64,000 nt of DNA from Limnochordales bacterium. GTDB lineage: Bacteria > Bacillota > Limnochordia > Limnochordales > DUMU01. How positions within the stretch are numbered: position 1 is the first letter of the stretch; each line of letters opens with the position of its first letter. The translations under genes and the position numbers were made by a program. The stretch is taken from positions 142,087 through 206,086 of the forward strand of contig JADBKP010000010.1 in the NCBI GenBank assembly GCA_014896315.1. The letters run 5' to 3'. The notes beneath the pieces were generated by a model. That model did not search any database. It worked only from the letters and a program-made list of their open reading frames with translations, and was not told where the DNA came from. Shown here one piece after another: positions 1 to 64,000 of the stretch.

Positions 1-269
1 CATGTGCGCCCGCCATCAAGGCTTTCTGCGACTTCTATGTAAGTGCGGTTCGCTCCGATGTTGGTGTCATACGCCGCCAACCAGCGGCTGTCTGGCAGCA
101 CCAGTACCCGGGGATACCAGGCCCCCGACCCCGGTGGCGCCTCCCGGATCACCGTTTCCTCCTGCCACTCGATCTTCCACTGGGCAGTTGCGGCCCGGCA
201 GGCGGGAAGGGGGAAGGCGAGGCCATAGAAGATTATGGCAGAGAGAAAGAGTAGCGCAGCATGTTTCAT
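1..269 (-). CDS. Secreted BNR/Asp-box (sialidase-like) glycosidase; only the N-terminal 89 codons are present because the gene runs off the window start
   Basis: Absent from the ORF track because it has no stop in the window. The reverse-strand ATG at 269 follows GGAGGGAG with a 6-nt spacer. Translation MKHAALLFLSAIIFYGLAFPLPACRAATAQWKIEW..YPRVLVLPDSRWLAAYDTNIGANRTYIEVAESLDGGRT shows a signal peptide and an S-x-D-G-G-x-T Asp-box. Confidence 0.55.
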   Translation of the reverse strand, partial: MKHAALLFLSAIIFYGLAFPLPACRAATAQWKIEWQEETVIREAPPGSGAWYPRVLVLPDSRWLAAYDTNIGANRTYIEVAESLDGGRT

Positions 270-320
270 GATCTGCTCCCTCCGGACCTGTGCAGAAGTC
301 TCTGCCCACTGCTCTGCTTC

Positions 321-353
321 CGTCCCAACGGGGAAGACTCCCCCGTTGGGACG
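321..353 (-). terminator. GC-rich stem-loop between the SBP gene and the downstream sialidase-like gene (attenuator or mRNA-stabilising hairpin; no U-tract)
   Basis: cgtcccaacgggg (321-333) pairs perfectly with ccccgttgggacg (341-353). The stem is 13 bp and the loop 7 nt. Confidence 0.45.
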
Positions 354-373
354 GAGAGACTCAAAGAGTCGCA

Positions 374-1678
374 TCACTGGAGGTTCCTGGCAAAGATCGC
401 CTGCAGACGCCGGGCCTGGCCGGGCAAGAGCTGGGCTGCCAGAGCCTGACCCCGGTATATCTGCGGGAAGAGCTCGCCGTCTAGCACGCTCCACCACGAG
501 TCGTCTTTGGTGTAATACCAGGGTTGCACCCGTCCGTATTTCGTGATGATGTCGATGAAGACCATGCGGTTATAAGGAGGCTTTTTCATCTGCAAGAAGT
601 CGGCGAGCAGGTCAATGCGGTTCGGTACCATCTGCCCCATCTCGTAAAGCCTGGTCTGTGCGGTTCTGTCCATGGTCAGATACTTGACCAGCTCGTATGC
701 GAGTTGCGGGTTGGCAGTCTTGGCGCTGACGCCTATTCCCATCGAGCCCACCCAGGTCCGGGATTGACCGGTCCGGGGGCTGGCAGGCCAGGGGGCGATA
801 TCCCACTTGAACTTCAGGTTGTTCCAGAAGAAGGCCTGGTCCCACGGTCCCATGTAGAACGTCGCAATCTTGCCCTGGATCCACCAGTTCCAGTTGTCGG
901 AGTTAGGAGGGGTGGCTACCTTTTCAACTAGAGACAGGTTGGCCACCCACTGAACCGCCTCGATGAACTCGGGAGTATCCACGGCCAGCGCCGTAAGGTC
1001 GGAGTTGAAGTAGTCAGCTCCGTTCGACCATATTGCTCCCTCGATGGGGAAGCCCAGCGGCCACCCGGCCATACCCCAGACGTCTATGCTCCCATCGCCG
1101 TTCCTGTCGCGGGTGAGTTTGCGCCAGAGCGATACGGCTTCCGGCCAGAGTATGGGCTTATCAGCAGGGGGTGGTTTGACCCCGGCCTGTTCGTAGAGAT
1201 CTATGTTGTACACCATGGCCCAGGGCCCGAGGTCCTTGGGAAGTGCCAGAATACTTTTGCCGGTGCCCGGCCGTTTGCCGTCGAACCGGTAAAGGTTGAT
1301 GCCCGCGGGCCAGATGGTCTTGATGGGGGACTCTGTATCCCGTTCAATGAAGGGGGCGAGGTCGAGGAGGATCCCCCCCGCAGCCGCCCAGTTGGCGAAC
1401 TGGTCCAGGGGGACGTAGAACACATCGGGGGCGATCCCGCCGGCGATCATCGCCATCAGCCTGTTGGTGAACTCAGGGGAGGGGACGTACAGGACCTCTA
1501 CCTTCACCCCCGGATGTTCCGCCTCAAACAGGTCGATCACAGCTTCGTATATCTGGCTCTCGGTCGGACCCGTCCAACCCATGAAGACCAGCTTTGTCGC
1601 GCCATAAGCGCTTCCCGCCAGGCCCGCCATGAGGGCCACGATCAACAGGGCAGCCAATGCAGTAGCAGTACGCCTCAT
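374..1678 (-). CDS. ABC transporter extracellular solute-binding protein (CUT1 sugar-binding family)
   Basis: 434-aa ORF with an ATG preceded by GGGAGG (5-nt spacer). Signal peptide MRRTATALAALLIVALMAGLAGSAYG. The length and motifs (KLVFMGW, FVNTNRLMAMIAGG-like, WxxG, MGPW) are typical of family-1 sugar SBPs. Confidence 0.9.
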   Translation of the reverse strand: MRRTATALAALLIVALMAGLAGSAYGATKLVFMGWTGPTESQIYEAVIDLFEAEHPGVKVEVLYVPSPEFTNRLMAMIAGGIAPDVFYVPLDQFANWAAAGGILLDLAPFIERDTESPIKTIWPAGINLYRFDGKRPGTGKSILALPKDLGPWAMVYNIDLYEQAGVKPPPADKPILWPEAVSLWRKLTRDRNGDGSIDVWGMAGWPLGFPIEGAIWSNGADYFNSDLTALAVDTPEFIEAVQWVANLSLVEKVATPPNSDNWNWWIQGKIATFYMGPWDQAFFWNNLKFKWDIAPWPASPRTGQSRTWVGSMGIGVSAKTANPQLAYELVKYLTMDRTAQTRLYEMGQMVPNRIDLLADFLQMKKPPYNRMVFIDIITKYGRVQPWYYTKDDSWWSVLDGELFPQIYRGQALAAQLLPGQARRLQAIFARNLQ

Positions 1679-1777
1679 TCTATTGCCTCCCTTCGAAGTG
1701 GTAAATCAATCCCGCTTGCCGTTCGACCTCGATATCCGCCTTTTATCCGGCTGTCGTTACCCCTTTGGATCATCCGC

Positions 1778-3214
1778 TCAGAGCACTCGTATCGCTACTG
1801 CAAGATCCCGCTCGAAAGCAGGCAGCTGTATCGTCCAGAGGCCGGCGTCGGTCACCACCCGTCTCTCGCCGATGATCTCGCCCTTGTAGGTATCCCAGAA
1901 CTGTACGATCAGGGTCTCGGAGTCGGCTCCGGCGTGAGCCGGCTCTGCCGGGGAAGTGTTGTACTTCTCGTTCCACACCGCTTCCCGCCAGGCCTGGCGC
2001 TCTACCGTGAGCACCGCTCCCTCCACCGCCGCGCGGGATTCCATGTTGAGAAGCCAGAGCAAGGCCCGGGTCTCGTCGGCGACGCCAAAGACGCGGATGT
2101 CGGTGTTAGGTGTCGTTTCGACCGTGGCATAGCGGGCGATGGGAGCGGGAACGAAGCCAGCCCAGTCAAACGCGCTCACAAACCGGGCCAGGGCGGCCTG
2201 GACCTGGTACATTCCCTCGCTCAGGACATGGGGGTTGCGGTAAGGCCACCGCAGCCCCTGGCCGGCGCCGCCGCTCGCCAGATGGGCCCAGGTCATGTTG
2301 TGGTAATACTCGGCGTCAAAGTCAGGGTCGCTGATCCAGCGTTCGATCGGGCCGCTCTCCGTATCGAGATACGGACGTTCATCAGATAGCTGGGAGCGAG
2401 CATAAAGCGTCGCCAGTTCTACGTCCAGGGCGGCGTCCACCGTGTTTACCGGCCGGTTGGTGGCCGCTCCGACATACTGGTGGGTGGTGGCAAAGTCGAG
2501 GTCCGGATGGTCGAGCACCGCATCAACCAGCGCTTTCGAGGGGAAAGGGGTTGCCAGTGAGGCTGTGAGCAGGTGAGTGCGGCCGTAAAGTTCCATCTCC
2601 CGGGCGCGCACGAAGGCGGCTGTCTCTGAGATCCACTGTGATATCTCTTCAGGGTTGGCACCCCACCATAGCTCTATTTCGTTCATCAATTCCCAGGCAA
2701 GAATGGCGGGGGAACTGCCCCATCTTTCGATGGCAAACGCAAGCCGGCGGCGTTGCCAGGCGATGGCCTCCGGGTCGGTAAGGAAGCCTTTCATGCTCTC
2801 CATCGGCCCGCCATTTTGGCGGTTGTAGGGGTTTCTGGACCAGTTACGTTCCATCCAGAAGGGGTCCCAGGGGGTAATGATAAGGTGGATATCGTATATC
2901 TCTGCCAATTTGATGAACCGATCCCAGAACGCCACCACTCGCGGTGAATACTCGCCCAGAGGATTTTCCAGCAATCCGTAGGATTCCTGGGAGTACTCCA
3001 GCATGATGCGAAGAGTGTTGATTCCATTCGCTTTTAGCTTAGCGACATCGTTGTGGCCTATGATTATAAAAGGATTTCCGGATTCGGTTTGAAAGTAATA
3101 TCCCTGGGGCGCGATTCTTATCCATTCCGCTGCATTCACCGGCGACGACAATAACATAAGCAACAGAGTGCCTAGAAGAATGAAACCTATAACTTTACCG
3201 GCCAACCTTCTCAC
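1778..3214 (-). CDS. Secreted glycoside hydrolase family 5 (cellulase/mannanase-type TIM barrel)
   Basis: 478-aa ORF with signal peptide LLLMLLSSPVNA. Contains NGINTLRIMLEY and the acid/base motif AWELMNEIE typical of GH5 (clan GH-A). Confidence 0.85.
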   Translation of the reverse strand: MRRLAGKVIGFILLGTLLLMLLSSPVNAAEWIRIAPQGYYFQTESGNPFIIIGHNDVAKLKANGINTLRIMLEYSQESYGLLENPLGEYSPRVVAFWDRFIKLAEIYDIHLIITPWDPFWMERNWSRNPYNRQNGGPMESMKGFLTDPEAIAWQRRRLAFAIERWGSSPAILAWELMNEIELWWGANPEEISQWISETAAFVRAREMELYGRTHLLTASLATPFPSKALVDAVLDHPDLDFATTHQYVGAATNRPVNTVDAALDVELATLYARSQLSDERPYLDTESGPIERWISDPDFDAEYYHNMTWAHLASGGAGQGLRWPYRNPHVLSEGMYQVQAALARFVSAFDWAGFVPAPIARYATVETTPNTDIRVFGVADETRALLWLLNMESRAAVEGAVLTVERQAWREAVWNEKYNTSPAEPAHAGADSETLIVQFWDTYKGEIIGERRVVTDAGLWTIQLPAFERDLAVAIRVL

Positions 3215-3231
3215 CGCCGATCCTGTTTGCA

Positions 3232-3269
3232 GGGACGCTGGGCTTCAGGAAGCGCATCGCCCAGCGCCC
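3232..3269 (-). terminator. Stem-loop between the SBP gene and the GH5 gene
   Basis: gggacgctgggc (3232-3243) pairs with gcccagcgccc (3259-3269), giving 11 bp with one bulged A and a 15-nt loop. There is no U-tract. Confidence 0.35.
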
Positions 3270-3278
3270 TGTGAACTT

Positions 3279-4607
3279 CTAGATCCCGAGCTGCTCCCGA
3301 AACTCCTTTATCCGCACCTCCAACTGCTTCTTGCCAGCCTCCAGTGCGGCCTCCACGGGCTGTCGTTCACGCAAGGCCCGGTTCATGATATCCTCGATGA
3401 TCCCCAGTCCCGTACCCCACGGCTGCGGCGGGAAGAAGACGAATTGCTGTTGGACGATGATCTGGTGGTCCTTCAATTGCCGCCACTCTTCGGTGGTCAG
3501 AGCTTCCTTGCGGATTGCTACCTGCCCGTAGCTGGCCCAGGTGGCGCTGTTGCGAGACATGAAGTCAATAAAGGTGGCTATGGCTTGCAGCTTCTCGGGT
3601 CGATCCTTGGATTGCCGGTAGACGACGAACTGGTGTGAACCGGCCCAGACGGCCGGAGCCACATCGCCATAGAGGCGGTCGGCCTTGGCCACGCGGAGGT
3701 CAACTTTGCCCTGGTTGCGCAGGTCCTGGGCTTGCCGCAAGAACCAGATCCCATCGACCGCCATACTGACCTGCCCGGCAAACATATCCGGCCATATCTC
3801 CGGAGGCGGAGCTACCTTGTGTTTAAACATGAGGTCAACCACGTATTGGAGTGCGTTCCGGCCGGGCGGATCGGCCACGGTTACCCGGGTGTAGTTTTCA
3901 CCGCCAAAGTAGTTGCCGCCCATCTGCCGGAGGGCGGTATACCACTGCGGACCCCATATTCCGAAGCGGGTACCCCACTGGTCGGGCTGGTTGTCACCAT
4001 TCTTATCAATGGTCAGTTTGCGGGCGTACTCCAGAAACTGAGCGGCCCGCTGGGGCGGTCCGGGGAGACCGGCATTGTCGAAATGATCCTGATTGTAGTA
4101 AAGGAGGAGGGTGTGGATGTCGAGCGGGATGCCGTAGCGCTTACCTCCGTAGATACCTTCCCGGCTGATCCTGCCGATGAAATCATCGTCTGTAAGTCCA
4201 AGTGACTCGAAGATGTCGTCCACGGGGCGCAGAACGTTTTGCAGCGCAACTTCCGGCATGCGGTCACGGTGTATCAGGCCCAGATCCGGAGGTGAGCCTC
4301 CAGCCACTGCTACAACGACTTTGCTGTAGTACTCGCCCCACTCAATGGGAGTGGGCTGAACGCGGATTTTGCCTGCGTATTGCTGGTTGAACTTATCGAT
4401 AAGGAGATCGAGACCTTCTTTATCCGGGCCGGTTATGCCATGCCAGAGCTCGATGGTCACCTGTCCTGTGCCGCCCGACTGACCCGCCGTGGTAGCTGCA
4501 TTAGCAACGGTGGGGGCACCTACGAGGATGCCAAAGTTAACAAGGATGAGTCCGAACAGCAAAACGGTGACTGACCCGACACGGTTTCTCTTGATCCTGA
4601 GCATCAT
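3279..4607 (-). CDS. ABC transporter extracellular solute-binding protein (CUT1 family)
   Basis: The ORF track gives 3279..4625 with a GTG start. I prefer the ATG at 4607, which follows AGGAGGGA. N-terminal hydrophobic anchor VTVLLFGLILVNFGILVGAPTVANA, then a typical SBP body (IELWHG..., GGSPPDL, MAVDGIWF). Confidence 0.88.
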   Translation of the reverse strand: MMLRIKRNRVGSVTVLLFGLILVNFGILVGAPTVANAATTAGQSGGTGQVTIELWHGITGPDKEGLDLLIDKFNQQYAGKIRVQPTPIEWGEYYSKVVVAVAGGSPPDLGLIHRDRMPEVALQNVLRPVDDIFESLGLTDDDFIGRISREGIYGGKRYGIPLDIHTLLLYYNQDHFDNAGLPGPPQRAAQFLEYARKLTIDKNGDNQPDQWGTRFGIWGPQWYTALRQMGGNYFGGENYTRVTVADPPGRNALQYVVDLMFKHKVAPPPEIWPDMFAGQVSMAVDGIWFLRQAQDLRNQGKVDLRVAKADRLYGDVAPAVWAGSHQFVVYRQSKDRPEKLQAIATFIDFMSRNSATWASYGQVAIRKEALTTEEWRQLKDHQIIVQQQFVFFPPQPWGTGLGIIEDIMNRALRERQPVEAALEAGKKQLEVRIKEFREQLGI

Positions 4608-4658
4608 GCTTCCCTCCTGTTGCACCTGCTTTTCCGAAACCCGTGGGACACTCGTCTT

Positions 4659-4682
4659 GCTGGGACGACAGCTGGGACGACA
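4659..4682. repeat. Perfect 2 x 12-bp tandem direct repeat (gctgggacgaca) between the ROK gene end and the SBP gene start; candidate regulatory site
   Basis: Read directly: gctgggacgaca at 4659-4670 and again at 4671-4682. Confidence 0.6.
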
Positions 4683-4727
4683 ATAGTTGAGAAGGAAGAC
4701 GTGCTAGCTTTAAACCGTCGGAAATGA

Positions 4728-6274
4728 TCACCTCCTAGGCCAGCAATTAAGCAATTCCGATTTGGCCAGACGGATGGACGGGAAGAGCCGGTCCATCACG
4801 AGGGCGGCAGCGCCAAGAGGCCCGGCATCGCTACCCAGGCGGCCGGCGACTATCTGAACCCGGTTGCGGGCCACGGGCATGGCATGGGTGAGAACGGTCT
4901 CTCTGATAGGTCCAAGCAACATCTCACCGGCACGGGAGACTCCGCCGCCGATCACGATCCGCTCGGGGTTGAGAGTGTTGACCAGGAAGGAGACGGCGAT
5001 GCCGATATAACGGGCGGCCTCATGTATGATGCGGAGCGCCTCGACGTCCCCGGCCGCGGCCGCCCGGGCCACGTCCGCGGCGGTCACGTTGTCGGGAGAG
5101 TCGATCAGGTGCGGCAGATGGGCAAAGGGATATCCTTGCTTGAGCAGACGGGCGGCCTTTCGGGCAATAGCGCGGCCGGAAGCGACTGCCTCAAGGCAGC
5201 CGTAGTTGCCACAGCTGCACTGTGGGCCGTCCTCGGTTACACGGATATGGCCGATCTCGCCCGCGGTTTCGTTTGCCCCGTAATACAGCTGGCCATCCAG
5301 GATCAGGCCCGCGCCGATGGCAGAACCCACAAAAAGGGCCACGAGATTGCGGGAGCTCTCTCCCGCTCCGAACATGTTCTCACCCAGAGTGGCGGCCCGG
5401 ACATCGTTGTCGATGTAGATGGGGACGGTAGGGGGAAGGGGGGAAGGGGGAGGCTCGGGGTTTGGTTCTGGCCACGGCCGGGCCCTTGCCTTTGCCCTTG
5501 CCTTTGCCCATGCTTTTGCGTTTTCCCTTGCGCTTGCCCTTGCTCTTGCGGCTGCCCCTGCCCCTGCCCTTGCTCTTGTCCTTGCCTTTGTCCTTCTTGC
5601 TTGTACTCCTGTATCGCCGTCTGGAGGGCTTGTTCGAGGATGGAACGGACGGCTACGTTGCGCCAGCGCAGGTTGGGGGAGAAGACTGAGTAGCCTTGCT
5701 CGGTGTCTACCAGGCCGGGAATGCCGACGCCGATACCTGCCAGGCGCAGTCTTGGGCTCGCCCCACCTCGGCCCGGTGGCGCGCTGGCTGTGGCCGCGGT
5801 CGGCGCAGGGGTTGTGCCAGTCCTGTTTGCGGCAGTGCTCGCGGACAGGGCTGCAGGTGTGGGATAGGCGAAGTTGGCGATAGCCATGACGATCGCCCTG
5901 GCAACTCGCTGCAGAACCTCTTCGGGGCTCTGGTCCGGGTATGTGGGTAAAGTGGCCCGGGCGAGGGGCTGGCCGCGCAAATCGCTCAACACGGCAACGA
6001 TGTTGGTGAAGCCGACGTTCACCCCGACGACCTGAAAAGCGTCGGGAACGAGCTCGAGCAGAGCCGCGGGGCGGCCGCCACTGGACTCGGCAAAGCTGCC
6101 TTCCCGCACGAGGCCAAGGGCGATCAGCTCGTTGACAATATTGGTGACTGCCGAAGGTGCGAGCTGGCTGCGGCGGGCGATTTCACCCCTGGAGATAGGG
6201 CCGTGGCGGCGGATCAGGTCCAGCACCACCGACCGGTTGATGTTGCGCATACCCGGAAAATTGACGGCCCGCAT
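4728..6274 (-). pseudogene. ROK-family transcriptional repressor (NagC/XylR-like) split by a frameshift inside a Q/G-rich repeat insertion
   Basis: The N-terminal ORF 5303..6274 carries the wHTH (RSVVLDLIRRHGPISRGEIARRSQLAPSAVTNIVNELI). The C-terminal ORF 4728..5375 carries GEIGH and CSCGNYGCLE. The C-terminal frame continues upstream as ..PLPPTVPIYIDNDVRAATLGENMFGAGES. The two frames would join with a 1-nt change in the G4-G6 runs at 5421-5460. Confidence 0.8.
5425..5605. repeat. Degenerate hexanucleotide repeat (CCCTTG/CCTTTG on the + strand; CAAGGG-type on the coding strand) encoding (Q-G/Q-R)n inside the ROK gene
   Basis: The + strand reads gcccttgcctttgcccttgcctttgccc...gcccttgctcttgcggctgcccctgcccctgcccttgctcttgtccttgcctttgtcc. 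The protein reads QEGQRQGQEQGQGQGQPQEQGQAQGKTQKHGQRQGQRQG. Confidence 0.85.
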
Positions 6275-6580
6275 TGCAGGTCGGCCTCCCGTGCAGGCGA
6301 CAGTTCACGAGGGGAGCGGAGTTCTGTCACTATATGATGGAAGTCTGGTGCATCTAGCCGCCAGAATCGGTATTAGCCCGCCCTCGCTACCGACCTTTTG
6401 TCATCACGTGTAATAAGTGGACACAACAAAAACCAACGGCGCCGATTTCTACAAAGCTTTTCGACGGTGGTGGAGGGATTCCTTCTCCACCTTGGCGAAG
6501 TTTTGTAACTAGACGAAGGTGGGGCACCGGTTTGGCCATACCCACCGCGGAGAATCACGTTTGGGTTGGAGGCGTGACTG

Positions 6581-8092
6581 ATGGCTAAGACGCTGGCGAA
6601 GCAGGGGCAAGCGCAGGGATTAGAGCAAGGACAAGTGCAGGTGCAAGCGCAAGAGCAAAGGCTGACTCAGGAACATCAGCAAGCCCAGCAACAGCAGCAA
6701 GTTCAGGAGCAGCAGGGCCACCAGGCCCACACGCGGCCGGCACGGTTGCTGCCGGGTGAGAGGCCGGGCCGCCGCATCAAGGTAGTCATGCTGGGGGCAG
6801 GCAGCGGGTTTACCCAACCCCTCGTGACCGATATTCTCAATATCCCGAGCCTGCCGGGCGGGGAGATCGCCCTGGTCGACATCGACGCTGAACGGTTGGA
6901 GCTGGCCCACCAGCTAGTGGCCAAGCTCATCACCGTCATGGGCAAGGAAGGCAGCTGGAGCGTGACGGCGACGACGGAAAGGCGGCGGGCGTTGCCGGGC
7001 GCGGATTACCTCGTCAACTGCATCGAGGTGTCGGGAACGAAGGCCGTGAAGTTCGACTACGAGATTCCGCTCAAGTATGGGGTGGACCAGTGCATTGGCG
7101 ATACCATCGGTCCGGGCGGATTGATGAAGGCGTTGCGCACGATCCCGGTCTGGGTGGAGGTGCTCAAAGATGCCGAGGAGCTCTGCCCGCAGGCACTGGT
7201 GCTCAACTATACCAACCCGATGAGCATGATGTGCCTCGCCGCAGCGAAAGTCTCCCGGATGCAGGTGGTCGGGCTCTGTCACAGCGTCCAGGGTACGAGT
7301 CGCCTGCTGGCCCACCATGCGGGCGTTCCTTACAACGAAATGCAGTGGAAATGCGCCGGAATAAACCATCTGGCCTGGTTCACCGAACTGACCCATAACG
7401 GGCGCGACCTCTATCCGATCTTGTTTGAGAAGGCGCGGGATCCCAACAGCGAGTTCTACCAGGGTGATCCGGTGCGATGCGACATTATGCTGCACTTTGG
7501 GGCGTTCGTCACCGAGTCGAGCGGCCACTTGAGCGAGTATCTTCCCTATTACCGTAAGCGCAAAGATCTGATGGAGAAGTACATTCGCAGCGGCTATAGG
7601 GGCGAAAGTGGCTTCTACGCCCGCAACTGGCCCAACTGGCGGCGGGGAACGGACGAATACCGGCGCAAGGTGATTGCCGGCGAGGTGGAGATCAAGACGG
7701 AACGGAGCTGGGAATATGCCAGCTACATCATCGAGGCGCATCAGACCAACCGGCCTTATGTGATTCACGGAAACGTGATCAACCACGGGCTGATCGATAA
7801 TCTGCCGCAAGGGCAGTGCGTTGAGGTGGCGGTTATGGTCGACGGCAATGGGTTCAACCCGTGCCGGTTTGGGGAGTTGCCACCGCAGATGGCCGCCATC
7901 TGCCGCAGCAATATGGCCATGTTTGAACTGGGAGTTATTGCGGCGCTGGAAAGCAGCCGGGAGGCGGCAGCCCACGCGCTGATGCTCGATCCCCTAACGG
8001 CGGCGGTTCTGTCGCCGGCCGAGATCAAGCAGATGACCGAGGAGTTGATCGAGGCGGAGCTGGAGCTGTTGCCCGGGTTTCAGCGGAGTTGA
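6581..8092 (+). CDS. Glycoside hydrolase family 4 alpha-galactosidase/alpha-glucosidase (NAD/Mn-dependent) with a Q-rich N-terminal extension
   Basis: 503-aa ORF with the ATG 8 nt after GGAGG. Rossmann motif KVVMLGAGSGF, EIALVDID and GLCHSVQGT are typical of GH4 (MelA/AglA-like). The first ~60 aa are low complexity. Confidence 0.88.
   Translation: MAKTLAKQGQAQGLEQGQVQVQAQEQRLTQEHQQAQQQQQVQEQQGHQAHTRPARLLPGERPGRRIKVVMLGAGSGFTQPLVTDILNIPSLPGGEIALVDIDAERLELAHQLVAKLITVMGKEGSWSVTATTERRRALPGADYLVNCIEVSGTKAVKFDYEIPLKYGVDQCIGDTIGPGGLMKALRTIPVWVEVLKDAEELCPQALVLNYTNPMSMMCLAAAKVSRMQVVGLCHSVQGTSRLLAHHAGVPYNEMQWKCAGINHLAWFTELTHNGRDLYPILFEKARDPNSEFYQGDPVRCDIMLHFGAFVTESSGHLSEYLPYYRKRKDLMEKYIRSGYRGESGFYARNWPNWRRGTDEYRRKVIAGEVEIKTERSWEYASYIIEAHQTNRPYVIHGNVINHGLIDNLPQGQCVEVAVMVDGNGFNPCRFGELPPQMAAICRSNMAMFELGVIAALESSREAAAHALMLDPLTAAVLSPAEIKQMTEELIEAELELLPGFQRS
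6599..6731 (+). repeat. CAAGNG/CAGCAG-type degenerate repeat encoding the Q-rich N-terminus of the GH4 enzyme
   Basis: DNA reads caaggacaagtgcaggtgcaagcgcaagagcaaagg...cagcaacagcagcaagttcaggagcagcag. The protein reads KQGQAQGLEQGQVQVQAQEQRLTQEHQQAQQQQQVQEQQ. Confidence 0.8.
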
Positions 8093-8178
8093 GGCCTGGC
8101 GGCGCCGAGCTCTTACCCCTGCCCCCCATACCTCGCGGCTTGTGGCCCGGTGTCAAGACCGGCGGTGTCGGCCGGCAC

Positions 8179-8206
8179 GGGACGCCTGGGATTGCCCAGG
8201 CGTCCC
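8179..8206 (+). terminator. Strong GC hairpin downstream of the GH4 gene (terminator candidate; no U-tract)
   Basis: gggacgcctggg (8179-8190), loop attg, then cccaggcgtccc (8195-8206). The 12-bp stem is perfect. Confidence 0.4.
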
Positions 8207-8705
8207 GCTCCAATACGTACGCCCGGCATGGGCGAAGAAAGCTCATCGTGCTTGCCCAGGGAGACCTGCGGGTGACCGCGGAGCAACCGGCAACCCAGTT
8301 CGGAAGCACTGGATGAGCCCGCAGGGGTCGGCAGAGACTATAGTACCTACATATGCGGAAACGTAGGGTTCTGGAACGGTTCATCCCATACAAGTCTCGG
8401 TATGACACGGGTTTCTGGTGCTCAGCACCGAGCCATATGCGAGCAGGGCAAATGATGACCAGCCGCGGCCACGAGTTTCACTGAGTGCCGCTTTCCAGGC
8501 ACCGTGTCACTGGCAAGCATTGCCTATATGACTAGCCATCTCGAGGCCGTCGTTTTTCTTCGAAAACTCCTTTCGGCTGCAACATGACTGATAGCTCGGC
8601 GAGATCGGATGCGCGTGGCGTTGCTCCGCCAAAAAACCGCCGGAAAAGTCGGCTGGGATGGCAGGAGTTTGACCTGGTTCGGCGAATTAGTATCAAGCGG
8701 TAACC

Positions 8706-8719
8706 GCTAAACGTTTGCA
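8706..8719. promoter_or_regulatory. Candidate LacI-family operator (imperfect, CG-centred)
   Basis: gctAAACGTTTgca has an 8-bp perfect palindromic core, aaacgttt. It lies about 65 nt upstream of the LacI start at 8782. Confidence 0.35.
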
Positions 8720-8781
8720 TAACGGTGAGGCGGTTACAGGAGACGACTTTGACTGGGCCTGACAAGGGGGCGCCCTGCTGG

Positions 8782-9810
8782 ATGCCGACCATTCGTGACG
8801 TGGCAGCCCTGGCCGGTGTTTCAATTACAACGGTTTCCAGGGTAATCAATGGGAAGAGTTCTCAGATACCAATCAGCGAAGCAACACGAGATCGGATACT
8901 GGCAGCCATACAGACGCTGGGGTACGAGCCTAACGTCATGGCAAAGGGACTGGCTGGACGGCGGTCCCACGCGATCGGGCTGGTGATGTACGATCTAGTA
9001 CACATCACGCATCCGAACTTCTCCCAAATTGCCCACGGTATCGCTACAGCCCTAAGTGATTGCAGCTATGACTTGATGCTACTCCCGATCAAGGGGAAGC
9101 TCCCCCAGAAGAGTTCCAAACCGGTATCCATGGCCTCCTACTACAAACAGCGCCGGGTGGATGGGTTAATCGTAGCGGCTCAAGAAGCCTCGGTAGAAAG
9201 CATTCTGGAACTACATGCGATCGGCTGCCCGTTCGTGCTACTTGGCACGTATCTCCCCGGCAAAGACGTTCCGTGCGTTCGAGTAGATGCGCAGGGAGGA
9301 ATCGCACAGGCAGTGACGCATCTTGTCGGCCTGGGGCACCGACGGATTGGGTTCATTAACGGCCCCGTGGGGTTCCGCATCAACGACGATATGGCAGTAG
9401 GATACCGCCAAGTACTAGAGCCGCTGGGATTGTATGATCCTGCACTCCTGGTGTCGTCGGACTTCACCCCTAAAGCAACCCGGGAGCGCGCTCACCAGTT
9501 GCTCGCTATGCCGGACCGGCCAACGGCGATTCTCGCTGCCGATGATCTTATGGCTGCCGAGGTAGTGCAGGTAGCCCGGGAGGTGGGGCTTTCCGTGCCG
9601 GATAACCTTTCGGTTGTCGGCTATGCGGATTTACCTGTAGCAAGGACCCTAAGCCCCACGCTCACCACGGTCAGAATTCCCATCTCCGAGTCTGGGCGAC
9701 TTGCGGCGGAAATGCTTCTGCAGCTGCTGGATGGGGCGAAACCCGAGGTAGCCTGTATAACCCTTCCGGCTGAACTGGTCGTTCGGCAGTCCACGTCTGC
9801 TCCCCCTTAG
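8782..9810 (+). CDS. LacI-family transcriptional regulator
   Basis: The ORF track starts at GTG 8725. I prefer ATG 8782, which gives the canonical N-terminus MPTIRDVAALAGVSITTVSRVING (HTH_LacI), followed by a periplasmic-binding-protein-like sugar-binding core. Confidence 0.9.
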   Translation: MPTIRDVAALAGVSITTVSRVINGKSSQIPISEATRDRILAAIQTLGYEPNVMAKGLAGRRSHAIGLVMYDLVHITHPNFSQIAHGIATALSDCSYDLMLLPIKGKLPQKSSKPVSMASYYKQRRVDGLIVAAQEASVESILELHAIGCPFVLLGTYLPGKDVPCVRVDAQGGIAQAVTHLVGLGHRRIGFINGPVGFRINDDMAVGYRQVLEPLGLYDPALLVSSDFTPKATRERAHQLLAMPDRPTAILAADDLMAAEVVQVAREVGLSVPDNLSVVGYADLPVARTLSPTLTTVRIPISESGRLAAEMLLQLLDGAKPEVACITLPAELVVRQSTSAPP

Positions 9811-9887
9811 TGGGCAGTCACTTGTATTCGCAGAAGCTATGGACAATCCGTGGCTTTAAGATGAGCCAGAATAGGGAGGTAGCGAAC

Positions 9888-11753
9888 ATGGCTAATTGGA
9901 AGCTTCTAGACTTCGTGCAATCCCTTCCGGCTGAACTGCTACTTATTTCAATGGTCACAGGAGCAGTAACCTTCGTGCTCATCCTGAGTACCCAGCCTGC
10001 TTTAGCCGATTCTTTTAACGTCTTTAAGGCGAACAGTGCCCAGTGGATGAGGAAAGAGGTAGCAGACTGGGCAAGATCGCTTCCGGATAATGGCCAAGCT
10101 GGTTTCGTCGCTTGGACACCTCCGACTTGGGGACCGATCTTACAGAACTATGAACCCTATCCAGGTGCACTTCCATCGGATGCGCAACCCCTGCCTGACC
10201 CTGCCGACATCGGTCGACCGGTTGAGCTGCGAGCTGTAGTCAACGAAAGGCAGTACGTTTTGATAGCGTTGACCAGCGTCCAGGAGACGCCGTTGGAACT
10301 GGAGATAACAACCGAACCGGTTCTGACTGGCCCGTCCGGATCCAGCGAAAGAGACCGGGTTGACGTGCGAGTCGTCGGAACGATCCGCTCACGGGAGTAT
10401 GGGGAGGTGATCGGCCCCCTTTTCTCTGCGAAGGACATCGCGGGAATCAAATCAGCGATGTCTCCGCCGGAAGGGAGACAGATTGACTGGTACTTGGTGA
10501 AAGCGCCTTCCTTTATCGGCAATTGGAATGACATTTCCCGATTTCCGACTTTGTCCCTCCCACCGTATGGAACGGTATTTCTGTGGATCAGTCTAGATAC
10601 GACAGGGCTGTTGCCGGGAGACTACGAGACGTCCATACAAGTGACCTCCCTTGGTAGGACGATCAGTCGGAACGTAACCATCAGGCTAAGAGTCCTTCCA
10701 ATCGTCCTTCCCGACCGGCCAGACCTAGAGGTAATCGTGTGGGATGTATTGCCCAAAGAACCATCGCTGAGATCGACATATCTGCAGGACTTAAGGACAC
10801 ATGGTGTCAGTATCTTCTTCAGTGGACCGCCGCTTTCTTTGCAAGCTGGAGAACGGTTAGTTGTTTCGTCTGGTCGGTTTTGGAGCGCGGTGGCAGGGAG
10901 ATGGATCTCTCCGGAGGAGGCTGTCGAATGGAGGAATAGGGATCAAAAAGGATTCGAAGAAGCCGTTCGGGTGGGTGTCCGTACGGTAGTGCGGGAGGTG
11001 CAAGAAAGCAGTCTGGTCTTCGATCAGTGGTGGCTGGAGCTCTGGGACGAGCCCAGTGACAGCACTGCTGGCATCTGGGCGGAAGTTGCACGGGTCGTTA
11101 AGGCGGAAGAACCCCGTATCCTGCTGATAGCTAATCCACCAGCCCATTGGGAACAGGCCTCGGTAACGTTGGACGGAACTTTCCGCCGATTGGCTCCCTA
11201 CGTAGACGTGTGGTGGCCGTTTCACACCCACCTGACGGCCGAGGACGGTTCCCATCTGGCGTTCATGAGAGGAACGGGCAAGCCGATCGGCTACTATGCT
11301 ACCCCGGGGATTTTCGTCTCGAAGGCTGAAACAGCTGCCTACGGCTTTTACCGCAAAGCGGCCTGGCAGGCCTTTCTGCATGATCTTCAGGGCATGGGCT
11401 TCTGGGCTTACAACTCTTACTACGGCAATCCTTGGGACGACATGGACAGCGGCGTGGTAGATTGGCCAGATGCCGCCGTCGTCTATCCGGGCCTCTGGGG
11501 GCCGATACCCTCGCGCAACTGGGAGGCTTTCCGCGATGGTCTAGACGACTACCGATTGCTACGATTTCTGTCCCTTGAGGCAGCCCGAGCTCAAGAGGCG
11601 TCGGATCCTTACAGCAGAGAAAGGGGGGTGGAACTTTCCCAGGCGCTCCGGGTACTTGCAGCTGACATGGATAAAGCGCAAACCGTTTCGGAGGTAGAGG
11701 CTGTTCGGGACCGTCTCTATGACCTAGCTGCAGACTGGATAAGCCGAGTATGA
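9888..11753 (+). CDS. Membrane-anchored or secreted DUF4091-type (GH123-like) putative glycoside hydrolase
   Basis: The ORF track starts at 9810. ATG 9888 lies 8 nt after GGGAGG. N-terminal hydrophobic segment LLLISMVTGAVTFVLILSTQPALA. The C-terminal motif WGPIPSRNWEAFRDGLDDYRLLRFL resembles the DUF4091 signature (SiR.E..reGieDyeYl). Confidence 0.7.
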   Translation: MANWKLLDFVQSLPAELLLISMVTGAVTFVLILSTQPALADSFNVFKANSAQWMRKEVADWARSLPDNGQAGFVAWTPPTWGPILQNYEPYPGALPSDAQPLPDPADIGRPVELRAVVNERQYVLIALTSVQETPLELEITTEPVLTGPSGSSERDRVDVRVVGTIRSREYGEVIGPLFSAKDIAGIKSAMSPPEGRQIDWYLVKAPSFIGNWNDISRFPTLSLPPYGTVFLWISLDTTGLLPGDYETSIQVTSLGRTISRNVTIRLRVLPIVLPDRPDLEVIVWDVLPKEPSLRSTYLQDLRTHGVSIFFSGPPLSLQAGERLVVSSGRFWSAVAGRWISPEEAVEWRNRDQKGFEEAVRVGVRTVVREVQESSLVFDQWWLELWDEPSDSTAGIWAEVARVVKAEEPRILLIANPPAHWEQASVTLDGTFRRLAPYVDVWWPFHTHLTAEDGSHLAFMRGTGKPIGYYATPGIFVSKAETAAYGFYRKAAWQAFLHDLQGMGFWAYNSYYGNPWDDMDSGVVDWPDAAVVYPGLWGPIPSRNWEAFRDGLDDYRLLRFLSLEAARAQEASDPYSRERGVELSQALRVLAADMDKAQTVSEVEAVRDRLYDLAADWISRV

Positions 11754-11795
11754 CGAAATTCGTGAAGTTTGGCAAAAGAAAGGAGAGAGCAAGAT

Positions 11796-13043
11796 ATGAC
11801 GAGGAATATGCAGTTTGTGACATGGCTTTTCGTCGTGATTGCGTTCACTCTACTCCCGGCTGTTGTCGAATCAGCCACCAGCAAGACTGAACTGACGATC
11901 GGTTATTACGCGATGCCTGGTACGCATGATACAATGGAAAGCCTCGTAAACCGCTTTCGGGAGCTGCACCCCGAGCTCAGAGTGCAGACTGTATGGGCTG
12001 ACTACGGCATGTTCTACCAAAAGCTACTGCCGCAGATTGCAGCAGGGAAAGGCCCCGACGTATGGTTGAGCGATGGAGTTAGGGTAGCTGAGGCAGCCGA
12101 AGGGGGATTTGCCCTCGACATCACCGACTGGGTGAATCGTGATCTAGACCCCAGAGAGGTTTTGGCCTTGCAGGCGAATCGCGACCCTTCTGGTCGAATT
12201 TGGGGCGTACCGCAGGGGCTGCAGATTACGATGCTGTTCTACAACATAGATTTGTTTAACTCGGCGGGTGTCGTGTACCCAGACAGCAGTTGGACTTTGG
12301 ATACGTTCCGGCGGGCAGCCATCAAATTGACACGCGATACGAACGGAGACGGTAATATTGACGTGTACGGTACCCAAATGCCCATCTATATCACAGAAAC
12401 CTGGTTCCCCATCATCAAGCTGTTCGGAGGTGAAGTGCTCGATCCGACGCTTCGGCACGCTCGACTCACCAATCCGAATACGGTAAAGGCGCTGCGTTGG
12501 ATGTACGACTTGATCTTTAAGGACCGCGCCGCTACCCGTGAGTACATGTACCTTGCGTCATGGAAAGTAGCCATGGAATTTGCCATTTACAACAAGCTGC
12601 TGAACATTAAGCGCGCCAAGCTGAATTACGGAATCGAGATGCTGCCGCAAGGACCGGCAGGTCGCTGGACATCACTTGTAGCTAACTCCTGGGTAATCAA
12701 TAAGGCTGCCCCTAGAGAGCGCCAGCAGGCCGCCTGGGAGTGGATTAAGTTCTTCTCCGGGCCCGAAGCCCAGCTCACCTGGGGAAGGCTGGGGGAAGCA
12801 TTTCCAGCCAACCGATTGGCGGTCGAAAAGATGGTTGCTGAGGACCCAAGGCTCAGGGCGGTATTGATGAGCATCCCCTTCGCCGGTACCATGGACCAGA
12901 ACGCAGTATGGACTGAATGGTATGTAGCGGTTGAGAAACGCTTGCAGGAAGTTTGGGCACAGAAGGCCGAGTTGGAACCAACTATTCTTCTTATCAATCA
13001 AGAAGTGCAGGCGATCCTTGATAGGGCATATCGCAGGAACTAG
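11796..13043 (+). CDS. ABC transporter extracellular solute-binding protein (CUT1 family)
   Basis: The ORF track starts at TTG 11769. I prefer ATG 11796, which follows AAAGGAG. Signal peptide MTRNMQFVTWLFVVIAFTLLPAVVESA, then a typical SBP body. Confidence 0.88.
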   Translation: MTRNMQFVTWLFVVIAFTLLPAVVESATSKTELTIGYYAMPGTHDTMESLVNRFRELHPELRVQTVWADYGMFYQKLLPQIAAGKGPDVWLSDGVRVAEAAEGGFALDITDWVNRDLDPREVLALQANRDPSGRIWGVPQGLQITMLFYNIDLFNSAGVVYPDSSWTLDTFRRAAIKLTRDTNGDGNIDVYGTQMPIYITETWFPIIKLFGGEVLDPTLRHARLTNPNTVKALRWMYDLIFKDRAATREYMYLASWKVAMEFAIYNKLLNIKRAKLNYGIEMLPQGPAGRWTSLVANSWVINKAAPRERQQAAWEWIKFFSGPEAQLTWGRLGEAFPANRLAVEKMVAEDPRLRAVLMSIPFAGTMDQNAVWTEWYVAVEKRLQEVWAQKAELEPTILLINQEVQAILDRAYRRN

Positions 13044-13079
13044 GCCAGGGTCAGAGCGTCAGGTTGCCACCGCCGCGGG

Positions 13080-13113
13080 TACCGGCCCTCCGACAGATTC
13101 CGGGAGGCCGGTA
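13080..13113 (+). terminator. Stem-loop downstream of the SBP gene (imperfect)
   Basis: taccggccctcc (13080-13091) pairs with gggaggccggta (13102-13113), giving 8 + 3 bp with one bulge. There is no U-tract. Confidence 0.3.
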
Positions 13114-13262
13114 TGCCCGGCGGCAGATAAATCTGAACGAAGATCAGGGGACCGACACAGAAGGTGGTCGACACTTGATGGGCAGCCTTGCAGGCCAGGG
13201 GGACGAACGAAGTGGGCACAGTTTGACGCTTACACCCCCAATGAAAAGGTCGGTGAGGGATA

Positions 13263-13865
13263 ATGGCGTATACACGGGGATACCATCGCTCGGTAAGAGC
13301 CGTTAGGTTGCTGTTGTTCATCGGAGTAGTAACACTGTCTGTAGCGACAGGCCGTTGCGCTTACGCCAAATCTGAGCCGTACATCCTACTGCAGGCAGAA
13401 ACCTTTGACGGCTTAGGGACTGATCCAACCAAAGAGTGGGCGGTATCAAATCATCCCGGAGACAAAGGTTTATATGGCAATTTCAAAGTAGCAGTCGTTG
13501 CAGAGTGGACTGTCAACGGTATCGCGATCTCTAAGGAGTTCGACGTGCCCCAGAAGGGTACTTACGCAGTATGGGTCCGACACTTCAACTTGAAAAGCGA
13601 TAAAGCTGACTACAATCTCAACTTCCTTGTCTGTATCATGCAGGAAGGCGAGATTGTTTTTGAACATCGCTTTGCTATGGAGTCAAAAGGTGGATGGGAC
13701 GTATGGCTTTGGGACCAGGCTGACCGGACGGTTTCGCTGAGGGAGGGTAAGGCCAAGGTCGTGATTATCGCCACTGATGGGGCGCAACATCACCGCGGTG
13801 TGGACGCGGTCTTACTTACGCAGGACCTTTCTCTGGATCCCAACCAGATGGAGATTCCACTTTAA
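13263..13865 (+). CDS. Small secreted stand-alone CBM6/CBM35-like beta-sandwich protein (paralog 1)
   Basis: 200 aa with signal peptide ..VVTLSVATGRCAYA. The pattern LLQAETFDG..W..., G.YAVWVRH, W.W....V.L.EGK..V.I and GVDAVLLT matches the CBM6/35 layout (EAE.f / aGtY.l..R / W.w...v.L.aG.n.i / iD.i.l). Confidence 0.7.
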   Translation: MAYTRGYHRSVRAVRLLLFIGVVTLSVATGRCAYAKSEPYILLQAETFDGLGTDPTKEWAVSNHPGDKGLYGNFKVAVVAEWTVNGIAISKEFDVPQKGTYAVWVRHFNLKSDKADYNLNFLVCIMQEGEIVFEHRFAMESKGGWDVWLWDQADRTVSLREGKAKVVIIATDGAQHHRGVDAVLLTQDLSLDPNQMEIPL

Positions 13866-14061
13866 ATGATCTGCGTTGACATCAAGCGTTGCGTCGACGG
13901 CACCACACTTGGGGTTGCTACGGACCTTGAACGTATCGATTTAGAGGTAGACCAACGATGAGTGCAAGAGGCAGCTGCTGCAAGGTCATAAGCTCCATCC
14001 TCAAAGAGTGAGCGCGATCGCTCACCGCAAGGGTTTGGCGAGAAATAACGACTTTCAAAGG

Positions 14062-14670
14062 ATGGTGAACCGTTCTATGTTGCTTGCATGCCACCGCAGT
14101 CGTATGCTTACAATAGTCGCGCTGGTCGTCACGGCGGCTGGGTTGTCAATAGTGCGGATTCCCGCTCAAGCCGAGAGCGACCGGTATATCCTCCTGCAAG
14201 CGGAGAGCTTTGATGGCGTCGGCACCGATCCTACGAAAGGGTGGGCGATTTCCCAACAACCAGGAGACAAAGGCCTCTATGGGAATTTCAAGGTGGCAGT
14301 CGTTGCAGCGTGGATGGTAAAGAACGCCGTTATCTCTACGATCGTCGATGTGCCCCATGGCGGCGATTATGCGGTGTGGGTCCGACATTTCAACTTGAAG
14401 AGCGACAAGGAGAACTACAACCTCAATTTCCTTCTCGCCATAATCCAGGACGGGGAGGTTCTTGTCGAACACCGTTTCGCTGTCGAGTCGAAAGGTGGCT
14501 GGGACGTCTGGCTTTGGGACAGGGCTGACCAGACCGTTCCTTTGAAGGAAGGCAAGGTCACAGTCGTGATTATCGCTTCTGATGGAGCGCAAGGTAACCG
14601 GGGCGTGGATGCGGTCTTGCTCACTCCAGACCTTTCCCTTGACCCGAACAAGGAAGATATACCCCTTTGA
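14062..14670 (+). CDS. Small secreted stand-alone CBM6/CBM35-like beta-sandwich protein (paralog 2)
   Basis: The ORF track starts at GTG 14008; ATG 14062 or 14077 is more likely. Signal peptide ..TIVALVVTAAGLSIVRIPAQA. By eye it is about three-quarters identical to 13263..13865 over about 160 aa. Confidence 0.7.
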   Translation: MVNRSMLLACHRSRMLTIVALVVTAAGLSIVRIPAQAESDRYILLQAESFDGVGTDPTKGWAISQQPGDKGLYGNFKVAVVAAWMVKNAVISTIVDVPHGGDYAVWVRHFNLKSDKENYNLNFLLAIIQDGEVLVEHRFAVESKGGWDVWLWDRADQTVPLKEGKVTVVIIASDGAQGNRGVDAVLLTPDLSLDPNKEDIPL

Positions 14671-15332
14671 GGAGCGGGGGGCACCGGCACTACCGTGCGC
14701 ACGGAACTTGTAGACCCAGCGGTTTGGAGGTTTTGCCACTCGCGTTCTTTGCCGGAGGTTTATCGAATTGCAGCATAGGCGGGGTGGCGGCGGAGGCTGC
14801 CGCCCCCACGCGGGAGAGAGGTCAAGCTGCGAATTCGTTGTGGTCATCGACGAGCTGATGACGTTGCTGATACGCGGCTAAGAATTAGGCGGTACGCACT
14901 TTGTTGATCTTGCTGGGAACGGCTAGCGGAAGAGTTTCGGAGTTAGTGCCACAGATAGTACCATACATGGCTCATGGTAGAAATGGCGGATGTTGGCAGG
15001 TTATGTAGCTGGGACTTTGCGCTCGGGTCCAACAGCGAAGTGGCCGTTTTGACCCGATTTTCGAGCCGACTCCGATTGCCGACACTTTCTGCTCACCTTG
15101 CTAATGCCCATGGATAATAGTGTTGGCAGGAACCTGCCAGTCGGCGTGGCCGAGTAACATGGCCGCCAGCGGTACTGCTACTGCATCATTTCCAAGAGCG
15201 GTCGATGACACGCCCATGGCGGTGTCCAGCAGTATCTCGGCAAAGCGGAGCATGTAGCCAAAGCAGTGGAGCAGGACATCAACACCGTTTTAGACCAAGC
15301 CTAGGAGTAAGCAGATCTTCCTACGACGAGGG

Positions 15333-17624
15333 ATGGTCATGGACGTACTGGAATACCTTGTCCGGGACGACAAGTGGTTCCTGGGCGGCGGCAACCGCGT
15401 GATCTGGGCACCGGAATTTCCCGTCTTTCTTGACCGACCGGGGTTCTGGGATCACGCCTGTTATCTCAACTACAGGGTGGAGCCGCTGTTTGCGATCACG
15501 CTGTTGGAGGACGGTGGTCGGGTGTTGCACCCGAGGTTTGTCGGGCGCACCTGGCGCCCCAGTCACCTCACTCAACAGTACGACGTGGATGGAACGCTGA
15601 AATTCACGGAAGAAAGGACGCTGCTTCCAGGCGATCTCCTGGCAGCACGCTGTACATTGCGAAACACCGCCGAGAAAGCAAGACGGGTCCACGTTGTCCT
15701 TTGGAGTTGTCAGCCACTGGAATCTAAGGCGGGAACGGTCAGTTGGCTTGACGGAGTAGACCTAGAGGACGAAGCCGCCGTCTTTGTCCGCCACTGGGCT
15801 GAGCAGGTCGGCATAGAGGTGATGCGGTGCGCCTTGGCTCTCGCGATGAGCCGTTCTCTCTCATCTTATAGTTTCAACGTGAGTGAGGAGGGTCCGCTCC
15901 AACCAGACTGGCGGTACACGCCGTTTTACGAGAAGTTCCACCGGAACAGGTTGCCGTGCGAGCGGAAAGTGCGGGGCGGCACGTCGGCAGGTGGGCACTT
16001 GTTCATAGGGTTGCATTGCGAGCTGACGATTCCGGGCAGGGGAGAGGAGTGCTTTACTGCTGGAATTGCTTTGGCAGACTCTCGCGCAGAAGCGGTGGCT
16101 GCTATCAGGCGCATGCGGTCTGTGGACGTCATAGAGGAGAGCCGGAAGAATTGGCGAGCGTTCTTCGAAAGCGTGCCGCATTTTGAATGCTCCGATCCTT
16201 TCATACAAAAGTACTACTGGTACCGCTGGTTTGGGATCAAGTTGAACAGCATCACCGCCCGGGACGAAGGGATTCACCTCCCGTATCCATGTGTGTTTGA
16301 GGGAGTCAATGCGGGATGGTTTCGTCAACACATCTCGTACAGTGCTCATGTGCACATGTTAGAGACCCGATGGATGCACGATCCGGAGTTGGCCCAGGGA
16401 AGCATTCGGAACTTTCTCCACAACCAAAGAGCAGACGGATCTTTTCCAGGCGTTATCGTAGCGCGCAAGGGGAGTGTCGAGCACCCGCTCTTCTACCACG
16501 CCAACTGGGGATTGAGCGTCATGGAACTGCTCAAGCTGCACCCAGACCGTCAGTTCTTGGCGGAGGTGTATGACGGGCTCACCCGCTACGCCGAGTATTT
16601 CGACCGGGAACGAGACAAGGAAGGGTGGCACCTGTACGACGTGAGGCATCAGGGGGAAACCGGCCAGGAATACATGAGCCGCTACCTATTCGTGGACGAA
16701 AAAGCGGACGAGTGGGGTTCATTTCAGTTGAAGGGTGTCGATGCTACCGTCTACTTGTACCAGCTCCAGCGGGCGCTTGCCTGGATGGCGCACCAGCTCG
16801 GCAGGCCAGCCGACGAAAAGCGGTGGCAGGAAGCGGCCGAGGCTACCAGAACCGCCGTCCGATCAAGGATGTGGCACGATGGAATCCAGTTTTTTGTGGA
16901 CGTCCACCCCAAGACGGGCCAGCCGTCGCCGGTCAAAGCGGCAGTCGGCTTTTACCCGTTTCTTACCGACATCGCTGGGCCGGAACACCTGCCTGCGATC
17001 ACCCGACACCTGTTCAACCCAGACGAGTTTTGGACGCGTTGGCCCGTTCCGTCCACGAGTGCCGACGACCCTACCTTCAGTGCAGAGGGCGAGTGGAAAG
17101 GCAAGCGCCACGCGTGCCCGTGGAACGGACGGGCTTGGCTCATGACCAACAGCTACGTGATCGAAGCCCTGGCGCAGGCAGCCTATCGTCTCGACCCGTC
17201 TTTGAAGCCCAAGGCTGTCGAGCTCTTGCAGAAGACTATCCGCATGTTGTTCGTGGACGGCGACGTTAATCGCCCCAGCTCCTACGAGTACTACAATCCG
17301 CTGACCGGACAGGCGCCGTTCTTTAGAGGAACGGACGACTACATGCACAGTTTTATCGTGGACCTAATCATCAAGTACGTGGCTGGTTTCCTGCCGCAAT
17401 GTGAAGAGAAGGTAGTAGTTGATCCTCTACCATTCGGCCTGGCGTACTATGTGTTGCGGGACGTTCCTTACAAGGGTCGTCGCGTTGCGGTGACATGGCG
17501 CGGACCCGGTGCGCGGGTACCGGAGCCGCTCAGTGACCTTGCCGAAGGCCTGCGGGTTTATGTGGACGGAGAGCTGGTAGCGCAGTCAGACAGGTTGGAA
17601 CGGTTGGAGGTGCAACTCGCCTGA
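15333..17624 (+). CDS. Cytoplasmic (alpha/alpha)6-barrel glycoside hydrolase, GH63/MGH1-like (trehalase/glucosidase superfamily)
   Basis: 763 aa with no signal peptide. Motifs include QRADGSFPG, GETGQEYMSRY, KGVDATVYLYQLQRALAWMA, FNPDEFWTRWPVPSTSADDP and ACPWNGRAWLMTNSYVIEAL, which are typical of six-hairpin glycosidases of the GH63/GH37/GDE_C type. Confidence 0.75.
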   Translation: MVMDVLEYLVRDDKWFLGGGNRVIWAPEFPVFLDRPGFWDHACYLNYRVEPLFAITLLEDGGRVLHPRFVGRTWRPSHLTQQYDVDGTLKFTEERTLLPGDLLAARCTLRNTAEKARRVHVVLWSCQPLESKAGTVSWLDGVDLEDEAAVFVRHWAEQVGIEVMRCALALAMSRSLSSYSFNVSEEGPLQPDWRYTPFYEKFHRNRLPCERKVRGGTSAGGHLFIGLHCELTIPGRGEECFTAGIALADSRAEAVAAIRRMRSVDVIEESRKNWRAFFESVPHFECSDPFIQKYYWYRWFGIKLNSITARDEGIHLPYPCVFEGVNAGWFRQHISYSAHVHMLETRWMHDPELAQGSIRNFLHNQRADGSFPGVIVARKGSVEHPLFYHANWGLSVMELLKLHPDRQFLAEVYDGLTRYAEYFDRERDKEGWHLYDVRHQGETGQEYMSRYLFVDEKADEWGSFQLKGVDATVYLYQLQRALAWMAHQLGRPADEKRWQEAAEATRTAVRSRMWHDGIQFFVDVHPKTGQPSPVKAAVGFYPFLTDIAGPEHLPAITRHLFNPDEFWTRWPVPSTSADDPTFSAEGEWKGKRHACPWNGRAWLMTNSYVIEALAQAAYRLDPSLKPKAVELLQKTIRMLFVDGDVNRPSSYEYYNPLTGQAPFFRGTDDYMHSFIVDLIIKYVAGFLPQCEEKVVVDPLPFGLAYYVLRDVPYKGRRVAVTWRGPGARVPEPLSDLAEGLRVYVDGELVAQSDRLERLEVQLA

Positions 17625-17728
17625 GTGTACACCGGGACGGAGCCAGGCACGGTGCGATCATCGCTGCATGGTCCATCGGAAAATGCCTGGTCTGCTGCTC
17701 TGAGATGCGGCTCCCTGGTACCAGAAAA

Positions 17729-17757
17729 GTCCGCCGGACCCGCTTCGCAAGGCGGAC
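17729..17757 (+). terminator. Weak terminator-like hairpin downstream of the GH63-like gene
   Basis: gtccgcc (17729-17735) pairs with ggcggac (17751-17757), followed by ggcgttta. The stem is 7 bp and the T-tract is poor. Confidence 0.25.
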
Positions 17758-18474
17758 GGCGTTTAACCGAGATCACCCACGAGGCTATAGACGTAATAAT
17801 CACGTCACCTACTGCAGGGGAGAACCCTCGCCGGCATGAAGTGGTGCTTGCTAGCTAGCCCCCTGGCATGTCTCCGATTGGCCCTCCCCCGAGCCGAAGA
17901 CGTCGATGGAGTTCCGGCACCCGTGACGTAGAACAGGGATGGAGACCGTTGCGGGCAAGCGGGTCTGACACCGCTGCTACACTCCTGCCTGAGGCAGGAG
18001 TGGATTCCGGACCTGATTTGGGCTCGACAAAGTGGCTACGAGGTGGATGAGAGACAAGCAGGAAGGCAGTAACACGGAGACAGGAGGGGGCGCGCCAGGA
18101 GGCACTCGAGTTCAACGGGCCTCAGCACTGTCGTCCCACGGACGTCTACCCGGATCCCCGCCAGGTCGAGGCGACGCAGGCCCGGGACTTGATGAAGAAG
18201 GGCATCAGCCATGAGCAAGGCATCAATCTCATCACCGTTTCTCATGAAAGCTAGTGAACCCTACAGGTTTAAGGCGAGGGCAGAGGGCCGGAGAAAAAAA
18301 GTATCGGTTGGGGTGATCAAGGAGAAGGAATTGGGGTGGGCTTGTAGAAGTGGTAATCCGTGGCTTTCATCCGGGCTGCGCCTCCAGGACCCCGCCGCAG
18401 AGGCCAGCCCCTTCTTGTTTCTCTGCTTTCGTTGTCAGCTGTCTGCCGGGTGCTCTCCGCCTTCTCTGGTCTAG

Positions 18475-18615
18475 CCGCAGCCTCAGCCTTAGCCTCAGCT
18501 TCAGCGTAAGCCTCTGCCTCAGCCTCTGCTTTAGCCTACGCCTTTGCCTTAGCCTCAGCTTCACCCGCAGCCGCACCCCTCAGCAGTTTCAACCTCAGCC
18601 TTCTCCGCCTTTCCC
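18475..18615. repeat. Degenerate hexanucleotide repeat (GCCTCA/GCCTTA/GCTTCA) spanning the 3' end of the HAD gene and the region beyond it
   Basis: The + strand reads cagcctcagccttagcctcagcttcagcgtaagcctctgcctcagcctctgctttagcctacgcctttgccttagcctcagcttcac. On the coding strand another frame reads GAAAGEAEAKAKA*AKAEAEAEAYAEAEAKAEAAA. Confidence 0.8.
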
Positions 18616-19355
18616 GCCAGGCCGAGCAGCTGCTTGAGCATGTTCCAGTTGACGCTGGTGAAGTCGGGGCGGACTTCGTCGGCGCCGGCGGCTAGCAGGC
18701 GCTCCGGCGGTTCACTGGTGGCGACGGCAAGACACCGCATGCCGGCTCGCTTGGCGGCGGTTACCCCGGCCGCGGCGTCTTCCAGCACGACACACCGGTA
18801 TGGCTCTACACCCACCAGTTCGGCGGCCTTGAGGTAGATGGTGGGGTCGGGTTTGGCCCGTGTCACGTCTTTGCCGGTCACCACGGCGTCGAAAGCATCT
18901 TCCAGGTTGAATTTCCTGATAGTGAATTCAGCGTTTTCCGGTGGCCCGGAAGTAGCCAGGGCAAGGCGGACAGGCGGCATTCCGTCGGAGGTGCGTAGCG
19001 CACGCAGTTCAGCGATCAGCTCCAGGATTCCGGGGACGGGTTTGAGTTGAGGCCCGAACCTTTCCCGGTAGAATGCCTCTTTCTCCGCCGAGATGCGCTG
19101 GATCTGCTCGGGGGTAAAGCGCCCCGGGAAGAGTTCCGCCAGGGCTTCCTCGTTTTTGCGGCCGGAGATGGCCCCGTAGAACATCTCGGCGGTTATCTCA
19201 AGCCCCAGCCTTTCCCGGGCAAAGGCCTGCCAGGCCGCAAGATGGGCCTGGTTGCTGAGGATGATGACCCCATCCATGTCAAAGAGGACTGCGGCGGATG
19301 CGGCAGCTGGGGCGGCTGTGGCTGCAGCGGCAGAGGCTGTGGCTGCGGCGATCAT
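18561..19355 (-). CDS. HAD-IA family hydrolase (beta-phosphoglucomutase / phosphatase-like) with Ala-rich N- and C-terminal low-complexity tails
   Basis: 264 aa with the ATG 9 nt after GAGGTGA. Motif I is LFDMDGVI. Also ALATSGPP, KPDPTIYL and VLEDAAAGVTAAKRAGM. The N-terminus reads [22 protein letters not shown]. Confidence 0.85.
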   Translation of the reverse strand: MIAAATASAAAATAAPAAASAAVLFDMDGVIILSNQAHLAAWQAFARERLGLEITAEMFYGAISGRKNEEALAELFPGRFTPEQIQRISAEKEAFYRERFGPQLKPVPGILELIAELRALRTSDGMPPVRLALATSGPPENAEFTIRKFNLEDAFDAVVTGKDVTRAKPDPTIYLKAAELVGVEPYRCVVLEDAAAGVTAAKRAGMRCLAVATSEPPERLLAAGADEVRPDFTSVNWNMLKQLLGLAGKAEKAEVETAEGCGCG

Positions 19356-19498
19356 CCCTAGTTGTCACCTCGATCAGGAACTGCTCCTTGTATTATGCCA
19401 GACCCTGCGGCTTACGTGGGAAGGCCGGGCGAAAAAGGCAGGAGGACTTCCCGGGAGGGGCGAACCATCGGCCGGGTAGAAACAGGGAGGCGAGCAGC

Positions 19499-21406
19499 AT
19501 GGAATGGGACAGCCTGGTGGATTGGCTGCTAAGCCGCATGACGCTGGAGGAGAAGCTTGGCCAGCTTTTCATGCTCGGTTTCAGCGGTACTGAACCGGAT
19601 GCCGGCATCCGTGAATGGATCGAGCGCTGCCACCTCGGCAACGTGGTGCTCTTTGCCGGGAACCTGGTGGACCCGCCCCAGGTTCGGCGTTTGACCGACG
19701 AGTTACAGGCGCTGGCCCGTAAGGCGCAACAGGCCGGCAAAGCGCAGGCGAGCGGGACTGTGGAGGAAGGCGGGAAGGTGGCGGAGGTCGGAGCTCCTGT
19801 TGCGGGCCCGGGCGCTGGGTTCATACCGTTGTTTATCGCCGCCGATCAGGAGGGTGGGATCGTAGTCCGGCTGACGCGAGGTGCGACGGTCTTCCCCGGC
19901 AACATGGCGCTGGGGGCAACCCGTGATCCGGAGCTGGCCCGGCGGGCCGCCGCAGTGATGGGGCGCGAGATGCGGGCGATGGGGATTCAGTTTAACCTCG
20001 CACCGGTACTCGATGTGAACTGCAATCCCCGCAACCCGGTGATCGGCGTCCGTTCGTATGGCGAAGATCCGATGCTGGTCGCGGAGCTCGGAGTGGCGCA
20101 AATTGAAGGTTACCAGAAGTTTGTTGTCGCTACGGCCAAGCATTTCCCCGGGCACGGAGATACCGCGGTCGATTCACACGTAGCCCGGCCGGTGGTGGGC
20201 CACGGGCGGGAGAGGCTCGCGGCGGTGGAACTCGTTCCTTTCCGGCGAGCCATAGCTGCCGGCGTGGGGGCGATCATGACCGCGCACCTGTCTGTGCCGG
20301 CCATCGAACCCGACCCGCGGCTGCCGGCCACGTTGAGCCGCCGGATCGTCACGGGGTTGCTCCGGGAGGAGCTCGGGTATGACGGCATCATCATCACGGA
20401 TTCGCTGGGGATGCGCGGGGTGTCGGCCGAATACGACATGGTGGAAGCATCGCTGCTCGCCCTGGAGGCGGGTTGCGACATCCTGTGTGCCAGCAGTCAC
20501 ACATATTATGGAACTTTCGTCTACGACGCCGTGCTGGCCGCGGTGCGGGCCGGCCGTATCAGCGAAGAGCGGATTGAGGAGTCGGCGCGCCGGGTGCTGA
20601 GGGCCAAAGCGCGGTTTGGGTTGCTGGAAGAGGGGGGCCTGGCCCGGGGCGATGGCAGGGCCGGGGCGTGGACCAGGGCCGGGGCTTGGTCCGGGACCTC
20701 GGCTGCGGCTGCGGTGACGCTGGCAGAGGTGGGTTCACCCGAGCACCAGGCGCTGGCTCAGGAGGTGGCCCGCCGGGCGATGACGCAGGTGAAAGGGCCG
20801 GCAGCACTGCCGGCGGAGACGAAAACGGTGATCGTCATCGAGTTTTCGGCGCAGGCCCAGACCGGGGTGGAAGACTTGCGCCTGGAGCGGGGAACGGCGC
20901 AGGGCCAGATGCAGGGTCAGGCCCGGGGCCAGGCTGAGGGTGCGGCCCAAAGCCAGGCGCAAGGGGCGGCGTGTGGCCCGTTGGCCGCCGCATTGCAGGA
21001 ACTCCTCGGACAACGCAAAAGTCCGCCCCGCCCTGGGACGCAGGTCCTGAGCCTGGTCCTACCCCTGAATCCCGACCCAAACCTCCGCCAACGAATTCTG
21101 TCCACGCTCGAAGGCTTCGGCGGTGCTACCCTTGTGCCGGGCGGGGTGGCGGCAGTGGTAGCCACGCTGGACGCTGTGCGCAATGCCGGCCAGGCCGACC
21201 TGATCGGTGAACTAACCGCTTCGGGCATCCCCGTGTGGGTGGTCTCGCTGCGAAATCCGTATGAGCTCAGTTCACTGGGGGAGGCGGCGGAGAGAGTTTC
21301 GTTCCTTGTGGCGTACAGCCCTCAACCCGTCAGCCTGGCCGCGGCGGCCGAGGTTCTGACCGGGGTACTCATACCCACCGGGAGGTTGCCGATCACGCTG
21401 CCGTGA
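19499..21406 (+). CDS. Glycoside hydrolase family 3 (beta-N-acetylhexosaminidase/NagZ-like) with a C-terminal extension and several low-complexity insertions
   Basis: The ORF track starts at 19298. ATG 19499 lies 8 nt after GGGAGG and gives MEWDSLVDWLLSRMTLEEKLGQLFMLGF. Motifs are DQEGGIVVRL, KHFPGHGDT and IIITDSLGM. Insertions include AGAWTRAGAWSG and GQMQGQARGQAEGAAQSQAQG. Confidence 0.88.
   Translation: MEWDSLVDWLLSRMTLEEKLGQLFMLGFSGTEPDAGIREWIERCHLGNVVLFAGNLVDPPQVRRLTDELQALARKAQQAGKAQASGTVEEGGKVAEVGAPVAGPGAGFIPLFIAADQEGGIVVRLTRGATVFPGNMALGATRDPELARRAAAVMGREMRAMGIQFNLAPVLDVNCNPRNPVIGVRSYGEDPMLVAELGVAQIEGYQKFVVATAKHFPGHGDTAVDSHVARPVVGHGRERLAAVELVPFRRAIAAGVGAIMTAHLSVPAIEPDPRLPATLSRRIVTGLLREELGYDGIIITDSLGMRGVSAEYDMVEASLLALEAGCDILCASSHTYYGTFVYDAVLAAVRAGRISEERIEESARRVLRAKARFGLLEEGGLARGDGRAGAWTRAGAWSGTSAAAAVTLAEVGSPEHQALAQEVARRAMTQVKGPAALPAETKTVIVIEFSAQAQTGVEDLRLERGTAQGQMQGQARGQAEGAAQSQAQGAACGPLAAALQELLGQRKSPPRPGTQVLSLVLPLNPDPNLRQRILSTLEGFGGATLVPGGVAAVVATLDAVRNAGQADLIGELTASGIPVWVVSLRNPYELSSLGEAAERVSFLVAYSPQPVSLAAAAEVLTGVLIPTGRLPITLP
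20899..20965 (+). repeat. CAGGGC/CAGGCC-type degenerate hexamer repeat encoding a Q/G/A-rich insertion in the GH3 gene
   Basis: DNA reads cagggccagatgcagggtcaggcccggggccaggctgagggtgcggcccaaagccaggcgcaagggg. The protein reads AQGQMQGQARGQAEGAAQSQAQG. Confidence 0.7.
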
Positions 21407-21416
21407 GGAATAGCCA

Positions 21417-21959
21417 CTAGCCTGGATTTGAGAAAGGCCCCGCTCTGCTCGATTCAGCGGCAGGTTGGGGCCTTCCCCGGGTTTGGCTAGTGACAGCAGC
21501 CATGCCCTTTGTGACTGCTATGGCTGCTGGGGCCGCCATTCCCTCTTCCGTTCTGCTCGCCATGGCCGGCGTGTCCGGTGCGCTCGGAGTCAGAGTCTTT
21601 GGCCGTCGTTCGGCCGCCACGTATTTTTCCGGGTTTTTCTCGAACTCCCGCTTGCAGGCAACGGCACAGAAGTAGTAGGTCTGTCCCTGATACTCTGTTT
21701 TTCCTGCAGCGGAGCTTGGGTCCACGCTCATGCCGCATACCGGATCGACAGCCTTTGCCCTGGTGCTACCGGGGCTGGCGGCACGGACCGGGCTGGCGCC
21801 GTGACCCTCATGGCCGTGGCGGTGCCCGCTCAATACATGGCTCAGGCAGAACACGGCCATTGCCAGGCCGAGCAATGGTAGAAGCCAGTCGATACCAATC
21901 CCTCCCCTCCGGCTCGCTAACAACAAGCCACACCAGGCTGCGCATTGGGTATAGCGCAC
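21417..21959 (-). CDS. Membrane protein with a His-rich segment and a YHS (TRASH-type metal-binding) domain
   Basis: 180 aa. It has a TM segment (LLPLLGLAMAVFCLSHVL), the His-rich HRHGHEGHG, and DPVCGMSVD....YQGQTYYFCAVACKREFEKNPEKY, which is the YHS signature. The start codon (GTG 21959) is uncertain. Confidence 0.75.
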   Translation of the reverse strand: MRYTQCAAWCGLLLASRRGGIGIDWLLPLLGLAMAVFCLSHVLSGHRHGHEGHGASPVRAASPGSTRAKAVDPVCGMSVDPSSAAGKTEYQGQTYYFCAVACKREFEKNPEKYVAAERRPKTLTPSAPDTPAMASRTEEGMAAPAAIAVTKGMAAVTSQTRGRPQPAAESSRAGPFSNPG

Positions 21960-21979
21960 CTTACTGCAGCAACCTGATC

Positions 21980-22300
21980 CTATCGGGCCTGTATGAAAAG
22001 CTCCTGAGACAAAGCTGAGAGTTGGATAAGACTTGGCCAGTCACATCGAATCTCCTTGACATCAGCGGGGGTCAGCTTCTCATCGGGGCGGTTAATGTGG
22101 CGGTCAGCGTTGTATGGGGAGTAGACGGAACAGCCTGGACTCCATCCCGGCCCCCAATGCATGCCCATTCCCCAGCCAGAACCCCATCCCCATCCCCGGT
22201 CGGGGCCGGGTCGGGCGAGGGCGAGGTAGCTTGCCGCCACAATCACACCGGCAGCTACAAGCCCTGCACCGATCCAGAATCCGCGTCGTGCCGGTCTCAT
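21980..22300 (-). CDS. Hypothetical membrane protein with a W/G-rich segment
   Basis: 106 aa. The ATG overlaps the upstream stop (ATGA). It has a TM segment (FWIGAGLVAAGVIVAASYLAL) followed by GWGWGSGWGMGMHWGPGW. Third-position GC drops near the 3' end, so the C-terminus is doubtful. Confidence 0.5.
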   Translation of the reverse strand: MRPARRGFWIGAGLVAAGVIVAASYLALARPGPDRGWGWGSGWGMGMHWGPGWSPGCSVYSPYNADRHINRPDEKLTPADVKEIRCDWPSLIQLSALSQELFIQAR

Positions 22301-22551
22301 GTGTTCCTCCCCGCCTCCAGTTCGGCCAACAACTGCCGGTATTGCGCGACGCTAATCTCTCCCCGGGCCAGCCGGGTGTCGAGGATGGCCCGGGCCGAAC
22401 CGGCCTCCGCCTGGGTTTGATGAGATCCTGCCAATGAACGGACTGCCAAGAGTATCACGGTCCCCAGCCCGCCCCAGAAAGCCAGCATCATGAGGAGGCC
22501 TCCAATCCAGTGCCACCAGGACCATGGACCTCCGTACCAACCCCACATCAT
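22297..22551 (-). CDS. Small membrane protein with a C-terminal SHOCT domain
   Basis: The ORF track starts at 22698. ATG 22551 lies 6 nt after GAGGTG and gives MMWGWYGGPWSWWHWIGGLLMMLAFWGGLGTVILLAV... The protein ends with ARAILDTRLARGEISVAQYRQLLAELE, which is SHOCT-like. Confidence 0.7.
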   Translation of the reverse strand: MMWGWYGGPWSWWHWIGGLLMMLAFWGGLGTVILLAVRSLAGSHQTQAEAGSARAILDTRLARGEISVAQYRQLLAELEAGRNT

Positions 22552-22606
22552 GGCTAACACCTCGCTTGCACAGATCTTGTGGCTCGGCCTGCCTGCCACG
22601 GCACTT

Positions 22607-23068
22607 CTACTTGCCGGGGGGTTGCCGTCGGTACGGCTTGTCGCCGGCCGTGCCCGTCCGCGCGGCCCGGACGACGAGATGGCCGTGATAGATGCCATGG
22701 TGACAGGTAAAAAGGAATTCGCCGGGAGTAGGGTTGGGAATGGTGACCGTCACCGGTACCCCCAGCGGCAGCTGCCGGTCGATCCCAAAGGCCGGAATCA
22801 GAAGCCGGGAGGCGCACTCGGCAGGGTCGCGGCGGATAAATCGGAGTTGGGCCGGTATTCCTGCGACAAGCTCGATCCGATCCGGTGAGTACACCCCCCG
22901 CACCTCCACTTCCAGGGTCTGCACCCGATCGTGTTCGTCCAGCCGGGCCCGTACCGGGCGAGAACGCCGCCGGCAGGCCCACCAGGCCGCTCCCCAGGCG
23001 AGCAGTACTCCCACCACCAGGGCGAACAGGCCAAGGTAAAGTGGCCAGGAGAGAACTGATGGGTCCAC
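22607..23068 (-). CDS. Membrane-anchored cupredoxin-like domain protein
   Basis: 153 aa with the GTG 8 nt after AAGGAG. It has an N-terminal TM segment, then VEVRGVYSPDRIELVAGIPAQLRFIRRD...GEFLFTCHHGIYHGHLVV. This is the EfeO/cupredoxin_1-type C..H..H pattern seen next to copper-handling genes. Confidence 0.7.
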   Translation of the reverse strand: MDPSVLSWPLYLGLFALVVGVLLAWGAAWWACRRRSRPVRARLDEHDRVQTLEVEVRGVYSPDRIELVAGIPAQLRFIRRDPAECASRLLIPAFGIDRQLPLGVPVTVTIPNPTPGEFLFTCHHGIYHGHLVVRAARTGTAGDKPYRRQPPGK

Positions 23069-23142
23069 TGCCTCAACTCCTTGCCTCGCTCGTAGTATGC
23101 AAGAGAATCCTGAAATCCGGATGAGAGTGTCCTGAGGCCTGC

Positions 23143-24663
23143 CTAAGAATTACGCGCGCGAGGTTCGTCCACCGCCGGAGCACCGCGCACCGGCGCTGTT
23201 TCGGGTGAGGGTGGCGGGGGTGGCGGGGGCGGCGGTGGCGGCGGCGGCGGCGTTGCGTCAACCAGCCGGGGGAGCAGAACCTCGAAAACCGTTCCTTTCC
23301 CCACTTCTGAACGGACGTTGATGTTGCCGCCATGGCGGTCGACGATCCAGCGGGCGATGGAAAGTCCCAGGCCCGTGCCGCCGGCCGCCCGGGAACGGGC
23401 CTTGTCAGCCCGGTAGAAACGCTCGAAAATGTGGGGAAGGTCGGCGGCCGGGATTCCAATCCCGGTATCAGCCACCGTCAGTTTGGCCCATTCGCCCTCG
23501 GCTTCGAGGCTCACCCGCACTTCGCCGGCGGGCGTATAACGGAAAGCGTTGTCTAGGAAGATGACGATGAGCTGCTTCAGCCGCTCGGGATCGCCGATGA
23601 TGGTGAGCGGCTCGACACGGGTCAGGCGGAGCGCGACCGGTTCGCCCCGGCCGCGTCGCTGGTAGGGGCGGAGCGTCTCCACCAGCAGCCGGTCGAGCTC
23701 TACCGGTTCCTGGGCTATCGTCGCTCCCGCATCCGCACGGGCCAGTACCAGCAGGTCGTCGATGAGCCGGGACATGCGTTCGGCTTCCGCCCGGGTGTCG
23801 TCCAGGATTTCCCGCCTTTCCTCCGGGCTGAGACCCGGCTGTTGCCCAGAGGCAAGCAGATCGAGATTGCCCCGGATTACGGTGAGGGGAGCCCTCAACT
23901 CGTGGGACGCGTCGGCCACAAACCGCTGCTGTGCATCGTAGGCTTCCGCCAGACTGGCCAGCATTTCATTGAAAGTGGTCGCCAGTTGACTCAACTCGTC
24001 GCCGCGGTTTGGCACTTTAATACGCCGGTGAAAGCCACGCCCGGCAGCGATGGCGCGGGCCGTCTCGGTCATGACGGAGAGCGGCTGCAGGGCGCTTTCG
24101 GCTACCAGCAGCCCTACCAGGAGGGCGAGCATGATGGCCAACCACCCGATGCTGATCAACCACATGGCAAAATGCCGCAATGTATGGTGAACTGCTGCCA
24201 GTGAGGTTGCCACTTGCAAGAAGAGCTGCGAACGTGGGCTGAGAGGTCCCACCCAGACCCGCCAGTTGCGGTCCACGGTCCGCAACTTTGGAGCACCGGT
24301 GGCGGCACTGAGCCGCGCCAGTTCGACCTGGGGCGGGGGTAACGGCCGGGCGGTGGTACTCGCCACCACCTCGCCGTCGGCGGTGAAGAGCAGTGTTACC
24401 GTGTCCGGGGAGGCAAAGGCGACCAGATTCCTCCTTATCATTATTCCGTGAGGCATCAGTGTACCGGCTACGTGCTGGGCCTGGCGGACCAGGTGGTCGT
24501 CCACAGATCGGAAGAGCTGAGCCGCCAGCAGGACGTAAAGCAGCAGGCCGAAGAGTGCCAGAGCAGCTGCGAGAACCGATGCATACCACAGGGACAGTCG
24601 CCACCTGATCGACAACCGCCACTGCAAGTTCGGCCGGTGAAGATGCGACCACAACAAGCTCAT
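23143..24663 (-). CDS. Sensor histidine kinase (2 TM, HAMP, HisKA, HATPase_c) with a poly-proline C-terminal tail
   Basis: 506 aa. H-box [14 protein letters not shown]; N and G boxes ([27 protein letters not shown]). The start overlaps the response-regulator stop (ATGA). The tail reads [18 protein letters not shown]. Confidence 0.92.
23208..23252. repeat. GGY/GGC triplet-rich tract encoding 14 consecutive prolines at the kinase C-terminus
   Basis: The + strand reads agggtggcgggggtggcgggggcggcggtggcggcggcggcggcg. Confidence 0.8.
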
Positions 24664-25376
24664 AAGGAACTCGGTTCACGCAGGACGTAGCCTGCGCCCC
24701 GCACGGTGTAAATCAACCGCGGCTCACCACCCTGCTCTAGCTTTCGGCGGAGATACCCGATGTACACCTCGAGCACGTTGGACTCGCCGGCGAAGTCGTA
24801 CCCCCACACCCGGTCCATTATGAGGTCACGGGTGAGAACCTGGCGCGGCCGGCGCAGGAAGAGTGACAGGAGCTCGAACTCGGTGGTGGAGAGGGGAATC
24901 TCCCGGTTACCCCGCCGGGCGGTGCGCGTCCCCGTGTCGAGGGAGAGGTCGGCAAAGGTAAGGACTTCAGGAGGCCTCTCCTCTTTCTCTTTGTTGCCGT
25001 CTGTGCGGCTCCTCCGCCGGTCCCGTCGCAGCAGCGCCTCAACCCGGGCCTGCAGCTCTTCGACTGCGAAGGGTTTTATCAGGTAGTCGTCAGCTCCCGT
25101 CTTCAGTCCTGCCACCCGGTTCTCCACGGCGTCCTTGGCGGTGAGCATGAGAATCGGTACGTCGCTGGCCGCCCGCAGTCGGCGGCAGACCTCGAGCCCG
25201 TCCATTCCCGGAAGCATCCAGTCGAGGATGACCAGGTCTGGATCATCGGCCAGGGCGGCTTTGAGCCCGGCTTCGCCGTCGCCAGCCACCTGAACCTGAT
25301 GCCCGGCCAGGCCCAGGGAGCGGCGCAGCAGCGCGCCGAGGCGGGGATCGTCATCAACAACCAGGATCCGTGCCAT
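24660..25376 (-). CDS. OmpR/PhoB-family response regulator
   Basis: The ORF track starts at TTG 25403. ATG 25376 gives the canonical [10 protein letters not shown]. Also [19 protein letters not shown] and a winged-helix C-terminus ([13 protein letters not shown]). It has a charged linker, [17 protein letters not shown]. Confidence 0.92.
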
Positions 25377-25526
25377 ATGCCTCTTTCGTCGTTCTTCCGA
25401 CAACCTCCCGGAACCCCGTCAGTAACGAGAACTTGCCCCCGTCACAAGTATGCGCTGCAGACCGCTGGAGGGCGGAGCATTTCAATGATAGCATGACCGT
25501 GAGCCGATTCATGTCGAACGAAGGCG

Positions 25527-26033
25527 GTGTTCTTCTTGCCGACACCCATCATTCAACTCTTTGCCCCCGAGGTGGTGCAGGTGGCCCGGGCCGTACCGGA
25601 CAGTATCACCGTCGGCGACCTGGCGCGAGTGCGCCTGCACCCGGGCATTTTTGACCTTCTGATGAATCCGGTCGCCGGCAGCCAGGTGCCGCTGGGCAAA
25701 GACTTGCATCCCATGACGACAATCCCGGTAGGGATCGCCATCGATGCTGCTACCGAGGCATGCGGCCACTCCCAGACGGGGGTGGGCGTGCTGCGAGCGC
25801 TCGAGATCAGTATGGAAGCGCCGGTAAGCATGAACTTACCGCTGGAAGCCGTCGCCCGGGTCACCGAGATCGGCGCTCGCCATGCTACCGTGGCGGTGGA
25901 AGTGGTGGAACTGGCCGAACCTTCGGTCCGCCTGATACTGCGTGGTAAAGCGGTACTGGTCAAAGTGGTCGGGGGGAAGGCCGCCCCCGTACCGGTGAGA
26001 GCGGAAGCGGGGGCAGCCGGCGGTTCAAGTTGA
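25527..26033 (+). CDS. Hypothetical protein (possibly hotdog-fold-like); function unknown
   Basis: 168-aa ORF. I preferred it over the overlapping antisense ORF 25553..26074 because its third-position GC is higher and its composition is more protein-like (..VARVTEIGARHATVAVEVVELAEPSVRLILRGKAVLVKV). The start is uncertain. Confidence 0.45.
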   Translation: MFFLPTPIIQLFAPEVVQVARAVPDSITVGDLARVRLHPGIFDLLMNPVAGSQVPLGKDLHPMTTIPVGIAIDAATEACGHSQTGVGVLRALEISMEAPVSMNLPLEAVARVTEIGARHATVAVEVVELAEPSVRLILRGKAVLVKVVGGKAAPVPVRAEAGAAGGSS

Positions 26034-26070
26034 CTCTGGAAATACGGCAAGGCCGGGCCATCCCGGTAAG

Positions 26071-26412
26071 TCAACCTTGCCGCTCGACCCTGATCTCATT
26101 CTGTACCTGCAACACTCCCGGCACATCTTCCACCAGCTCTTCGGCGCGGCGGCGGTGCTCACCCTCCCGCACCGTGCCTGCCAGCTTCACCTCACCCTCG
26201 TGAACTTCCGCCTGCAGGTGATACTGCTGCAACTCCCTGTCACCGCGCAGAACAGCCCGCACCTTAGCCTCGATCTTCTCGTCGAGGCCGAGTCCCTGGT
26301 TGTGTGCCTGCTCCTGATCCAGGTCGCTGCATCCCGTCCCGGACTCGGGCGACAGCTGCGAGCGGGGGCGGTCGTGGCGGGACGAGGTCCAGTTTACGTT
26401 GTTAAGCGACAC
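26071..26412 (-). CDS. BON-domain protein (OsmY-like)
   Basis: 113 aa. KIEAKVRAVLRGDRELQQYHLQAEVHEGEVKLAGTVREGEHRRRAEELVEDVPGVLQVQNEIRV matches the BON pattern (i...l......i.v.v..G.v.L.G.v.s......a...a..v.GV..V.n.l.v). Confidence 0.75.
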   Translation of the reverse strand: MSLNNVNWTSSRHDRPRSQLSPESGTGCSDLDQEQAHNQGLGLDEKIEAKVRAVLRGDRELQQYHLQAEVHEGEVKLAGTVREGEHRRRAEELVEDVPGVLQVQNEIRVERQG

Positions 26413-26657
26413 TGGGCATCACTCCCTGTCATCGTTATCGAGTAACAGAACAGCTACGCGCCACGACTGCGACGTCGCTGTTCCTCCAGCAAACCGTCCA
26501 TTATGCAAGTGTGCGCGCGGCGAGACCATGTACAACTGCAAACGCAGCCAGTTTGTGGAACGCCCGGCGCCCTTTGCGGAATTCCTAGAAAAAGTTGAAA
26601 CCCGTCTGTCAACGAGGAAGGAATTGACGCCGCTAAGGCGAAGAAAGAGCCGCGGTG

Positions 26658-26675
26658 TTTGGCAACGTTGCCAAA
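26658..26675. promoter_or_regulatory. Perfect 18-bp CG-centred palindrome; LacI-family operator candidate upstream of the SBP-SBP-lipoprotein-LacI module
   Basis: tttggcaacgttgccaaa equals its own reverse complement. It lies 75 nt upstream of the preferred SBP start at 26750. Confidence 0.6.
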
Positions 26676-26749
26676 GCTCCCTGCTCCGGGCGGCGGCACG
26701 GTTCGCTGGGGCGAGCACCATCAATCCTGGGAGGAAGGAGAGGTTAGCC

Positions 26750-28009
26750 GTGTTGGGAAAGCTTCTTCGGATCGTGATCGTGACCTGCCTGGTTTTCCTT
26801 GTTGTCGCCTCGGATGTTGCCTTGGGCCGAACAACGTTGGTTCAGTGGGATTGGTTCGATAGAAGCACAAAAGAAGGCAAGACGTGGTGGGACTACGTTG
26901 AGAAGACGGTAGAGGACAAGTTTGGTGTCGACTTCATCCTGCGACCATCGCCCGATATAGAGGTTCAGTTTCCGGTGGCGATGGCGGCCGGTGTACCGGT
27001 GGATGCCGTGCAGGTCAGCTACCGGTCCAGCCGGGCCTGGTCGGAGTCAGGGTTCTTGCTTCCGCTCAACGATTACCTCCGGGAAAGTAACATATCTTTG
27101 AGTGACTTCGTTCCTTCCTCGCTGCCTCCAGTAACGGTGGGAGGCAAGATTTATGCTATTCCGTGGATTGCGGATTTTCACGTTCTAATGCTGTCGCTGG
27201 ATCTTTTCGAAGCAGCCGGGCTGGACAGCGCTGCTGCGCAGACATGGGATTGGAACCGGTTCCTCGAGATAGCGCGTAAACTGACGAGAGTCGATGGTAC
27301 AGGAAGATATCTGCAGGTAGGATATGCAGCGGATCCCGGAGTGGAAACATGGTGGCCGTGGTTCTATGCGAATGGCGGCAAGTTTTTCAATGCCGATGAG
27401 ACGCGTGCGGCGTTCAACTCTCCCGAGGGAGTTGAGTCCCTTAAGTTCCTGAGTCAACTGTGGAATCAGTACAAAGTTGCGCGTGCTGACTTTGCAAATC
27501 TGAACGCGTTTGTCAAGGGACAGGTCGGGATATTACATACGGGACCATGGATAGATAACGAGCTGAAGGGAGTAGCCCCCGATGTAAGAATTGACTTTGC
27601 CATCTTCCCTAAAGGACCGATGGGTCAGAAGACCGATACGGACGTGTGGGTGAATTACAGGGCGATTCCGGTGACCACCAAGCATCCGGATCTGGCATGG
27701 AAGTACCTGGAATGGTACAATGCGTCGCGTGAAGTGAAGTACCAGGTAATGGGTTCCCATCGTAGCCCGTACATCCCCTTCTATACCAGCAAAGCATGGC
27801 TGGACTCACTGGTCACACAGCCACAGCGCCGTCGCTTCTTGACGTTCCTGCAATCAGCACAGCTGCAACCGCTTAAAGCTGGTCCTGAGTGGCGAGGCAC
27901 TGTTCATGACCTGGTGGTTCAAGCCATACTAGGGCAACTATCGCCTTCGGCCGCACTTAAGCAGGCCGAGGAACGCGTCAATGCGGCTTTGGCCAAGGTT
28001 GATAAGTGA
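26750..28009 (+). CDS. ABC transporter extracellular solute-binding protein (CUT1 family)
   Basis: The ORF track starts at 26399, and that upstream part looks non-coding. GTG 26750 follows AAGGAGAGG and gives MLGKLLRIVIVTCLVFLVVASDVALG, followed by a typical SBP body. Confidence 0.85.
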   Translation: MLGKLLRIVIVTCLVFLVVASDVALGRTTLVQWDWFDRSTKEGKTWWDYVEKTVEDKFGVDFILRPSPDIEVQFPVAMAAGVPVDAVQVSYRSSRAWSESGFLLPLNDYLRESNISLSDFVPSSLPPVTVGGKIYAIPWIADFHVLMLSLDLFEAAGLDSAAAQTWDWNRFLEIARKLTRVDGTGRYLQVGYAADPGVETWWPWFYANGGKFFNADETRAAFNSPEGVESLKFLSQLWNQYKVARADFANLNAFVKGQVGILHTGPWIDNELKGVAPDVRIDFAIFPKGPMGQKTDTDVWVNYRAIPVTTKHPDLAWKYLEWYNASREVKYQVMGSHRSPYIPFYTSKAWLDSLVTQPQRRRFLTFLQSAQLQPLKAGPEWRGTVHDLVVQAILGQLSPSAALKQAEERVNAALAKVDK

Positions 28010-28052
28010 TCCGGTCCATAATAGGTTTCAGCCCAGGAGGGAGGAAGCAGCG

Positions 28053-29387
28053 ATGCTGAGGTCGGGAAAGGACCATGACGAGCGGCCGGCAGTATATCGA
28101 ACGGCCTTCTTGGCCATGGCTTTGTTCATCGTGGTATGTGGAGTCGGGCTGGGTGTTTCGCTGTCTGCCGGCGGGGGGGCCGCTCACGCGGCCCCTCAAA
28201 AAGTCAGCTTCATGTTTGTGGCTAACCCACCGGAGTACCAGTTATGGAAGGAGCGTGTCGACAAATTCAACGCTAGCCGCCAGGATATCCAGGTAACGAT
28301 ACAATGGGTGCCCGGCTCATGGGATGATGTTCACTCTAAGGCTCTGGTCGGGATAGCGGCTGGTACCCCTCCTGACATAGTCAGGCTGCACGAGTCGCAA
28401 TATAACGACTGGGTGCGAGCTGGCCTTCTGACGTCACTCAATGGCTTTATCGAAGACGACAAGTACGACATGAATGTGTTCTTCCCCCAGATCATCATGC
28501 CATTGCAAGTCAATGGTCAATTGTATGGGTTTCCTCAGACCATTGCCACCCGTGCTCTTGCCTTCAACAAGGATATGCTGGACAACGCAGGTATCAAGTA
28601 CCCAGATTCTTTCTGGAGGTGGGAGCACGAATTGCTCACTGCGGCGAGGAAGCTGACAGATCCGAGCAAGAATCGTTGGGGTATAGGATTCTGGTTCAGT
28701 ACTGGTCCAAGTGTCCTGCTAGCAGATATACCGGAGATAATATGGTCTTTCGGTGGAGATATTTTCACTCGCGATGATAGATTTGTTCTCGACTCTGAGC
28801 CGGCAAGGCGAGGAATTCAATTCCTGCTCGATTTGATCCATAGATACAAGGTATATCCGCCGGACGGTAGCGTTGCTCATGCCTTCTGGCAGGGCAGACT
28901 GGCCATGTGGAACACCGGTACTTGGGACATAACGAGTATCAGGTCAAGCGGTGTCAACTTCGACTTTGCACCGACACCTGGCGGGCCAAAAGGGGCGTAT
29001 TCATGGGTGAATTCTGCGCTCTATGTGATACCAAAAGGTGCGCATGCCGATGCCGCCTGGGAGTTCATTAAGTACCTGATGTCTTACGAGGGACAGGATA
29101 TTTTCTCGGTGCGGGGTGGTAGTGGCGTTCCTGTCCGCAAGGACCTGATAAGCAAGTATATCAGTCAGCCTAGCCCACCCAACTGGTCGACGTTCTTAAT
29201 AAGCGTGGAGCGCGGCCGTATGCCTTACTATCCACCAAACCAGAGTCGTATTCTTGATGCGCTCAGCCGCAAATGGTCGGATCTTTACCAGGGAACAGTA
29301 TCTCTGGACGCGTGGCTGGACGAGGTGAAACCGATCGTTGACAAGCTCCTGGCCGAACCCTTCCAGGGACCGCAGATTCCGAGATGA
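28053..29387 (+). CDS. ABC transporter extracellular solute-binding protein (CUT1 family)
   Basis: The ORF track starts at 27981. ATG 28053 follows AGGAGGGAGG. It has an N-terminal anchor (AFLAMALFIVVCGVGLGVSL), then a typical SBP body (GTPPDIVRL, GRLAMWNTGTW). Confidence 0.88.
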   Translation: MLRSGKDHDERPAVYRTAFLAMALFIVVCGVGLGVSLSAGGGAAHAAPQKVSFMFVANPPEYQLWKERVDKFNASRQDIQVTIQWVPGSWDDVHSKALVGIAAGTPPDIVRLHESQYNDWVRAGLLTSLNGFIEDDKYDMNVFFPQIIMPLQVNGQLYGFPQTIATRALAFNKDMLDNAGIKYPDSFWRWEHELLTAARKLTDPSKNRWGIGFWFSTGPSVLLADIPEIIWSFGGDIFTRDDRFVLDSEPARRGIQFLLDLIHRYKVYPPDGSVAHAFWQGRLAMWNTGTWDITSIRSSGVNFDFAPTPGGPKGAYSWVNSALYVIPKGAHADAAWEFIKYLMSYEGQDIFSVRGGSGVPVRKDLISKYISQPSPPNWSTFLISVERGRMPYYPPNQSRILDALSRKWSDLYQGTVSLDAWLDEVKPIVDKLLAEPFQGPQIPR

Positions 29388-29411
29388 GGCTGAGTGGGAG
29401 GGGGATTGGGT

Positions 29412-31592
29412 GTGGCCGATAGGTGCGTGCTGTCCGTCCTGACGTCATTATCGCTGGTCTTTGCCTTGATCACGGTTTTTGCTCTCAGCGGCTGCGGGAT
29501 TGTTCTGGCAGCCGCTGACAGAAGCACGAGAGTCTTGGTGATCTACAGCTCCGGGGTGAACAATAACTACGTCCACAAAGGTGAGTATGATCAGGTACTG
29601 AAGGATCTGGGTTGGGAGTTCGATCTCGTCGAGAACACGGAGATCGGGCAATGGTCGGATAGGCTGGCGGACTATGATATCATCCTCACGACCGGGTTGT
29701 GGAATTATGGCAATTCGCGCGACCTCCGTCCCTATGCCGGAAAGTTTCGCGCGTTTCTGGAGTCGGGCGGGTTGGCGATCTTTGCAGATATGAACTACCC
29801 GGCACAGGTTGATTGGCTCCGGGAGCTGGGGGCCGAGTTCGCGGTTAAATCAGAAGGTGTTCCCAAAGGCCAGGAAGGGATCTTTCAAAGGAAGGTTGCC
29901 TTCTTTGATAGCCCCCGGCCGGGTGCCAATGGGGCATTCTGGTCCCATTTCATTGAATGGGGTGAGGCGTATAAGGTGGCGGCCACGGACTGGTCCGGGC
30001 TGCCTGTGATACTTGTGGCGCGGGTGGGAAAAGGAACGCTGGTCGTAACGACCCTGTTCGGGATGACCACTGCTGCCGTGGCAAACCTGGCGGATAATAG
30101 TGCCAGGCTTGCTGCGGGCGAGACATTCCAGTTTGTCGAGCCTCCCGCCGAGCCCCGTGTTGTCCTGGAGCTTGTCGGTAGCCACTTTGCGCGCCGCGAA
30201 CTGATCAGGGGGAGTGTCAAGCTGGAGGTTCCGCCAGGCGTCATTGAGCAGATGGACAAGGAAGCTCTCAGACTCGAGACACTGGCGATGCCTAGGAGAA
30301 GTATCGGGGAGAGGATCCTCCTGGAAACCATTTCGCTTGCGAAGATTCTTGGCAATGCTAAAACTGCTGACACACGGCTGGGTATTGAAACGGAGTGGCA
30401 GTTTGAATACCCGGCTGGCCGGTTGGCAGAAGGAGAGTATTATCTGGCTGCTCGTCTGGTCGCAAGCGACGGGGTTGTTGCCGGGCATGCGGCTGAGCTG
30501 GTCGTGTGCGATGCCAGCGTGGCGTCCGTGGTCAAGATAGGCGACGATCTCACGACGTTGGTCAACGATGAGCTGTTTTTCCCGATCGGGACGTATCACG
30601 TGGCAAGCACCGATTTGGGCCTTATAAAGGAACTTGGATTCAACTTCGTAGTAAGTCCCCTCGTCAGTTCGCAATTAGATCTTCCTAAACTCCTGGAATT
30701 TATGAATGAAGCTGAACGTCACGGGCTCAAGGTGCTGATAGAGTATTCCGAACTTGTCCGTAACCAGAGGCAGATGTTTACGGATATTGCCTCTCTGACC
30801 TCGGCTTTACGGTTCCACCCAGCTACTTTGGGTTACTATCTGGTAGATGAACCCGGGGCTGGTGTTTCCGAAGACGATATGAGAAAGGGCTACTATGCTA
30901 TCAAGGCAGCCGATCGTCTCCACCCGGTATTCGTACTCGAGGTCACGGCAAGCTTCTTTGAACTCCATTCCAGGTGGACGGATATCTTCTCGACCGACCC
31001 TTACGTGATCGGGTCTCATGTGGATGACATTGCGGGTGTGGGGCGGGCTACCCGTCAGGCGCTGGCTGCCACCCGGTATACCAAGCCGGTATGGACCGCG
31101 ATACAGGCGCACCGGGCGCCTTCGGCTGGATCAACGAACCGTTGGCCCACGCCGGACGAGCTACGGGCCATGAGCTATCTGGCTCTGAACCACGGAGCGA
31201 AGGGGCTCATCTTCTACGGCTACGGTGACAGCCTGGACGGCTGGGGGAGCGGCTTCAAGTTCAACAAGGAACTCATGGACTTCTTTCCGCGGCTCAATCG
31301 GGAACTCGCCGAAATGGGGCCACGCTACCTGTTGGACAGTGCGTACGGTTTCGCGTGGGCATCAACGGAAGCAGATGGTATTGATGTACGTTTAATCGGA
31401 TCGGACGGCCAGTTTTTCGTTGTCGCAGTTAACTGTACAAATCGTGAGATTACCGCTGACATCCAGCTTGACGGGCTACCATATGTTCCTTCTTTGGTTA
31501 CCGTCGAGTATGAAAGTCGGGCGGTTCGGGTCGAGGAGGGCAAGATTCGCGACCACTTCGCACCCTTCGCGGTACACGTCTATCGCCTTTGA
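29412..31592 (+). CDS. Lipoprotein with an N-terminal flavodoxin/GATase1-like domain and a C-terminal clan GH-A-like TIM barrel (putative novel glycoside hydrolase)
   Basis: The ORF track starts at GTG 29394; GTG 29412 lies 7 nt after GGGAGGGGG. Lipobox VFALSGC. The N-terminal part (RVLVIYSSG..YDIILTTG..GGLAIFAD) resembles ThuA/GH42-M-type domains. The C-terminal part has FFPIGTYH, GFNFVV, HGLKVLIEY, YYLVDEPG and WTAIQAH. Confidence 0.7.
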   Translation: MADRCVLSVLTSLSLVFALITVFALSGCGIVLAAADRSTRVLVIYSSGVNNNYVHKGEYDQVLKDLGWEFDLVENTEIGQWSDRLADYDIILTTGLWNYGNSRDLRPYAGKFRAFLESGGLAIFADMNYPAQVDWLRELGAEFAVKSEGVPKGQEGIFQRKVAFFDSPRPGANGAFWSHFIEWGEAYKVAATDWSGLPVILVARVGKGTLVVTTLFGMTTAAVANLADNSARLAAGETFQFVEPPAEPRVVLELVGSHFARRELIRGSVKLEVPPGVIEQMDKEALRLETLAMPRRSIGERILLETISLAKILGNAKTADTRLGIETEWQFEYPAGRLAEGEYYLAARLVASDGVVAGHAAELVVCDASVASVVKIGDDLTTLVNDELFFPIGTYHVASTDLGLIKELGFNFVVSPLVSSQLDLPKLLEFMNEAERHGLKVLIEYSELVRNQRQMFTDIASLTSALRFHPATLGYYLVDEPGAGVSEDDMRKGYYAIKAADRLHPVFVLEVTASFFELHSRWTDIFSTDPYVIGSHVDDIAGVGRATRQALAATRYTKPVWTAIQAHRAPSAGSTNRWPTPDELRAMSYLALNHGAKGLIFYGYGDSLDGWGSGFKFNKELMDFFPRLNRELAEMGPRYLLDSAYGFAWASTEADGIDVRLIGSDGQFFVVAVNCTNREITADIQLDGLPYVPSLVTVEYESRAVRVEEGKIRDHFAPFAVHVYRL

Positions 31593-31628
31593 TACTTGTT
31601 ACATCGGGTAAATGAGGAGTAAGCACGA

Positions 31629-32687
31629 ATGCCAGACCCCGTGATTCGTGGTCCTGTTACTATCGAACATGTCGCCAGGCGGGCCGGCGTCTCTCCGTCG
31701 ACCGCTTCAAGAGCGTTGCGCAATGCCCCGGGAGTCCACGCCCGTACTCGCGAGCTGGTTTTGAGGGCGGCTCGGGAGCTGGGATTTGCCGGGCCAAACT
31801 GGTTGGCCCGCGGTCTGCGTACCGGTGAGTCCAGGGTGATTGCCGTCGAGATCGAAAGCTTCACCAACTCGTATTACGCAGAGCTGGCAGAAGCTATCGA
31901 GAGGAAGGCGCGCCATCATGGTCTCTTGGTAGTGATAACCACGGTACCGGCGAGCGAGGTCGATACGGCGGAGAGCAGCCTTCGCCAGTTGCTCCGGTCG
32001 GGCGTAGCCGGGCTGATTCATAGGCCGGTCACTGGTTGGGAGCGTCGTCGGCGTCTTCTCCGAGAACTGTCAGCTTGCGGTCTCACGGTGGTGATTGTGG
32101 GAGACGACCTGACGGAGAGCGATTTCCCCATCGTGGGGGTGGATACGTCACAGGGTGTACGTCTGGCAATAGACCATTTGTATTCGTTGGGACATCGAGC
32201 GATCGGCTTCTTGAGCCCTTCGGATACCTGCGATAGAGCAGTCAGCTATCGAGCCAGTGTCAGACGGTACGGGCTGGCGGAGAGGCTCTACCTTGTCCCC
32301 AGTGGAATCCCTGTGACCGAGGCCGCCTACCAGACCGCCTTGGCGCTGCTTGACGCGCCTGACCGGCCATCGGCCGTCCTCTGCTTCAACGATCTGATTG
32401 CCGTTCAAATGATGCAAGCGGCACGGGCGAGGGGAGTCCGTGTTCCGGAGGACCTATCTATCGTCGGCTTTGATGATAACGCAGAGGCTCGGCTCTTGCA
32501 GCCCGCTTTGACGACGGTGAGAATACCCAAGGCAGAGATGGGCGAGAAGGCGGTCGAGATCATAATCGACGCAATCGCCAGGCGCCTGCGGGGTGAGTTG
32601 AGCCCGGAAGATAAGCCGGTCCGGGTGGTGTATCCGACTACGCTGGAAGTGAGGGGATCGACTGCTCCCTGCGCGCCGGCCAGGTAA
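31629..32687 (+). CDS. LacI-family transcriptional regulator
   Basis: 352 aa with the ATG 9 nt after GAGGAG. VTIEHVARRAGVSPSTASRALRN is the HTH_LacI motif, followed by a sugar-binding core. Confidence 0.9.
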   Translation: MPDPVIRGPVTIEHVARRAGVSPSTASRALRNAPGVHARTRELVLRAARELGFAGPNWLARGLRTGESRVIAVEIESFTNSYYAELAEAIERKARHHGLLVVITTVPASEVDTAESSLRQLLRSGVAGLIHRPVTGWERRRRLLRELSACGLTVVIVGDDLTESDFPIVGVDTSQGVRLAIDHLYSLGHRAIGFLSPSDTCDRAVSYRASVRRYGLAERLYLVPSGIPVTEAAYQTALALLDAPDRPSAVLCFNDLIAVQMMQAARARGVRVPEDLSIVGFDDNAEARLLQPALTTVRIPKAEMGEKAVEIIIDAIARRLRGELSPEDKPVRVVYPTTLEVRGSTAPCAPAR

Positions 32688-32859
32688 GCCGCCCGCCGGC
32701 GTCCCGCAGGCTGAACTGTCGTGTTGTGTATTGCGGGTTCGCGGTAGGAAAAACCTCGTGGAGGGATGAAAGAGATAGCGCAGGTGGTGGCGCGAGGGGA
32801 CGGGGGAGTAGGTCAAGTCGGCGCAGAGACAGATGCGTCGGACCCATAGATGGGAGGTA

Positions 32860-32891
32860 GATAGGCCCGGCAGACTGCCGGGCCTATCTTT
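32860..32891 (+). terminator. Rho-independent-type terminator candidate downstream of the LacI gene
   Basis: gataggcccggcag (32860-32873) pairs with ctgccgggcctatc (32875-32888). The stem is about 12-13 bp once the loop opens, and it is followed by TTT. Confidence 0.5.
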
Positions 32892-33008
32892 CAAGAGTGA
32901 TGCCCGTGCTTGAGCCAGGTATGACCTTGTTCCAGGCGACAATGATGCAACAGAGGCTCCGGCTGGGAAATCCTGAGATCATCGGCTAAAGGAGTTGCTG
33001 TTGCGCTT

Positions 33009-33275
33009 TTGCCCGACGTGGAGGTGCGGTGCCCGGTCTGCCGGGGCCGGCGGTTCAAGGAGGGGGTGCTGGAGGTCCGCTACAAGGGATATAGCATTGC
33101 CCACACGCTCGACATGACCATTGCAGAGGCGGCCCACGTCTTTCATGAGGTAGCGCCGGTCTACGACCGGCTCTTACACGGCCTTACGTGCCGACCATCC
33201 GGGGGGAGCATGGGGACGAACCACTGGACAACGGGTAGAATAACCAATGACGGAGGATGGGAGGCTTTGGAATGA
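33009..33275 (+). pseudogene. Remnant of a UvrA-like (excinuclease ABC subunit A family) gene; only about 55 codons are recognisable
   Basis: LLPDVEVRCPVCRGRRFKEGVLEVRYKGYSIAHTLDMTIAEAAHVFHEV matches the UvrA C-terminal zinc-finger region (FLPDVyVpCevCkGkRYnrEtLeVkYkGksIadvLdMTveEAleFF). Both flanks have diverged and the rest of the roughly 950-aa protein is absent. Confidence 0.6.
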
Positions 33276-34336
33276 ACGCCATACCGGCGACGATGAACTT
33301 CGCCAGTGACAACAATGCTCCGGTTCACCCTAAAATAATCGAGGCAATCGTACGAGCCAATCGGGGGCACGTCCTGGCCTATGGTGAGGATGTCTATACG
33401 CGGAGAGCGGTCGCCAAGTTCAGGGAAGTGTTTGGCCCGGATGTCGAGGTGTTCTTCGTTTTTAACGGCACAGGGGCAAACGTCCTGGGACTTGCCTCGC
33501 TGGTGCGCCCGTACAATGCCATTATCTGCGCCGAGACCGCTCACATTTATACGGATGAATGTGGCGCCCCGGAGCGATTCACCGGCTGCAAGCTCCTCCC
33601 CTTGCCCACATCCGATGGTAAGATAAGAGTGGATCAGGTGCGCAGTCACCTGCACGTATCAGGCGTCGAGCACCACGCGCAGCCTAAAGTCGTCTCTATC
33701 ACCCAGGCGACCGAATACGGCACCGTATACACCCCGGACGAGATCCGGGAGCTTGCCGACTTCGTGCACAACCGGGGGATGTTCCTGCACATGGATGGTG
33801 CCCGGCTGGCTAATGCCGCTGCCAGCCTGGGTGTGAGCCTGAGGGCGCTCACCACCGATGCCGGGGTGGATGTCCTTTCGTTTGGCGGGACGAAAAACGG
33901 GTTGATGTTTGGTGAGGCCGTGGTCTTCTTCAACCCGACGCTTAGCAGAGAGTTTCGATTCCTTCGCAAGCAAGGGTTGCAGTTGGCCGCCAAGATGCGG
34001 TACGTCGCGGTGCAGTTCGAGGCGCTGCTCACAGACGATCTGTGGCTGGAAAATGCCCGGCATGCCAACCGCATGGCCCGGTTGCTTGCTGATAGACTGC
34101 AGGGGGTACCAGGTGTTACTATTACCCAAAAAGTGGAGGCCAATGCCGTCTTTGCCCGCATACCCCGCCGGGCGGTTGCCGGGCTGCAGGCTAAGTACTT
34201 CTTCTACGTCTGGGATGAGAATGCCTCGGCCGACGAGGTAGAGGTCAGATGGATGACCTCGTTTGATACCGAGGAAGCGCACGTCCTTGATTTTGTTGAG
34301 GCGATCAAACGGGAGGTTGATTTTCCTGGTCGATAA
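33272..34336 (+). CDS. ltaE: Low-specificity L-threonine aldolase (PLP-dependent, beta-eliminating lyase family)
   Basis: The ORF track starts at 33257; ATG 33272 lies 7 nt after GGGAGG. Motifs include MNFASDNNAPVHPKI, YGEDVYT, FNGTGANVL, HMDGARLANA and SFGGTKNG. Confidence 0.85.
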   Translation: MNAIPATMNFASDNNAPVHPKIIEAIVRANRGHVLAYGEDVYTRRAVAKFREVFGPDVEVFFVFNGTGANVLGLASLVRPYNAIICAETAHIYTDECGAPERFTGCKLLPLPTSDGKIRVDQVRSHLHVSGVEHHAQPKVVSITQATEYGTVYTPDEIRELADFVHNRGMFLHMDGARLANAAASLGVSLRALTTDAGVDVLSFGGTKNGLMFGEAVVFFNPTLSREFRFLRKQGLQLAAKMRYVAVQFEALLTDDLWLENARHANRMARLLADRLQGVPGVTITQKVEANAVFARIPRRAVAGLQAKYFFYVWDENASADEVEVRWMTSFDTEEAHVLDFVEAIKREVDFPGR

Positions 34337-34475
34337 GAGTGGTAATTTCCGCAAGCAACCGATTCCCACACCGCTGTCGTACCCCAATCCCTATCAGACC
34401 AACCGGGGTAGCAACCCGTCTGCGAATGTCAGCCGGCCCCCGACGGGAAAGGCGTGGATCAAGTCGCAGGACGGG

Positions 34476-34670
34476 ATGCAGATAGCGGACCTGACGAGCC
34501 TTGCCATCCGTCCCACCCAGACGGGCCGGTGGGAGCTGGTGGTCAACGGCTTCGTCTTCGGGCGTTACCTGGAGAAAGAGGATGCCGAGGTTGCCATGCG
34601 TTCCATAGAGCGCTGGCTTGCCCAGGGGCATACCGGTGTCTACCAGGTGATAGCGGGAGGCGAAGCATAG
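34476..34670 (+). CDS. Small hypothetical protein (64 aa)
   Basis: This is an internal ATG of ORF 34263..34670. Third-position GC is high. The sequence is MQIADLTSLAIRPTQTGRWELVVNGFVFGRYLEKEDAEVAMRSIERWLAQGHTGVYQVIAGGEA, and I recognise no family. Confidence 0.35.
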   Translation: MQIADLTSLAIRPTQTGRWELVVNGFVFGRYLEKEDAEVAMRSIERWLAQGHTGVYQVIAGGEA

Positions 34671-34682
34671 CATAACTCAAGT

Positions 34683-34711
34683 AACCCTAACCCTAACCCT
34701 AACCCTAACCC
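34683..34711. repeat. Perfect (AACCCT)4.8 tandem hexamer, equal to (TTAGGG)n on the opposite strand; intergenic
   Basis: Read directly: aaccct aaccct aaccct aaccct aaccc, starting 12 nt after the stop at 34670. Confidence 0.95.
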
Positions 34712-34772
34712 GGCCGGCCGGGGCGTGCCGGGCCGGGTCAACCCGGCGGAAGCGTCCTGAGGTGAGCTGCTG

Positions 34773-35315
34773 GTGAATTGCACGCTTCGTCGTGCCGAAA
34801 GGGCCGATATTCCGTTCATACGCGACATCTATAACGATGCCATTCTGAATACGACGGCCACGTTTGATTACGAACCAAAGACCATGGCGGAGATGGAGCG
34901 ATGGTACGATGAACATGATGAGCGTCATCCCATTCTCGTGGCCGTTGTGGGTGGTCGGGTTTGCGGCTGGACCTCACTGAGCAGATGGTCCGACCGGGCT
35001 GCTTATGACGGGACGGTAGAGCTTTCGGTCTACGTTCACCGGGACTATCGAGGGCAGGGTATAGGCCGGAAGCTAATGGCGGCCATACTCGCAGAAGGCA
35101 GGCGGCTTGGCCTGCATACTGTCATTTCCAGGATTGAAGGCGGTAACGCGGCGAGCATCCACTTGCACACCGCGCTCGGCTTTCGTATGGTGGGCGTTAT
35201 GAAGGAAGTCGGGTACAAATTCGGGCGCTGGTTGGATGTGGCGATAATGCAGCTTATGCTGAACCACGAAAGTTCGTCAGTCCGGGTGAACCGATTGGGA
35301 CCTGGAAATGAGTGA
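34773..35315 (+). CDS. GNAT-family N-acetyltransferase, phosphinothricin/methionine-sulfoximine acetyltransferase (PAT/MddA-like)
   Basis: 180 aa with the GTG 7 nt after [43 protein letters not shown]...[27 protein letters not shown] is the PAT family pattern. Confidence 0.85.
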
Positions 35316-35320
35316 GTGGT

Positions 35321-35770
35321 GTGCGCGCGGTAATCCAGCGGGTAAGTTCAGCGTCGGTGACGGTTGACGGAGAACTCATCGCGGCCATCGGGCGGGGGCT
35401 TCTGGTACTGCTTGGCGTGGGCCGGGGCGATACCCCGCAGGATGCAGCCTACCTCTCTCGCAAAGTGGTGGAGCTGCGGATTTTCGACGATGAGAAGGGA
35501 CGGATGAACCGGAGCATCCGGGATGTCGGCGGGGAGGTCCTTATTGTCTCCCAGTTTACACTCTACGCCGATGCCGGCGGGGGGCGGCGGCCCAGTTTTG
35601 CGGAAGCGGCGCCGGCCGCGCTAGCCCGTCCTCTCTATGAGATGTTTGTGGAGTACGTGCGGCAGCAAGGTGTGCCGGTGCAGACAGGGCAGTTTGGCGC
35701 GATGATGGCCGTGCAACTGGTAAACGATGGCCCGGTGACCATCCTGGTAGAGAGTGAACGGAAGGGTTGA
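35321..35770 (+). CDS. dtd: D-aminoacyl-tRNA deacylase
   Basis: The ORF track starts at GTG 35312, overlapping the GNAT stop. GTG 35321 gives the canonical MRAVIQRV. Also [21 protein letters not shown] and NDGPVTI. Confidence 0.9.
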
Positions 35771-35805
35771 GGGGTCTGATTGCTGCGACCCCGGCCGAGC
35801 CCCGT

Positions 35806-36657
35806 TTAGCCCGTTAATGAGTAAAGAATGCCGACCGTGCCCGGACCGCAGTGGCTGGAGATGACCGCTCCTGCTTCTGTGACCAGGACTTCTTTGACCG
35901 GCAGAGCCTTGTACAACTCGGAGGCCAGGTAGTTAGCACCGTCGGGGTAGGCGGCGTGGGTGACGAAAATCCGGTGCAGATCAATCCTTTCCTTATCCTG
36001 CAGGCACCAGCGAAGCAGGCTCGCCAGAGCCCTGGCCCGCGACCCCATCAGTTTCTCCGCGACCTCCAGCTTTCCGTCGATTACCTCGATGCGAGGTTTG
36101 ATCCGCAAAAGACTCCCCACGATGCTCTGCATGGCTGAACACCGCCCGCCCTTGTACAGGTAGTCGAGGGTGTCGATAATAAAGGACGTCTTCACCAGTG
36201 GTACTCGTGCCTGTACCTTGCCGGCGATCTCGGGCAACGGCAGGCCGGCTGCGGCCAACTCAGCTGCATAAAGAGCCAGCAGGCCAATCCCCGTTGACAG
36301 GTTTAGCGAATCAACCAGCGCGATGCGATCGCTGGGGAAAGACTGGGCGGCGATACGGGCCGCCTGGAATGTTCCCGACAGCTTGGAAGACAGACCCACG
36401 TAGATGATATCGTCGCCTGCTTCGATTATCGGACGAAAGATAGCTTCAACGTCGGCGGGAGTGGGCATCGAGGTCTGCGGGAGATTTCCGGTGGACGCCA
36501 CGTATTCAAAAAGACGCTCCGGCTGCAGATCCACTCCGTCCCGGTACACCTGATCGCCGAGGCGGACGTAGAGAGGTATGACGGTAAGGTCGAAGCGCTG
36601 GATCAGCTCGGATGAAAGGTCGGCTGTACTGTCGGTAACCACGCGCACGCGTGGCAT
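35806..36657 (-). CDS. DegV-family fatty-acid-binding protein
   Basis: The ORF track starts at 36684; ATG 36657 follows GGGGAGG. MPRVRVVTDSTADLSSELIQRFDLTVIPLYV... is a typical DegV N-terminus. Confidence 0.88.
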   Translation of the reverse strand: MPRVRVVTDSTADLSSELIQRFDLTVIPLYVRLGDQVYRDGVDLQPERLFEYVASTGNLPQTSMPTPADVEAIFRPIIEAGDDIIYVGLSSKLSGTFQAARIAAQSFPSDRIALVDSLNLSTGIGLLALYAAELAAAGLPLPEIAGKVQARVPLVKTSFIIDTLDYLYKGGRCSAMQSIVGSLLRIKPRIEVIDGKLEVAEKLMGSRARALASLLRWCLQDKERIDLHRIFVTHAAYPDGANYLASELYKALPVKEVLVTEAGAVISSHCGPGTVGILYSLTG

Positions 36658-36844
36658 TGTAACGACTTCCTCCCCGCTTGGCATAGTTCTGGCGCCGCCT
36701 GCCTTTCGAGTCTACCACTGCTGATTTGCTTTGCAAACTCTCCTGGCTGCGTGGCTGCGAGCGGGCACCTCGATAAAGACCAGGCCCGAATCTACCGAAG
36801 CAAGGAAGTGGGTGAACGACTCTCTGGAGACTGAGGTGGCATAA

Positions 36845-38692
36845 GTGAAAGTGTCAATCCGTTTCAAGTTGTTGTTTACATTTCTCGCAATATTGTTATT
36901 GTTCGCTATCGTGAGCGGCACATCCCTGGTGGTCCAGCGGACAATTGTTAACGGTTATGAAATAATAACCGACCGATTCCTGCCTGTCACTGTGAACATG
37001 GAGAAGTTGCGCAGCGAGATGATGCTGCAGGGCAAAGCATTGCTGAACTTCCTGCTCACCTACGATCCAGCGGCGGCCGAAGAGTTCAACAATGCCGCAG
37101 ATCGGATTCGGGTAATCTCGGACACCCTGGAGGCGCAGACCGAAGGAACGGGGTCGGAAAAGTACCTGGCCCAGGTCCGGGCAATTGCGGAGGAGTACGA
37201 GGCTTTCGGTCGGGAGTTGCTCAGCGGCGGGGGAGCAGACGCGGCGGTAGCCGTTCATACCCGGGGCAATGAGATCAGTGCCCGGTTGGATACGACGCTG
37301 AACGAGTGGCGGAAACATCTGGATTCCCGGCAGGCGGAGCTTCGGCAGGAAGCCGACAATTCACGGCGGTGGGGTATGATCCTCACCGTGGTAGCGCTGG
37401 TGGTAGCCCTCCTGTTCGGATTGGGGGTTGCCTTCTTTTTCAGTAACGCCATCACCCGGGCGCTGGCACAACTCACGAAGGTGGCTGGTGAGATAGCAGC
37501 CGGCAACCTGACAGTTGAGATTCCGCCGATCAAGACGGGGGATGAGATTCAGGTACTGGGCGAGGCACTTGCCCACATGCATCAGAATATGCAACGGATC
37601 ATCGGGGCGGTAGTCGGCGCGGCCCACGACCTGTCCGCCGCCAGCCAGGAACTTTCGGCTTCGACCGAAGAGTTTGCCGCCACCATAGAGCAGATCTCCA
37701 ACACTATTCAGCAGGTAGCGCAGGGGGCGCAGGAGCAGAGTTCGGCGGTGAGTAACACCGCCCACTCCATTACGCAGTTGCAGACGGCGGTAAACCGGGT
37801 GGCCAAAGGGGCGGAGAACCAGGTAGCCAGCGTCCGAGAGTCCCTGGCAAAGGTGGATAGCATGCGTTCAGCACTGGAGAGCAACCGGTCGCTTTTGCAT
37901 ACCGTACGGCAAGTGGTGGCAAACAGTTCGAGCCTTGCCAAAGAGGGCGGTGAGGTGATCGAGAAGGTCAACGCCAGTATCGCCCGGATCAAAGCCGACG
38001 CAACTTCTGTCTACAGCCTGATTCGGGCGCTTGAGAACAATACCCGCGACATAGGTCGCATTCTGGAGGTTATCAGTGAGGTGGCCGATCAGACCAACCT
38101 CTTGGCTCTCAATGCTGCTATTGAGGCCGCCCGCGCCGGTGAACAGGGCCGTGGCTTTGCGGTAGTGGCCGATGAGGTGCGCAAGCTGGCCGAAAGAACG
38201 ACGGCCGAAACGAAGGCCATCGCCGATATTGTCACTCGCATCCAGAAGGCGACTGCCGAAGCGGGCGAAGGGATGGGGGTCAGCGTCCGGGATGTGGAGG
38301 CAGGTGAGCAATTGGTACAGGAAGCGACCCGAGCTCTAGACCAGATTGAGGAGGGGGCTAAAGAGGCAGAGGCGGCTATCGCCTCGCTGGTGACTGCAGC
38401 CGGTACTCTCGAGGAGGCAAGCACGGCCATCGAAGAAGCTGTGCACCGCATAGCAGCTGTGGCAGAAGAAAACCAGGCGGCGACGGAGGAGATGGCGGCC
38501 GGTATCGAGGAGATTCGCCAGGGAATCGACTCGGTGGCAGCCGTCTCGGAGGAGGGCGCAGCCTCGGCAGAGGAGGTTGCGGCTTCGGCCGAGAATGCCA
38601 GTCAGACGGTGCAGACCATCTCGGCTTCGGCCCAGACTCTGGCCGGGATGGCCCAGAAACTGCAGCAGTTGGTGGCGGGATTCAAGGTCTGA
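36845..38692 (+). CDS. Methyl-accepting chemotaxis protein (2 TM, HAMP, MCP signalling domain)
   Basis: 615 aa with the GTG 5 nt after GAGGTGG. It contains the highly conserved [39 protein letters not shown]. Confidence 0.92.
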
Positions 38693-38740
38693 ACCTGGAC
38701 CGTTTGGACTGCGAGCAACCTGGAGCAGAGCCAGCACAAC

Positions 38741-38778
38741 AGGGGCCGGTACTCACTTCGGCCCCTGCTTTGCTTTGG
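38741..38778 (+). terminator. Terminator candidate for the MCP gene; overlaps the 3' end of the convergent ClC gene
   Basis: aggggccg (38741-38748) pairs with cggcccct (38759-38766) around a 10-nt loop, followed by gctttgcttt. Confidence 0.5.
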
Positions 38779-41089
38779 GCATAACACTGGCGCGCAAAGC
38801 CTCTACGACGCTGCGATCGCAGACGGCCACCAGCACATCTCCTGATCGGAGCTGGGTTGCTCCGTGCGGAATGAGAACCTGGCGGCCCCGGCGTATCGAG
38901 GCTATGACACATGCCGGGGGTAACCCCAGGTCGACCAGGCGTTTTCCGATAGCAGGCGACGTGCGGGGAACCTTGATCTCCAGTACCTCGGCTCCCGTGA
39001 GCGAGCTGAGCCGGATCATCTCCGCCCGGTGTTGAAGGGCCGTCTTGCGGATGAGGGCCAGTTCATAGGCCCGGCCGATGTCCTCCCGGGTTATCATACC
39101 GACCACTCGCCGCGGGTCATGGGGGGCTACCACAGGTAGCCAGGGCCGGTTCTGGCTGCTCATGAGCCGGAGGGCCTCCCACATGGAGAGGCCCGGAGAG
39201 GCCGTTGCCGGATCGGGAATGCAGACGGCCATGACCGTGAGCGCAGAGGCGGGAGCTGCTTGCCCCTCGAAAGATCCCTCGGGAGAGAAGGAAGAGGCCG
39301 AGTCCGGTGACGAAGGTGCGGGTGCGGGCGCAAGGTCGGCCGAAGTCTTCGCCTCCGTGCCAGTGCCAGTGCCAGTCCCTGTCCCAGTCCCAGTCTCAGT
39401 CTCGACCCCAGTCTCCGCCGCACGCCCCGCCGTGCTCGGCGCCGAGGTGCCCGCCGCACTTGCGGTCCTGGTCCAAGCCCCACCTGCTGTCCCGACGCCG
39501 GTCGCCGCCTCATCTCCGACTGCCCGCCTGGGTATTGTCCCGGTAGTAAGCGCCAGGTCGATGTCGGCCAGGGAGGCGATGCCCAGCAGCAGACCCTGGG
39601 CATCCACAACTACGCCGGCCGGTTGATGGGCTTGTTGCAGGGCCTGGCGGGCTTCAGCCAGAGGCAGCGTCGCAGGCAGGAATACCACATTGCGGCTCAT
39701 CGCTTCCTCGACGGTTACCCCCTGCATAACGTCGATATCTCGGCCGCGCACCAGGTTGATCCCGCGCCGGCGCAGGGGGGCGTGGTAAATCCCATGGGGT
39801 AACCATCGCTCCGCCAGCAGCACCGCCATTCCCACGGCGGCGAGTAGCGGGACAATCAGGCGGTAATCTCGGGTCATCTCAAAAACGATCAGAGGAGCGG
39901 TAAGAGGGGCACGGATGGTGGCGGCCAGCATGGCTGCCATTCCGACGATGGCGTATACTGCCGGCGCTGAGATCGTGCCCGGCAGGGCCAGTTCCAGGAG
40001 CTTTCCGTACAACCCACCCAGCATTGCGCCGATGAAAAGAGAAGGTGCGAAGACACCGCCCACGAACCCCGTGCCAAGGCTGACGGCCGTGGCCAGGATC
40101 TTCAGCAACAGCAGCAGGGCCAGAGAAAGGATGGGGAAGTACTCGCCAAGCAGCAGCAGTTCGATGGTGTTGTAGCCGGAGCCAAAGATCTGAGGCGTAA
40201 AGAGCAGGGCAAGAAGGCCAAGTACCAGCCCTCCCAGTACTGGACGCAGGGGTGCGGGCACGGGCAGAGCTGAACCGCGCTCTTCGGCCATCTCGATGCT
40301 GCGAGTAAAGAGGACGGCACAGCCGGCAGCCAGGAGTCCCAGAACTCCGAAGAAGGGGAGCTCGGCCAGACTGCCCAGGCGGTAGGAGGGAATGACAAAG
40401 GCGGGATGAGTTCCAAGCACGGCCTGGGCTACGGCGGAGGCGAGCACGGAGGCCAGAACTACCAGACCGAATGAACCGGGGGCGTAGTCAAAGAGGATTA
40501 CTTCCAGGGCAAAGAAGACACCCGCAATCGGTGCATTGAAGGTGGTGGCGAGGCCTGCGGCTGCCCCTGCCGCTACCAGGAGGCGCATGTTCTCCTCGGC
40601 CACCCGCAGGCGCTGCGCCAGAGCCGAGCCGAGGCTTGCGCCCATGTGCAGGCTGGGGTCCTCCGGCCCGAGGGATGCGCCGCTGCCGATAGAGATCGCA
40701 GCGGTTAGAGCCGAGGGAATAGCCTGCCTGTACGGCATTCTTCCGCCCGCCAGCGCCACCGCCTCAATGATACCGGCAAGTCCCGGCAGGGGCTCGAGAG
40801 GGAGCAACGTGCCGAGGTCGGTGGGCCGGCGTCGGCCGCGGCTCAACCAGCTGAGCAGACCAATCAGAGCTCCGCCGAGGATGGGTGGCAGCACCTGTCC
40901 TCCCCAGGCGAGCACATCCAGGTACAGAGTGTCGAAAAAGAGCGTCTGTAATGTGGTTATAAGGTAACGGAAACCTATAACGACCAGTGCTGTCCCTGCC
41001 CCTACCACCGCTGCCAGTGCCAGGGCAACCGAATGATCAGGCAGCTCCGCCCATCTGCTCTGCCGGGGTGAATGTCCCTCCAGCCCCAC
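38753..41089 (-). CDS. ClC-family chloride channel/antiporter with a C-terminal CBS pair and TrkA_C (RCK_C) domain; a long low-complexity insertion lies within the CBS region
   Basis: 778 aa. ClC motifs GSGASLGPEDP, GVFAPSLFIGA and GYNTIE. CBS-like segments flank about 100 aa of T/G/A/S/P-rich sequence (..ETGVETETGTGTGTGTGTGTEAKTS..). The end (EVLEIKVPRTSPAIGKRLVDLGLP..VIASIRRGRQVLIPHG.T.L..GDVLV) is RCK_C-like. Confidence 0.88.
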   Translation of the reverse strand: MGLEGHSPRQSRWAELPDHSVALALAAVVGAGTALVVIGFRYLITTLQTLFFDTLYLDVLAWGGQVLPPILGGALIGLLSWLSRGRRRPTDLGTLLPLEPLPGLAGIIEAVALAGGRMPYRQAIPSALTAAISIGSGASLGPEDPSLHMGASLGSALAQRLRVAEENMRLLVAAGAAAGLATTFNAPIAGVFFALEVILFDYAPGSFGLVVLASVLASAVAQAVLGTHPAFVIPSYRLGSLAELPFFGVLGLLAAGCAVLFTRSIEMAEERGSALPVPAPLRPVLGGLVLGLLALLFTPQIFGSGYNTIELLLLGEYFPILSLALLLLLKILATAVSLGTGFVGGVFAPSLFIGAMLGGLYGKLLELALPGTISAPAVYAIVGMAAMLAATIRAPLTAPLIVFEMTRDYRLIVPLLAAVGMAVLLAERWLPHGIYHAPLRRRGINLVRGRDIDVMQGVTVEEAMSRNVVFLPATLPLAEARQALQQAHQPAGVVVDAQGLLLGIASLADIDLALTTGTIPRRAVGDEAATGVGTAGGAWTRTASAAGTSAPSTAGRAAETGVETETGTGTGTGTGTGTEAKTSADLAPAPAPSSPDSASSFSPEGSFEGQAAPASALTVMAVCIPDPATASPGLSMWEALRLMSSQNRPWLPVVAPHDPRRVVGMITREDIGRAYELALIRKTALQHRAEMIRLSSLTGAEVLEIKVPRTSPAIGKRLVDLGLPPACVIASIRRGRQVLIPHGATQLRSGDVLVAVCDRSVVEALRASVMPKAKQGPK
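39357..39416. repeat. Degenerate hexamer repeat (GCCAGT/CCCAGT/CTCAGT) encoding (T-G)n / (T-E)n in the ClC gene
   Basis: The + strand reads gtgccagtgccagtgccagtccctgtcccagtcccagtctcagtctcgaccccagtctcc. Confidence 0.85.
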
Positions 41090-41507
41090 CCTCTACCACT
41101 CCCCGGGCCACTCTCTTCCGGGCCAGCGAAAGGTCAGTGTGCAACCGCCAGCTCGACCCGTCTGGCTTGATCCCGTTCATCTCCGCTTATCACATTGTAT
41201 CCGAAAGCTGGCCGGCCAGAAGATGGGGAGAGTGGCAGGTTAAACATGCCACTTGACCCGCTTCCCATGGCTGGCTTACCATGTAAACACAAGATTGCGT
41301 TTTCACACCGGGGGATGGTGAATTCCTGGATTCGTATAGGTGAGCAGCTGGCTGGTAAATCTGGTTGGCCACACATAAACTGCAACTGTGTCCGGCTGAC
41401 ACTGCGGAAAGTGGATGGCCGTAGTCGGAGTTGCTTGAGAATACGTTTGCAGCAAGCCAGCAGTATACCTGTCCCATGAACCACAAGGAAGGTTGGGGGG
41501 CGATAGT

Positions 41508-42617
41508 GTGGTGACGATCAAGGATATTGCCAAACTATCCGGGGTATCGCCTGCTACGGTCTCTCGCATTCTCAACGGTCATCCCACCGTCAGCCCGGAG
41601 CTTCGCGAACGGGTTTTGCAGCTGGCACGGGAGCTGAATTACCAGCCCAATGCGGTGGCCCGGAGCCTTGTGAGCAGCCGCTCGAGACTGCTCGGTGTCG
41701 TGATCCCGGACATCTCCAACCCCTTCTTCCCAGACGTGGTACGGGCAGTGGAGGACGTGGCAGCCCAACATGGATATAGCGTTCTTCTGAGCAACACCGA
41801 CTGGAACCTCTATCGCGAGAAAGAATCGCTTGGCATTCTCCGTTCACGGCAGGTTGACGGTATCGTTCTTGTTCCCTCGCAGGTTGAACCGCATCTGGAC
41901 TGGTTGACCCGCTCTTCCATCCCGGTTGCCCTTCTCACCCGTACCAACCCCAGCTTTGACTCGGTCGAAACCGATCACTTCCGAGGTGGATATCTGGTAG
42001 CCAAGCACCTGGTCGACCTGGGGCACACCCACATGGCTGTGATTGGTGATACCTGCGATCCGAAATACAAAGGATTCCGCGAAGGGTTAATCGATGCCCA
42101 GATCCCCGTAGCTACCAACCTCTATTCCTGGCAGCTCTCAAAGAACGATGCCACTCAGGAAGGTGCCTATCAGCTTACTCTGCAAAAGATGCGTGAGTTT
42201 GAACAGCTAAAGCAGAATAGGGCGCAGGCGGGCGGGATGCCAACAGACCAGCAGCTGGAACGGCCGACGGCAATCTTCGCGCAAAACGATCTGATGGCTA
42301 TTGGGGTCTTGATGGCCCTGGAAGAGTTAGGGGTCAAAGTTCCGGAGGAAATGGCGGTTGTCGGGTTCGACAATATTCGTCTCGCCGCGGCCGTGCGTCC
42401 GGCGCTTACCACTGTGGCTCAACCCAGCTATGAGTTGGGGCGGATAGCCACCGAGTTGCTGATCGAGCGGATCGAAAGCCGCAGGGAAATTCCACCGCGC
42501 CACATTGTTCTTGAACCACGCCTGGTTGTGCGTGGCTCGACGACGCGGCTGCGTCAACAGGCCCCGGTGGAGCTCTCTTCCAGAGAGGCTATCCCTGACC
42601 ACGGTAGCTCAGCATAA
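41508..42617 (+). CDS. LacI-family transcriptional regulator
   Basis: The ORF track starts at TTG 41493. GTG 41508 or 41511 gives (V)TIKDIAKLSGVSPATVSRILNG, the HTH_LacI motif, followed by a sugar-binding core with a Q-rich insertion. Confidence 0.9.
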   Translation: MVTIKDIAKLSGVSPATVSRILNGHPTVSPELRERVLQLARELNYQPNAVARSLVSSRSRLLGVVIPDISNPFFPDVVRAVEDVAAQHGYSVLLSNTDWNLYREKESLGILRSRQVDGIVLVPSQVEPHLDWLTRSSIPVALLTRTNPSFDSVETDHFRGGYLVAKHLVDLGHTHMAVIGDTCDPKYKGFREGLIDAQIPVATNLYSWQLSKNDATQEGAYQLTLQKMREFEQLKQNRAQAGGMPTDQQLERPTAIFAQNDLMAIGVLMALEELGVKVPEEMAVVGFDNIRLAAAVRPALTTVAQPSYELGRIATELLIERIESRREIPPRHIVLEPRLVVRGSTTRLRQQAPVELSSREAIPDHGSSA

Positions 42618-42751
42618 GGGGACAACCAGAGGAGGTGGTAGGATCACCGCCGGTTGTGGTTGAGGGTGGGTCGGTTGAGAGTTGTTTCAAAGTCTTGGTC
42701 CTAAAGCCGTGAGGATTCGTTCGTGTAAGGTCTTTGAGGGAAGGGATAAGT

Positions 42752-44066
42752 ATGCGCACAGCAAGGCGCATATCCACATTTCTGGTGTTGTCGCTCGTAC
42801 TCACATTATTGAGTGGCTCGGTGGCGGCCGCCGCACCGAAGCTCCACGTCTATCTTCACCTTCCTCCAGCTAATATGACTCAGGCTCAGGTCAAGCAGTT
42901 CTTTGCCATGGCCGGGCAGGCTATCGGCGCTGAGATCGAGGTTCACTACGGAAAGCCCGATCAAAACCCGGCTCTTGCCGCCATTTTCCTGAAGAAATCA
43001 GGGATACCTCTAGATGTTGCCCTCTATACTCACCCTGACATGGTGTATCAGGAGCTGCTTGAACCGCTCGATACTTATCTTGCGGCTGAGAAAGAGCCGA
43101 TCATGGATAGATACCTCACCGCGGTCTGGAAGAACTCCGAGTGGTACTTCCGGGGTAAGCTATATGCCCTTCCGACCAGCCGCAACCACTTCCTGCTTGT
43201 CTACAACCGCGACATGTTCGATGCCGCCGGCCTACCTGCCCCGCCGTCCGACTGGGGCAAGGACCCAACCTGGACATGGGAGAAGGTGGCTTCTTCCATC
43301 GCTCCTAAACTGACCATCGACCGCAACGGTGACCGGAAACCCGAGGTGTATGGCTTCTCTGGTCTTGGTTGGCCGCTTATCTGGCCGGGATTCTTTGGCA
43401 CCGACTTTGTCGATGAAAATGGTAAGTCCCTGCTGCGAACGGAGAAACTGCAGAAGGTGCTTGAGTTCTTCGTGGATTTTACCAACAAACCCTTCTACAG
43501 TGGTACAAACGTGGGCGACTGGTATCCGCGGGGTGTCTTTGAGGACAAGGGGGCCATGGACTCGTTGGTACCTGGGATTACCGGGCAGTAGTTGAGAGGC
43601 CATATCTGGATCTTGCCCCGTCGCCTATGGGTACCCAGCATTCCACCATAAACTTTGTCGACGGTATGGGCATATTCAAGGACTCAAAGAACAAGGATCT
43701 AGGTTGGAAGCTCCTCAAGTACATGTCAAGCTTGAAAAACAGTGCGGAGTTCTATATGAAAGGCATGGAGTGGATGATTCCGCACAAAGACGCCTGGAAG
43801 CCGCTTCTGGATCACTACAAGGCGGGGTTCGGTGAGAGGACGACTCTGCGTCACATCATGGTTATGGCCAACGCCGGCAACTATGGCTACGTCCCGCGGG
43901 GTTTCCGGATATAAGCTGGCGGTTTAGCAACTGGACCAGCTTCATCGAGCCACCACTCTTCGAAAAGGTCCTGCCGCGGGAGATGTCGGTCGAAGCCTGG
44001 CTAACTGAGGCCGATCGGCTGATCGCGAACGCAGTGGCTGAATACTACAAGAAGGGCGGCAAATAA
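42752..44066 (+). pseudogene. CUT1 ABC solute-binding protein gene broken into three frame segments
   Basis: Segment 1 is 42752..43591 (signal peptide MRTARRISTFLVLSLVLTLLSGSVAAA). The sequence continues in another frame from about 43561 (LVGTWDYRAVVERPYLDLAPSPMGTQHSTINFVDGMGIFKDSKNKDLGWKLLKYMSS..) to the stop at 43914. A third frame then reads SWRFSNWTSFIEPPLFEKVLPREMSVEAWLTEADRLIANAVAEYYKKGGK* and ends at 44066. Confidence 0.8.
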
Positions 44067-44156
44067 GTCGCGCACAAGTATCGTCAGGGTTGGGTGGCGG
44101 GCACGCGTCCCGCTACCCAACCCCGCTACCGCCAAACTACGCAGCTCCTGACGCCC

Positions 44157-45912
44157 TGGTTCGTAACTACAATCCACGAGTCTGGAGTGGGATTAGTGTC
44201 GAGGACGGCACTTTGACACCCGTAATGCAAAGAAATGGCTATACAAGGGCGTTTTGGGCGCGCGAGGCCTCCGTTTTGGCATCACGGTCGTCCTTCGCCA
44301 GGGGCTCGATGCGTGGTGGAATGCGGTATCCCAGGGCCTGGAAGATGGTAACCGCCTCCGGGGAGGCCTCGGAGCGCAGGCGATACATCGCTCCCTTGAT
44401 CTCGATATAGGCTGACTTGATCCGAGAGAGGTGCTTGAGCGCCTCCGCCGCCGTCATCTTGATCCCTTTCGCATGAAGCTTCTTCTCCAGATAGCGCTCC
44501 AGGAGGTGGGCCAGCACGCACACATGCACATGCGCCCGGATACGACGCTCCCGCCAGTGATACACGGGATTGATCTCTTCCAAGCTCTTCAGACTCCGGA
44601 AGGAACGCTCAATCGTTTGGAGATCCCGGTAGGCTCTGGCCACCTCCGCGCTGTCAAGCTGCTCGTAGCTGGTTCGGATCACGTACTTGCCGTCATAACG
44701 GGCTTCTTCCCGGATTCGGGCCTCGTCCAAACAGATACGGCCGTCATCGAGACGCATGAGATACCGGCCCTTACCCGGGTGGGAGTAGAGCCTGGCGGCC
44801 TCCCGTGACCAGGGATCGAGACCTTCCAGCTCGGCCCGAAGCTCCTCCACGATGGACTCCCGGGTCTGGCGGTCGTATTCAGCCTCGATGGGATTGAAGC
44901 AGACAATATAGCGGCGGTCCTCGACCCGGACCTCTTTCACCCTGAGGTTCTCGGCCACTTCGCGATAGCGACCGGGCCAGGCCAAGACGATGTCTCGGAC
45001 CTCTCCGGCCCGTCGCAACGGGCAGCCAACGATGTAGTGGATGCCGGCTTCCCGCAGTAGCTCCAGGTTCTCTTCGCTCAGCATCCCGCGATCACCCACG
45101 AAGATACAGTGGGTGACATGGAACCGCCGCTGCAGGGCATTAACCATTTTCTCCACGGTCGTTACGTCAGCGGTGGCGCCGGGTTCCACCTCATGAGCGA
45201 AGGGCAATCCCTCCCGGCTGTTGGCAAGAGTGAGGAGGAATTCTAACTCACCGTCCCGACCGTACTGGATCAGTTCTGACTCCCTTCCCGTAGCTACGGA
45301 TGAGAGTCGCATCGTAAAAAAGACGGGCTCACGTCCAAAGAGAAGAGATCTCGCATACGCAGGAAAGGCCCTTCTTCCGATCGGTTCAACGGGTTTGCTC
45401 GTGAAGGACGTCCAGCGCGGTAAAGGTGGTGAAGGCTGAGGCTCTTGGCTTCCGGGAAGTCAGCGTCATTGACAAGCCAATCATACGTACCACGATCTGA
45501 AGGGATCAAGCAAGCGGTTGAAGACCATACCCTGATCACCTGACTTCCACATCGAAGGTGAAGGCCGGTCTCTGATCTGTCGCCGGATTTCGTCTCGATG
45601 CTGAGTTCATCCCAAAGCCGTTTGCGGTACCACTAAGGCTCGTACTCCCAGGTATGCTTGAGTATCAGGTCTTTTCCAGGTCCAGCACCCTGCAGCGTGG
45701 GTCTGACTGGCCAGGGCGGCGACCATCTTGTCACTCGATCCCGATCCATCTCATCCTCTCTCGGCCAACCGTGCAGATGCCTTCTGCCTGACCTTGCCGT
45801 TGCGTCGCTCATTCTCTACCAGCTGCCAATAGACGTACTTTCCTTACCGGACTGACGGACGATCTTACGGCGCAGGAACACCCGGCGTCACCTCCAGCAG
45901 CACTACGAACCA
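44157..45912 (-). mobile_element. IS1634-like (IS4 superfamily) insertion sequence, degenerate; the boundaries are tentative
   Basis: It contains the transposase pseudogene. The only terminal inverted match I could see is 9 bp: tggttcgta at 44157-44165 and tacgaacca at 45904-45912. I saw no target-site duplication. Confidence 0.5.
44239..45881 (-). pseudogene. IS1634-family DDE transposase with multiple frameshifts in the N-terminal third
   Basis: The intact C-terminal ORF is 44239..45312 (..HCIFVGDRGMLSEENLELLREAGIHYIVG.., DDE_Tnp_1-like). Upstream reverse-strand fragments in other frames read VFLRRKIVRQSGKES / KYVYWQLVENERRNGKVRQKASARL, which is the family's characteristic N-terminus, starting at GTG 45881, 7 nt after GGAGGTG. 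A further fragment reads ..AKSLSLHHLYRA... Confidence 0.7.
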
Positions 45913-46040
45913 TATCACGCATACCATCCAAGCGCAACATATTATGCTTCACGCCAATAACCATGGCTTTGGCACTACCCGTCACCACGCGATCACCGGG
46001 ATATGCATTAAGCGCGCTTCTTCTCCGGACACGCGCTCAA

Positions 46041-46470
46041 ATGGGCATTTCACTGTCAAACTCCCGGAGGAGTGTCACCTCCTTGACCGAACTGCCGCAG
46101 ATTGACGTATACCGCCCCCGTTACCACTTTACTGCTCCCACAGGGTGGATAAATGATCCCAACGGGCTTATCCAGTGGAACGGCAAGTACCATCTCTTCT
46201 ATCAGTATCACCCGTTTGCGCCTCGTTGGGGTCCGATGCACTGGGGGCATGCGGTCAGCGACGACCTTGTTCGCTGGCAACATCTGCCTATCGCATTGCG
46301 GCCGGAACCGGTACGAGTTGAAGGTGATATGAGTGGCATCTTCAGTGGTAGTGCTGTCGACGATAACGGCGTACTAACCCTGATCTATACGTGGTTTCGT
46401 GATCCCAGGGTTCACCCGGGAGTTCCTCCCGAAGTGCAGTGCGTGGCGACCAGTTTGGACGGAGTGAATC
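46041..46470 (+). pseudogene. GH32 (beta-fructofuranosidase/levanase) N-terminal fragment, canonical WINDPNG type
   Basis: YRPRYHFTAPTGWINDPNGLIQWNGKYHLFYQYHPFAPRWGPMHWGHAVSDDLVRWQHLP...FSGSAV. Homology ends near 46470, where the reading frame of recognisable sequence changes. Confidence 0.7.
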
Positions 46471-46473
46471 TCA

Positions 46474-47948
46474 AACCGTCTGGCCCTCTCCAGGCACGGC
46501 AACTGGGGCCTGCACCCGGCCATCGGCGGCCGCTGGCAGGCGGTCTGGGAGCCGGTTCGCCTGCCCAGGGAGCGCTGGGTGCACCTGGCCGTTGCCTTTG
46601 ACGAAGTGGCGGGGGTCTGTCTTTATATGGACGGCAGAGGGGTGGGCGTCTTCCCGGAAGTAAAGGGGGCACTTGCCCCTCCTGACGGACTCGACCTTTA
46701 CATCGGGCGAAACAGTCTGGACATCACTGTTGCCGGTATCTTCCAGACGGGTGTAGTGCATGGGCTTATCGATGAGGTCAAGATCTACAACCGGGCCCTG
46801 TCGGCGGCTGAGGTCGAGAACGCCTTCAACCTGTGCCGTCCGGCCACCGATCCCGATTTCCGGGTACGGCCCGAGCGTTTCGACCGTGATATGCACCGGC
46901 CCCGCTATCATCCAATTCCGCCGGCCAACTGGACCAACGAGCCGCACGGCCCGATCTTCTGGCGGGGACGCTACCACGTCTTCTACCAGGCCAATCCCAA
47001 TGGTCCGTATTGGGGTCAAATCCATTGGGGTCACTCGGTCAGCCGTGACCTGGTTCATTGGGAGTACCTGCCACCGGCTCTTGCGCCCGAGCCCGGGCCA
47101 GACCAGGCCGGTTGTTGGTCGGGGTGCACCGTGACCGACGGGGAAGTGGTTACCGCCATCTACACAGGGGAACAGCTGCCGTACCAGGTACAAAACATCG
47201 CCCAGAGCCGGGATGAATTGCTGCTCAAGTGGGAGAAGCACCCGGCCAATTCGGTGATTCCCGGTCCGCCTGAGGGGTTTGAGATCGTCAGTGGCTTTCG
47301 CGATCCGTGGGCCTGGCGGGAGGGCGACTTCTGGTATCTTATCGTCGGTTGCGGCCTGGCAGGCATTGGCGGGCTAACCTGTTCGGACTTCCCCGCATCT
47401 TCACGTTGCGCCCGGACAGGTTCCTGGGCCAGCAGCCCGTTCCCGAACTGGCCGTGTTGCGTGGGGCGCACCGGCAGTTCAGCAACATAGCTGTGGACGG
47501 CACAAGTGGTGTGGCGGCGTACCAGTCAGACGTGGAAGTGCTGCGGGGGCTGGCCGGCGACAGCCTGGAACTTGTGGCCGAGTTTGATCCCGAGAGCAGG
47601 GAGCAGTTTGGCTTCAAGCTGCGCCGTTCACCGGACGGGCAGGAGGAGACGCTCCTGTACTACGATTCCAGCACCCGGCGGATGTGTGTGGATAAAGACC
47701 GAGCCTCATTAAACCCCTGTGTGGAGCGCGGGGTGCAGGGAGGGCCGTTTGCCCTCCGTCCCGGTGAACCGCTGCAGCTTCATATCTTTATCGATCGCTC
47801 AGTGATCGAGGTTTTCATCAACGGGAGGGCGACCCTCACCACCAGAGTCTATCCGACCCGGCCAGACAGCCTGGGAATCGATCTTTTCTGCCGCGCCGGG
47901 CAGGCGCTGCTGCGGTCGCTGGATGTGTGGGGGATGGAGTCGATTTAG
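46474..47948 (+). pseudogene. LamG (C-terminal half) + GH32 gene with frameshifts and an internal deletion that removes the central catalytic region
   Basis: LamG: ..GNWGLHPAIGGRWQAVWEPVRLPRERWVHLAVAFDEVAGVCLYMDGRGVG..LIDEVKIYNRALSAAEV. GH32: HRPRYHPIPPANWTNEPHGPIFWRGRYHVFYQANPNGPYWGQIHWGH..GFRDPWAW..GLAGIGG, followed by a frame change straight into ..ANLFGLPRIFTLRPDRFLGQQPVPEL and the C-terminal beta-sandwich (..IFIDRSVIEVFINGRATLTTRVYP). Confidence 0.75.
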
Positions 47949-48023
47949 CGGAGTGTCTCAGAGGGGTGAAGGGGTGTCCGTATGGGTGAACACGTAGGAA
48001 GAAGAGAGACGGCGCCGGTCCGA

Positions 48024-49392
48024 ATGTCGTTCTTGCTGGCCGCACTCCTTGCGATGTTCGTCGCAGGGGGACAGGCTGTGGCCGGCACCGGGCCCGACAC
48101 CTCCGGGGAGGGGGGCCAATTCTGATCTCTTAGCCTGGTGGCGGCTGGACGAAAGCGAAGGCCAGGAGGCTCTCGACAGCGTGGCGGGCGTGGCGGATTG
48201 GGTGAGCAACAACTTTGCCGCACCCGAGTGGCGACCCGGGGTGGCGGGGAATGCGCTCCTTTTGGACGGGTATTCGACGTGGATCGAACGTCCGGCCGAC
48301 AGTGAGGCGGCTCTGCGGCTGGGCAACGCCTTCACCATCGAGGCATGGATCGCCCTTCCCTTCTACCCGGCTTCGGCCGCGCCCATCATCAACCAGCTGG
48401 ATGGATTGCCGGGACGGGCGCCAAGCGAGGGCTTTTTCTTCGGGGTACACAACTGGGGTGGCTGGAGCTTCCAGGTATCGGTGGATGGGGCGTGGACCAC
48501 CATCTGGGCGAAAGTCCCGCTGCCGAAGAAAGAGTGGGTGCATGTGGCCGCCACCTTTGACGGAGAGGCAGGCCGGCTCGCCCTATACATGAACAGAGAG
48601 AACGTAGGGGAAAAGAAGGTGACGCCCGGCCGGTTTGTGCCGGCGGAAAAGGCCGGGTTGATGTTGGGACGGCACGTTCAGACACCCTTCATGCATAGGG
48701 TTTTCCCCACGGGCGTGTTCCATGGTCTTCTGGATGAGGTGAAGATCCACCGGCGAGCGCTGAGCGACGACGAGATACGCCGTTCATACTTGGCCTACAA
48801 ACCGTCACAGATAGGAGAGCCCGATCTTCGGGTTCGCTGGGATATGTTTGCTGGTGATCGCCAGCGTCCCCAGTATCACTTCCTGCCGCCGGCCAACTGG
48901 ATGAATGAACCGCACGCTCCGATCAAGTGGCAGGGCCGCTACCACATCTTCTACCAGCACAACCCAAACGGCCCGTACTGGGGCAACATCCACTGGGGTC
49001 ATGCGGTAAGTGAAGACTTGATCCACTGGACGCACCTGCCGGTGGCACTGGCGCCTCAGTCCGGTCCTGACCAGGCCGGCGTCTGGTCGGGACGGGCAGT
49101 GGCGGATGGTGAGCGGGTGCTTATCTTCTACACCGGAGAAGTCTTGCCCCACCAGGTGCAAAATCTGGCTACCAGTACCGACGAGCTGCTGCTTGAGTGG
49201 ACGAGAGATCCGGGCAACCCCATAATCCCCGGGCCACCGCCGGGTTATGAGATTGTCAGCGGTTTTCGTGACCCGTTCGTCTGGAAGCAGGGAGACACCT
49301 TGTACATGATCGTTGGCTCGGGCATCGCGGGACAGGGCGGCACGGCATTCTTATACCGCTCGAAGGATAAGGACCTGAAGGAGTGGGCCTGA
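48024..49392 (+). pseudogene. Signal peptide (frameshifted at a G6 run) + LamG + GH32 N-terminal half, truncated after ..FLYRSKDKDLKEWA
   Basis: ATG 48024 gives MSFLLAALLAMFVAGGQAVAGTGPDTSGEGG, which stops at 48125. ORF 48049..49392 in another frame carries LamG (WVHVAATFDGEAGRLALYMN, LLDEVKIHRRALSDDEI) and GH32 (QRPQYHFLPPANWMNEPHAPIKWQGRYHIFYQHNPNGPYWGNIHWGH, GFRDPFVW). There is no EC motif and no C-terminal sandwich. A 1-nt change in gggggg (48110-48115) would join the frames. Confidence 0.7.
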
Positions 49393-49630
49393 TAGTGCCC
49401 GGTCGGCGGAGTGCGAAGTTCGGAGGCCAGAGTGCTAAGTGTGGGGGCCCAGGTCCCGAGGCCGGGCCCGACCCACCGGGTAAATGGTTTTGCGTGTCAG
49501 ATGTTGCATTTTTGCAACCCATGAACCGCGGGGGTATGCTCATCCCGCATCCCCTGGCGGGCTGGCGTTGCAAGATAGCGCCGGCGAGATAGCGCCAGCG
49601 GAGGGGGTAGCAAGCAGCAGCTGTAATGCA

Positions 49631-49668
49631 GATGGCTGAGCCCATGGGTTAGGTTGAGCTCAGCCATC
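49631..49668 (-). terminator. Stem-loop downstream of pstS (terminator candidate; no U-tract)
   Basis: gatggctgagc (49631-49641) pairs perfectly with gctcagccatc (49658-49668). The stem is 11 bp and the loop 16 nt. Confidence 0.4.
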
Positions 49669-49722
49669 CGCGGGGCTGGTTGGGGGGAGGTGGTATCAGT
49701 CCACGCGCCGTGTCGATCCGAA

Positions 49723-50799
49723 TCAGAACTGGACATTGTCCAGTGCTTGCAGGACCTTCTCCTGGAGACTATCGGGAAGGGGTACGTAGTCAAGGCTTTC
49801 GGCCGCGGCATCGCCATTCTTCAGAGCCCACTTGATCACGTCCACGAGAGCCTTGCCTTTGACCGGGTCGGTCTGCTTTTCGTAGATCAGAAGCCAGGTA
49901 AACCCGGCGATCGGGTAGGCGTCAGGCCCCGGCGCATTGACGATCATCGTCCGGAAATCGGCCGGCATGTTCGCCGAGGCCATGGCCGCCCTGGTTGTTT
50001 CCAAGGAAGCGGTGACGAAGCGGCCGGCGGCATTCTGGAGGGCGGCGTGCGGCAGATTGTTCTGCTTAGCGTAGGCAAGTTCGACATAGCCGATCGCACC
50101 CGGCAGTTGCCGCACGTAGGCGGCTACGCCCGGATTACCCTTCCCGGCGGCAGCTTCCACCGGCCAGTTGACGGATGTGCCGGCGCCGACCTTAGTCGCC
50201 CATTCCGGGCTGACGGCACTCAAATATGAAGTGAATATATTCGTGGTTCCGCTGCCATCCGAACGGTGGACGACGGAGATGGGAAGCGCTGGTAGTTTAA
50301 TGCCAGGGTTGATGGCGGCAAGCCGCGGGTCATTCCAGCGGGTGATCTTGCCGAGGAAGATGTCAACGAGAACATCAGGCGTCAGCTGGAGCTTAGGATT
50401 GCCTGGCAGGTTGTAGATTACGACGACGGCGCCGGCTACGGTGGGGATGTGCAGAATCTTTGCGGGCATCGATTTCAGTTCAGCATCAGTCAAAAAAGCG
50501 TCGCTTGCACCGAAATCCACCTGTCTGCCCCGAATCGCCCGGATTCCACCGCCGCTGCCGATACCTTGATAGTTGATACGCACTTCTGGATGCAGACGGT
50601 TGTATTCAGCAAACCATTTCTCGTAGATTGGCTGGGGAAAAGTGGCGCCGGCGCCGGTAAGAGTTACGGTTTGGGCTGCAGAAGCAGTTGTTGCCGTCAA
50701 ACTTGCCGCAGTAGCGAGAACGGAACCAATAATCGTGGATGCGAGGGCAACTTTCAGGCTACGTCTTCCGGACACACTCAGCAATGGAACAGATAGCAT
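49723..50799 (-). CDS. pstS: Phosphate ABC transporter substrate-binding protein PstS
   Basis: The ORF track starts at TTG 50841; ATG 50799 lies 7 nt after AGGAGG. It has a signal peptide, then TLTGAGATFPQPIYEKWFAEYNRLHPEVRINYQGIGSGGGIRAI, the PstS signature. Confidence 0.9.
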   Translation of the reverse strand: MLSVPLLSVSGRRSLKVALASTIIGSVLATAASLTATTASAAQTVTLTGAGATFPQPIYEKWFAEYNRLHPEVRINYQGIGSGGGIRAIRGRQVDFGASDAFLTDAELKSMPAKILHIPTVAGAVVVIYNLPGNPKLQLTPDVLVDIFLGKITRWNDPRLAAINPGIKLPALPISVVHRSDGSGTTNIFTSYLSAVSPEWATKVGAGTSVNWPVEAAAGKGNPGVAAYVRQLPGAIGYVELAYAKQNNLPHAALQNAAGRFVTASLETTRAAMASANMPADFRTMIVNAPGPDAYPIAGFTWLLIYEKQTDPVKGKALVDVIKWALKNGDAAAESLDYVPLPDSLQEKVLQALDNVQF

Positions 50800-50880
50800 A
50801 GCCATACCTCCTGGCGCTGGTAGGAGTGCGGTACTGATCAACTTTAGCGTATTGATCGTACCGGTAGTATATTGCGGCGT

Positions 50881-50935
50881 GAACGTTACAGTTAGATCGC
50901 AGTTCGGTAACGGTCGAGTAAAAGTTAGGTTAAGG
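50881..50935 (-). promoter_or_regulatory. Pho-box-like direct repeats upstream of pstS
   Basis: The coding strand reads ccTTAACCtaactTTTACtcgaccgTTACCgaactgcgatcTAACtgTAACgttcac. TT(A/T)AC-type hexamers recur at about 11-12-nt spacing, followed by a tatact -10-like hexamer about 60 nt before the start. Confidence 0.35.
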
Positions 50936-51048
50936 TTGCAGATTATGGCTGGTTGCGGCCGGGTTAGAGGGGATAGTGGTTCGGGCCGAGTTGCTGGGGT
51001 TAGGATACCACTGAAAGGCCCGAACCACTCGGGACTTCCGGCAAAGTG

Positions 51049-53415
51049 CTACAAGCTCGACGCTTTCAGGAACTCGGCCAGCACAACGAGGTAGCGGGCA
51101 TCATCGCGGAGCCTCTCGAGCGCGGTGCGGGCGTCTTCCGTAAGCGTCCCGTTGGCCAGCTCGGACTCGGCTGCTGCCATGGTGCGCTTCACTTCTGGCA
51201 ATAGCTGGACGGGTACTTCATCACCCGGTGCACTCTCCATGGCAGCTGAGGCAGCTGAGGCTTCGTACTGGCGGGCCAGGGCTTCAAGCCGGGCGACGAT
51301 GGGCTCGGGCAGCACGCCCAAGGCCCTGGACCGTCTCCACTTGCGCAAGAAAGCAGCAAGCTGAGCGTTCCATGCACCGGCCGGATCAGCGAGCGGAGAG
51401 ATGGCCCTGTTCCGGAACGGCCCATCCGCCAGGCGCTGGAAGAATTCACCCTGGAGAGTGCTGGCCGCAAAAAACACTATACCGGGGGAGAGCAGTTGAC
51501 GCGCGGAAGCGACCTCGTCCAGCATGCGTTCCGGCGTGAGCAGCCATATCCCGAGGCCAGGCAGGACCTTGGCCGGTTCGGCGGCCGCTTGCGCGTCAGC
51601 GGTGCGCGACCAGAATTCGCCCGGGAACGCGGTGTAGTTCATGATGGCGACGAAGTCAAGCCAGCCTTGCTTCAGCCAGAGAGGCCAGTTTTGGTGGGTT
51701 TCGCGCCGGGCGGCCTGCGGATCGGGGACTACCGCTGCCGAGATAAGCAGGGTGGGACGAACTTGCCGCAACTTTTCCACTGTTTCTTGGAGAAAGCCGG
51801 TCACCAGCTGCTCCCGCCACTCGTCCCAGCGGTCGGCAGCCGGTGAACCGGGTGCGATCGTCCGGGCATCCAGGCCGGTTTCTTCTTCGAATCGTTGCAA
51901 AGTGGCGGGAGAGTAACCGAACGGGGCATGGCTTTCCTCATTGAACCGTATGTAGTCGAGGTGTATGCCGTCGACGTCATACTTGGTGACGATCTCGAGC
52001 AGCAGCTTTTGCACGTAAGTGCGGACCTCGGGAAGGCTGATGTTGAGCCAGGCCGTTCCCCACTCCGTGGGGGAGAAGGGGGAGCCGTCCCGGGAAAGTT
52101 CGGCCCAGTCGGGATGTTGTTGCAGCAACGGACCGAACTCGTGGTAGTAACCGGCGGCAAAGGTCCATACCCAGGGTGCCACCTGGATGCCTCTGGCATG
52201 GGCTTCGGCTGTTATAAAAGCCAGCGGGTCTACATCGCTCCAGCGCCAATACTCCGGATCGTGGGGGGCGAGCTCACTTGGGAAGGCGGCGGCGCTGCGC
52301 CAGACGATCTCGGGAAAGATCAGGTTGACGCCGAGGGCGGCCAGGCGGTCGAGCAGGGAGCGGACCGCATCCGGCCCGGCGAGGAGGGCGGGGCGATCGA
52401 CCCATACCGCCCTGACCTCGGCAACGCGGGACTCGATAGCAAGCGCCGCGGCCCGTTCGGCAAGGGTCCTGGCTGCGGTGGCCTGCCGGGCTGCTTCGTC
52501 ATCGGCCTGTTTGTCGTAGGCGGCCCGGGCCGATGACAGGAGTGCCCGGGCCTGGTCCAGGAGCGTGTCGATGGCCCGGTCGTCCACATCATCCCAGCGG
52601 GCCTCGGCCGCGGCCCGGGCCTCGTCCGCCCGGGCGCAGGCCTCTTCGGCTGCCCGGATCTTCAGCCAGACCGGGCGAAACGCTCCCGCACCGGTCGTCG
52701 CAGCCGATTCGGCCAGCAACTGGATCTCCCGGATCTGCACCCAGTAAACCTGATTGCGGGTCACTCGCAGTCGCAGGTAACGCACGGGGCGAGAAGGGAA
52801 GCGGATCTCCACTTCCGCCTGGCCGGTAAGCTCGCCCACCATCTGCCAGGATCCCGAAGCTCCGCGGACGAGAACCTGACCGGCGTAAACATAGTCGTCC
52901 GGTCGAACGGTGTCTTGCGAGTCGTTGGGGCGCGCACTTTCTGGGAAGGTTCCCATGAGGAAACGGACGCCGTTCAACCGGTATTCGGCTCCCAGATCCA
53001 GCTCCAACCAGTCACCGGCCCGCACTTCGCGGCCCGACCAGTAAAAGGTGGAGAGATCCCCGTCTATAGCCCGGCCAAGTTCCATACCCTGGGCTTCGCC
53101 CCAGTTGCTGGTGGTGATCGTGAGGTCGGGAATGATCACCCATTCGGCGGCAGGCGTAGTAGCCGCCGGTGCGTTCTCGGCCGCAGTCGCAGCGAGCAGG
53201 GGTGCGGCCCGGAGCTGCATGAGCGTGGCAAGCACCCCGATCAGGCCGGCCAGAAGTCGTGCATTCCCCCGCTGACGGATCGGCGCAATCGGCGCAAAGC
53301 GAGAAAGCGGTGAAGACGGCGGCCGCTCGCCGGGGCGTCCGGCTGCCAAGCCGCGTTCAACAACTCCACGCAGTGATTCGGACGAAGCGGGTGCGATCGT
53401 CTCCTGGTTTGTCAT
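51049..53415 (-). CDS. Single-pass membrane protein: short cytoplasmic tail, TM, F5/8-type-C (CBM32-like) domain, helical linker, GHL10 (DUF187/YngK-like) TIM barrel, helical C-terminal extension
   Basis: 788 aa with the ATG 6 nt after GGAGGAGGAG. TM segment LLAGLIGVLATLMQL. CBM32-like: AIDGDLSTFYWSGREVRAGDWLELDLG..VRYLRLRVT..VYWVQIREIQL. GHL10: EVRAVWVDRP..DPLAFITAEAHARGIQVAPWVW..TAWLN..DVDGIHLDYIRFNEE. Confidence 0.85.
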   Translation of the reverse strand: MTNQETIAPASSESLRGVVERGLAAGRPGERPPSSPLSRFAPIAPIRQRGNARLLAGLIGVLATLMQLRAAPLLAATAAENAPAATTPAAEWVIIPDLTITTSNWGEAQGMELGRAIDGDLSTFYWSGREVRAGDWLELDLGAEYRLNGVRFLMGTFPESARPNDSQDTVRPDDYVYAGQVLVRGASGSWQMVGELTGQAEVEIRFPSRPVRYLRLRVTRNQVYWVQIREIQLLAESAATTGAGAFRPVWLKIRAAEEACARADEARAAAEARWDDVDDRAIDTLLDQARALLSSARAAYDKQADDEAARQATAARTLAERAAALAIESRVAEVRAVWVDRPALLAGPDAVRSLLDRLAALGVNLIFPEIVWRSAAAFPSELAPHDPEYWRWSDVDPLAFITAEAHARGIQVAPWVWTFAAGYYHEFGPLLQQHPDWAELSRDGSPFSPTEWGTAWLNISLPEVRTYVQKLLLEIVTKYDVDGIHLDYIRFNEESHAPFGYSPATLQRFEEETGLDARTIAPGSPAADRWDEWREQLVTGFLQETVEKLRQVRPTLLISAAVVPDPQAARRETHQNWPLWLKQGWLDFVAIMNYTAFPGEFWSRTADAQAAAEPAKVLPGLGIWLLTPERMLDEVASARQLLSPGIVFFAASTLQGEFFQRLADGPFRNRAISPLADPAGAWNAQLAAFLRKWRRSRALGVLPEPIVARLEALARQYEASAASAAMESAPGDEVPVQLLPEVKRTMAAAESELANGTLTEDARTALERLRDDARYLVVLAEFLKASSL

Positions 53416-53418
53416 CGG

Positions 53419-55716
53419 CTACTCCTCCTCCGATGTTTTGGACCGGACGTCGGTCTGGTTGCCGCTGTGGGTGACCTTTGACCGAAGGGTGTTGCGGAGC
53501 GGCTTACCGGGATCGAGCGGTTTGGCACGCCTGCGGAATGGCCCCTCGGCCAGCACGATCTGCGCCTTCTCCGCCAGGGTGCTGGCGGAGTACAGGCAGA
53601 TCCCGGTGGCCACCCGACTTTGACGGGCCACGGTGATCTGGTCGACCAGCTCTGCGGGGGTCAGCAGCCAGCTGCCGATTCCGTGCAAAAGGCCGGTCCG
53701 GACCGGGCCTGACGCTGTCCTGGCGACAAACTCCCCCTCTCCGGCCAGGACGCGCTGGCGAAAGACCTCCAGGGAGGGGGTGTAGTTGGTTGTTACCAGG
53801 CAGTCGACAAGAGGCCGTCTGCCTTTGCCGCCGACCCATTCCGGCCAGGCCTGATGCATCTCCCCCAAGGCGAACTGAGGGTCGGGCCAGACGGTGGCCG
53901 AGAGCTCTTTGCCGTGCCGGTGAACCACCCGCGCGATGGTGCGCAGAAGGGCGGTGACGTTGCGAGCCCGCCACCGGTTGAAATCGAGCGCCCCGACGCC
54001 GTCTTTCTGCTTTTCCCGATTTTCCCGATTACCCCGAGCTTGAGCCCGGGCGAACGCCGCCAGGCTCGCAGGCGCATAGCCGAAAGGAGCCAGGCTTTCT
54101 TCGTGGTATCGCAGGTAGTCCAGGTGCAAGCCGGCGAGCGGGTAGCTCGCAAGGAGTTCCTCTGCCAGTTCGGCAAAGAATCGACGGACGGCCGGGAGGG
54201 CCGGATTCAGCCAGGCGGTGCCTTGCGGAGTTGGGGCGATGGTATCACCCGAAATAGAACGGTCGGCCCAGTCGGGATGCCGGCGAAGCAGCGGACCTTC
54301 GTCAAAGTCGTAACCAGCACAGAGAACCCATAGCCAGGGCACAACCACTATGCCGCGCCGGCCCCCTTCTTGCAGCAGGAAGGCGAGCGGGTCTTCGTCG
54401 TTCCAAACCTGGCGCATGCTCTCGTCCGCCGGGGCGATCCGGCTGGGATAAGCGGCCGCTCCGCGGCTGAATACCTCAGCAAAGGCCAGGTTGATACCCA
54501 GGTCGTGGAACCGATCGAGCTGCCGCCGCAGCTCCGACGGCCCGCCGAGCAATGCCGGGCGGTCTATCCAGATCGCCCGTGTCTCTTGTTCCCGGCTTTC
54601 TACGGTCAGGGCAGCCGCCCGGTCCGCCAGGCGGGCCGCGCGAGCCGCCGTGCTCTTTACTCCCTGCTCGCCGGCGGGGGCGCGCCGGTACGACTCCCGC
54701 GCCTTCTCCAGGAGAGCTTTGGCCAGGTCCAGCTCCGCACGGGCAGGTTGGATTTCAGACTGATCGGTGGCGGCCGCCCGTGCCAGGCAGGCTTCGGCGC
54801 GGGTCACCGCCTGTTCCGCGCGGCGGAGAAAGAGCCAGGCCGGCTGGTGCGGGCTGGCTCCGGGAGGACATAGCAGGCGTATTTCCCGGATCTGCGCCCA
54901 GTAGACCTGGTCGGCGGTGACCAGGATGCGTAGATAGCGCGCCGGCCGTGCGGGAAAAGAGAGTGAGAGTTCCGGCAGCCCGTTTAACCGGCCGACAGTC
55001 TGCCAGTCTTGCTGGTCCGCGGAGAGTTGAATTACCCCTGTGTACAGGTAATCTGCCGGGCGCACGTACTCGCCAGTGAAACTACCCATGAAAAGATGAA
55101 TTCCACAGACGGGGTACTGCTCGCCGAGATCGATGAGAAGATAGTCGCCGGTCCTGGGGGGCCTTTCGGTCCAGTAGAACGTATCCAGGTCGCCATCCAG
55201 AGCTGCCTCCGGCCGCGTCCCGAGCGCTGCGCCCAGGTTGCTTGTCTCAAGACGTGCCGCGGGCACGATCAGCCATTCCGGGCTGGCAGAAGAAAGAGGC
55301 GCAGAGCCTGGCAAAGGCAGCTGAGGAGGTGAACAGGCAAGCAGATGGTTTCCCCCCGCTGCTGCCAGGCGGGCAGCAAGCCTCCACTGCGCCAGGACTT
55401 GATCGCGCGTCAAATGGGCGAGGCCGGTAAGAGCCAGGCGCACGCGTTCGGGCACTCGCCCGGCTGCCAGAACCAGCTCGTCAGGAGCGGGATGCTGGAA
55501 GTAGTCGGCCAGCTGGCGCACAACTGCTTCGGACGGGGTGGTCACCCCGCGTTCTAGCTGGCTGAGGTAGGCAAAGTGCAGTCCCACTTCCGCGGAGAGG
55601 CGGCGCAGGCTGAGGCCGCGGGCGAGCCGGCTCTGACGCAACCAGCGGGCAAACCTCAACTCGGGTGCCTCTGCTTCATGATCTAAGAGAAGCATATCCT
55701 GCTGGTGACTTTTCAT
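53419..55716 (-). CDS. XRE-family HTH fused to a CBM32-like domain and a GHL10 (DUF187) glycosidase-like TIM barrel; no TM segment seen
   Basis: 765 aa. HTH: FARWLRQSRLARGLSLRRLSAEVGLHFAYLSQLERGVTTPSEAVVRQLADYF. CBM32-like: ALDGDLDTFYWTERPPRTGDYLLIDLG..ARYLRILVT..VYWAQIREIRL. GHL10: ETRAIWIDRP..DPLAFLLQEGGRRGIVVVPWLWV..TAWLNP..LAGLHLDYLRYHEE. The next gene starts 3 nt after its stop. Confidence 0.85.
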   Translation of the reverse strand: MKSHQQDMLLLDHEAEAPELRFARWLRQSRLARGLSLRRLSAEVGLHFAYLSQLERGVTTPSEAVVRQLADYFQHPAPDELVLAAGRVPERVRLALTGLAHLTRDQVLAQWRLAARLAAAGGNHLLACSPPQLPLPGSAPLSSASPEWLIVPAARLETSNLGAALGTRPEAALDGDLDTFYWTERPPRTGDYLLIDLGEQYPVCGIHLFMGSFTGEYVRPADYLYTGVIQLSADQQDWQTVGRLNGLPELSLSFPARPARYLRILVTADQVYWAQIREIRLLCPPGASPHQPAWLFLRRAEQAVTRAEACLARAAATDQSEIQPARAELDLAKALLEKARESYRRAPAGEQGVKSTAARAARLADRAAALTVESREQETRAIWIDRPALLGGPSELRRQLDRFHDLGINLAFAEVFSRGAAAYPSRIAPADESMRQVWNDEDPLAFLLQEGGRRGIVVVPWLWVLCAGYDFDEGPLLRRHPDWADRSISGDTIAPTPQGTAWLNPALPAVRRFFAELAEELLASYPLAGLHLDYLRYHEESLAPFGYAPASLAAFARAQARGNRENREKQKDGVGALDFNRWRARNVTALLRTIARVVHRHGKELSATVWPDPQFALGEMHQAWPEWVGGKGRRPLVDCLVTTNYTPSLEVFRQRVLAGEGEFVARTASGPVRTGLLHGIGSWLLTPAELVDQITVARQSRVATGICLYSASTLAEKAQIVLAEGPFRRRAKPLDPGKPLRNTLRSKVTHSGNQTDVRSKTSEEE

Positions 55717-55816
55717 CGGTTATCGGTTCACCTGCTTGTTAATGGGTGGGCACCGTTGGCTCGTGGTACCACCCGTTTGTGAACCAGTATTCCGCAAGCA
55801 TGGCAGGATTCCCTTC

Positions 55817-55841
55817 TGTAGTGTAGAAATACTACACTACA
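55817..55841. promoter_or_regulatory. Perfect 10-5-10 inverted repeat; candidate operator in the divergent promoter region between the HTH-GHL10 gene and the SBP/GHL10 operon
   Basis: tgtagtgtag aaata ctacactaca. The right arm overlaps a tacaat -10-like hexamer (55837-55842), about 38 nt before the SBP GTG at 55880. Confidence 0.6.
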
Positions 55842-55879
55842 ATCACCAACCGCCCCTGCGGAACAAGGAGGGAGTATCC

Positions 55880-57199
55880 GTGAGTCGACGTCAAGGTGGG
55901 CGTGGGCGCTGGTATAGCGGCAATTTGGGGATCATGATGGCAGTCCTTGTCGTGTTGTTCCTGGTCGGTTTCAATGTCAGGACCGGTCCGGTATGGGCGG
56001 CCCCGGTGGAGCTAACTTTCTACCACCAATGGGTGGGCAAGGATGCCGAGCTGTTGCAGGCGATAGTGGACGAATTCAATCGCAGCCAGAAAGAGATCCG
56101 CGTCAAGTTCATTCCGAACGCGAGTCTGGAGAAGCAGCTGGTGGCCATTGCCGGAGGCTCGGGGCTTGATATCGGTTACGTTGCCTGGAGCAACGTGCCG
56201 GGACTGGTGGAGAAGAAGGTAGCGTTGCCGCTCGACAGTTTCCTGGCGGATCCCAAGAGCGCTCTGAAACCGGGGGACTTCATCCCGGCTGCCCTGGAAT
56301 TGGGTCGGATTGAAGGGGTCCAGTACGGGCTTCCCATGACAGTGGATATCAAGATGATGTTCTACAACACCGATATCCTCGACGAAAAGGGTATCCCGAT
56401 TCCGGAGACCGCCGGCCAGTTCCAGGAAATGCAGCGCCGCGTGTTTGAGAAGGGACCCGACGGGAGGATTCGCCGCCTGGGATTCCTGCCGGAGTACCCG
56501 TGGTTGTCAGTGGGCCTGTGGGAGCTGGTCTTCGGCGGGCGATTCTACGATCCCGTCACCCGCCAGGTTACCCCCGACGATCCTCGCAATATCCTCGGCA
56601 TAAAGTTTATGCTCTTTCCGTATCAGACGTTCGGGTTTGGCGCGGTACGAGCGTTCCAGCAATCGTGGGGTGGGTACTGGACCAACAATGACCCATTTGT
56701 GACGGAAAAACTCGTTTCCACCGCGGACGGGGAATGGCTCCCGTTGATGCTCTCGCAGCTTGCCCCCAGGATGTCCTACCGCATAGCTCCGTTGCCTTAT
56801 CCGGATGATCGCCCCGATCTGAAGTACAGCTCCTTGCTCGAACCAGGGATGCTCTTCGTCGCCGCCAACACCCGCCATCCCCGCGAGGTGTGGAAGTTCC
56901 TGGAGTATCTTGAGTCCGCCGAACAGACGGTGCGCATCTGCGCAGGCAAAGGTTCGCTTCCCCACTTGCGAACTGTTTTGACCGATTCCCGTTTGTGGAC
57001 GGGAACGGCGCCGGGTATGAAGGAGTTTGTATGGTATTTGCACAGTCCCAACATGCGTACCTTCCCCAATCTGAGTATCACTTCACAGTATATGAGTGCG
57101 ATCTGGACCGAACTGCAGAAAGTATTTAGCGGTGAACAGACCCCGGAGGCAGCCATGCGGAGGGTAAAAGAACAGATCCAACCGTTGTTGCGGCGGTAA
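55880..57199 (+). CDS. ABC transporter extracellular solute-binding protein (CUT1 family)
   Basis: The ORF track starts at 55736. GTG 55880 lies 6 nt after AAGGAGGGAG and gives VSRRQGGRGRWYSGNLGIMMAVLVVLFLVGF.., an N-terminal anchor, followed by a typical SBP body. Confidence 0.85.
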   Translation: MSRRQGGRGRWYSGNLGIMMAVLVVLFLVGFNVRTGPVWAAPVELTFYHQWVGKDAELLQAIVDEFNRSQKEIRVKFIPNASLEKQLVAIAGGSGLDIGYVAWSNVPGLVEKKVALPLDSFLADPKSALKPGDFIPAALELGRIEGVQYGLPMTVDIKMMFYNTDILDEKGIPIPETAGQFQEMQRRVFEKGPDGRIRRLGFLPEYPWLSVGLWELVFGGRFYDPVTRQVTPDDPRNILGIKFMLFPYQTFGFGAVRAFQQSWGGYWTNNDPFVTEKLVSTADGEWLPLMLSQLAPRMSYRIAPLPYPDDRPDLKYSSLLEPGMLFVAANTRHPREVWKFLEYLESAEQTVRICAGKGSLPHLRTVLTDSRLWTGTAPGMKEFVWYLHSPNMRTFPNLSITSQYMSAIWTELQKVFSGEQTPEAAMRRVKEQIQPLLRR

Positions 57200-57253
57200 T
57201 CCGAGCTGTAAAGGACGAGATATGACATCGACTGAAGAGAAGGAGTGCAGACC

Positions 57254-58342
57254 ATGGCGGCAGATACGAACATATTTGCTCACATAGGTGTCTGGCTCAA
57301 CCGTGAAGACCTGCTTTCCCGCAAGCCAGGACAGCTTGAATACATTTTCGACCAGATGGCCGCCATGGGTGTGACGCACGTCTATCCTGAACTCTATTTC
57401 CGGGGCGGCGCCGCTTATCCGAGCGGAGTCGCCCCGGAGCACGGCGAGTTTCGTTCCCGCCGCATATTGCTGGATAAGAATCAGCGACCCGAGGACATAG
57501 TGTCAGAGCTGCTGCGCCTTGCTCGCGAGCGTAATATTCAGGTTCATCCGTGGGTGTGGGTCTTCTGCGCGGGGTATTGGCATACCTACGGGCCTATACT
57601 GGAATGCCATCCCGAATGGGCGGAGCTTGACCAGGACCGGCATCCTTTTTCAAACTGGCGGTACGGTACGGCCTGGCTCTGCCCGGTTTTGCCGGCAGTG
57701 CGCGAGTACTTGCTGGCCGTGCTGGCGGAACTGGTAACGCGCTGGCCCGTAGACGGGGTCCATCTGGACTACATCCGCTACAACGAGGAGGAGGCTGGCT
57801 CGTTTGGTTTTCACCCGGCTTCTCTGGCACAATTCCGGGAAGATACCGGAATGAGCGAACCGGGTCATGGCGGACGGGATGCCGACGACCAGGAGCGACG
57901 GGCCGCCTGGACGGCCTGGCGGGCGGGTAACGTGACCCGCTTTCTGACCGAGGCGGTTCGACGTTTACGCGCCCTTCGCCCCGGTATCAGGATATCGGCG
58001 GCGGTAGTGCCCGATCCGGATCTTGCGTATCGCAACGCCTGCCAGGAGTGGGCCAGGTGGGCGGAAGAAGGGCTGCTGGACCATGTACTGCCCATGGCTT
58101 ACCGCACGAACCTGGCGGAGTTGCGCGCTGTCCTCACGGTACTGCGGGAACGGCTGGCGGGCCGTGGTAGGGGCAGTGCGGGTGCGGCGCTCTATCCGGG
58201 TCTGGCCGTTTGGGTGAGTCCGGAGGAAATCGTCCGCCAGGTAGAGATCGTGCGGGAGCTGGGTTTCGAGGGAGTGACTCTCTTCTCGACCCTCAACCTT
58301 ACACCCGCCCACTACACTGCGCTGCGGGCTGTGTTGCGCTAG
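57254..58342 (+). CDS. GHL10 (DUF187/YngK-like) family protein; bare TIM barrel with no signal peptide
   Basis: The ORF track starts at GTG 57245; ATG 57254 lies 8 nt after AAGGAG. Motifs: HIGVWLNRED..MGVTHVYPELYFRGGAAYPS..NIQVHPWVWVFCAGY..TAWLCP..PVDGVHLDYIRYNEEE. Confidence 0.85.
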   Translation: MAADTNIFAHIGVWLNREDLLSRKPGQLEYIFDQMAAMGVTHVYPELYFRGGAAYPSGVAPEHGEFRSRRILLDKNQRPEDIVSELLRLARERNIQVHPWVWVFCAGYWHTYGPILECHPEWAELDQDRHPFSNWRYGTAWLCPVLPAVREYLLAVLAELVTRWPVDGVHLDYIRYNEEEAGSFGFHPASLAQFREDTGMSEPGHGGRDADDQERRAAWTAWRAGNVTRFLTEAVRRLRALRPGIRISAAVVPDPDLAYRNACQEWARWAEEGLLDHVLPMAYRTNLAELRAVLTVLRERLAGRGRGSAGAALYPGLAVWVSPEEIVRQVEIVRELGFEGVTLFSTLNLTPAHYTALRAVLR

Positions 58343-58489
58343 CAGACCAGGCCGCATGCTCGCCGGCAGGCTGTTACTGGCCCGGCGGGTTCGGCGTTCT
58401 CATGACCGGGTTTCTCTGGGTCCAATTCCTCAAACGCGGGAGTTCTTCGGAAGGAATTGTGGCGGGAGTAGCGAATTATGACTCGAACC

Positions 58490-58503
58490 TGGGAACGTTC
58501 CCA
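58490..58503. promoter_or_regulatory. Perfect 14-bp CG-centred palindrome; LacI-family operator candidate
   Basis: tgggaacgttccca equals its own reverse complement. It lies 16 nt upstream of the preferred LacI start at 58519. Confidence 0.6.
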
Positions 58504-58518
58504 CAGTAGGTGATATCT

Positions 58519-59664
58519 GTGCCCACTATCCTGGATGTAGCCCGTCTGGCTCAGGTTTCCAAGAGCACTGCTTCCCGGGTGTTGAATGGGTTTTCCGGCA
58601 CACCGCCGGAGGTCAGAGAGCGGGTCTTTGCCGCGGCCCGGGCCCTTGGCTACGAACCCGATGCCTCCGCCCGCGGCCTTGTCCGGCGCAAAACCGAGAC
58701 CATCGGTGTTGTTGTGGCAAAGGTTGGTGATCCTTTCTTCGCTGCTTTCCTCCGGGGGGCAGGTGATGCCGCGGCCGAAGCCGGCTACTCCCTCACCATC
58801 ACCAGCGGCGAGTGGGCCGAGGAAGAAGTAGCCTATCAGCGGCTGATTCGCCAGCGCCGTGTCGACGGTCTGCTCTTTATCAGCGGGCCGGTGCTTTCAC
58901 CCAAGCTCAGGCAGCAGCTTTCTCGCTCGGACCTTCCCGTTGTCATGGTTGACCGTGACGAGGAAGATTGGCAGTTGCCCATAGATAGGGTGAACGCCGA
59001 TAACCGGGCAGCAATTGCTCGCGCCGTAGCCTGGCTCAAGTCCCGGGGCCACACCCGCATCGCCTTCGTCGGTGGCCCGAGCAACGTCCCGGCCGCCCAG
59101 CGGCGGCTGGAAGGCTACCGTCAGGGGCTGAGGGATTGCCATCTTCCCTACGACGCTTCTTTAGAGTTGCCGGGAGATTTCAGCCCGCAGGCCGGGATCG
59201 CTGCCCTCCCCCGGCTCCTTGAGGTCCGCCCGCGGCCGACGGCTGTCATTGCGGCCAACGACCTGACGGCCATAGGAATCTTGCGGGCGGCGGCAGAGGC
59301 AGGGGTGAGGATTCCCGACGACCTGTCGGTCCTGGGGGTTGACGACATCGATGCTGCTGGTTGGGTAAACCCACCCCTGACGACTTTGCACCAACCGTGC
59401 TACGAGATGGGCAGGCGGGGCGTAGAGCTGCTCCTTTCCCGGATCGAGGAGAAGGCGTTGCAGACTCGGGCAAACTCCCGTACCGGCAACCCTCCCACCC
59501 CCGAGCCGGGGACACCAACGGAAGTTCTTCATGAGGTGCTTTCCATGCAGCTCGTGGTACGTGAGAGCGTGGCGGAGATTCGGGGGACTCACCGCCGTGA
59601 GGACGATCTCCCATCCGGAAGCTGTGCAGATGCTGCAGGAAGGATGGGAGGTGAGAGAAGGTAG
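58519..59664 (+). CDS. LacI-family transcriptional regulator
   Basis: The ORF track starts at GTG 58510. GTG 58519 gives MPTILDVARLAQVSKSTASRVLNG, the HTH_LacI motif, followed by a sugar-binding core and a roughly 50-aa non-conserved tail. Confidence 0.9.
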   Translation: MPTILDVARLAQVSKSTASRVLNGFSGTPPEVRERVFAAARALGYEPDASARGLVRRKTETIGVVVAKVGDPFFAAFLRGAGDAAAEAGYSLTITSGEWAEEEVAYQRLIRQRRVDGLLFISGPVLSPKLRQQLSRSDLPVVMVDRDEEDWQLPIDRVNADNRAAIARAVAWLKSRGHTRIAFVGGPSNVPAAQRRLEGYRQGLRDCHLPYDASLELPGDFSPQAGIAALPRLLEVRPRPTAVIAANDLTAIGILRAAAEAGVRIPDDLSVLGVDDIDAAGWVNPPLTTLHQPCYEMGRRGVELLLSRIEEKALQTRANSRTGNPPTPEPGTPTEVLHEVLSMQLVVRESVAEIRGTHRREDDLPSGSCADAAGRMGGERR

Positions 59665-59828
59665 CGTTAGAGCCCAGACGCTACCAGGCGCAACCAGTGA
59701 CATTCTGATGCAACCGGGGTAACCAGCGGCAACCAGAGGTATAATGAGCGGCTCAGACTCTGATGGATGTGGGATGTCAGATCAACTTGACGGTTTGTGG
59801 GGGCCTAAGATGGGAAGGAGTGTGAACC

Positions 59829-61130
59829 ATGAGAACGAGGTTAAGCTTGGTCTTGACGCTAGCCGCCGCATTGTTTGTTGGGCAGATCCTGGGGGCATCA
59901 CCACTGATTGCAGCCAGTCAGCAAGGGACCGCTTCAATCACAAAGATCACGTTTAGCATGATGATGAATAGTGTGGAAGAAGTTGCGAACTACCGAGCAT
60001 TGATCGACCAGTTCAATGCAGCTAACAAAGATGTCAAGGTTGAGTTTCTTGAGATCAGCGGCGACTACTACCAGAAAATAATCTCTATGATTGCTACTGG
60101 GACTGCTCCCGATCTCTTCTGGTATGGCGGAACCAACTCAGCACAATTGATTCGCGATGGTGTCCTTGCTGACCTCGTGCCTTTCATCGAAAATGATCCT
60201 GACTTCAACCTTGCCGATTTCTTCCCCAGTGCTGTTAACCCATTCCGCTGGCAAGGCGGTCTCTACGGAATACCTCGAGATGTGTCACCGCTCGTGATGT
60301 ATTACAATGTCGACTCTTTTGCTAACGCCGGGCTTCAGTCGCCCAATGATCATCACGACCGCAAAGCATGGAATTGGGACAACTTCCTCAGTGTCGCCAA
60401 GAAGCTGAGTGCCCCCAATGCCCCCACACCGCGTTATGGCATGAGCACAGACTGGTGGTGGGGTCTGTGGTTCCCGTGGATTCTCACAAATGGCGGGGAG
60501 ATCTTCTCGCCGGACTATAAGGAAGCTCGCTTCGATTCGCTCAAGGCACGCGAAGGTTTGAAGTTCTTCGTGGATCTGATTCATGTTCACAAGGTTGTGC
60601 CCAGCCCTGATCAAGCCAACGCCCTGGGCGGGCACTGGGAGCTCTTTGTTCGCGGCCAGGCGGCCATGTATCCCACCGGGCGGTGGGCCGTGCCGGGGCT
60701 GCGCCAGACCAAAGGTCTGAACTTCGACGCTGTGGTCATGCCGTACCGGGTCCGGCAGGGCAGTCCGCTCTTTACCGGTATCTATGCCATTTCTGCCGCG
60801 TCCACCAAGAAACAGGCTGCCTGGAGGCTCCTCAAGTGGATGGTTAGCCCGGAGGCGCAGCTGAGGCTGGCGGCACTGGGTCAGGTGTTGCCCTCCCGCT
60901 TGTCGGCGGCCGTTTCCAAGGAGTTTATCAACTCTGTGCCGCCAAAGCACAACATGGTCTTCGTCGAGGCGGCGCAACACGGCTATCTTGAACCGGTCTT
61001 CCCCGAGTTTGGCAAAGTCATGGACGTCACCTGGGGTCCGTTCTGGGAGATGTTCAACGGCAGGATGACGGTGGACAACGCCCTTGACTCGATCATGCCG
61101 CAAGTCAGGCAGATCATGGGCATGAAGTGA
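59829..61130 (+). CDS. ABC transporter extracellular solute-binding protein (CUT1 family)
   Basis: 433 aa with the ATG 8 nt after GGAAGGAG. Signal peptide MRTRLSLVLTLAAALFVGQILGASPLIAA, then a typical SBP body (GTAPDLFWYG, GQAAMYPTGRW). Confidence 0.9.
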   Translation: MRTRLSLVLTLAAALFVGQILGASPLIAASQQGTASITKITFSMMMNSVEEVANYRALIDQFNAANKDVKVEFLEISGDYYQKIISMIATGTAPDLFWYGGTNSAQLIRDGVLADLVPFIENDPDFNLADFFPSAVNPFRWQGGLYGIPRDVSPLVMYYNVDSFANAGLQSPNDHHDRKAWNWDNFLSVAKKLSAPNAPTPRYGMSTDWWWGLWFPWILTNGGEIFSPDYKEARFDSLKAREGLKFFVDLIHVHKVVPSPDQANALGGHWELFVRGQAAMYPTGRWAVPGLRQTKGLNFDAVVMPYRVRQGSPLFTGIYAISAASTKKQAAWRLLKWMVSPEAQLRLAALGQVLPSRLSAAVSKEFINSVPPKHNMVFVEAAQHGYLEPVFPEFGKVMDVTWGPFWEMFNGRMTVDNALDSIMPQVRQIMGMK

Positions 61131-61151
61131 AGCCGGATCGGGGTGAGCTGT

Positions 61152-61189
61152 GGGCGGGTCGGGCTCGTGGAGGAATGTCCGACCCGCCC
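61152..61189 (+). terminator. Strong intercistronic stem-loop between the SBP and GH35 genes (no U-tract)
   Basis: gggcgggtcgg (61152-61162) pairs perfectly with ccgacccgccc (61179-61189). The stem is 11 bp and the loop 16 nt. Confidence 0.45.
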
Positions 61190-61212
61190 TGACCGCCCGA
61201 CGGAGGGGACAG

Positions 61213-63699
61213 GTGGGGTCGAAGTTGAAGGCAGCAGCCGGGGCGATTTTGAGTTTGGGGCTGAGTTTGTTGACGGTCATTGCTATCCAGGGCACGGTTT
61301 ACGCAAATCAGAACGGTGAGCATGGCCAGGAAAGGGGCAAGGCGGAAACAGTGCAGGAGCCATCATTGCAGTCACAAGACGGGCACTTCCTCTTAAACGG
61401 AAAGCCGGTCTTCCTCCTGACGGGCGAGTTCCCTTACTATCGCATTCCGGCGGCTGAATGGGCGGACCGCCTTCACAAGGTGAAGGCTGCCGGCGTGCAG
61501 ATCATTACGTTCTACATCCCGTGGAACTGGCACATGCCCTCGGCGGGCGAGGCCGATTTCACCGGAGAGACCGATCCCAGCCGCAACCTAGTAGAGCTTC
61601 TGCGGCTGATCCAGGCCCGGGGGATGTACGCGATCGCCAAACCAGGGCCTTTTATCTGTGCCGAGGTGAAGCACGGAGGGATCCCCGACTGGTTCACCAG
61701 GGCGCATCCGGAAGCAATTACGCTCAGCGCCTCCGGCCGGCCGGTTGGCTTCCGGCAGGATGGCAAACCACTTCCCGCCTACCTGCATCCTGCTTACGTC
61801 CGGGCTGTGAAGGACTGGTTTGAGAGGGTGGCGGCGGTTCTGCGGGAGTGGCAGGCGCCATCCGGCCCGCTGATAGCGGTGCAGGTGGAGAACGAAATCC
61901 CCTACAGCACCAGCGAACTGGCCGATCCTTACTCGTGGGGCTACAATCCGGCAGAAATCGATCTTTACCGTGAGTGGCTGAAGCAACGCTATCAGTCTCT
62001 GGAAAGGTACAACGTGGCCCACCAGACGGAGTACAGGGCATGGGCCGAGGTGCAGCCCCCGGGGCGCGAGAGTCTTGCGGCCAAAGCCGACTCCGCGGCC
62101 GGGCAACGCCTGGCCCGCTGGTTGCCTTTCCGGGACTGGGTGCAGTTTAAGAGCTGGTACGGGGCGGAAGTGTTGCGGGTCTACGGCGAGCTGCTGCGGG
62201 AAGCAGGGGTGACCGTCCCTCTCTATCAGAACTTCCTGATGCTGGAGGACGAAGCGCCGACGGATTATGCGGCGATGGGTGCCAGCATGTGGGTGGGGGT
62301 CAACTACTGGCTTCCCAGACACCCGCTCTCCTCGTATGCCGACTTCGTGCGGGGGCTTTTCCGTGCGCAGCTCCTGGCCGCCCGCGCCCCTGGCTCGCCG
62401 CTTTATGCGCCCGAAGTGAACTGGGGTTGGGGACACGAGGGCGAGTTCGACTTTTTGACCCGCTACATCACGACGGTGCTGAACGGGGTGAACATCTACC
62501 CGGTCGTCAACGGTTCATACAATCCGCAGGTGGCCGGTGAACCCTACAGTAATAGCCCGCTGCCGTATCCCGGTTCTGCCCCCATCGGTGCAGAAGGCGA
62601 GACGGACTCAGCTGCATACGAGTCTCTCCGCCGGCTGGCGTTTTTCCTGAACCGTGCAGGAGCGGACCTGGTGCAGACCCGGGGGCCGGCTGAAGTAGCC
62701 ATCGCTTACTATGCCCCGTACAACGAAGAGCGAGTCTACAAGGAGTGGGGCGGGCTGCCAGAAGAGGCGGTGGTCCGGCTGGTCGGGCGAGAGGTCGAGG
62801 GCCTGCCGGCGGGGCAGCCGGCGGTGGCCGACGCCTGGACCTCGACTCAGCTGCTCATGGGGGCACTCTTGCGGACCGGGGTTGAGTTTGAGCTTGTGGA
62901 CCTTTCCCGGACGTCGGCGGCGGAGCTTGCCCGCTACAAGGCGGTGGTCTTCTGGTCCTGGGACTACCTGGGCCGGCGTGAGCAAGAGGCGCTGGCTGGC
63001 TATGTGAAGGAGGGCGGCCGGCTGCTCCTGGTCGGCCAGATTCCCACTTTCGATGAGGAGCTGCGCCCGACGGCCATTCTCGGCGACGTGATCTCGCGTG
63101 CTGCCAAGGTTACGGTTGTTGCTCCGGCCGAGCTGGGGTTGAGCCCGGGCTCGGGTGCCGGCTCCTGGTCGACCAACGCAGGCAACAGCCCGGGCCTGTC
63201 TGACAGGTTTGGTCTCTGGTTGCAGGAGGCCGGTATCGTTCCTGCGGTGCGGGTGACCGATCTCGGTTCGGGGGAGCCACTGGCCTCCGGCAAGCTGGGT
63301 GAGGAAGTGAGTCTCTTCCGGCGGACGGGCAAGGGCGGAACGTTTCTCTTCCTGGTAAACCGGGCTCGCCGGCCACAGCGTCTGGCGGTCGACTTCCCCG
63401 ACGAGCAAGGACGGCGCTGGGAGGCGCGGCTGACTCTCCCGCCCGGGCGGGTCTCCATACTGCATCTGAAGAACGGTGAGTGGCGGGGAGCGGCCCTGGC
63501 AGGATTTGGCGGTATCGATGTGACCTTGACGCCCCTGGAGCCGACGCCTGCCCAGGACGGGGCCGAACCTGTCCCTGCTCGAGAAGCCAGGCCCCGGCGT
63601 TTCACCGCCGAGACCAACTTCGCCGTTTGGGTGCGGGACGACGAAGGCCGGGTGGAGATCCTTACGCAAGACGACGTACCCGGGCACTGGGAGCAGTAG
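61213..63699 (+). CDS. Secreted glycoside hydrolase family 35 beta-galactosidase-like enzyme with large C-terminal domains
   Basis: The ORF track starts at GTG 61150, which would place the hairpin inside the coding sequence; I prefer GTG 61213, which follows GGAGGGG. Signal peptide ..AILSLGLSLLTVIAIQGTVYA. GH35 N-terminal signature: FLLNGKPVFLLTGEFPYYRIP..W.DRLHKVKAAGVQIITFYIPWNWH..FTG..DL..LLRLIQARGMYAIAKPGPFICAEVKHGGIPDWF, and VQVENE. Confidence 0.85.
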   Translation: MGSKLKAAAGAILSLGLSLLTVIAIQGTVYANQNGEHGQERGKAETVQEPSLQSQDGHFLLNGKPVFLLTGEFPYYRIPAAEWADRLHKVKAAGVQIITFYIPWNWHMPSAGEADFTGETDPSRNLVELLRLIQARGMYAIAKPGPFICAEVKHGGIPDWFTRAHPEAITLSASGRPVGFRQDGKPLPAYLHPAYVRAVKDWFERVAAVLREWQAPSGPLIAVQVENEIPYSTSELADPYSWGYNPAEIDLYREWLKQRYQSLERYNVAHQTEYRAWAEVQPPGRESLAAKADSAAGQRLARWLPFRDWVQFKSWYGAEVLRVYGELLREAGVTVPLYQNFLMLEDEAPTDYAAMGASMWVGVNYWLPRHPLSSYADFVRGLFRAQLLAARAPGSPLYAPEVNWGWGHEGEFDFLTRYITTVLNGVNIYPVVNGSYNPQVAGEPYSNSPLPYPGSAPIGAEGETDSAAYESLRRLAFFLNRAGADLVQTRGPAEVAIAYYAPYNEERVYKEWGGLPEEAVVRLVGREVEGLPAGQPAVADAWTSTQLLMGALLRTGVEFELVDLSRTSAAELARYKAVVFWSWDYLGRREQEALAGYVKEGGRLLLVGQIPTFDEELRPTAILGDVISRAAKVTVVAPAELGLSPGSGAGSWSTNAGNSPGLSDRFGLWLQEAGIVPAVRVTDLGSGEPLASGKLGEEVSLFRRTGKGGTFLFLVNRARRPQRLAVDFPDEQGRRWEARLTLPPGRVSILHLKNGEWRGAALAGFGGIDVTLTPLEPTPAQDGAEPVPAREARPRRFTAETNFAVWVRDDEGRVEILTQDDVPGHWEQ

Positions 63700-63917
63700 A
63701 CGTGGACTGCGTCAACCTTCACCGGTCATTTCGACCCCCGGCCAGGTGCGCCTGACCGGCAGTGAGGCGCTCGGAAGGCCGACCCGGCATGGGACTATCA
63801 CTCTTGTGCTTTACGCTGTCCGGCCCGTCCGCAGTGGGGAGTCGACTGGACGTTGGAGGTGCGCGGTCGCTGGCAGCCAAGAGAACGGCCGCGTCGACGC
63901 CCACCATGAGCAGCATT

Positions 63918-64000
63918 TCAGAAGTCGGCCGGGGATTCGGACTCCGCGCCCCAGTAGACGTACTGTTTCGTGCTGGTCTTGTAGATGTACACCTTGCCCC
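63918..64000 (-). CDS. C-terminal 26 codons of a hypothetical protein whose gene begins beyond the window end
   Basis: The reverse strand reads ..GKVYIYKTSTKQYVYWGAESESPADF* with the stop at 63918-63920. It is not in the ORF track because it is truncated by the window edge. I recognise no family. Confidence 0.3.
   Translation of the reverse strand, partial: GKVYIYKTSTKQYVYWGAESESPADF

Follow-up and report, generated by a model that had tools for sequence, protein, structure and literature searches.

Permease-free modules of CUT1-type solute-binding proteins and glycoside hydrolases in a Limnochordia lineage

Seven intact genes and one frameshifted gene for CUT1-type solute-binding proteins (SBPs) lie in a 64-kb stretch of a Limnochordales genome (the window, meaning the whole stretch of DNA analysed here), and all eight are orphans, with neither a permease nor an ATPase gene linked to them. 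Permease-free SBP loci recur among relatives and are a trait of the lineage, not a peculiarity of this locus. The explanation that we prefer, with moderate confidence, is that these SBPs are periplasmic and serve translocators encoded elsewhere, which are probably shared, while SBP, glycoside hydrolase (GH) and regulator genes form permease-free modules. Of the three explanations offered in the initial annotation (shared permeases elsewhere, a sensory pathway, or glycan capture at the cell surface) the first fits best, given that the SBPs are ordinary and selected, that SBP1 is AbnE-like and that their enzymatic partners require import; the sharing of permeases is an inference.

Results

Identity and conservation of the binding proteins

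All eight ORFs exceed the Pfam gathering score for SBP_bac_1 (PF01547; 28.9-140.8 bits against a cut-off of 26; Table 1), which bears out the number of genes first annotated, and profile searches that might have reclassified these proteins leave them as transport SBPs. In the PDB, the best matches of the seven intact proteins are all sugar SBPs of ABC importers, aligned over nearly their full length with E-values from 1e-19 to 2.5e-85, and they include AbnE (2.5e-85), Lmo0181 (1e-41) and MnBP1 (5e-24). SBP1, a close AbnE homologue, is a binding protein of the arabino-oligosaccharide type. SBP6, which matches the profile in part, had been described as decayed; it is indeed a pseudogene, but a frameshifted one that can still be read in three frames to about position 44083, and so more than a truncation. 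The window SBPs are merely 21-29% identical to one another, which indicates old, distinct specificities. Their dN/dS values (0.06-0.12) are below those of neighbouring GH genes, as in the final pair, where GH35 has 0.15-0.24 against 0.06-0.09 for SBP8. The intact SBPs are therefore ordinary transport-type proteins under strong purifying selection.

Table 1. Features of the window; positions count from its first nucleotide
Feature	Position	Strand	Details
SBP1	374-1678	-	SBP_bac_1 E=8.8e-33; PDB 6rjy (AbnE) E=2.5e-85; dN/dS 0.08-0.12
GH5-like secreted protein, between SBP2 and SBP1	1778-3214	-	signal peptide; faint precomputed GH5_mannosidase match
SBP2	3279-4625	-	SBP_bac_1 E=1.7e-26; PDB Lmo0181/AbnE ~1e-19; dN/dS 0.09
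ROK-family regulator, upstream of SBP2	4728-6274	-	Pfam; split: MarR-type HTH and ROK N-terminal part 5303-6274, ROK C-terminal part 4728-5375
GH4 glycosidase	6581-8092	+	Glyco_hydro_4, Glyco_hydro_4C; no signal peptide
SBP3 module	8725-13043	+	LacI 8725-9810; GH123-like with signal peptide 9810-11753; SBP3
SBP3	11769-13043	+	SBP_bac_1
Kinase/regulator pair	23143-25403		kinase 23143-24663
SBP4-SBP5 module	26399-32687	+	SBP4; SBP5; exported 732-aa protein 29394-31592; LacI 31629-32687
SBP4	26399-28009	+	SBP_bac_1
SBP5	27981-29387	+	SBP_bac_1; gene call starts 28053
Chemoreceptor	36845-38692		isolated in the window
CLC channel	38753-41089		multi-TM
Decaying fructan module	41493-49392	+	LacI 41493-42617; SBP6; GH32 fragments
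SBP6	42734-43591 (partial ORF)	+	SBP_bac_1; frameshifted, to ~44083
IS transposase, inside fructan module	44239-45312	-	
GH32 fragments, at least four, of fructan module	45963-49392	+	
PstS, true equivalog	49723-50841	-	PBP_like_2; NCBIfam TIGR00975, 410.6 bits against cut-off 205
GHL10 with F5/8 type C domain	51049-53415	-	signal peptide
HTH_3, F5/8 type C and GHL10 fusion	53419-55716	-	
SBP7	55736-57199	+	SBP_bac_1; gene call starts 55880
GHL10, after SBP7	57245-58342	+	no signal peptide
SBP8 module	58510-63699	+	LacI 58510-59664; SBP8; exported GH35 61150-63699
SBP8	59829-61130	+	SBP_bac_1

Absence of permeases and ATPases

The statement that the 64 kb hold no ABC permease or ATPase was upheld by searches of several kinds. 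No window ORF of at least 150 aa carries a BPD_transp_1 or ABC_tran domain; a six-frame hydropathy scan of the window found no multi-TM permease ORF, the sole multi-TM ORF being a CLC channel; a Walker A motif with an LSGGQ signature is absent from every frame; and when 14 diverse CUT1 permeases were compared with the window by tblastn, no hit fell below E=0.03. A custom HMM, trained on 78 CUT1 permeases, had no match in the window or in 16 further loci of the lineage, and no permease remnants or fragments emerged from tblastn or from this profile. Nor do permeases lie just outside, a possibility left by the initial annotation: the 10 kb to the left hold BNR_2, GH51 and GH2 genes followed by CRISPR-Cas, and the 10 kb to the right, as read in an 87%-identical relative, are equally free of permeases.

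One might suspect that permeases were lost to misassembly, or that the SBPs are relics surviving permease loss, given the frameshifts in the ROK gene and in the module of SBP6 and GH32, and the presence of an IS element. We regard this as scarcely credible, since the same gene order is found in independent NCBI, Logan, JGI and ENA assemblies, purifying selection on the seven intact SBPs is strong, and no permease fragments exist. The split of the ROK gene is likewise found in the independent Logan assembly.

Distribution in the lineage

Our lineage sample comprises the window and 16 loci from at least five genomes at 45-90% identity, about 245 kb including redundant stretches, all of it selected around SBP or GH genes. 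It contains no CUT1 permease of the lineage, and SBP genes occur in it 29 times, never near a permease pair. At least 15 distinct SBP families of this sample adjoin glycoside hydrolases and LacI-type regulators without a CUT1 permease; in the comparison with the outgroup, none of at least 14 families is accompanied by one (Fisher p=7e-11). Among outgroup homologues, 73 of the 83 loci with enough flanking sequence have a CUT1 permease at most 3 kb away, as in a Paenibacillus locus (L031) with the order HTH, SBP (41% identical to SBP1), permease, permease, GH43 and GH2. Synteny in relatives, which the initial annotation had proposed as a check, thus shows the permease-free combination of SBP and GH genes recurring in the 16 lineage loci. 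The uncoupling is not general, as one relative retains a normal operon of NMT1-type SBP, permease and ATPase genes.

Adjacency to a permease pair is usual for a CUT1 operon and not a property of the SBP protein itself, and each SBP could conceivably have its own permease pair elsewhere, in a one-to-one relationship obscured by scrambled gene order and with nothing shared. CUT1 systems are normally one-to-one, as in the outgroup loci. We nevertheless think this improbable, because some of the 29 SBP occurrences should then adjoin a pair through chance or residual linkage, and none does; permease remnants are missing too. Two strains with 98% DNA identity differ by a swap that took in a single SBP gene and the 3' portion of its LacI gene, and the pair of SBP8 and GH35 is kept in four other genomes, each time in different and wholly changed surroundings; both an SBP-only cassette swap and a mobile SBP-GH pair would strand a dedicated permease. 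Tandem SBPs, which occur as SBP4-SBP5 in the window and also in L024 and L028, suggest several binders for each translocator.

Composition of the modules

The initial annotation had each SBP followed by a glycoside hydrolase, another SBP or a regulator, which needs correcting for SBP3: it is followed by an unknown secreted protein without a recognisable GH domain. The SBP1 operon runs on to the left of the window, where BNR_2 has a signal peptide and GH51 and GH2 have none. The ORF between SBP2 and SBP1 has no Pfam domain match; the order SBP2-GH-SBP1 is kept in L023. The exported 732-aa protein downstream of SBP5 was assigned to no family, and its module has the same order in an 84%-identical relative (L033/L034), where DUF4434 and heparinase-II/III-like genes come next. 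Hydrolases that lack signal peptides near SBPs are GH51, GH2 and the GHL10 at 57245, with GH4 and a GH63-like protein nearby, and in L006 a GH94 phosphorylase without a signal peptide follows an SBP. GH4 glycosidases are cytoplasmic by family, and Chloroflexi homologues of the one in the window belong to operons of the form SBP-permease-permease-GH4. Hydrolases without signal peptides, in modules with cytoplasmic LacI and ROK regulators, imply that sugars must be imported.

The pstS gene downstream of two GHL10 genes is similarly an orphan, as had been noted: TIGR00975 confirms its identity, pstC, pstA and pstB are absent from the window and from beside its orthologue in L004, and the orphan arrangement is repeated there.

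Location of the binding proteins

On inspection, the SBP N-termini have a basic n-region, an h-region and small residues at -3 and -1, with cleavage-type sites that include AYG|A, ANA|A, AHA|A, VWA|A and ASA|A, a pattern that predicts ordinary cleavable signal peptides of signal peptidase I. None of the N-termini inspected has a lipobox cysteine, in agreement with the first reading; the 'uncleaved-looking anchor' that this reading also saw gives way to the signal peptidase I-type pattern. No anchor, SLH or CBM domain was found on the SBPs. Placement of the source in Limnochordia is based on best hits with 72% and 57% identity to a single named MAG. Limnochordia have a diderm cell envelope (PMC11456536), and SBPs with cleavable signal peptides and none of these domains should therefore be periplasmic and not at the surface. 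Surface glycan capture, as originally suggested, is accordingly disfavoured.

A periplasmic version of this suggestion would have the SBPs retain oligosaccharides and present them to periplasmic glycoside hydrolases, with mono- and disaccharides entering through SBP-independent transporters. Such a role would agree with the export of many partners (GH5-like, BNR_2, GH123-like, GH35, the 732-aa protein and the GHL10 at 51049), with SBP and GH genes that overlap or lie close together, with the failure to find any permease, and with Brevinematia, where orphan SBPs adjoin GH13 and GH57 amylases. It remains unlikely in our judgement: we know of no case in which a CUT1 SBP passes its substrate to a hydrolase, an SBP closed over its ligand would shield that ligand from the enzyme, and no SBP was found fused to a GH or bearing a GH-docking domain. 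The same operons, moreover, hold signal-peptide-less hydrolases directed at that class of glycan, GH51 and GH2 in the case of SBP1, and without oligosaccharide import the classical AbnEFJ pathway could not work.

The third explanation, in which SBPs signal their occupancy to chemoreceptors or sensor kinases (compare MBP-Tar and CuaD-CuaSR) without feeding transport, draws on SBPs elsewhere that double as sensors, as described in PMC11113362, and on the presence in the window of one chemoreceptor and one kinase/regulator pair. The genomic context gives it no support and we consider it very improbable; no kinase or chemoreceptor gene adjoins any SBP in the window or the 16 lineage loci, SBPs are accompanied by regulators of cytoplasmic kinds (LacI, ROK and GntR types), and the kinase of the window is grouped with cupredoxin and YHS copper-type genes.

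Discussion

The arrangement described here has analogues in other organisms, none of which matches it completely. The AbnEFJ system of Geobacillus stearothermophilus (AbnE structure 6RJY) resembles it in the close match of SBP1 to AbnE, in the arabinan-type enzymes co-encoded with SBP1 (BNR_2, GH51, GH2) and in the combination of exported cutting enzymes with hydrolases lacking signal peptides. However, the pair of permease genes behind the SBP in the canonical operon, as seen in L031, is missing here and from every relative in the lineage; neither abnF nor abnJ is found in the window or in L001, L023, L024, L028 and L030.

In Bifidobacterium, the family-1 SBPs (six F1SBPs in the B. infantis HMO cluster, and orphan LT-SBPs) are likewise CUT1 proteins encoded among glycoside hydrolases. 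The clusters are described as holding ABC transporters plus hydrolases (PMC3057974), and the accepted reading of the orphan CUT1 SBPs is that they use membrane components from other loci (PMC8110962). Those SBPs are closely related paralogues and, in a monoderm, lipoproteins, whereas the ones described here are soluble, of the signal-peptide type and highly divergent, and no permease accompanies them, be it in the 64 kb or in the relatives sampled.

Importers with one translocator and several SBPs, some of them encoded away from it, are also established, such as HisJ/LAO with HisQMP and Cbc with CbcX, CaiX and BetX. MppA is an orphan SBP of this kind (MppA-OppBCDF; PMC3173086). These cases involve two or three fairly similar SBPs of amino-acid, peptide or osmolyte families, in contrast to a clade in which at least 15 sugar SBPs, highly divergent from one another, all lie apart from permease genes. 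In the Bug family of Bordetella, another diderm, periplasmic binding-protein genes that have no membrane component beside them are reported to be in large excess (PMC11452294). But these receptors of tripartite tricarboxylate transporters belong to the secondary TTT class and not to ABC systems, have another SBP fold family and are not organised with glycoside hydrolases. Orphan SBPs are thus a known theme, to which this lineage adds a clade-wide sugar-SBP variant.

In our preferred reading, these genes would be inherited, regulated and exchanged as permease-free units, each comprising a regulator (LacI, ROK or GntR type), glycoside hydrolases and either a single SBP or two. Exported hydrolases would cleave the polymer in the periplasm or extracellularly, and the resulting oligosaccharide would be captured by the SBP of the module, which may then dock on a distant translocator. 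In the cytoplasm, those hydrolases of the module that lack signal peptides would complete the breakdown, and the regulator would sense the imported sugar. The translocator is envisaged as a MalF/G-type permease pair with an MsmX/MsiK-type ATPase, encoded elsewhere and probably common to many SBPs. No CUT1 permease of the lineage was seen in about 245 kb chosen around SBP or GH genes, so that the existence, number and sharing of translocators are pure inference; where SBPs lie beside glycan-cutting enzymes but never beside permeases, the permeases are most likely elsewhere and shared.

The usual view is that a CUT1 permease recognises its own SBP and plays a part in specificity, so that docking of SBPs as dissimilar as these on one translocator is not trivial; and since several partner hydrolases are exported, some SBPs could act solely within the periplasm. 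A bolder model, possible but in our estimate falling short of probable, is one of hub and spokes, in which, throughout the clade, one or a few SBP-less translocators accept dozens of SBPs that are 21-29% identical, and specificity changes hands on permease-free cassettes of SBP, GH and regulator genes, as in the swap between the two 98%-identical strains. If this is true, a CUT1 translocator would tolerate a far wider range of SBPs and of substrates than the MalFGK2 paradigm leads one to expect.

Binding protein genes without translocators

Eight ORFs of the window, whose G+C content is ~60%, carry the Pfam domain SBP_bac_1, and the intact ones give near full-length matches to solved sugar-binding proteins of ABC importers, among them that of SBP1 to AbnE, an arabino-oligosaccharide binder (6RJY; E=2.5e-85). 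Pairwise identity among the eight is merely 21-29%, and to judge from their sequences they are old, separate specificities without recent expansion. HMM searches did not reclassify them; membership of another NCBIfam class was rejected, none being reassigned and the matches to the MalE, GanS and UgpB equivalogs being weak and below threshold. By inspection, each N-terminus runs from a basic n-region into a hydrophobic core and has small residues at -3/-1, and a lipobox cysteine is absent; the initial annotation was right about the missing lipobox, but what it took for uncleaved anchors look like ordinary, cleavable signal peptides.

Positions of the binding protein genes, neighbouring features and segments of related loci
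Feature	Sequence	Position	Strand	Assignment
SBP1	window	374-1678	-	SBP_bac_1 (Pfam)
SBP2	window	3279-4625	-	SBP_bac_1 (Pfam)
ROK-family regulator	window	4728-6274	-	two overlapping ORFs
SBP3	window	11769-13043	+	SBP_bac_1 (Pfam)
Secreted paralogue	window	13263-13865	+
Secreted paralogue	window	14008-14670	+
SBP4	window	26399-28009	+	SBP_bac_1 (Pfam)
SBP5	window	27981-29387	+	SBP_bac_1 (Pfam)
Exported 732-aa protein	window	29394-31592	+
Exported 732-aa protein	L033	11407-13641
Decaying fructan module	window	42734-49392		SBP6, DDE transposase, at least four GH32/Laminin_G_3 fragments
SBP6	window	42734-43591	+	SBP_bac_1 (Pfam); pseudogene
DDE transposase	window	44239-45312
PstS	window	49723-50841	-	PBP_like_2 (Pfam)
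PstS	L004	494-1570
765-aa protein	window	53419-55716	-	XRE-type HTH_3, F5/8 type C, GHL10 glycosidase-like
SBP7	window	55736-57199	+	SBP_bac_1 (Pfam)
SBP8	window	59829-61130	+	SBP_bac_1 (Pfam)
Multi-TM ORF near SBP	L024	3-2006		SpoIIE-like, by sequence inspection
Multi-TM ORF near SBP	L026	3-1517		membrane spermidine-synthase-like
Multi-TM ORF near SBP	L006	19416-21248		ABC exporter
Replaced segment	L024	17572-19648
Replaced segment	L028	15988-18119
SBP-permease fusion	L011-L013, L015-L019, L022	~10001 onward

That these genes stand without any ABC permease or ATPase gene in 64 kb, as first noticed from the sequence alone, was borne out by a Pfam scan and four further tests. BPD_transp_1 and ABC_tran occur on none of the other ORFs of at least 150 aa, which encode glycoside hydrolases (GHs) or GH-like proteins (GH4, GH123-like, MGH1/GH63-like, GH3, three GHL10, GH35 and GH32 fragments), regulators (four LacI and one split ROK) and, for the rest, housekeeping proteins, a chemoreceptor, a copper-type two-component pair, a CLC channel and an IS transposase. 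The CLC channel was the only multi-TM ORF in a six-frame hydropathy scan of the window; Walker A with the LSGGQ signature occurs in no frame; tblastn with 14 diverse CUT1 permeases gave a best E=0.03; and a custom HMM built from 78 CUT1 permeases, which recognised 178 ORFs in other loci, matched no ORF of the window. Neither tblastn nor this HMM revealed permease pseudogene remnants there. Permease genes just outside the window were likewise sought and none was found: on the left, an independent Logan assembly adds 10 kb, in which the SBP1 operon runs on with BNR_2, GH51 and GH2 and a type I CRISPR-Cas locus lies beyond, while the right side was read in a collinear relative (L004, ~86-87% identical), where the genes beyond GH35 encode a LysM protein, an ABC-2 exporter and unrelated products.

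The pstS gene, described initially as similarly orphaned, does encode a true PstS (NCBIfam TIGR00975, 410 bits) and has two GHL10 genes upstream and no pstCAB, an arrangement repeated in L004; its dN/dS is 0.15 against a lineage orthologue. The supposed decay of SBP6 also holds, this being a pseudogene with at least two frameshifts whose distal part is readable in the other two frames to about 44083. Truncation by an IS element was rejected, the remaining gene being there but frameshifted; the Logan contig ends at the IS element of this fructan module.

Several neighbouring genes have features of their own. The ROK-family regulator gene that precedes SBP2 is in two parts, probably through a real frameshift because an independent assembly shows the same split. 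Downstream of SBP3 lie two paralogous secreted proteins of ~200 aa with the motif YILLQAE.FDG.GTDPTK, for which no Pfam family was found. SBP4-SBP5 are always followed by an exported 732-aa protein, without Pfam family and possibly a lipoprotein (LSGC), and in relatives this module goes on with DUF4434 and a heparinase II/III-like gene. The 765-aa HTH_3-GHL10 fusion, 82% conserved in L004, has neither TM segment nor signal peptide and is possibly a regulator with its GH-like domain as sensor.

Permease linkage in the lineage and in outgroups

Relatives were reached through homologues of SBP1, SBP5 and SBP8 at 45-90% identity, in NCBI MAGs and in Logan, JGI and ENA assemblies, and they confirm that the observation extends from one locus to a lineage. 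SBPs adjoin hydrolases and regulators at every lineage locus sampled, and a CUT1 permease lies near none of them within the available flanks (up to 10 kb). The ~245 kb of lineage DNA examined, partly redundant and all picked for surrounding SBP or GH genes, contain 29 SBP gene occurrences and no match to the permease HMM; the lineage total is at least 15 SBP families that are >50% different from each other. Gene order is that of the window in L004, and elsewhere reads SBP2-GH5-like-SBP1 (L023), SBP4-SBP5-unknown-LacI (L033 and L034, 84%), or SBP-GH35-LacI together with LacI-GHL10-SBP (L026, 49%). Two 21-kb stretches of MAG AS04akNAM_94 contain three SBPs each, including LacI-SBP-GH144-like-GH94, SBP-GH35-GH3 and GH16-SBP; in the Bu26 MAG the SBP8-GH35 pair stands amid unrelated housekeeping genes, L027 (45%) has a GntR-type regulator and SBP with no other related gene, and L028 and L030 (74% and 70%) are further SBP loci without CUT1 permease.

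The nearest named relative is a Limnochordaceae MAG (SBP8 72%, GH35 57% identity), and the lineage would belong to the Limnochordia, an assignment made on best hits only. L023 (JBLNBY010000103.1), with its lineage genes at 82-90% identity, is filed under a Bacteroidota MAG, probably through a binning error, and the filing of L110 (JBLNBS010000053.1), an 80-kb contig of 65% G+C in a Patescibacteria-group MAG of the same project, looks similarly doubtful.

A hidden membrane partner within the modules was considered and rejected, since the multi-TM ORFs beside lineage SBPs proved to encode a SpoIIE-like protein, a membrane spermidine-synthase-like protein and an ABC exporter; no alternative transporter gene was present in any module examined. 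Uncoupling of all ABC importers in the lineage was also rejected, given that L033 has a normal operon of NMT1-type SBP, permease and ATPase 8 kb from its SBP4/5 module.

Outgroup loci are organised differently: a CUT1 permease lies within 3 kb of the SBP in 73 of 95, or 73 of the 83 with enough flank, against none of 14 SBP families in the lineage (Fisher p=7e-11). A Ktedonobacteraceae locus, for instance, has the order LacI-SBP-permease-permease-GH, and an AbnE-like locus of Paenibacillus HTH-SBP-permease-permease-GH43-GH2. In Chthonomonadales/Armatimonadota, single ORFs of ~810-870 aa (proteins P0054 and P0064 among them) join an N-terminal half distantly homologous to SBP8 to a C-terminal half with an EAA motif and six TM segments, which makes each a fusion of a CUT1 SBP with its MalF/G-type permease. 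Homologues of 32% identity at L036, L038, L040 and L051, which come from Brevinema, Brevinematia and an unclassified MAG, adjoin amylase genes (GH13 or GH57), and their flanks of at most 10 kb lack a permease, so the orphan arrangement may recur in other diderm lineages.

Modularity, constraint and the need for import

The SBP8-GH35 pair is intact in five genomes, although its surroundings change completely. Between L024 and L028, strains ~98% identical in flanking DNA, a 2.1-kb replacement puts a different SBP gene at the same position, the two proteins being 20% identical. The breakpoint falls within the adjacent LacI gene, whose first ~200 residues are identical and whose C-terminal part is ~65% identical, and so the SBP and the part of LacI outside the DNA-binding domain change together, with no permease involved.

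Comparison with lineage orthologues gave dN/dS ratios (NG86), rough because dS is partly saturated, of 0.06-0.12 for SBP1, 2, 4, 5 and 8 (0.23 for the most distant pair) and 0.15-0.24 for adjoining GH genes; even so, the strong constraint on the SBPs is clear. That the arrangement is an artefact or a product of decay we regard as extremely improbable.

Sugars of these modules must still be imported. After the exported BNR_2, the GH51 and GH2 downstream of SBP1 have no signal peptide, nor has the GHL10 that follows SBP7, nor the nearby GH4 and GH63-like enzyme; in L006 an SBP lies upstream of GH94, a phosphorylase family that works in the cytoplasm. Every regulator that accompanies an SBP is of a cytoplasmic ligand-binding type (LacI, ROK, GntR-PBP). 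This resembles the AbnEFJ pathway, in which exported enzymes make oligosaccharides that pass through an ABC importer to intracellular finishing, the one difference being that the locus lacks the permease genes.

The Limnochordia, a diderm group of Firmicutes, possess an outer membrane (PMC11456536), and soluble periplasmic SBPs without a lipid anchor are as expected in such a cell. Three explanations had been offered for the orphan SBPs, of which remote permeases are favoured while surface capture and sensing are weakened. Surface capture fits poorly with cleavable signals, absent anchors and a diderm envelope, and a role in which the SBPs hold glycans for exported hydrolases, without ABC uptake, seems to us unlikely. 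A purely sensory role is very doubtful, no kinase or chemoreceptor gene adjoining an SBP.

A proposed model of remote translocators

We propose, as a partly supported reading that we consider somewhat more probable than not, that periplasmic CUT1 SBPs would hand their oligosaccharides to translocators encoded elsewhere in the genome, and that units of SBP, GH and regulator would act as exchangeable specificity modules. These translocators would probably be common to many SBPs, although such sharing is inferred. Alternatively, each SBP could have a dedicated permease pair, unlinked from it, which we consider improbable. A genome scan for lineage permeases with a 12-sequence CUT1 permease alignment returned no Limnochordia in the best 80 of at least 600 stretches.

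Orphan SBPs and translocators with several SBPs are already established. MppA with Opp is one example (PMC3173086), orphan LT-SBPs of Bifidobacterium have been proposed to use membrane components of other loci (PMC8110962), the B. infantis HMO cluster has six closely related F1SBPs (PMC3057974), and in Bordetella the Bug family of periplasmic binding proteins is a large one (PMC11452294). What differs here is scale, consistency and diversity: every sampled CUT1 SBP of one clade is unlinked from a permease, and the at least 15 families are mutually as different as any two CUT1 SBPs. Our literature search found no paper on such an arrangement in Limnochordia.

Orphan binding proteins are usually seen as scattered exceptions, whereas in this lineage they are the norm throughout and span many unrelated sugar specificities. 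Compost and biogas reactors commonly harbour organisms of this kind, and annotation pipelines or PUL-type predictors that require a transporter alongside regulator and enzyme would overlook or mis-score their loci. Should the remote translocators be few, they would have to accommodate SBPs and oligosaccharides of very different kinds, which would bear on SBP recognition by ABC importers and on the evolution of substrate range, and would offer a natural chassis for changing specificity by SBP swap alone.

Follow-up and report, generated by a model that had tools for sequence, protein, structure and literature searches.

The coding hexanucleotide repeat of the Drosophila period gene, (ACNGGN)n, encodes Thr-Gly, and the term "cryptic simplicity" reportedly goes back to Tautz et al. 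in 1986. Coding hexanucleotide arrays of this kind are generally depleted in bacterial genomes, while in-frame selfish insertions are known from the Rickettsia palindromic elements. In bacteria, indels concentrate at short tandem repeats (STRs; PMC12699852), and longer SSR runs are commoner in non-pathogens of high G+C content, according to the summary of Mrazek 2007 in PMC4692102.

We analysed a stretch of 64 kb from an uncultured, biogas-type, Limnochordia-like bacterium, referred to as the window, in which degenerate dipeptide-coding arrays recur in unrelated genes. The array in its ClC channel gene is of the same Thr-Gly type as that of Drosophila period, and as with eukaryotic coding repeats and "cryptic simplicity" there are degenerate arrays derived from seeds, with lengths that vary between close lineages; unlike those, the arrays reside in a bacterial host and no phenotype evidence is tied to their length in the window. 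Like the Rickettsia elements, the inserts extend loops of conserved proteins by extra peptide that does not destroy the protein, but they share no element sequence or palindrome, each being a local tandem repeat. With the phase-variable contingency loci of pathogens (SSRs with units of 1-5 nt) they would have in common that slipped-strand mispairing changes the unit number. However, 6-nt units keep the reading frame and therefore give no on/off switching, and the genes concerned code for metabolic enzymes, a channel and regulators instead of surface antigens. We rejected a phase-variation contingency locus, since unit lengths of 6 nt or another multiple of 3 leave the frame unchanged, the two frame breaks lie in neighbouring homopolymer runs and the relatives have unbroken genes.

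In the accounts available in PMC4692102 (including Mrazek et al. 2007) and PMC12699852, long SSRs with units of 5-11 nt resemble the window arrays in their head-to-tail arrangement of units of about 6 nt, in a free-living host of about 60% G+C and in being indel hotspots with strong differences between close relatives. Compared with the SSRs described there, most of the window arrays form internal or terminal parts of conserved enzyme genes and are translated as dipeptide repeats, and they are degenerate, not perfect. Prokaryotic LCRs (PMC6821194) likewise show biased composition at termini and linkers, but that survey stresses conservation and function, whereas the segments in the window are unconserved even at 72-94% protein identity. 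The intergenic array of the window, (TTAGGG)5, is comparable to the G-quadruplex heptamer repeats of Xanthomonas and Nostoc (PMC4692102) in its intergenic position, in its at least four G3 tracts and in its variation between relatives; it differs in being a single copy in the window, and the coding arrays are without (G3N3)4 motifs. A literature search found no report of such long SSRs for this Limnochordia-like lineage.

Tandem arrays of the window

In total, TRF detected four arrays with a clear 6-nt period in the 64-kb window: in the ROK regulator gene, at the 3' end of the HAD hydrolase gene, in intergenic DNA and in the ClC gene (Table 1). In these strong arrays lag-6 identity is 0.69-0.72, at the widest 0.69-1.0, against a lag-3 identity of 0.08-0.31. 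Three weaker sites, the GH4 N-terminus and two sites in GH3, have periods of 6, 12 or 18; one of the latter (20899-20970) is below the TRF threshold and has a lag-6 identity of 0.48, a lag-12 identity of 0.60 and a lag-3 identity of 0.20. The match quality is graded, from the perfect (TAACCC)5 through the ClC array (88%) to the ROK, HAD and GH4 arrays (69-73%).

Table 1. Positions of repeat-derived and associated features in the window, with the basis of each assignment.
Feature	Position	Strand	Basis
Pro-rich stretch with C5/C6/C5 runs (G runs on the + strand), adjoins ROK array	5427..5481	-	sequence, three-frame translations
ROK insert site 2, (QG/QE/QR)n from about 20 degenerate CAAGGG units	5482..5601	-	TRF (5482-5595, GCCCTT x19, period 6, 73% matches), lag-6 identity 0.71
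ROK insert site 1, Ala/Thr/Pro-rich, precedes GIGVGIPG motif	5741..5872	-	graded length across relatives
GH4 N-terminal Gln-rich extension, QG/QA/QV/QE units, then Q-rich	6593..6730	+	TRF (6601-6715, periods 6/12/18)
HAD 3'-end array, (GCTGAG/GCTAAG)n, potential (AE/AK)n	18473..18584	-	TRF (18473-18584, AGCCTC x18.5, period 6, 71% matches), three-frame translations
HAD translated C-terminal tail LAGKAEKAEVETAEGCGCG, in-frame remnant of the 3'-end array	18564..18620	-	translation
HAD N-terminal Ala-rich extension, 17 aa, period 9	19284..19352	-	TRF
GH3 (NagZ-like) insert 0, ARKAQQAGKAQASGTVEEGGKVAEVGAPVAGPGAG	19739..19828	+	variable in P0001-P0003, pLDDT 55-77
GH3 insert 1, GRAGAWTRAGAWSGTS, 18-nt unit x2.6, linker of N- and C-terminal domains	20644..20714	+	TRF (20644-20689, period 18)
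GH3 insert 2, GTAQGQMQGQARGQAEGAAQSQAQGA, degenerate QG array	20879..20965	+	lag identity
Small ORF RGWGWGSGWGMGMHWGPGW, short (GW)n dipeptide stretch	22182..22197	-	TRF (CCCCAT x2.7)
Histidine kinase C-terminal tail, Pro14 run, trinucleotide-type	23209..23252	-	TRF (period 3/9/15), translation
Intergenic perfect (TAACCC)5, (TTAGGG)5 on the - strand	34682..34711	.	TRF (x5, 100%)
ClC channel, expanded CBS1-CBS2 linker, with (ACTGGG)n coding (TG)n at 39360-39401	39251..39517	-	alignments, TRF (CCAGTC x7, period 6, 88% matches)

A preliminary description of this DNA had listed most of these arrays, and they prove to be real and at the positions given there; its peptide descriptions agree with the translations. 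The 6-nt period it gave to all of them holds for the ROK, HAD 3'-end, intergenic and ClC arrays, but not for the Pro14 run (period 3) and the Ala-rich N-terminus of HAD (period 9). The short (GW)n stretch of the small ORF is additional to that list. The units had also been taken for related GC-rich hexamers, a view that has to be given up: only the ROK, GH4 and GH3 arrays have a unit in common, the Gln-Gly-coding CARGGN, and the remaining units are unrelated. When every insert was compared with the window by BLASTN, the only significant cross-match joined the ROK and GH4 arrays (41 nt, 83%, E = 2e-5).

Period-6 arrays with a score of at least 50 occur four times in the window and not once in 40 dinucleotide shuffles. 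With a score of at least 40, two were observed inside CDS, against 0.00 in 60 within-gene codon shuffles and 0.02 in 60 shuffles within blocks of 20 codons. Hence neither codon bias nor base composition, as represented by these shuffles, reproduces the arrays, which by TRF, lag identity and shuffling consist, like simple sequence repeats, of head-to-tail copies of short units (1-9 nt) in excess of chance. Loci of other bacteria (1.3 Mb) contain 0.3-0.5 period-6 arrays per 64 kb, but the enrichment over this value is post hoc, because the window was chosen for these arrays, and it concerns a small sample of four strong ones. The low-complexity fraction of the window proteins, 0.98%, is not exceptional (controls: median 0.4%, mean 0.97%).

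Variation among orthologues and relatives

Only one contig carries these genes; 64 kb of this genome and about 90 kb of relatives were covered. Distant homologues have none of the inserts, and in relatives at 72-94% identity the inserts at matching loop sites are shorter or of another kind. In the ROK regulator, for example, site 2 holds about 70 aa in the window, about 24 aa in P0241 and about 12 aa in P0242 (both relatives 85-87% identical), and site 1 about 44, 30 and 16 aa, respectively; distant ROKs have no residues at either site. Of the GH3 inserts, insert 0 is lacking in P0004 and beyond, and insert 1 differs in length and sequence in each relative. At the site of insert 2 we found QGQGQGQGQ in P0002, other low-complexity sequence in P0003 and P0004, and no insert in distant NagZ. 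The AlphaFold (AF2) model of GH3 has a mean pLDDT of 88.7, which falls below 50 exactly at inserts (residues 386-400 in insert 1, 461-489 in insert 2).

Length changes by single units were seen in relatives. L001 and L095 carry a different QG array at the GH4 N-terminal site, and the array is absent from L002 (90% identical), L096, L003 and L004. Over 3,689 nt, L001 and L095 share 96.4% identity, and their sole multi-base indel is exactly one 6-nt unit inside this array; in addition, GH3 proteins clustered at 90% identity or more show a GVGV/GV indel. A short seed has also grown into an array: TATASS in L090 and ATAT..SSATASS in L081, which directly precedes the window on the same contig, stand against an (Ala-Thr)18 stretch, encoded by (GCCACG)18, in L095, a sister contig. 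Between the window and sister contigs most length differences are low-complexity indels, in both directions, and relatives contain further in-frame arrays with periods of 12-36, so that the process is not confined to hexamers.

The same insertion at the same length was not seen in any orthologue compared; the inserts vary in close relatives and are absent in distant ones. Thus the suggestion that they are not conserved protein features stands, and a conserved functional low-complexity linker was rejected, as neither presence nor length nor sequence type is maintained across orthologues. The microsatellite-type process proposed before is partly supported: the tandem structure, the turnover in close relatives, the lack of conservation in orthologues and the birth from short seeds agree with it, and the relatedness of units and the restriction to hexamers are given up.

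The ClC linker exceeds that of an 86-88% identical relative by 66 aa. Among sister ClC alleles at or above 90% identity the linker is free of indels, and so are 11-13 kb compared between 99.7-100% identical strains of a relative; together these two observations indicate that the rate is not extreme. Given the degeneracy of most arrays (69-73% matches), only two of them show clear recent activity, the ClC array and (TAACCC)5. The latter is absent from the sister L088 despite syntenic flanking genes. With four or more G3 tracts and short loops it is a candidate G-quadruplex, and (GGGNNN)4 was found nowhere else in the window. A telomeric repeat was rejected: five internal units lie between two genes syntenic in L088, and there are no other copies.

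Reading-frame problems at two arrays had been noted as well. The breaks do adjoin the ROK and HAD arrays, but they are located in G/C homopolymer runs and not in the hexamers. Three-frame translations place the ROK break in the Pro-rich stretch, which splits the gene into two ORFs (5303-6274 and 4728-5375), whereas each ROK relative is encoded by one unbroken ORF (428-456 aa). Most of the HAD array lies 3' of the stop codon (18561-18563); the array does not follow the HAD frame and has an in-frame TAG, and a GGGG run separates the in-frame remnant from the rest of it. An array out of frame and with stop codons is not a conserved protein feature. The HAD orthologue of L083 (80% identical) ends 18 aa earlier, without the tail, and also lacks the Ala-rich N-terminal extension.

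Origin of the arrays

We consider it likely that the arrays are lineage-specific, recently originated short tandem repeats, produced most likely by slipped-strand mispairing on chance proto-repeats; they are a clear instance of a known process and not a new kind of system. Replication slippage on proto-repeats would add and remove units, and selection would purge those arrays that disrupt folded protein. The survivors would be in frame (6, 9, 12, 18 ... nt) and lie in disordered surface loops, inter-domain linkers, termini or intergenic DNA, where point mutation would then erode them; the series from perfect over 88% to 69-73% matches may be read as an age series. Bacterial MutS-type mismatch repair reportedly handles 6-nt loops poorly (as attributed to Parker and Marinus, 1992). 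A loop of 6 nt would be the shortest in-frame slippage intermediate to escape repair, which would favour hexamers over trimers. Slippage, neutrality and the mismatch-repair argument are what we infer. The QG, TG, AE and AT stretches are probably tolerated, floppy and neutral linkers, not conserved functional features. It is conceivable, but rather doubtful, that replication in this Limnochordia-like genus and its relatives is unusually slippage-prone or repair-permissive, e.g. if loops of 6 nt or more were poorly dealt with. New disordered linkers would then keep arising in housekeeping enzymes from in-frame tandem repeats, and these bacteria would offer a natural model of how microsatellites and intrinsically disordered protein segments are born.

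Selection for functional linkers (domain spacing, solubility, localisation, condensates), with rapid change as adaptive tuning, is an unlikely alternative to neutral slippage. The inserts do recur at identical loop and linker sites across several relatives, prokaryotic LCRs have been argued to be often conserved and functional (PMC6821194), and the QG dipeptide is encoded by three independent arrays, which speaks against pure neutrality and hints at a selective or mutational preference. However, length and sequence differ in each relative, distant orthologues with the same domains have no inserts, and the proteins that carry them (enzymes, a channel, regulators) are unrelated. Moreover, the HAD array and (TAACCC)5 are non-coding, and the repeats are therefore not protein-driven. 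Growth mainly by recombination (unequal crossing-over, gene conversion) or by stalling at non-B DNA such as G-quadruplexes appears still less probable: the ROK and GH4 arrays, which are inverted relative to each other at a distance of about 1 kb, have a common unit and (TTAGGG)5 is a canonical G4 motif, but this motif is confined to the telomere-like array, arrays of 30-120 nt are short for homologous recombination, and the polymorphism seen is a single unit.

Several insertions in unrelated genes might also suggest that the arrays go back to copies of a small mobile element that inserts in frame, as the Rickettsia elements do, and the peptide AG(A/G)AWTR is common to the GH3 and ClC inserts. 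This we regard as the least credible explanation, since BLASTN against the window revealed no shared sequence beyond the QG unit common to the ROK and GH4 arrays, the match between GH3 and ClC comprises 19 nt with E = 0.1-0.5, and common ends or a palindrome structure are absent. The window is part of a short-read metagenome contig (Logan), both frame breaks fall in G/C homopolymer runs and the ROK genes of relatives are unbroken. An artefact is quite possible for the two frameshifts alone, whose cause is either slippage by a single base or an error of assembly. That the arrays and frame breaks as a whole are artefacts of assembly or sequencing is very improbable: assemblers collapse repeats and do not create them, the synteny of the flanks is intact, and homologous arrays are found at the same sites in the independent assemblies L001 (MAG), L095 (Logan, another run) and P0002.

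Arrays with a period of six nucleotides

The genes of the window comprise sugar-utilisation enzymes, ABC binding proteins and regulators; its G+C content is about 60%, GC skew is positive throughout, and no match to an Rfam family was found in it. It takes up nearly the whole of a 65,980-bp Logan contig of the metagenome run SRR24392716. By their Pfam domains the genes studied here encode a ROK regulator with a MarR-type HTH, a GH4 and a GH3 enzyme, a HAD hydrolase, a HisKA/HATPase kinase and a ClC channel with CBS and TrkA_C domains. The preliminary description had reported arrays of 6-nt period in these genes, and such arrays are real: Tandem Repeats Finder (TRF) gives four clear ones (ROK, HAD, intergenic, ClC; see table). 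For the arrays in ROK, HAD and ClC the identity at lag 6 is 0.69-0.72 and that at lag 3 is 0.08-0.31; the weaker arrays in GH4 and at the second GH3 site reach about 0.5 at lag 6. Two of the stretches listed earlier are not hexanucleotide repeats, namely Pro14 of the histidine kinase (TRF period 3/9/15) and the Ala-rich N-terminus of the HAD protein (period 9), and one dipeptide stretch, (GW)n, was missing from that list. A relationship between the units, also claimed before, holds for the three Gln-Gly arrays (ROK, GH4, GH3) but not for the rest.

Repeat arrays and other elements in the window and, where a contig is named, in relatives (consensus units in coding sense, except for the intergenic array)
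Feature	Location	Unit, copies or period	Consensus unit	Method
ROK array	5482-5595	GCCCTT x19	CAAGGG	TRF
GH4 N-terminus	6601-6715	multiples of 6	CARGNG	TRF
HAD 3'-end array	18473-18584	AGCCTC x18.5	GCTGAG	TRF
GH3	20644-20689	multiple of 6		TRF
GH3, second site (Gln-Gly array)	20899-20970		CAGGGC	lag identity
(GW)n stretch	22182-22197			TRF and translation
Intergenic array	34682-34711	TAACCC x5, perfect	TTAGGG	TRF
ClC array	39360-39401	CCAGTC x7	ACTGGG	TRF
ROK insert sites 1 and 2	5741-5872 (-); 5482-5601 (-)
ROK ORFs	5303-6274; 4728-5375
ROK frame junction	5427-5465	C5/C6/C5 runs
Small ORF with (GW)n	21980-22300 (-)	RGWGWGSGWGMGMHWGPGW
Direct repeat, intergenic	49409-49449	21 nt x2, GAGTGCGAAGTGCGGAGGCCA
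Palindrome, intergenic	49503-49518	GTTGCA-W4-TGCAAC
Direct repeat, intergenic	49573-49600	14 nt x2, AGATAGCGCCAGCG
Direct repeats, intergenic	59674-59736	10 nt, GCAACCAG-like
Palindrome pair	L083 263-278, 297-312; L095 1395-1410, 1429-1444	34-nt spacing
15-nt tandem arrays	L095 2-94; L001 3640-3683; L083 1572-1653	CACAGAGCCAGCCGC-like, 3-6 copies
In-frame repeats	L083 7472-7781, 8587-8660, 6080-6134	12-36 nt
LacI-type regulator array	L002 9782-9815	(CGTTAA)5.7

In 40 dinucleotide-preserving shuffles no period-6 array with a score of at least 50 appeared, against four observed. Within-gene codon shuffling (60 replicates) gave none, and 60 shuffles within 20-codon blocks, which keep the local amino-acid composition, gave 0.02 arrays per replicate, against two observed inside coding sequences. 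Codon and composition bias had been named as a possible refutation, but shuffling fails to reproduce the arrays; because it yields practically none, their alternating order is real tandem structure and not codon bias. Comparable arrays occur at 0.3-0.5 per 64 kb in 1.3 Mb of other bacterial loci, a comparison which has to be read knowing that the window was selected because of these very arrays. A proteome unusually rich in low complexity was considered and rejected, as the low-complexity fraction of the window proteins is ordinary (0.98%, control mean 0.97%).

The small ORF which contains the (GW)n stretch has no Pfam match and clusters with YHS-domain, SHOCT-like and cupredoxin-like genes and a two-component system. 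This neighbourhood may be a copper-response cluster.

Inserts in the orthologous genes of relatives

The nearest sequences to the window stem from uncultured Bacillota of biogas and fermenter metagenomes, and remoter matches are labelled Limnochordaceae, Limnochordales or Limnochordia. A metagenome scan of public collections gave no relatives closer than 82%, and in these collections the window's own proteins occur on one contig only. The relatives compared form a graded series of divergence from the window. Contig L095 (Logan DRR198553) has about 85% nucleotide identity to it, with a syntenic ROK-GH4 region. The JGI 3300012949 contigs L083 and L088 show 80% identity for HAD, 72-75% for GH3, 86-88% for ClC and 73-83% for MCP; for the MAG GCA_012839805.1 and contigs of its sample (L002, L084-L087, L090-L094) the values are 90% (GH4), 87% (ROK) and 67% (GH3). 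Contig L001 (JBLNBY010000335.1) and the protein P0348 (MGE5481542.1) are near-identical to the Bacillota/Limnochordia-like lineage; they were deposited under the label of a 'Bacteroidota bacterium' MAG, into which they were probably binned by mistake.

The orthologue comparisons are the decisive test of our interpretation. The inserts are kept neither at the same length nor with the same sequence in relatives, in agreement with the earlier view that they are not conserved protein features. The 90% identical GH4 of L002 reads MAETVESESAVDRRADEEQGHRAHTK without a repeat, which is also absent from the GH4 of L096, L003 and L004, and L001 and L095 carry a QG array where the window has its own, but with other sequence and length. 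In distant ROKs neither insert site is filled. Sites 1 and 2 comprise about 16 and 12 aa in the ROK protein P0242 (87%), about 30 and 24 aa in P0241 (85%), and about 44 and 70 aa in the window. Within the GH3 clade (P0001-P0005) the low-complexity sequence at three loop sites differs in each member, and ordinary NagZ proteins have no such inserts there; P0002 has QGQGQGQGQ at the position of the window's QGQMQGQARGQAEG and an additional (DQN)3/HPS-rich insert elsewhere. In the ClC protein P0121 (86-88% identical) the CBS1-CBS2 linker is shorter by 66 aa, (TG)n being among the missing residues, and the HAD orthologue of L083 (80% identical) has neither the Ala-rich N-terminus nor the C-terminal tail. 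In total, most internal length differences in 14 orthologue pairs are low-complexity indels, and these go in both directions.

Location and turnover of the arrays

The GH3 of the window was modelled with AlphaFold2 from a 60-sequence alignment (mean pLDDT 88.7, pTM 0.90). A pLDDT below 50 is confined to residues 386-400, 461-470 and 472-489, and there is a dip to 55-77 at 81-110; in this predicted structure the low-pLDDT regions coincide exactly with the three inserts. The other sites are N-termini (GH4, HAD), C-termini (HAD, kinase), the CBS-CBS linker of ClC and two loops in the N-terminal half of ROK. The HAD array lies mostly past the stop codon, in a frame differing from that of the HAD C-terminus and with an in-frame TAG, and a GGGG run divides the translated tail KAEKAEVETAEG from the remainder. 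From its sequence, this array appears to be already decayed out of frame. The intergenic (TAACCC)5 is absent from L088 though the flanking genes are conserved, and no terminator or promoter consensus was found near it. Arrays thus originate and survive as DNA irrespective of translation, as the out-of-frame HAD array and the perfect intergenic array show.

The ROK gene is split into two ORFs. The preliminary description had this frame problem coincide with the hexamer array, which the break does adjoin; the break itself lies outside, where the frames meet in a Pro-rich stretch with C5/C6/C5 runs. In relatives the ROK gene is intact. Either the organism itself has a homopolymer slip of a single base here, or the assembly is wrong. 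Exactly at this break the + strand, which is the non-coding strand of ROK, has G5/G6/G5/G4 tracts (GGGGGAAGGGGGGAAGGGGGAGGCTCGGGG), a strong G-quadruplex-type motif.

Over the 3,689 nt along which L001 and L095 are 96.4% identical there are two gaps, and the sole multi-base gap is one 6-nt unit within the QG array. GH3 alleles of at least 90% identity show one indel, GVGV versus GV. A GH51-like gene reads TATASS in L090 and ATAT..SSATASS in L081, the window's own contig just upstream of the window; in L095 this short form has expanded to about 18 Ala-Thr units ((GCCACG)18.3, TRF score 122). Several in-frame arrays with periods of 12-36 in glutamate-synthase-like genes of the JGI sister L083 show the repeat tendency to be clade-wide and not restricted to hexamers. 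Those located in its glutamate-synthase-like and ferredoxin-like genes include DGSAASST x2.4, SEWxQG x5 and AAGDVA x3. Yet another gene with a lineage-specific hexanucleotide array is that of a LacI-type regulator adjoining GH4 in L002; the array encodes NVIVNVNVT near the N-terminus.

Among the L090-L094 contigs (99.7-100% identical) no strain-level indels were found, and apparent instability there was dismissed because the gene-length differences were traced to gene calling. Linker indels are also absent among sister ClC alleles. The mostly degenerate arrays, the indel-free strains and the stable ClC linkers are evidence against a currently high slippage rate.

Origin of the arrays and other repeats

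The best-supported account of the arrays combines slippage, selective filtering and mutational decay. Replication slippage would act on chance proto-repeats, selection would then spare only those arrays that keep the frame and lie in non-coding or disordered stretches, and their decay by point mutation would give the observed series of purities (100% to 69%). Following Parker and Marinus in 1992, bacterial mismatch repair is said to handle loops beyond about 3-4 nt poorly; six nucleotides would be the shortest in-frame unit likely to evade it, and this limit may explain the prominence of hexamers.

A mobile element could be suspected from the peptide AGAWTR, common to the GH3 and ClC inserts, but these share no significant DNA similarity. 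The sole significant DNA cross-match among all inserts is that between ROK and GH4 (41 nt, 83%, E = 2e-5), which rules out a dispersed mobile element. An origin in G-quadruplexes, suggested by GGGNNN units, was rejected, as (G3N3)4 occurs only at the telomere-like array. For (TAACCC)5 itself a telomere or a chimeric contig was likewise discarded: its flanks show synteny with L088, and no further copies exist.

Slippage with subsequent filtering is a known process. As a rule, short tandem repeats are depleted in bacterial genomes, where they are nevertheless indel hotspots (PMC12699852), and few reports deal with units of 6-9 nt (PMC12699852, PMC4692102). Longer-unit simple sequence repeats are commoner in high-G+C non-pathogens, according to the summary of Mrazek 2007 in PMC4692102. 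The window arrays fit this longer-unit class, as far as it is summarised there, and the indel-hotspot pattern (PMC12699852). Since their units are frame-neutral, they do not qualify as contingency loci, and they belong neither to conserved functional LCRs as in PMC6821194 nor to mobile insertions. Our search found no report on repeat-rich proteins in Limnochordia or Limnochordia-like bacteria. The arrays are a real, above-chance and well-resolved case of this known process, in a lineage for which no description of it was found, and they reveal neither a new mechanism nor a new kind of system. The period gene of Drosophila carries a hexanucleotide Thr-Gly repeat, which the Thr-Gly array of ClC resembles in form only.

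In the window and its relatives dipeptide repeats grow stepwise from seeds at fixed loop sites, and this in ordinary enzymes, a channel and a regulator; they give a clear snapshot of the birth and loss of disordered linkers and tails in bacterial proteins. In practice such inserts inflate protein lengths, automated annotation splits genes at them (ROK), and in metagenome-assembled genomes domain boundaries derived from homology can be misplaced because of them.

Repeats of other kinds were also noticed. The perfect palindrome GTTGCA-W4-TGCAAC occurs once in the window (0 expected) and in none of 173 other loci compared; L083 and L095 have it as a pair upstream of their HTH_36-type gene. Its sequence may mark an operator, or else a repeat element particular to the clade. 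Three relatives have the CACAGAGCCAGCCGC-like arrays downstream of this HTH_36-type gene; these are absent from the window, and their iteron-like appearance suggests a replication or mobile module. Of the three sets of intergenic direct repeats in the window, which may bind regulators, the GCAACCAG-like ones lie upstream of a gene that starts at 59829.

Follow-up and report, generated by a model that had tools for sequence, protein, structure and literature searches.

In the ROK sugar repressors (NagC, Mlc and XylR) and in trigger enzymes (PutA, NadR and BirA) the fold of a pathway enzyme is combined with a DNA-binding domain. The enzyme fold serves as the effector-binding part, and some of these proteins stay catalytic. 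The anti-sigma-I factor RsgI6 of Clostridium thermocellum carries a GH10-like sensor module with very low catalysis and retained binding (PMC4711584). RsgI is a membrane protein with an extracytoplasmic sensor, and its signal reaches a separate sigma factor by way of proteolysis (PMC10328401, PMC12203970). XRE-cupin regulators such as PsdR are soluble and consist of an N-terminal XRE HTH and a C-terminal signal-sensing domain (PMC10965056). XRE regulators commonly act as dimers that bind palindromes close to their own gene and autoregulate (PMC12565409). The GHL10 family was called poorly characterised in the initial annotation of the locus studied here. However, two of its members act on peptidoglycan glycans, Cwp19 as a lytic transglycosylase and DigH by cleaving denuded glycans (PMC6016235, PMC12288456). 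We found no described case in the literature of a regulator with a glycoside-hydrolase barrel and a CBM as sensor.

Here we analyzed a stretch of 64,000 nt (the window) from a Limnochordales MAG, in which one gene combines an XRE-type HTH with a CBM32 domain and a GHL10 barrel. With a probability of about 60% we regard its product as a one-component transcription regulator that is located in the cytoplasm and descends from an exported glycosidase-type protein with CBM32 and GHL10.

Domain composition of the fusion protein

The fusion gene and its parts were located as follows:

53419..55716, minus strand: fusion gene, XRE HTH - linker - CBM32 - three-helix bundle - GHL10 barrel, 765 aa (ORF, Pfam, AF2)
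55465..55665, minus strand: XRE/Cro-C1-type HTH, residues 18-84, five helices (Pfam, PDB sequence matches, AF2)
55279..55464, minus strand: linker, residues 85-146, two short helices followed by a low-confidence Pro-rich stretch (AF2)
54862..55278, minus strand: CBM32 (F5/8 type C) beta-sandwich, residues 147-285 (Pfam, Foldseek)
54583..54861, minus strand: Ala/Arg-rich three-helix bundle, residues 286-378 (AF2 helices 293-316, 323-345, 350-370)
53527..54582, minus strand: GHL10 (beta/alpha)8 barrel, residues 379-730 (Pfam, AF2, Foldseek)

The ORF was found where it had been annotated and encodes a single protein. As proposed before, an N-terminal Cro/C1-type HTH, a CBM32 domain, a helical linker and a GHL10 barrel lie in this one gene, and all three domains exceeded the Pfam cut-offs. 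The AF2 model of the protein had a mean pLDDT of 81.8.

Within the HTH, HTH_3 (PF01381) matched residues 26-74 (38.7 bits, cut-off 23). A match to HTH_31 was present as well (36.7 bits, cut-off 27), and the PDB sequence matches were XRE regulators. AF2 placed helices at residues 18-32, 37-44, 48-56, 63-72 and 78-84 (pLDDT 72-89 over residues 21-80), forming the five-helix bundle with helix 2-turn-helix 3 of an XRE HTH. Residues 34-58, recognition helix included, were invariant in 5 orthologs. We strongly infer that the fusion protein binds DNA.

The linker takes the place of the signal-anchor of an exported paralog (see below) and was modelled at pLDDT 38-53 with a helix at 104-121. F5_F8_type_C/CBM32 (PF00754) matched residues 168-279 (38.7 bits, cut-off 28.2), and Foldseek aligned the domain with CBM32 structures (TMt 0.63-0.71), among them 2w1q, 4lpl and 7d2a with TMt 0.67-0.71. 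Carbohydrate binding by this domain is putative, with indirect support from its strong constraint (dN/dS 0.06-0.10). In many other GHL10 representatives the alignment begins at profile position ~305-320, and the three-helix bundle is therefore part of the GHL10 subfamily and not a mere linker. The barrel itself was matched by GHL10 (PF02638) at residues 380-680 (86.1 bits, cut-off 27.9) and was modelled at a pLDDT mostly >90. Its top Foldseek match was Cwp19 (5oq3, E 1e-15, TMt 0.72).

Structure and conservation of the four-gene module

The fusion gene is part of a module of four genes. Together with the gene of an exported CBM32-GHL10 paralog it is divergent from an SBP gene and a bare GHL10 gene:

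51049..53415, minus strand: exported paralog, N-tail and signal-anchor/signal peptide - CBM32 - bundle - GHL10 - helical C-tail, 788 aa (Pfam, hydropathy)
55880..57199, plus strand: SBP gene, membrane-anchored sugar-type solute-binding protein (CUT1 / SBP_bac_1; Pfam), first in the divergent arm
57245..58342, plus strand: bare GHL10 barrel gene, signal-less, 365 aa (Pfam GHL10 only, 125 bits), downstream of the SBP gene

The paralog starts 3 nt downstream of the fusion gene (gap 53416-53418) and, as noted before, repeats the CBM32-linker-GHL10 order, with 42% identity between the two proteins along 603 aa. Pfam matched F5_F8_type_C at residues 104-231 and GHL10 at 333-596 (117 bits). A hydrophobic segment at residues 58-76 (hydropathy 1.67; 1.9-2.6 in orthologs) is followed by AxA-like motifs. 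The earlier description of a membrane-anchored protein acting outside the cell was supported by this export signal or anchor, but the paralog may also be secreted after cleavage.

The SBP gene has a GTG start with the RBS GGAGGGAG. Its product carries an N-terminal hydrophobic segment (hydropathy 2.32), has 4r9f 'MBP1' as closest PDB relative (E 4e-24) and is under dN/dS 0.04-0.06. For the bare GHL10 gene an ATG at 57254 is an alternative start; a start codon further upstream is impossible within the ORF 57245-58342, and the barrel begins at about residue 13. That a bare third copy lies in the divergent SBP operon was correct insofar as a signal-less GHL10 follows the SBP. In the GHL10 tree, however, it formed a separate, more distant lineage and was not a recent copy.

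As a set of four genes the module recurs in at least 5 other lineages with identities down to 48%, the flanking genes varying between lineages. The adjacency of fusion gene and paralog is retained in the loci L001, L002, L004 and L042, and the SBP-GHL10 pairing across all related loci. Two related lineages have a damaged SBP/bare-GHL10 arm but an intact fusion gene, paralog and intergenic palindrome; the regulator may therefore have its own operon as the essential target. The conserved module lacks an ABC permease, so the import step would rely on transport genes elsewhere. The window is a sugar-utilisation neighbourhood with further 'regulator + SBP + signal-less GH' modules whose regulators are LacI, and here the regulator slot is occupied by the fusion protein.

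The fusion ORF was uninterrupted in NCBI, Logan and JGI assemblies. A stop or frameshift separating the HTH from the rest, by which the initial annotation would have been overturned, was present in none of the assemblies examined. Compared with three orthologs the dN/dS of the fusion gene was 0.14-0.24. By domain it was 0.15-0.26 for the HTH and 0.135-0.22 for GHL10, CBM32 being the most constrained. All domains are thus under purifying selection (dN/dS 0.06-0.26), and the gene is real and conserved.

Cellular location and origin of the fusion

The 19-residue hydropathy of the fusion protein was ≤1.05 throughout and ≤0.89 between HTH and CBM32. In the first 260 residues of the 5 orthologs it reached at most 1.21, with the maxima in CBM32 strands or in the Ser/Ala linker. 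By hydropathy, neither a TM segment nor a signal peptide was found in the fusion protein and these orthologs, and the earlier remark that nothing hydrophobic follows the HTH held for each of them. The fusion protein is predicted to be cytoplasmic. Input and DNA-binding output domains lie within one soluble polypeptide according to Pfam, hydropathy and AF2.

The closest relatives inspected are mostly exported, with an N-terminal hydrophobic segment, and carry CBMs; such a segment was present in 102 of 147 related representatives in a crude hydropathy screen. Homology between fusion protein and paralog begins exactly at E147, at the end of the paralog's signal-anchor. In the GHL10 tree the HTH clade was monophyletic (100/100) and grouped with exported CBM32-bearing proteins (87/100), consistent with a single recruitment event. 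Among 1.84 billion protein representatives searched with a profile, only one cluster with a fused HTH was recovered, which agrees with the initial annotation in that no further HTH-GHL10 fusion was found. In metagenomes, the proteins with the most closely related HTH are 91-335 aa long and lack the CBM32-GHL10 cassette. Apparently, in a small uncultured Limnochordales group a DNA-binding domain has taken the place of the export signal in a secreted protein that is sugar-binding and glycosidase-like.

The intergenic palindrome

Two elements were found between the divergent transcription units:

55817..55841, no strand: candidate operator TGTAGTGTAG-AAATA-CTACACTACA, a perfect 10-5-10 inverted repeat with four TGTAG pentamers
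55801..55816, no strand: pyrimidine-rich block GGCAGGATTCCCTTC adjoining the palindrome, partly invariant in 8 loci

The palindrome, already recognised in the initial annotation, is single-copy in the window, and 100 shuffles gave 0 matches even with 3 mismatches allowed. Lying upstream of both divergent genes, it is separated from the SBP start by 38 nt and from the fusion-gene start by 100 nt. Its arms are identical in all fusion loci (8 further loci of ~5 further lineages), while spacer and flanks drift; 33 other fetched loci lacked the palindrome. Across 185,579 species genomes the exact sequence had only 3 matches, all at the same intergenic position. The HTH with its invariant residues 34-58 and the invariant palindrome are thus co-conserved, in line with the one-component regulator proposed earlier, and we infer that the fusion protein is the binder of the palindrome.

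Some observations count against this reading. The centres of the full-arm half-sites are 15 bp apart, a spacing compatible with a simple dimer only where it is the inner 6-mers that are contacted. A consensus scan found no promoter, and a cytoplasmic CBM32 is unusual. The pyrimidine block is possibly a promoter element or an anti-Shine-Dalgarno; it is able to pair with the SBP RBS, and covariation was not seen.

Comparison of the GHL10 barrels

Alignment confirmed the reported motif difference between the copies (DG[IV]HLDY versus AGLHLDY). The fusion GHL10 keeps the subfamily-invariant residues D442, G529, D533, R536, S606, Q622 and W624 and retains 26 of the 35 columns conserved at ≥85% in the subfamily. 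It departs from the consensus in 9 of these columns versus 5 in each paralog, has the orthologue-fixed changes M643T and F709Y at barrel-top positions and is the most diverged of the three copies (34-42% identity). The proposed active-site residues of Cwp19 (Asp196, Arg132; PMC5765458) are not conserved: Y534 aligns with Asp196 and C466 with Arg132, likewise in both paralogs, and Y534 is present in 97% of 149 subfamily sequences. Judged from this alignment, the loss of both equivalents is a property of the subfamily and not a decay of the HTH copy.

Proposed mechanism and alternative explanations

We propose that in an exported CBM32-GHL10 protein the signal-anchor gave way to an XRE-type HTH. 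The resulting regulator, probably acting as a dimer or higher oligomer, would bind TGTAGTGTAG-N5-CTACACTACA between the two divergent transcription units. Through this palindrome it would control the arm of SBP and cytoplasmic GHL10 as well as its own operon, exported paralog included. The CBM32/GHL10 part would be the receptor for an oligosaccharide of the kind bound or cut by the paralogs. In the simplest case the exported paralog would release this oligosaccharide and an SBP-dependent route would import it. Its binding would alter the DNA affinity, most likely as a repressor released by inducer. The glycan signal is presumptive, as are its identity and the sign of regulation.

Joining of two genes through a sequencing or assembly error has next to no probability. 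The window comes from a MAG and GH32 genes nearby appear frameshifted, but the ORF is continuous in independent assemblies from several lineages, and even the linker shows purifying selection (dN/dS 0.09-0.34). An extracellular location is usual for CBM32 domains, and both the paralog and most relatives are exported, as would suit a membrane protein of the RodZ or anti-sigma type whose HTH faces the cytoplasm and whose CBM32-GHL10 part lies outside. Such a protein is nevertheless very improbable: the low hydropathy maxima of the orthologs speak against it, AF2 has just a short amphipathic, Arg-containing helix at 104-121, and the required TM helix between HTH and outer domain is missing in all 5 orthologs. 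The palindrome could also be RNA, a hairpin in the SBP 5' UTR that masks the Shine-Dalgarno together with the pyrimidine block, the HTH protein acting elsewhere or not at all. We consider this unlikely. Compensatory changes occurred in 0 of 20 predicted pairs (covariation term +0.5), several loci do not preserve the outer anti-SD pairs, no Rfam family matched, and invariant arms with a variable loop are the pattern of an operator and not of a stem. On the other side, a folding energy of -32.2 kcal/mol (z = -5.6) was computed for the 81-nt region, and the block GGAUUCCCUUCU pairs with the RBS AGGAGGGA..AUCC. RNA role and operator role are not mutually exclusive.

Two further explanations concern the GHL10 part. 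Possibly, the barrel is still catalytic and the protein is a trigger enzyme that degrades the imported oligosaccharide and regulates exported paralog, cytoplasmic GHL10 and binding protein. DNA binding would then be coupled to substrate turnover; the protein would read the flux of imported oligosaccharide and destroy its own inducer, a self-limiting response. The retention of all subfamily-invariant residues, which are not established catalytic residues, and a GHL10 dN/dS slightly above that of the exported paralog (0.09-0.135) are in favour, whereas the nine changed columns with M643T and F709Y, the strongest divergence of the three copies and the separate cytoplasmic GHL10 already encoded in the module are not. 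Rather unlikely is a module that handles the cell's own wall glycans (peptidoglycan turnover or recycling) instead of a nutrient, with a regulator sensing a wall-derived fragment. Cwp19 and DigH, two well-studied GHL10 proteins, have such activities, and Cwp19 is the best structural match. However, the subfamily has HLDYIRY in place of their FDDY, with Asp196 changed to Tyr and Arg132 missing (PMC5765458). Moreover, the relatives carry CBM9, CBM32, CBM30 and CBM4_9, while LysM, SPOR and CWB2 were not among the families listed as matches in them. The partner is an SBP of the CUT1 oligosaccharide type, and the surrounding genes are those of sugar utilisation.

Significance

If the fusion protein is a cytoplasmic regulator as preferred here, a CBM with a glycosidase-type barrel would be a new, intracellular input module of bacterial one-component regulators. 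It would also be a clean natural case of an exported enzyme turned into a sensor by exchange of the signal sequence for a DNA-binding domain. Since the ancestor-like paralog is still encoded next to it, a direct comparison is possible, and since candidate operator, regulator and targets lie in one compact conserved module, the system is directly testable. Once the ligand is known, the module could be a glycan-responsive genetic switch. It would further offer a route to the substrate of the large HLDYIRY-type GHL10 subfamily, with thousands of members, which lacks the proposed catalytic residues of Cwp19. A trigger enzyme, if true, would make the module a self-contained circuit that cuts, imports, senses and digests with mostly one enzyme family. 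The general importance is limited by the confinement of the fusion to one small uncultured clade.

Comparison with known systems

Cwp19 (C. difficile), DigH/YddW (E. coli) and DogH (D. radiodurans) have the Pfam family and the TIM barrel in common with the fusion protein, and the shared pocket residues include W383, W461, D533, Y645 and G679 (PMC5765458). Unlike the fusion protein, the characterised GHL10 proteins are exported enzymes without HTH. They contain FDDY, whereas the fusion subfamily contains HLDYIRY and misses the Arg132 equivalent, and in place of CBM32 they are equipped with CWB2 repeats or a lipoprotein signal as accessory domains (PMC6016235).

In RsgI6 as in the fusion protein, a GH module paralogous to the controlled enzymes has been turned to carbohydrate recognition within a protein for transcription control. 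The sensors differ in fold and family (GH10 versus CBM32 and GHL10), and in contrast to RsgI the fusion protein lacks a TM segment, includes a DNA-binding domain itself and would do its sensing in the cytoplasm. With XRE-cupin proteins such as PsdR it shares an HTH and a C-terminal sensor in one soluble protein, but the sensor is a three-part enzyme cassette of ~620 residues compared to a cupin of ~100 residues. With ROK repressors and trigger enzymes it has a principle in common and no homology, since these employ kinase, dehydrogenase or ligase folds and the fusion protein a GHL10 barrel.

Genes and domain architecture

An ORF scan recovered three GHL10 genes at the positions proposed in the initial annotation. 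Together with an SBP gene they enclose a palindrome:

51049-53415, minus strand: exported paralog, starting 3 nt past the stop of the fusion gene
53419-55716, minus strand: fusion gene (765 aa)
55817-55841: palindrome, candidate operator
55880-57199, plus strand: SBP, predicted to be membrane-anchored and of the sugar type
57245-58342, plus strand: bare GHL10

The fusion protein combined HTH, CBM32 and GHL10 domains, all above the curated Pfam cut-offs. The exported paralog consisted of a 55-residue N-terminal tail, one hydrophobic segment, CBM32 and GHL10, and ended in a helical C-terminal tail. The third copy was a GHL10 barrel alone; it is without a signal peptide, since an upstream start is impossible in its ORF. 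The domain assignments agree with the initial annotation. The SBP gene, which precedes the bare GHL10, starts with GTG at 55880 and has the ribosome-binding site GGAGGGAG ahead. None of the three GHL10 proteins received an NCBIfam family, nor did the SBP, whose best PDB relative was only a generic oligosaccharide binder.

The AlphaFold2 model of the fusion protein had a mean pLDDT of 81.8. Foldseek ranked the Cwp19 GHL10 domain first (TMt 0.72); next came CBM32 structures, which matched the beta-sandwich.

Table. Domains and predicted structure of the fusion protein (minus strand)
Residues 26-74: HTH_3 (Pfam)
Residues 168-279: F5_F8_type_C, CBM32 (Pfam)
Residues 380-680: GHL10 (Pfam)
Residues 18-84: five-helix HTH (AlphaFold2)
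Residues 85-146: two short helices and a low-confidence Pro-rich linker (AlphaFold2)
Residues 147-283: beta-sandwich (AlphaFold2)
Residues 293-370: three-helix bundle (AlphaFold2)
Residues 379-730: TIM barrel, pLDDT mostly >90 (AlphaFold2)

The absence of a hydrophobic segment after the HTH, claimed earlier, was borne out: in the HTH-CBM32 stretch of the window protein the 19-residue Kyte-Doolittle mean did not exceed 0.89. Within the first 260 residues of the five fusion orthologs the hydropathy maximum was 1.21, located in strands of the CBM32 or in a Ser/Ala linker. In the orthologs of the exported paralog the corresponding segment scored 1.9-2.6 and preceded Ala-rich motifs that resemble cleavage sites. 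Signal peptides or anchors of the classical type were also present in most of the inspected closest non-HTH relatives, and by a crude hydropathy screen 102 of 147 representatives have a hydrophobic segment near the N-terminus. The fusion protein is thus predicted not to be membrane-bound.

Fusion protein and exported paralog shared 42% identity and were colinear across 603 residues (BLASTP). The homology began exactly at E147 of the fusion protein, the first residue past its linker, and at E91 of the paralog, the first past the signal-anchor. Therefore, the two proteins differ by a swap of the N-terminal module.

Distribution and origin of the fusion

An NCBI protein of a Limnochordales MAG, annotated simply as 'family 10 glycosylhydrolase', was identical to the window protein. 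Four further HTH+CBM32+GHL10 proteins with 48-84% identity were found by a word-index search. A HMMER profile of these five proteins gave 7,123 hits against 1.84 billion cluster representatives. Among the best 150 of these, only one representative aligned from profile position 1, and the others started at the CBM32 (position 150 or later) or the helical bundle (position 300 or later). An HTH-profile search of 177 fetched proteins detected no HTH in the 172 others, and according to Pfam the query was the only one with an HTH among the 63 best representatives. Domains found in these relatives were CBM9 (in 9), F5/8-C (in 5), CBM30 and CBM4_9. One of the 63 carried an SBP_bac_1 domain, not close to the window SBP, within the same polypeptide, reminiscent of the SBP-GHL10 gene pairing that is conserved here.

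Screening metagenomes with the HTH alignment yielded one extra ortholog of 771 aa (locus L009); the other 32 loci were XRE proteins of 91-335 aa, and a second kind of fusion was not found among them. Searching the word index with HTH and linker alone returned one weak stand-alone XRE protein. The initial annotation knew of no characterized HTH-GHL10 fusion. Neither an HTH-GHL10 nor an XRE-CBM32 regulator was found in the literature, and no further HTH-GHL10 fusion was present among the best 150 of the 7,123 hits. The distribution is narrow: judged from these sequences, and within this search reach, the fusion appears confined to one Limnochordales clade.

In a neighbor-joining tree of the barrels (100 bootstraps) the HTH copies (100), the exported copies (99) and the bare copies (100) were each monophyletic. 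The HTH copies grouped with the exported CBM32-bearing proteins (87) and the bare GHL10 formed a separate lineage. This fits a single recruitment, predating the split of these Limnochordales lineages. The most distant ortholog, P0005 (locus L001, 10001-12670, 889 aa), carries ~35 extra residues in the linker between HTH and CBM32. It also retained a helical C-terminal tail of ~100 residues, which has its homolog in the exported paralog and was lost from the other orthologs.

Selection on the genes

The dN/dS ratios (Nei-Gojobori, versus three orthologs) revealed that all parts of the fusion gene are under selection. Compared with the presumed enzyme, the exported paralog, the regulator had a more constrained CBM32 and a slightly less constrained barrel. 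That the fusion gene is real and maintained is well supported.

Table. dN/dS of the fusion gene and the exported paralog
Whole fusion gene: 0.14-0.24
HTH: 0.15-0.26
Linker: 0.09-0.34
CBM32, fusion copy: 0.06-0.10
GHL10, fusion copy: 0.135-0.22
CBM32, exported paralog: 0.13-0.25
GHL10, exported paralog: 0.09-0.135

A conserved four-gene module and its surroundings

The order bare GHL10 <- SBP <- palindrome -> HTH-CBM32-GHL10 -> exported CBM32-GHL10 was also found in the related loci L001 (a Limnochordaceae MAG), L002/L003, L004 and L042, while L007, L008 and L009 are partial views of it. The genes flanking these four varied from locus to locus. L008 (JBLNBY010000065.1, 3218 bp) is labeled as a Bacteroidota MAG. 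It carries the Limnochordales module (fusion gene 82% and SBP 90% identity, palindrome) and is therefore almost certainly mis-binned.

The SBP/bare-GHL10 arm was intact in L001, L007 and L042 and damaged in two related lineages. The bare GHL10 had a frame change and lacked residues 173-228 in L002 (7490-8477) and L003 (2081-3068), and the 3' end of the SBP gene and the 5' end of the GHL10 gene were absent in L004 (8688-9867). Fusion gene, exported paralog and palindrome were all intact in these loci.

Directly downstream of the module (58510-63699) a LacI, a second SBP and a GH35 protein were encoded in the window and L004 only; the unit was absent from L001, L002 and L042. It is therefore placed outside the module and looks like a separate neighboring unit. 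The GH35 protein resembled the exo-beta-D-glucosaminidase GlmA (NCBIfam NF041127, well under the cut-off; Pfam GLMA_2nd).

Between 374 and 63699 the window contained at least 8 CUT1-type SBP genes, four LacI regulators and one ROK/MarR-type regulator, along with GH4, GH123-like, GH63/MGH1-like, GH3 and GH35/GlmA-like glycosidases. A Pfam scan found no ABC permease among the window ORFs of at least 200 aa. The genome seems to be arranged in 'regulator + SBP + glycosidase' units, which must share permeases encoded elsewhere. Four consecutive, frame-broken ORFs (42734-49392) carried pieces of GH32 fructanases (GH32N fragments, GH32C, Laminin_G_3) and adjoined a DDE transposase (44239-45312, minus strand) and a short SBP fragment (42734-43591). 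They represent either a decaying fructan-utilization locus or MAG assembly errors. Two long ORFs amid SBP and LacI genes, 29394-31592 (732 aa) and 1778-3214 (478 aa), had no Pfam match at E <= 1e-5 and may encode undescribed carbohydrate-active proteins. The neighborhoods of the relatives P0031, P0048 and P0057 were uninformative as to the substrate.

The palindrome as candidate operator

The palindrome noted in the initial annotation is a perfect 10-5-10 repeat between the divergent starts, occurring once in the window and never in shuffles. It reads TGTAG TGTAG N5 CTACA CTACA. Since each arm consists of two direct TGTAG pentamers the site reads as four pentamers, and this sequence could allow binding as a dimer of dimers. 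The pattern was present in all fusion loci and in 0 of 33 other loci. Scanning 185,579 species genomes for the exact palindrome gave three hits, all located between an HTH-GHL10 gene and an SBP gene.

When eight intergenic regions were aligned, the arms TGTAGTGTAG and CTACACTACA were identical throughout, the 5-nt spacer varied (AAATA, AAAGA, AAGTC, AAATC) and the flanks diverged; the synonymous divergence of these genomes is 0.5-3.8. HTH residues 34-58, including the recognition helix, were invariant across five orthologs. Constant arms around a changing spacer are the pattern of an operator and not of an RNA stem. A role of the region as RNA is a minor rival reading, for which a stable predicted fold (z = -5.6) able to mask the SBP ribosome-binding site speaks, as does a conserved pyrimidine block GGATTCCCTTCT within 55801-55879 that, if transcribed along with the Shine-Dalgarno region of the SBP, could base-pair with it. 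However, compensatory changes were absent from all 20 predicted pairs, covariation was not detected and the region had no Rfam match. By eye, a small GC stem between palindrome and ribosome-binding site kept its shape with differing sequence (CCGC..GCGG in the window, CCCGC..GCGGG in L002/L042, apparently longer in L001).

The LacI encoded at 58510-59664 was considered as binder of the palindrome and rejected, because its gene is missing in three loci (L001, L002, L042) which retain the palindrome. The end of the palindrome lies 38 nt ahead of the SBP start codon, so that a protein occupying it would cover the SBP promoter or lie immediately downstream, which suggests a repression relieved by sugar. 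A consensus scan did not find a sigma-70-like promoter, and the terminator scan gave no more candidates than expected by chance; the extent of the operons and the sign of regulation are inferred.

The GHL10 barrel

Among characterized GHL10 proteins, Cwp19 is a lytic transglycosylase of solved structure (PMC6016235, PMC5765458) and DigH a hydrolase acting on denuded peptidoglycan glycans (PMC12288456); the characterization of a third, DogH, is less secure (PMC9967864). At the end of strand beta-4 Cwp19 and DigH carry FDDY, whereas the three GHL10s of the window carry HLDYIRY, as do 97% of 149 related representatives. By this replacement the proposed catalytic Asp196 of Cwp19 becomes Tyr, and its Arg132 has no equivalent in the window's GHL10s. 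These changes are a trait of the subfamily, and therefore the activities of Cwp19 and DigH are not simply transferable.

All subfamily-invariant residues (D442, G529, D533, R536, S606, Q622, W624) were kept in the fusion protein. At strongly conserved columns it departed from the consensus in 9 of 35, each paralog in 5 of 35. Two of these departures, M643T and F709Y, were fixed in all orthologs; they lie on strands beta-6 and beta-8, at the ends predicted to face the ligand. Therefore, as far as can be judged from sequence, the pocket looks kept but retuned.

The initial annotation had pointed to a D-to-A change (D528A). Its reading as the loss of a catalytic acid was rejected. In the AlphaFold2 model this residue lies at the bottom of strand beta-4, the N-terminal end; the active site of Cwp19 is on the C-terminal face of the barrel, away from this position (PMC5765458). 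It is unlikely, going by the model, that D528A matters for catalysis.

Proposed mechanism and comparison with known systems

Anatomy, location and conservation of the fusion, as well as the operator footprint, are shown by the sequence analysis. Identity of the palindrome binder, ligand and sign of regulation are inferred in the following scheme. The exported CBM32-GHL10 would act upon an extracellular glycan. The anchored SBP would capture the product for import via permeases encoded elsewhere, and the signal-less GHL10 would process it in the cytoplasm. The HTH-CBM32-GHL10 protein would bind an oligosaccharide of the same kind, altering its grip on the palindrome, whose occupancy would set the expression of both divergent units, including that of the regulator itself. 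By analogy, several 'LacI + SBP + signal-less glycosidase' units in the window support this logic; the fusion protein fills the regulator slot of one regulator + SBP + signal-less glycosidase unit.

The fusion protein may be classed as a one-component regulator whose input module is unprecedented. The use of an enzyme fold as effector domain is a principle it has in common with ROK repressors and trigger enzymes. Functionally, RsgI6 of C. thermocellum comes closest among the described cases; in this anti-sigma factor, polysaccharide is sensed by a GH10 module paralogous to a regulated xylanase (PMC4711584). The sensor of RsgI6 is extracellular and signals via a membrane helix and proteolysis (PMC10328401). 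Architecturally, the fusion protein is closest to XRE regulators whose sensor is C-terminal, for example the XRE-cupins (PMC10965056).
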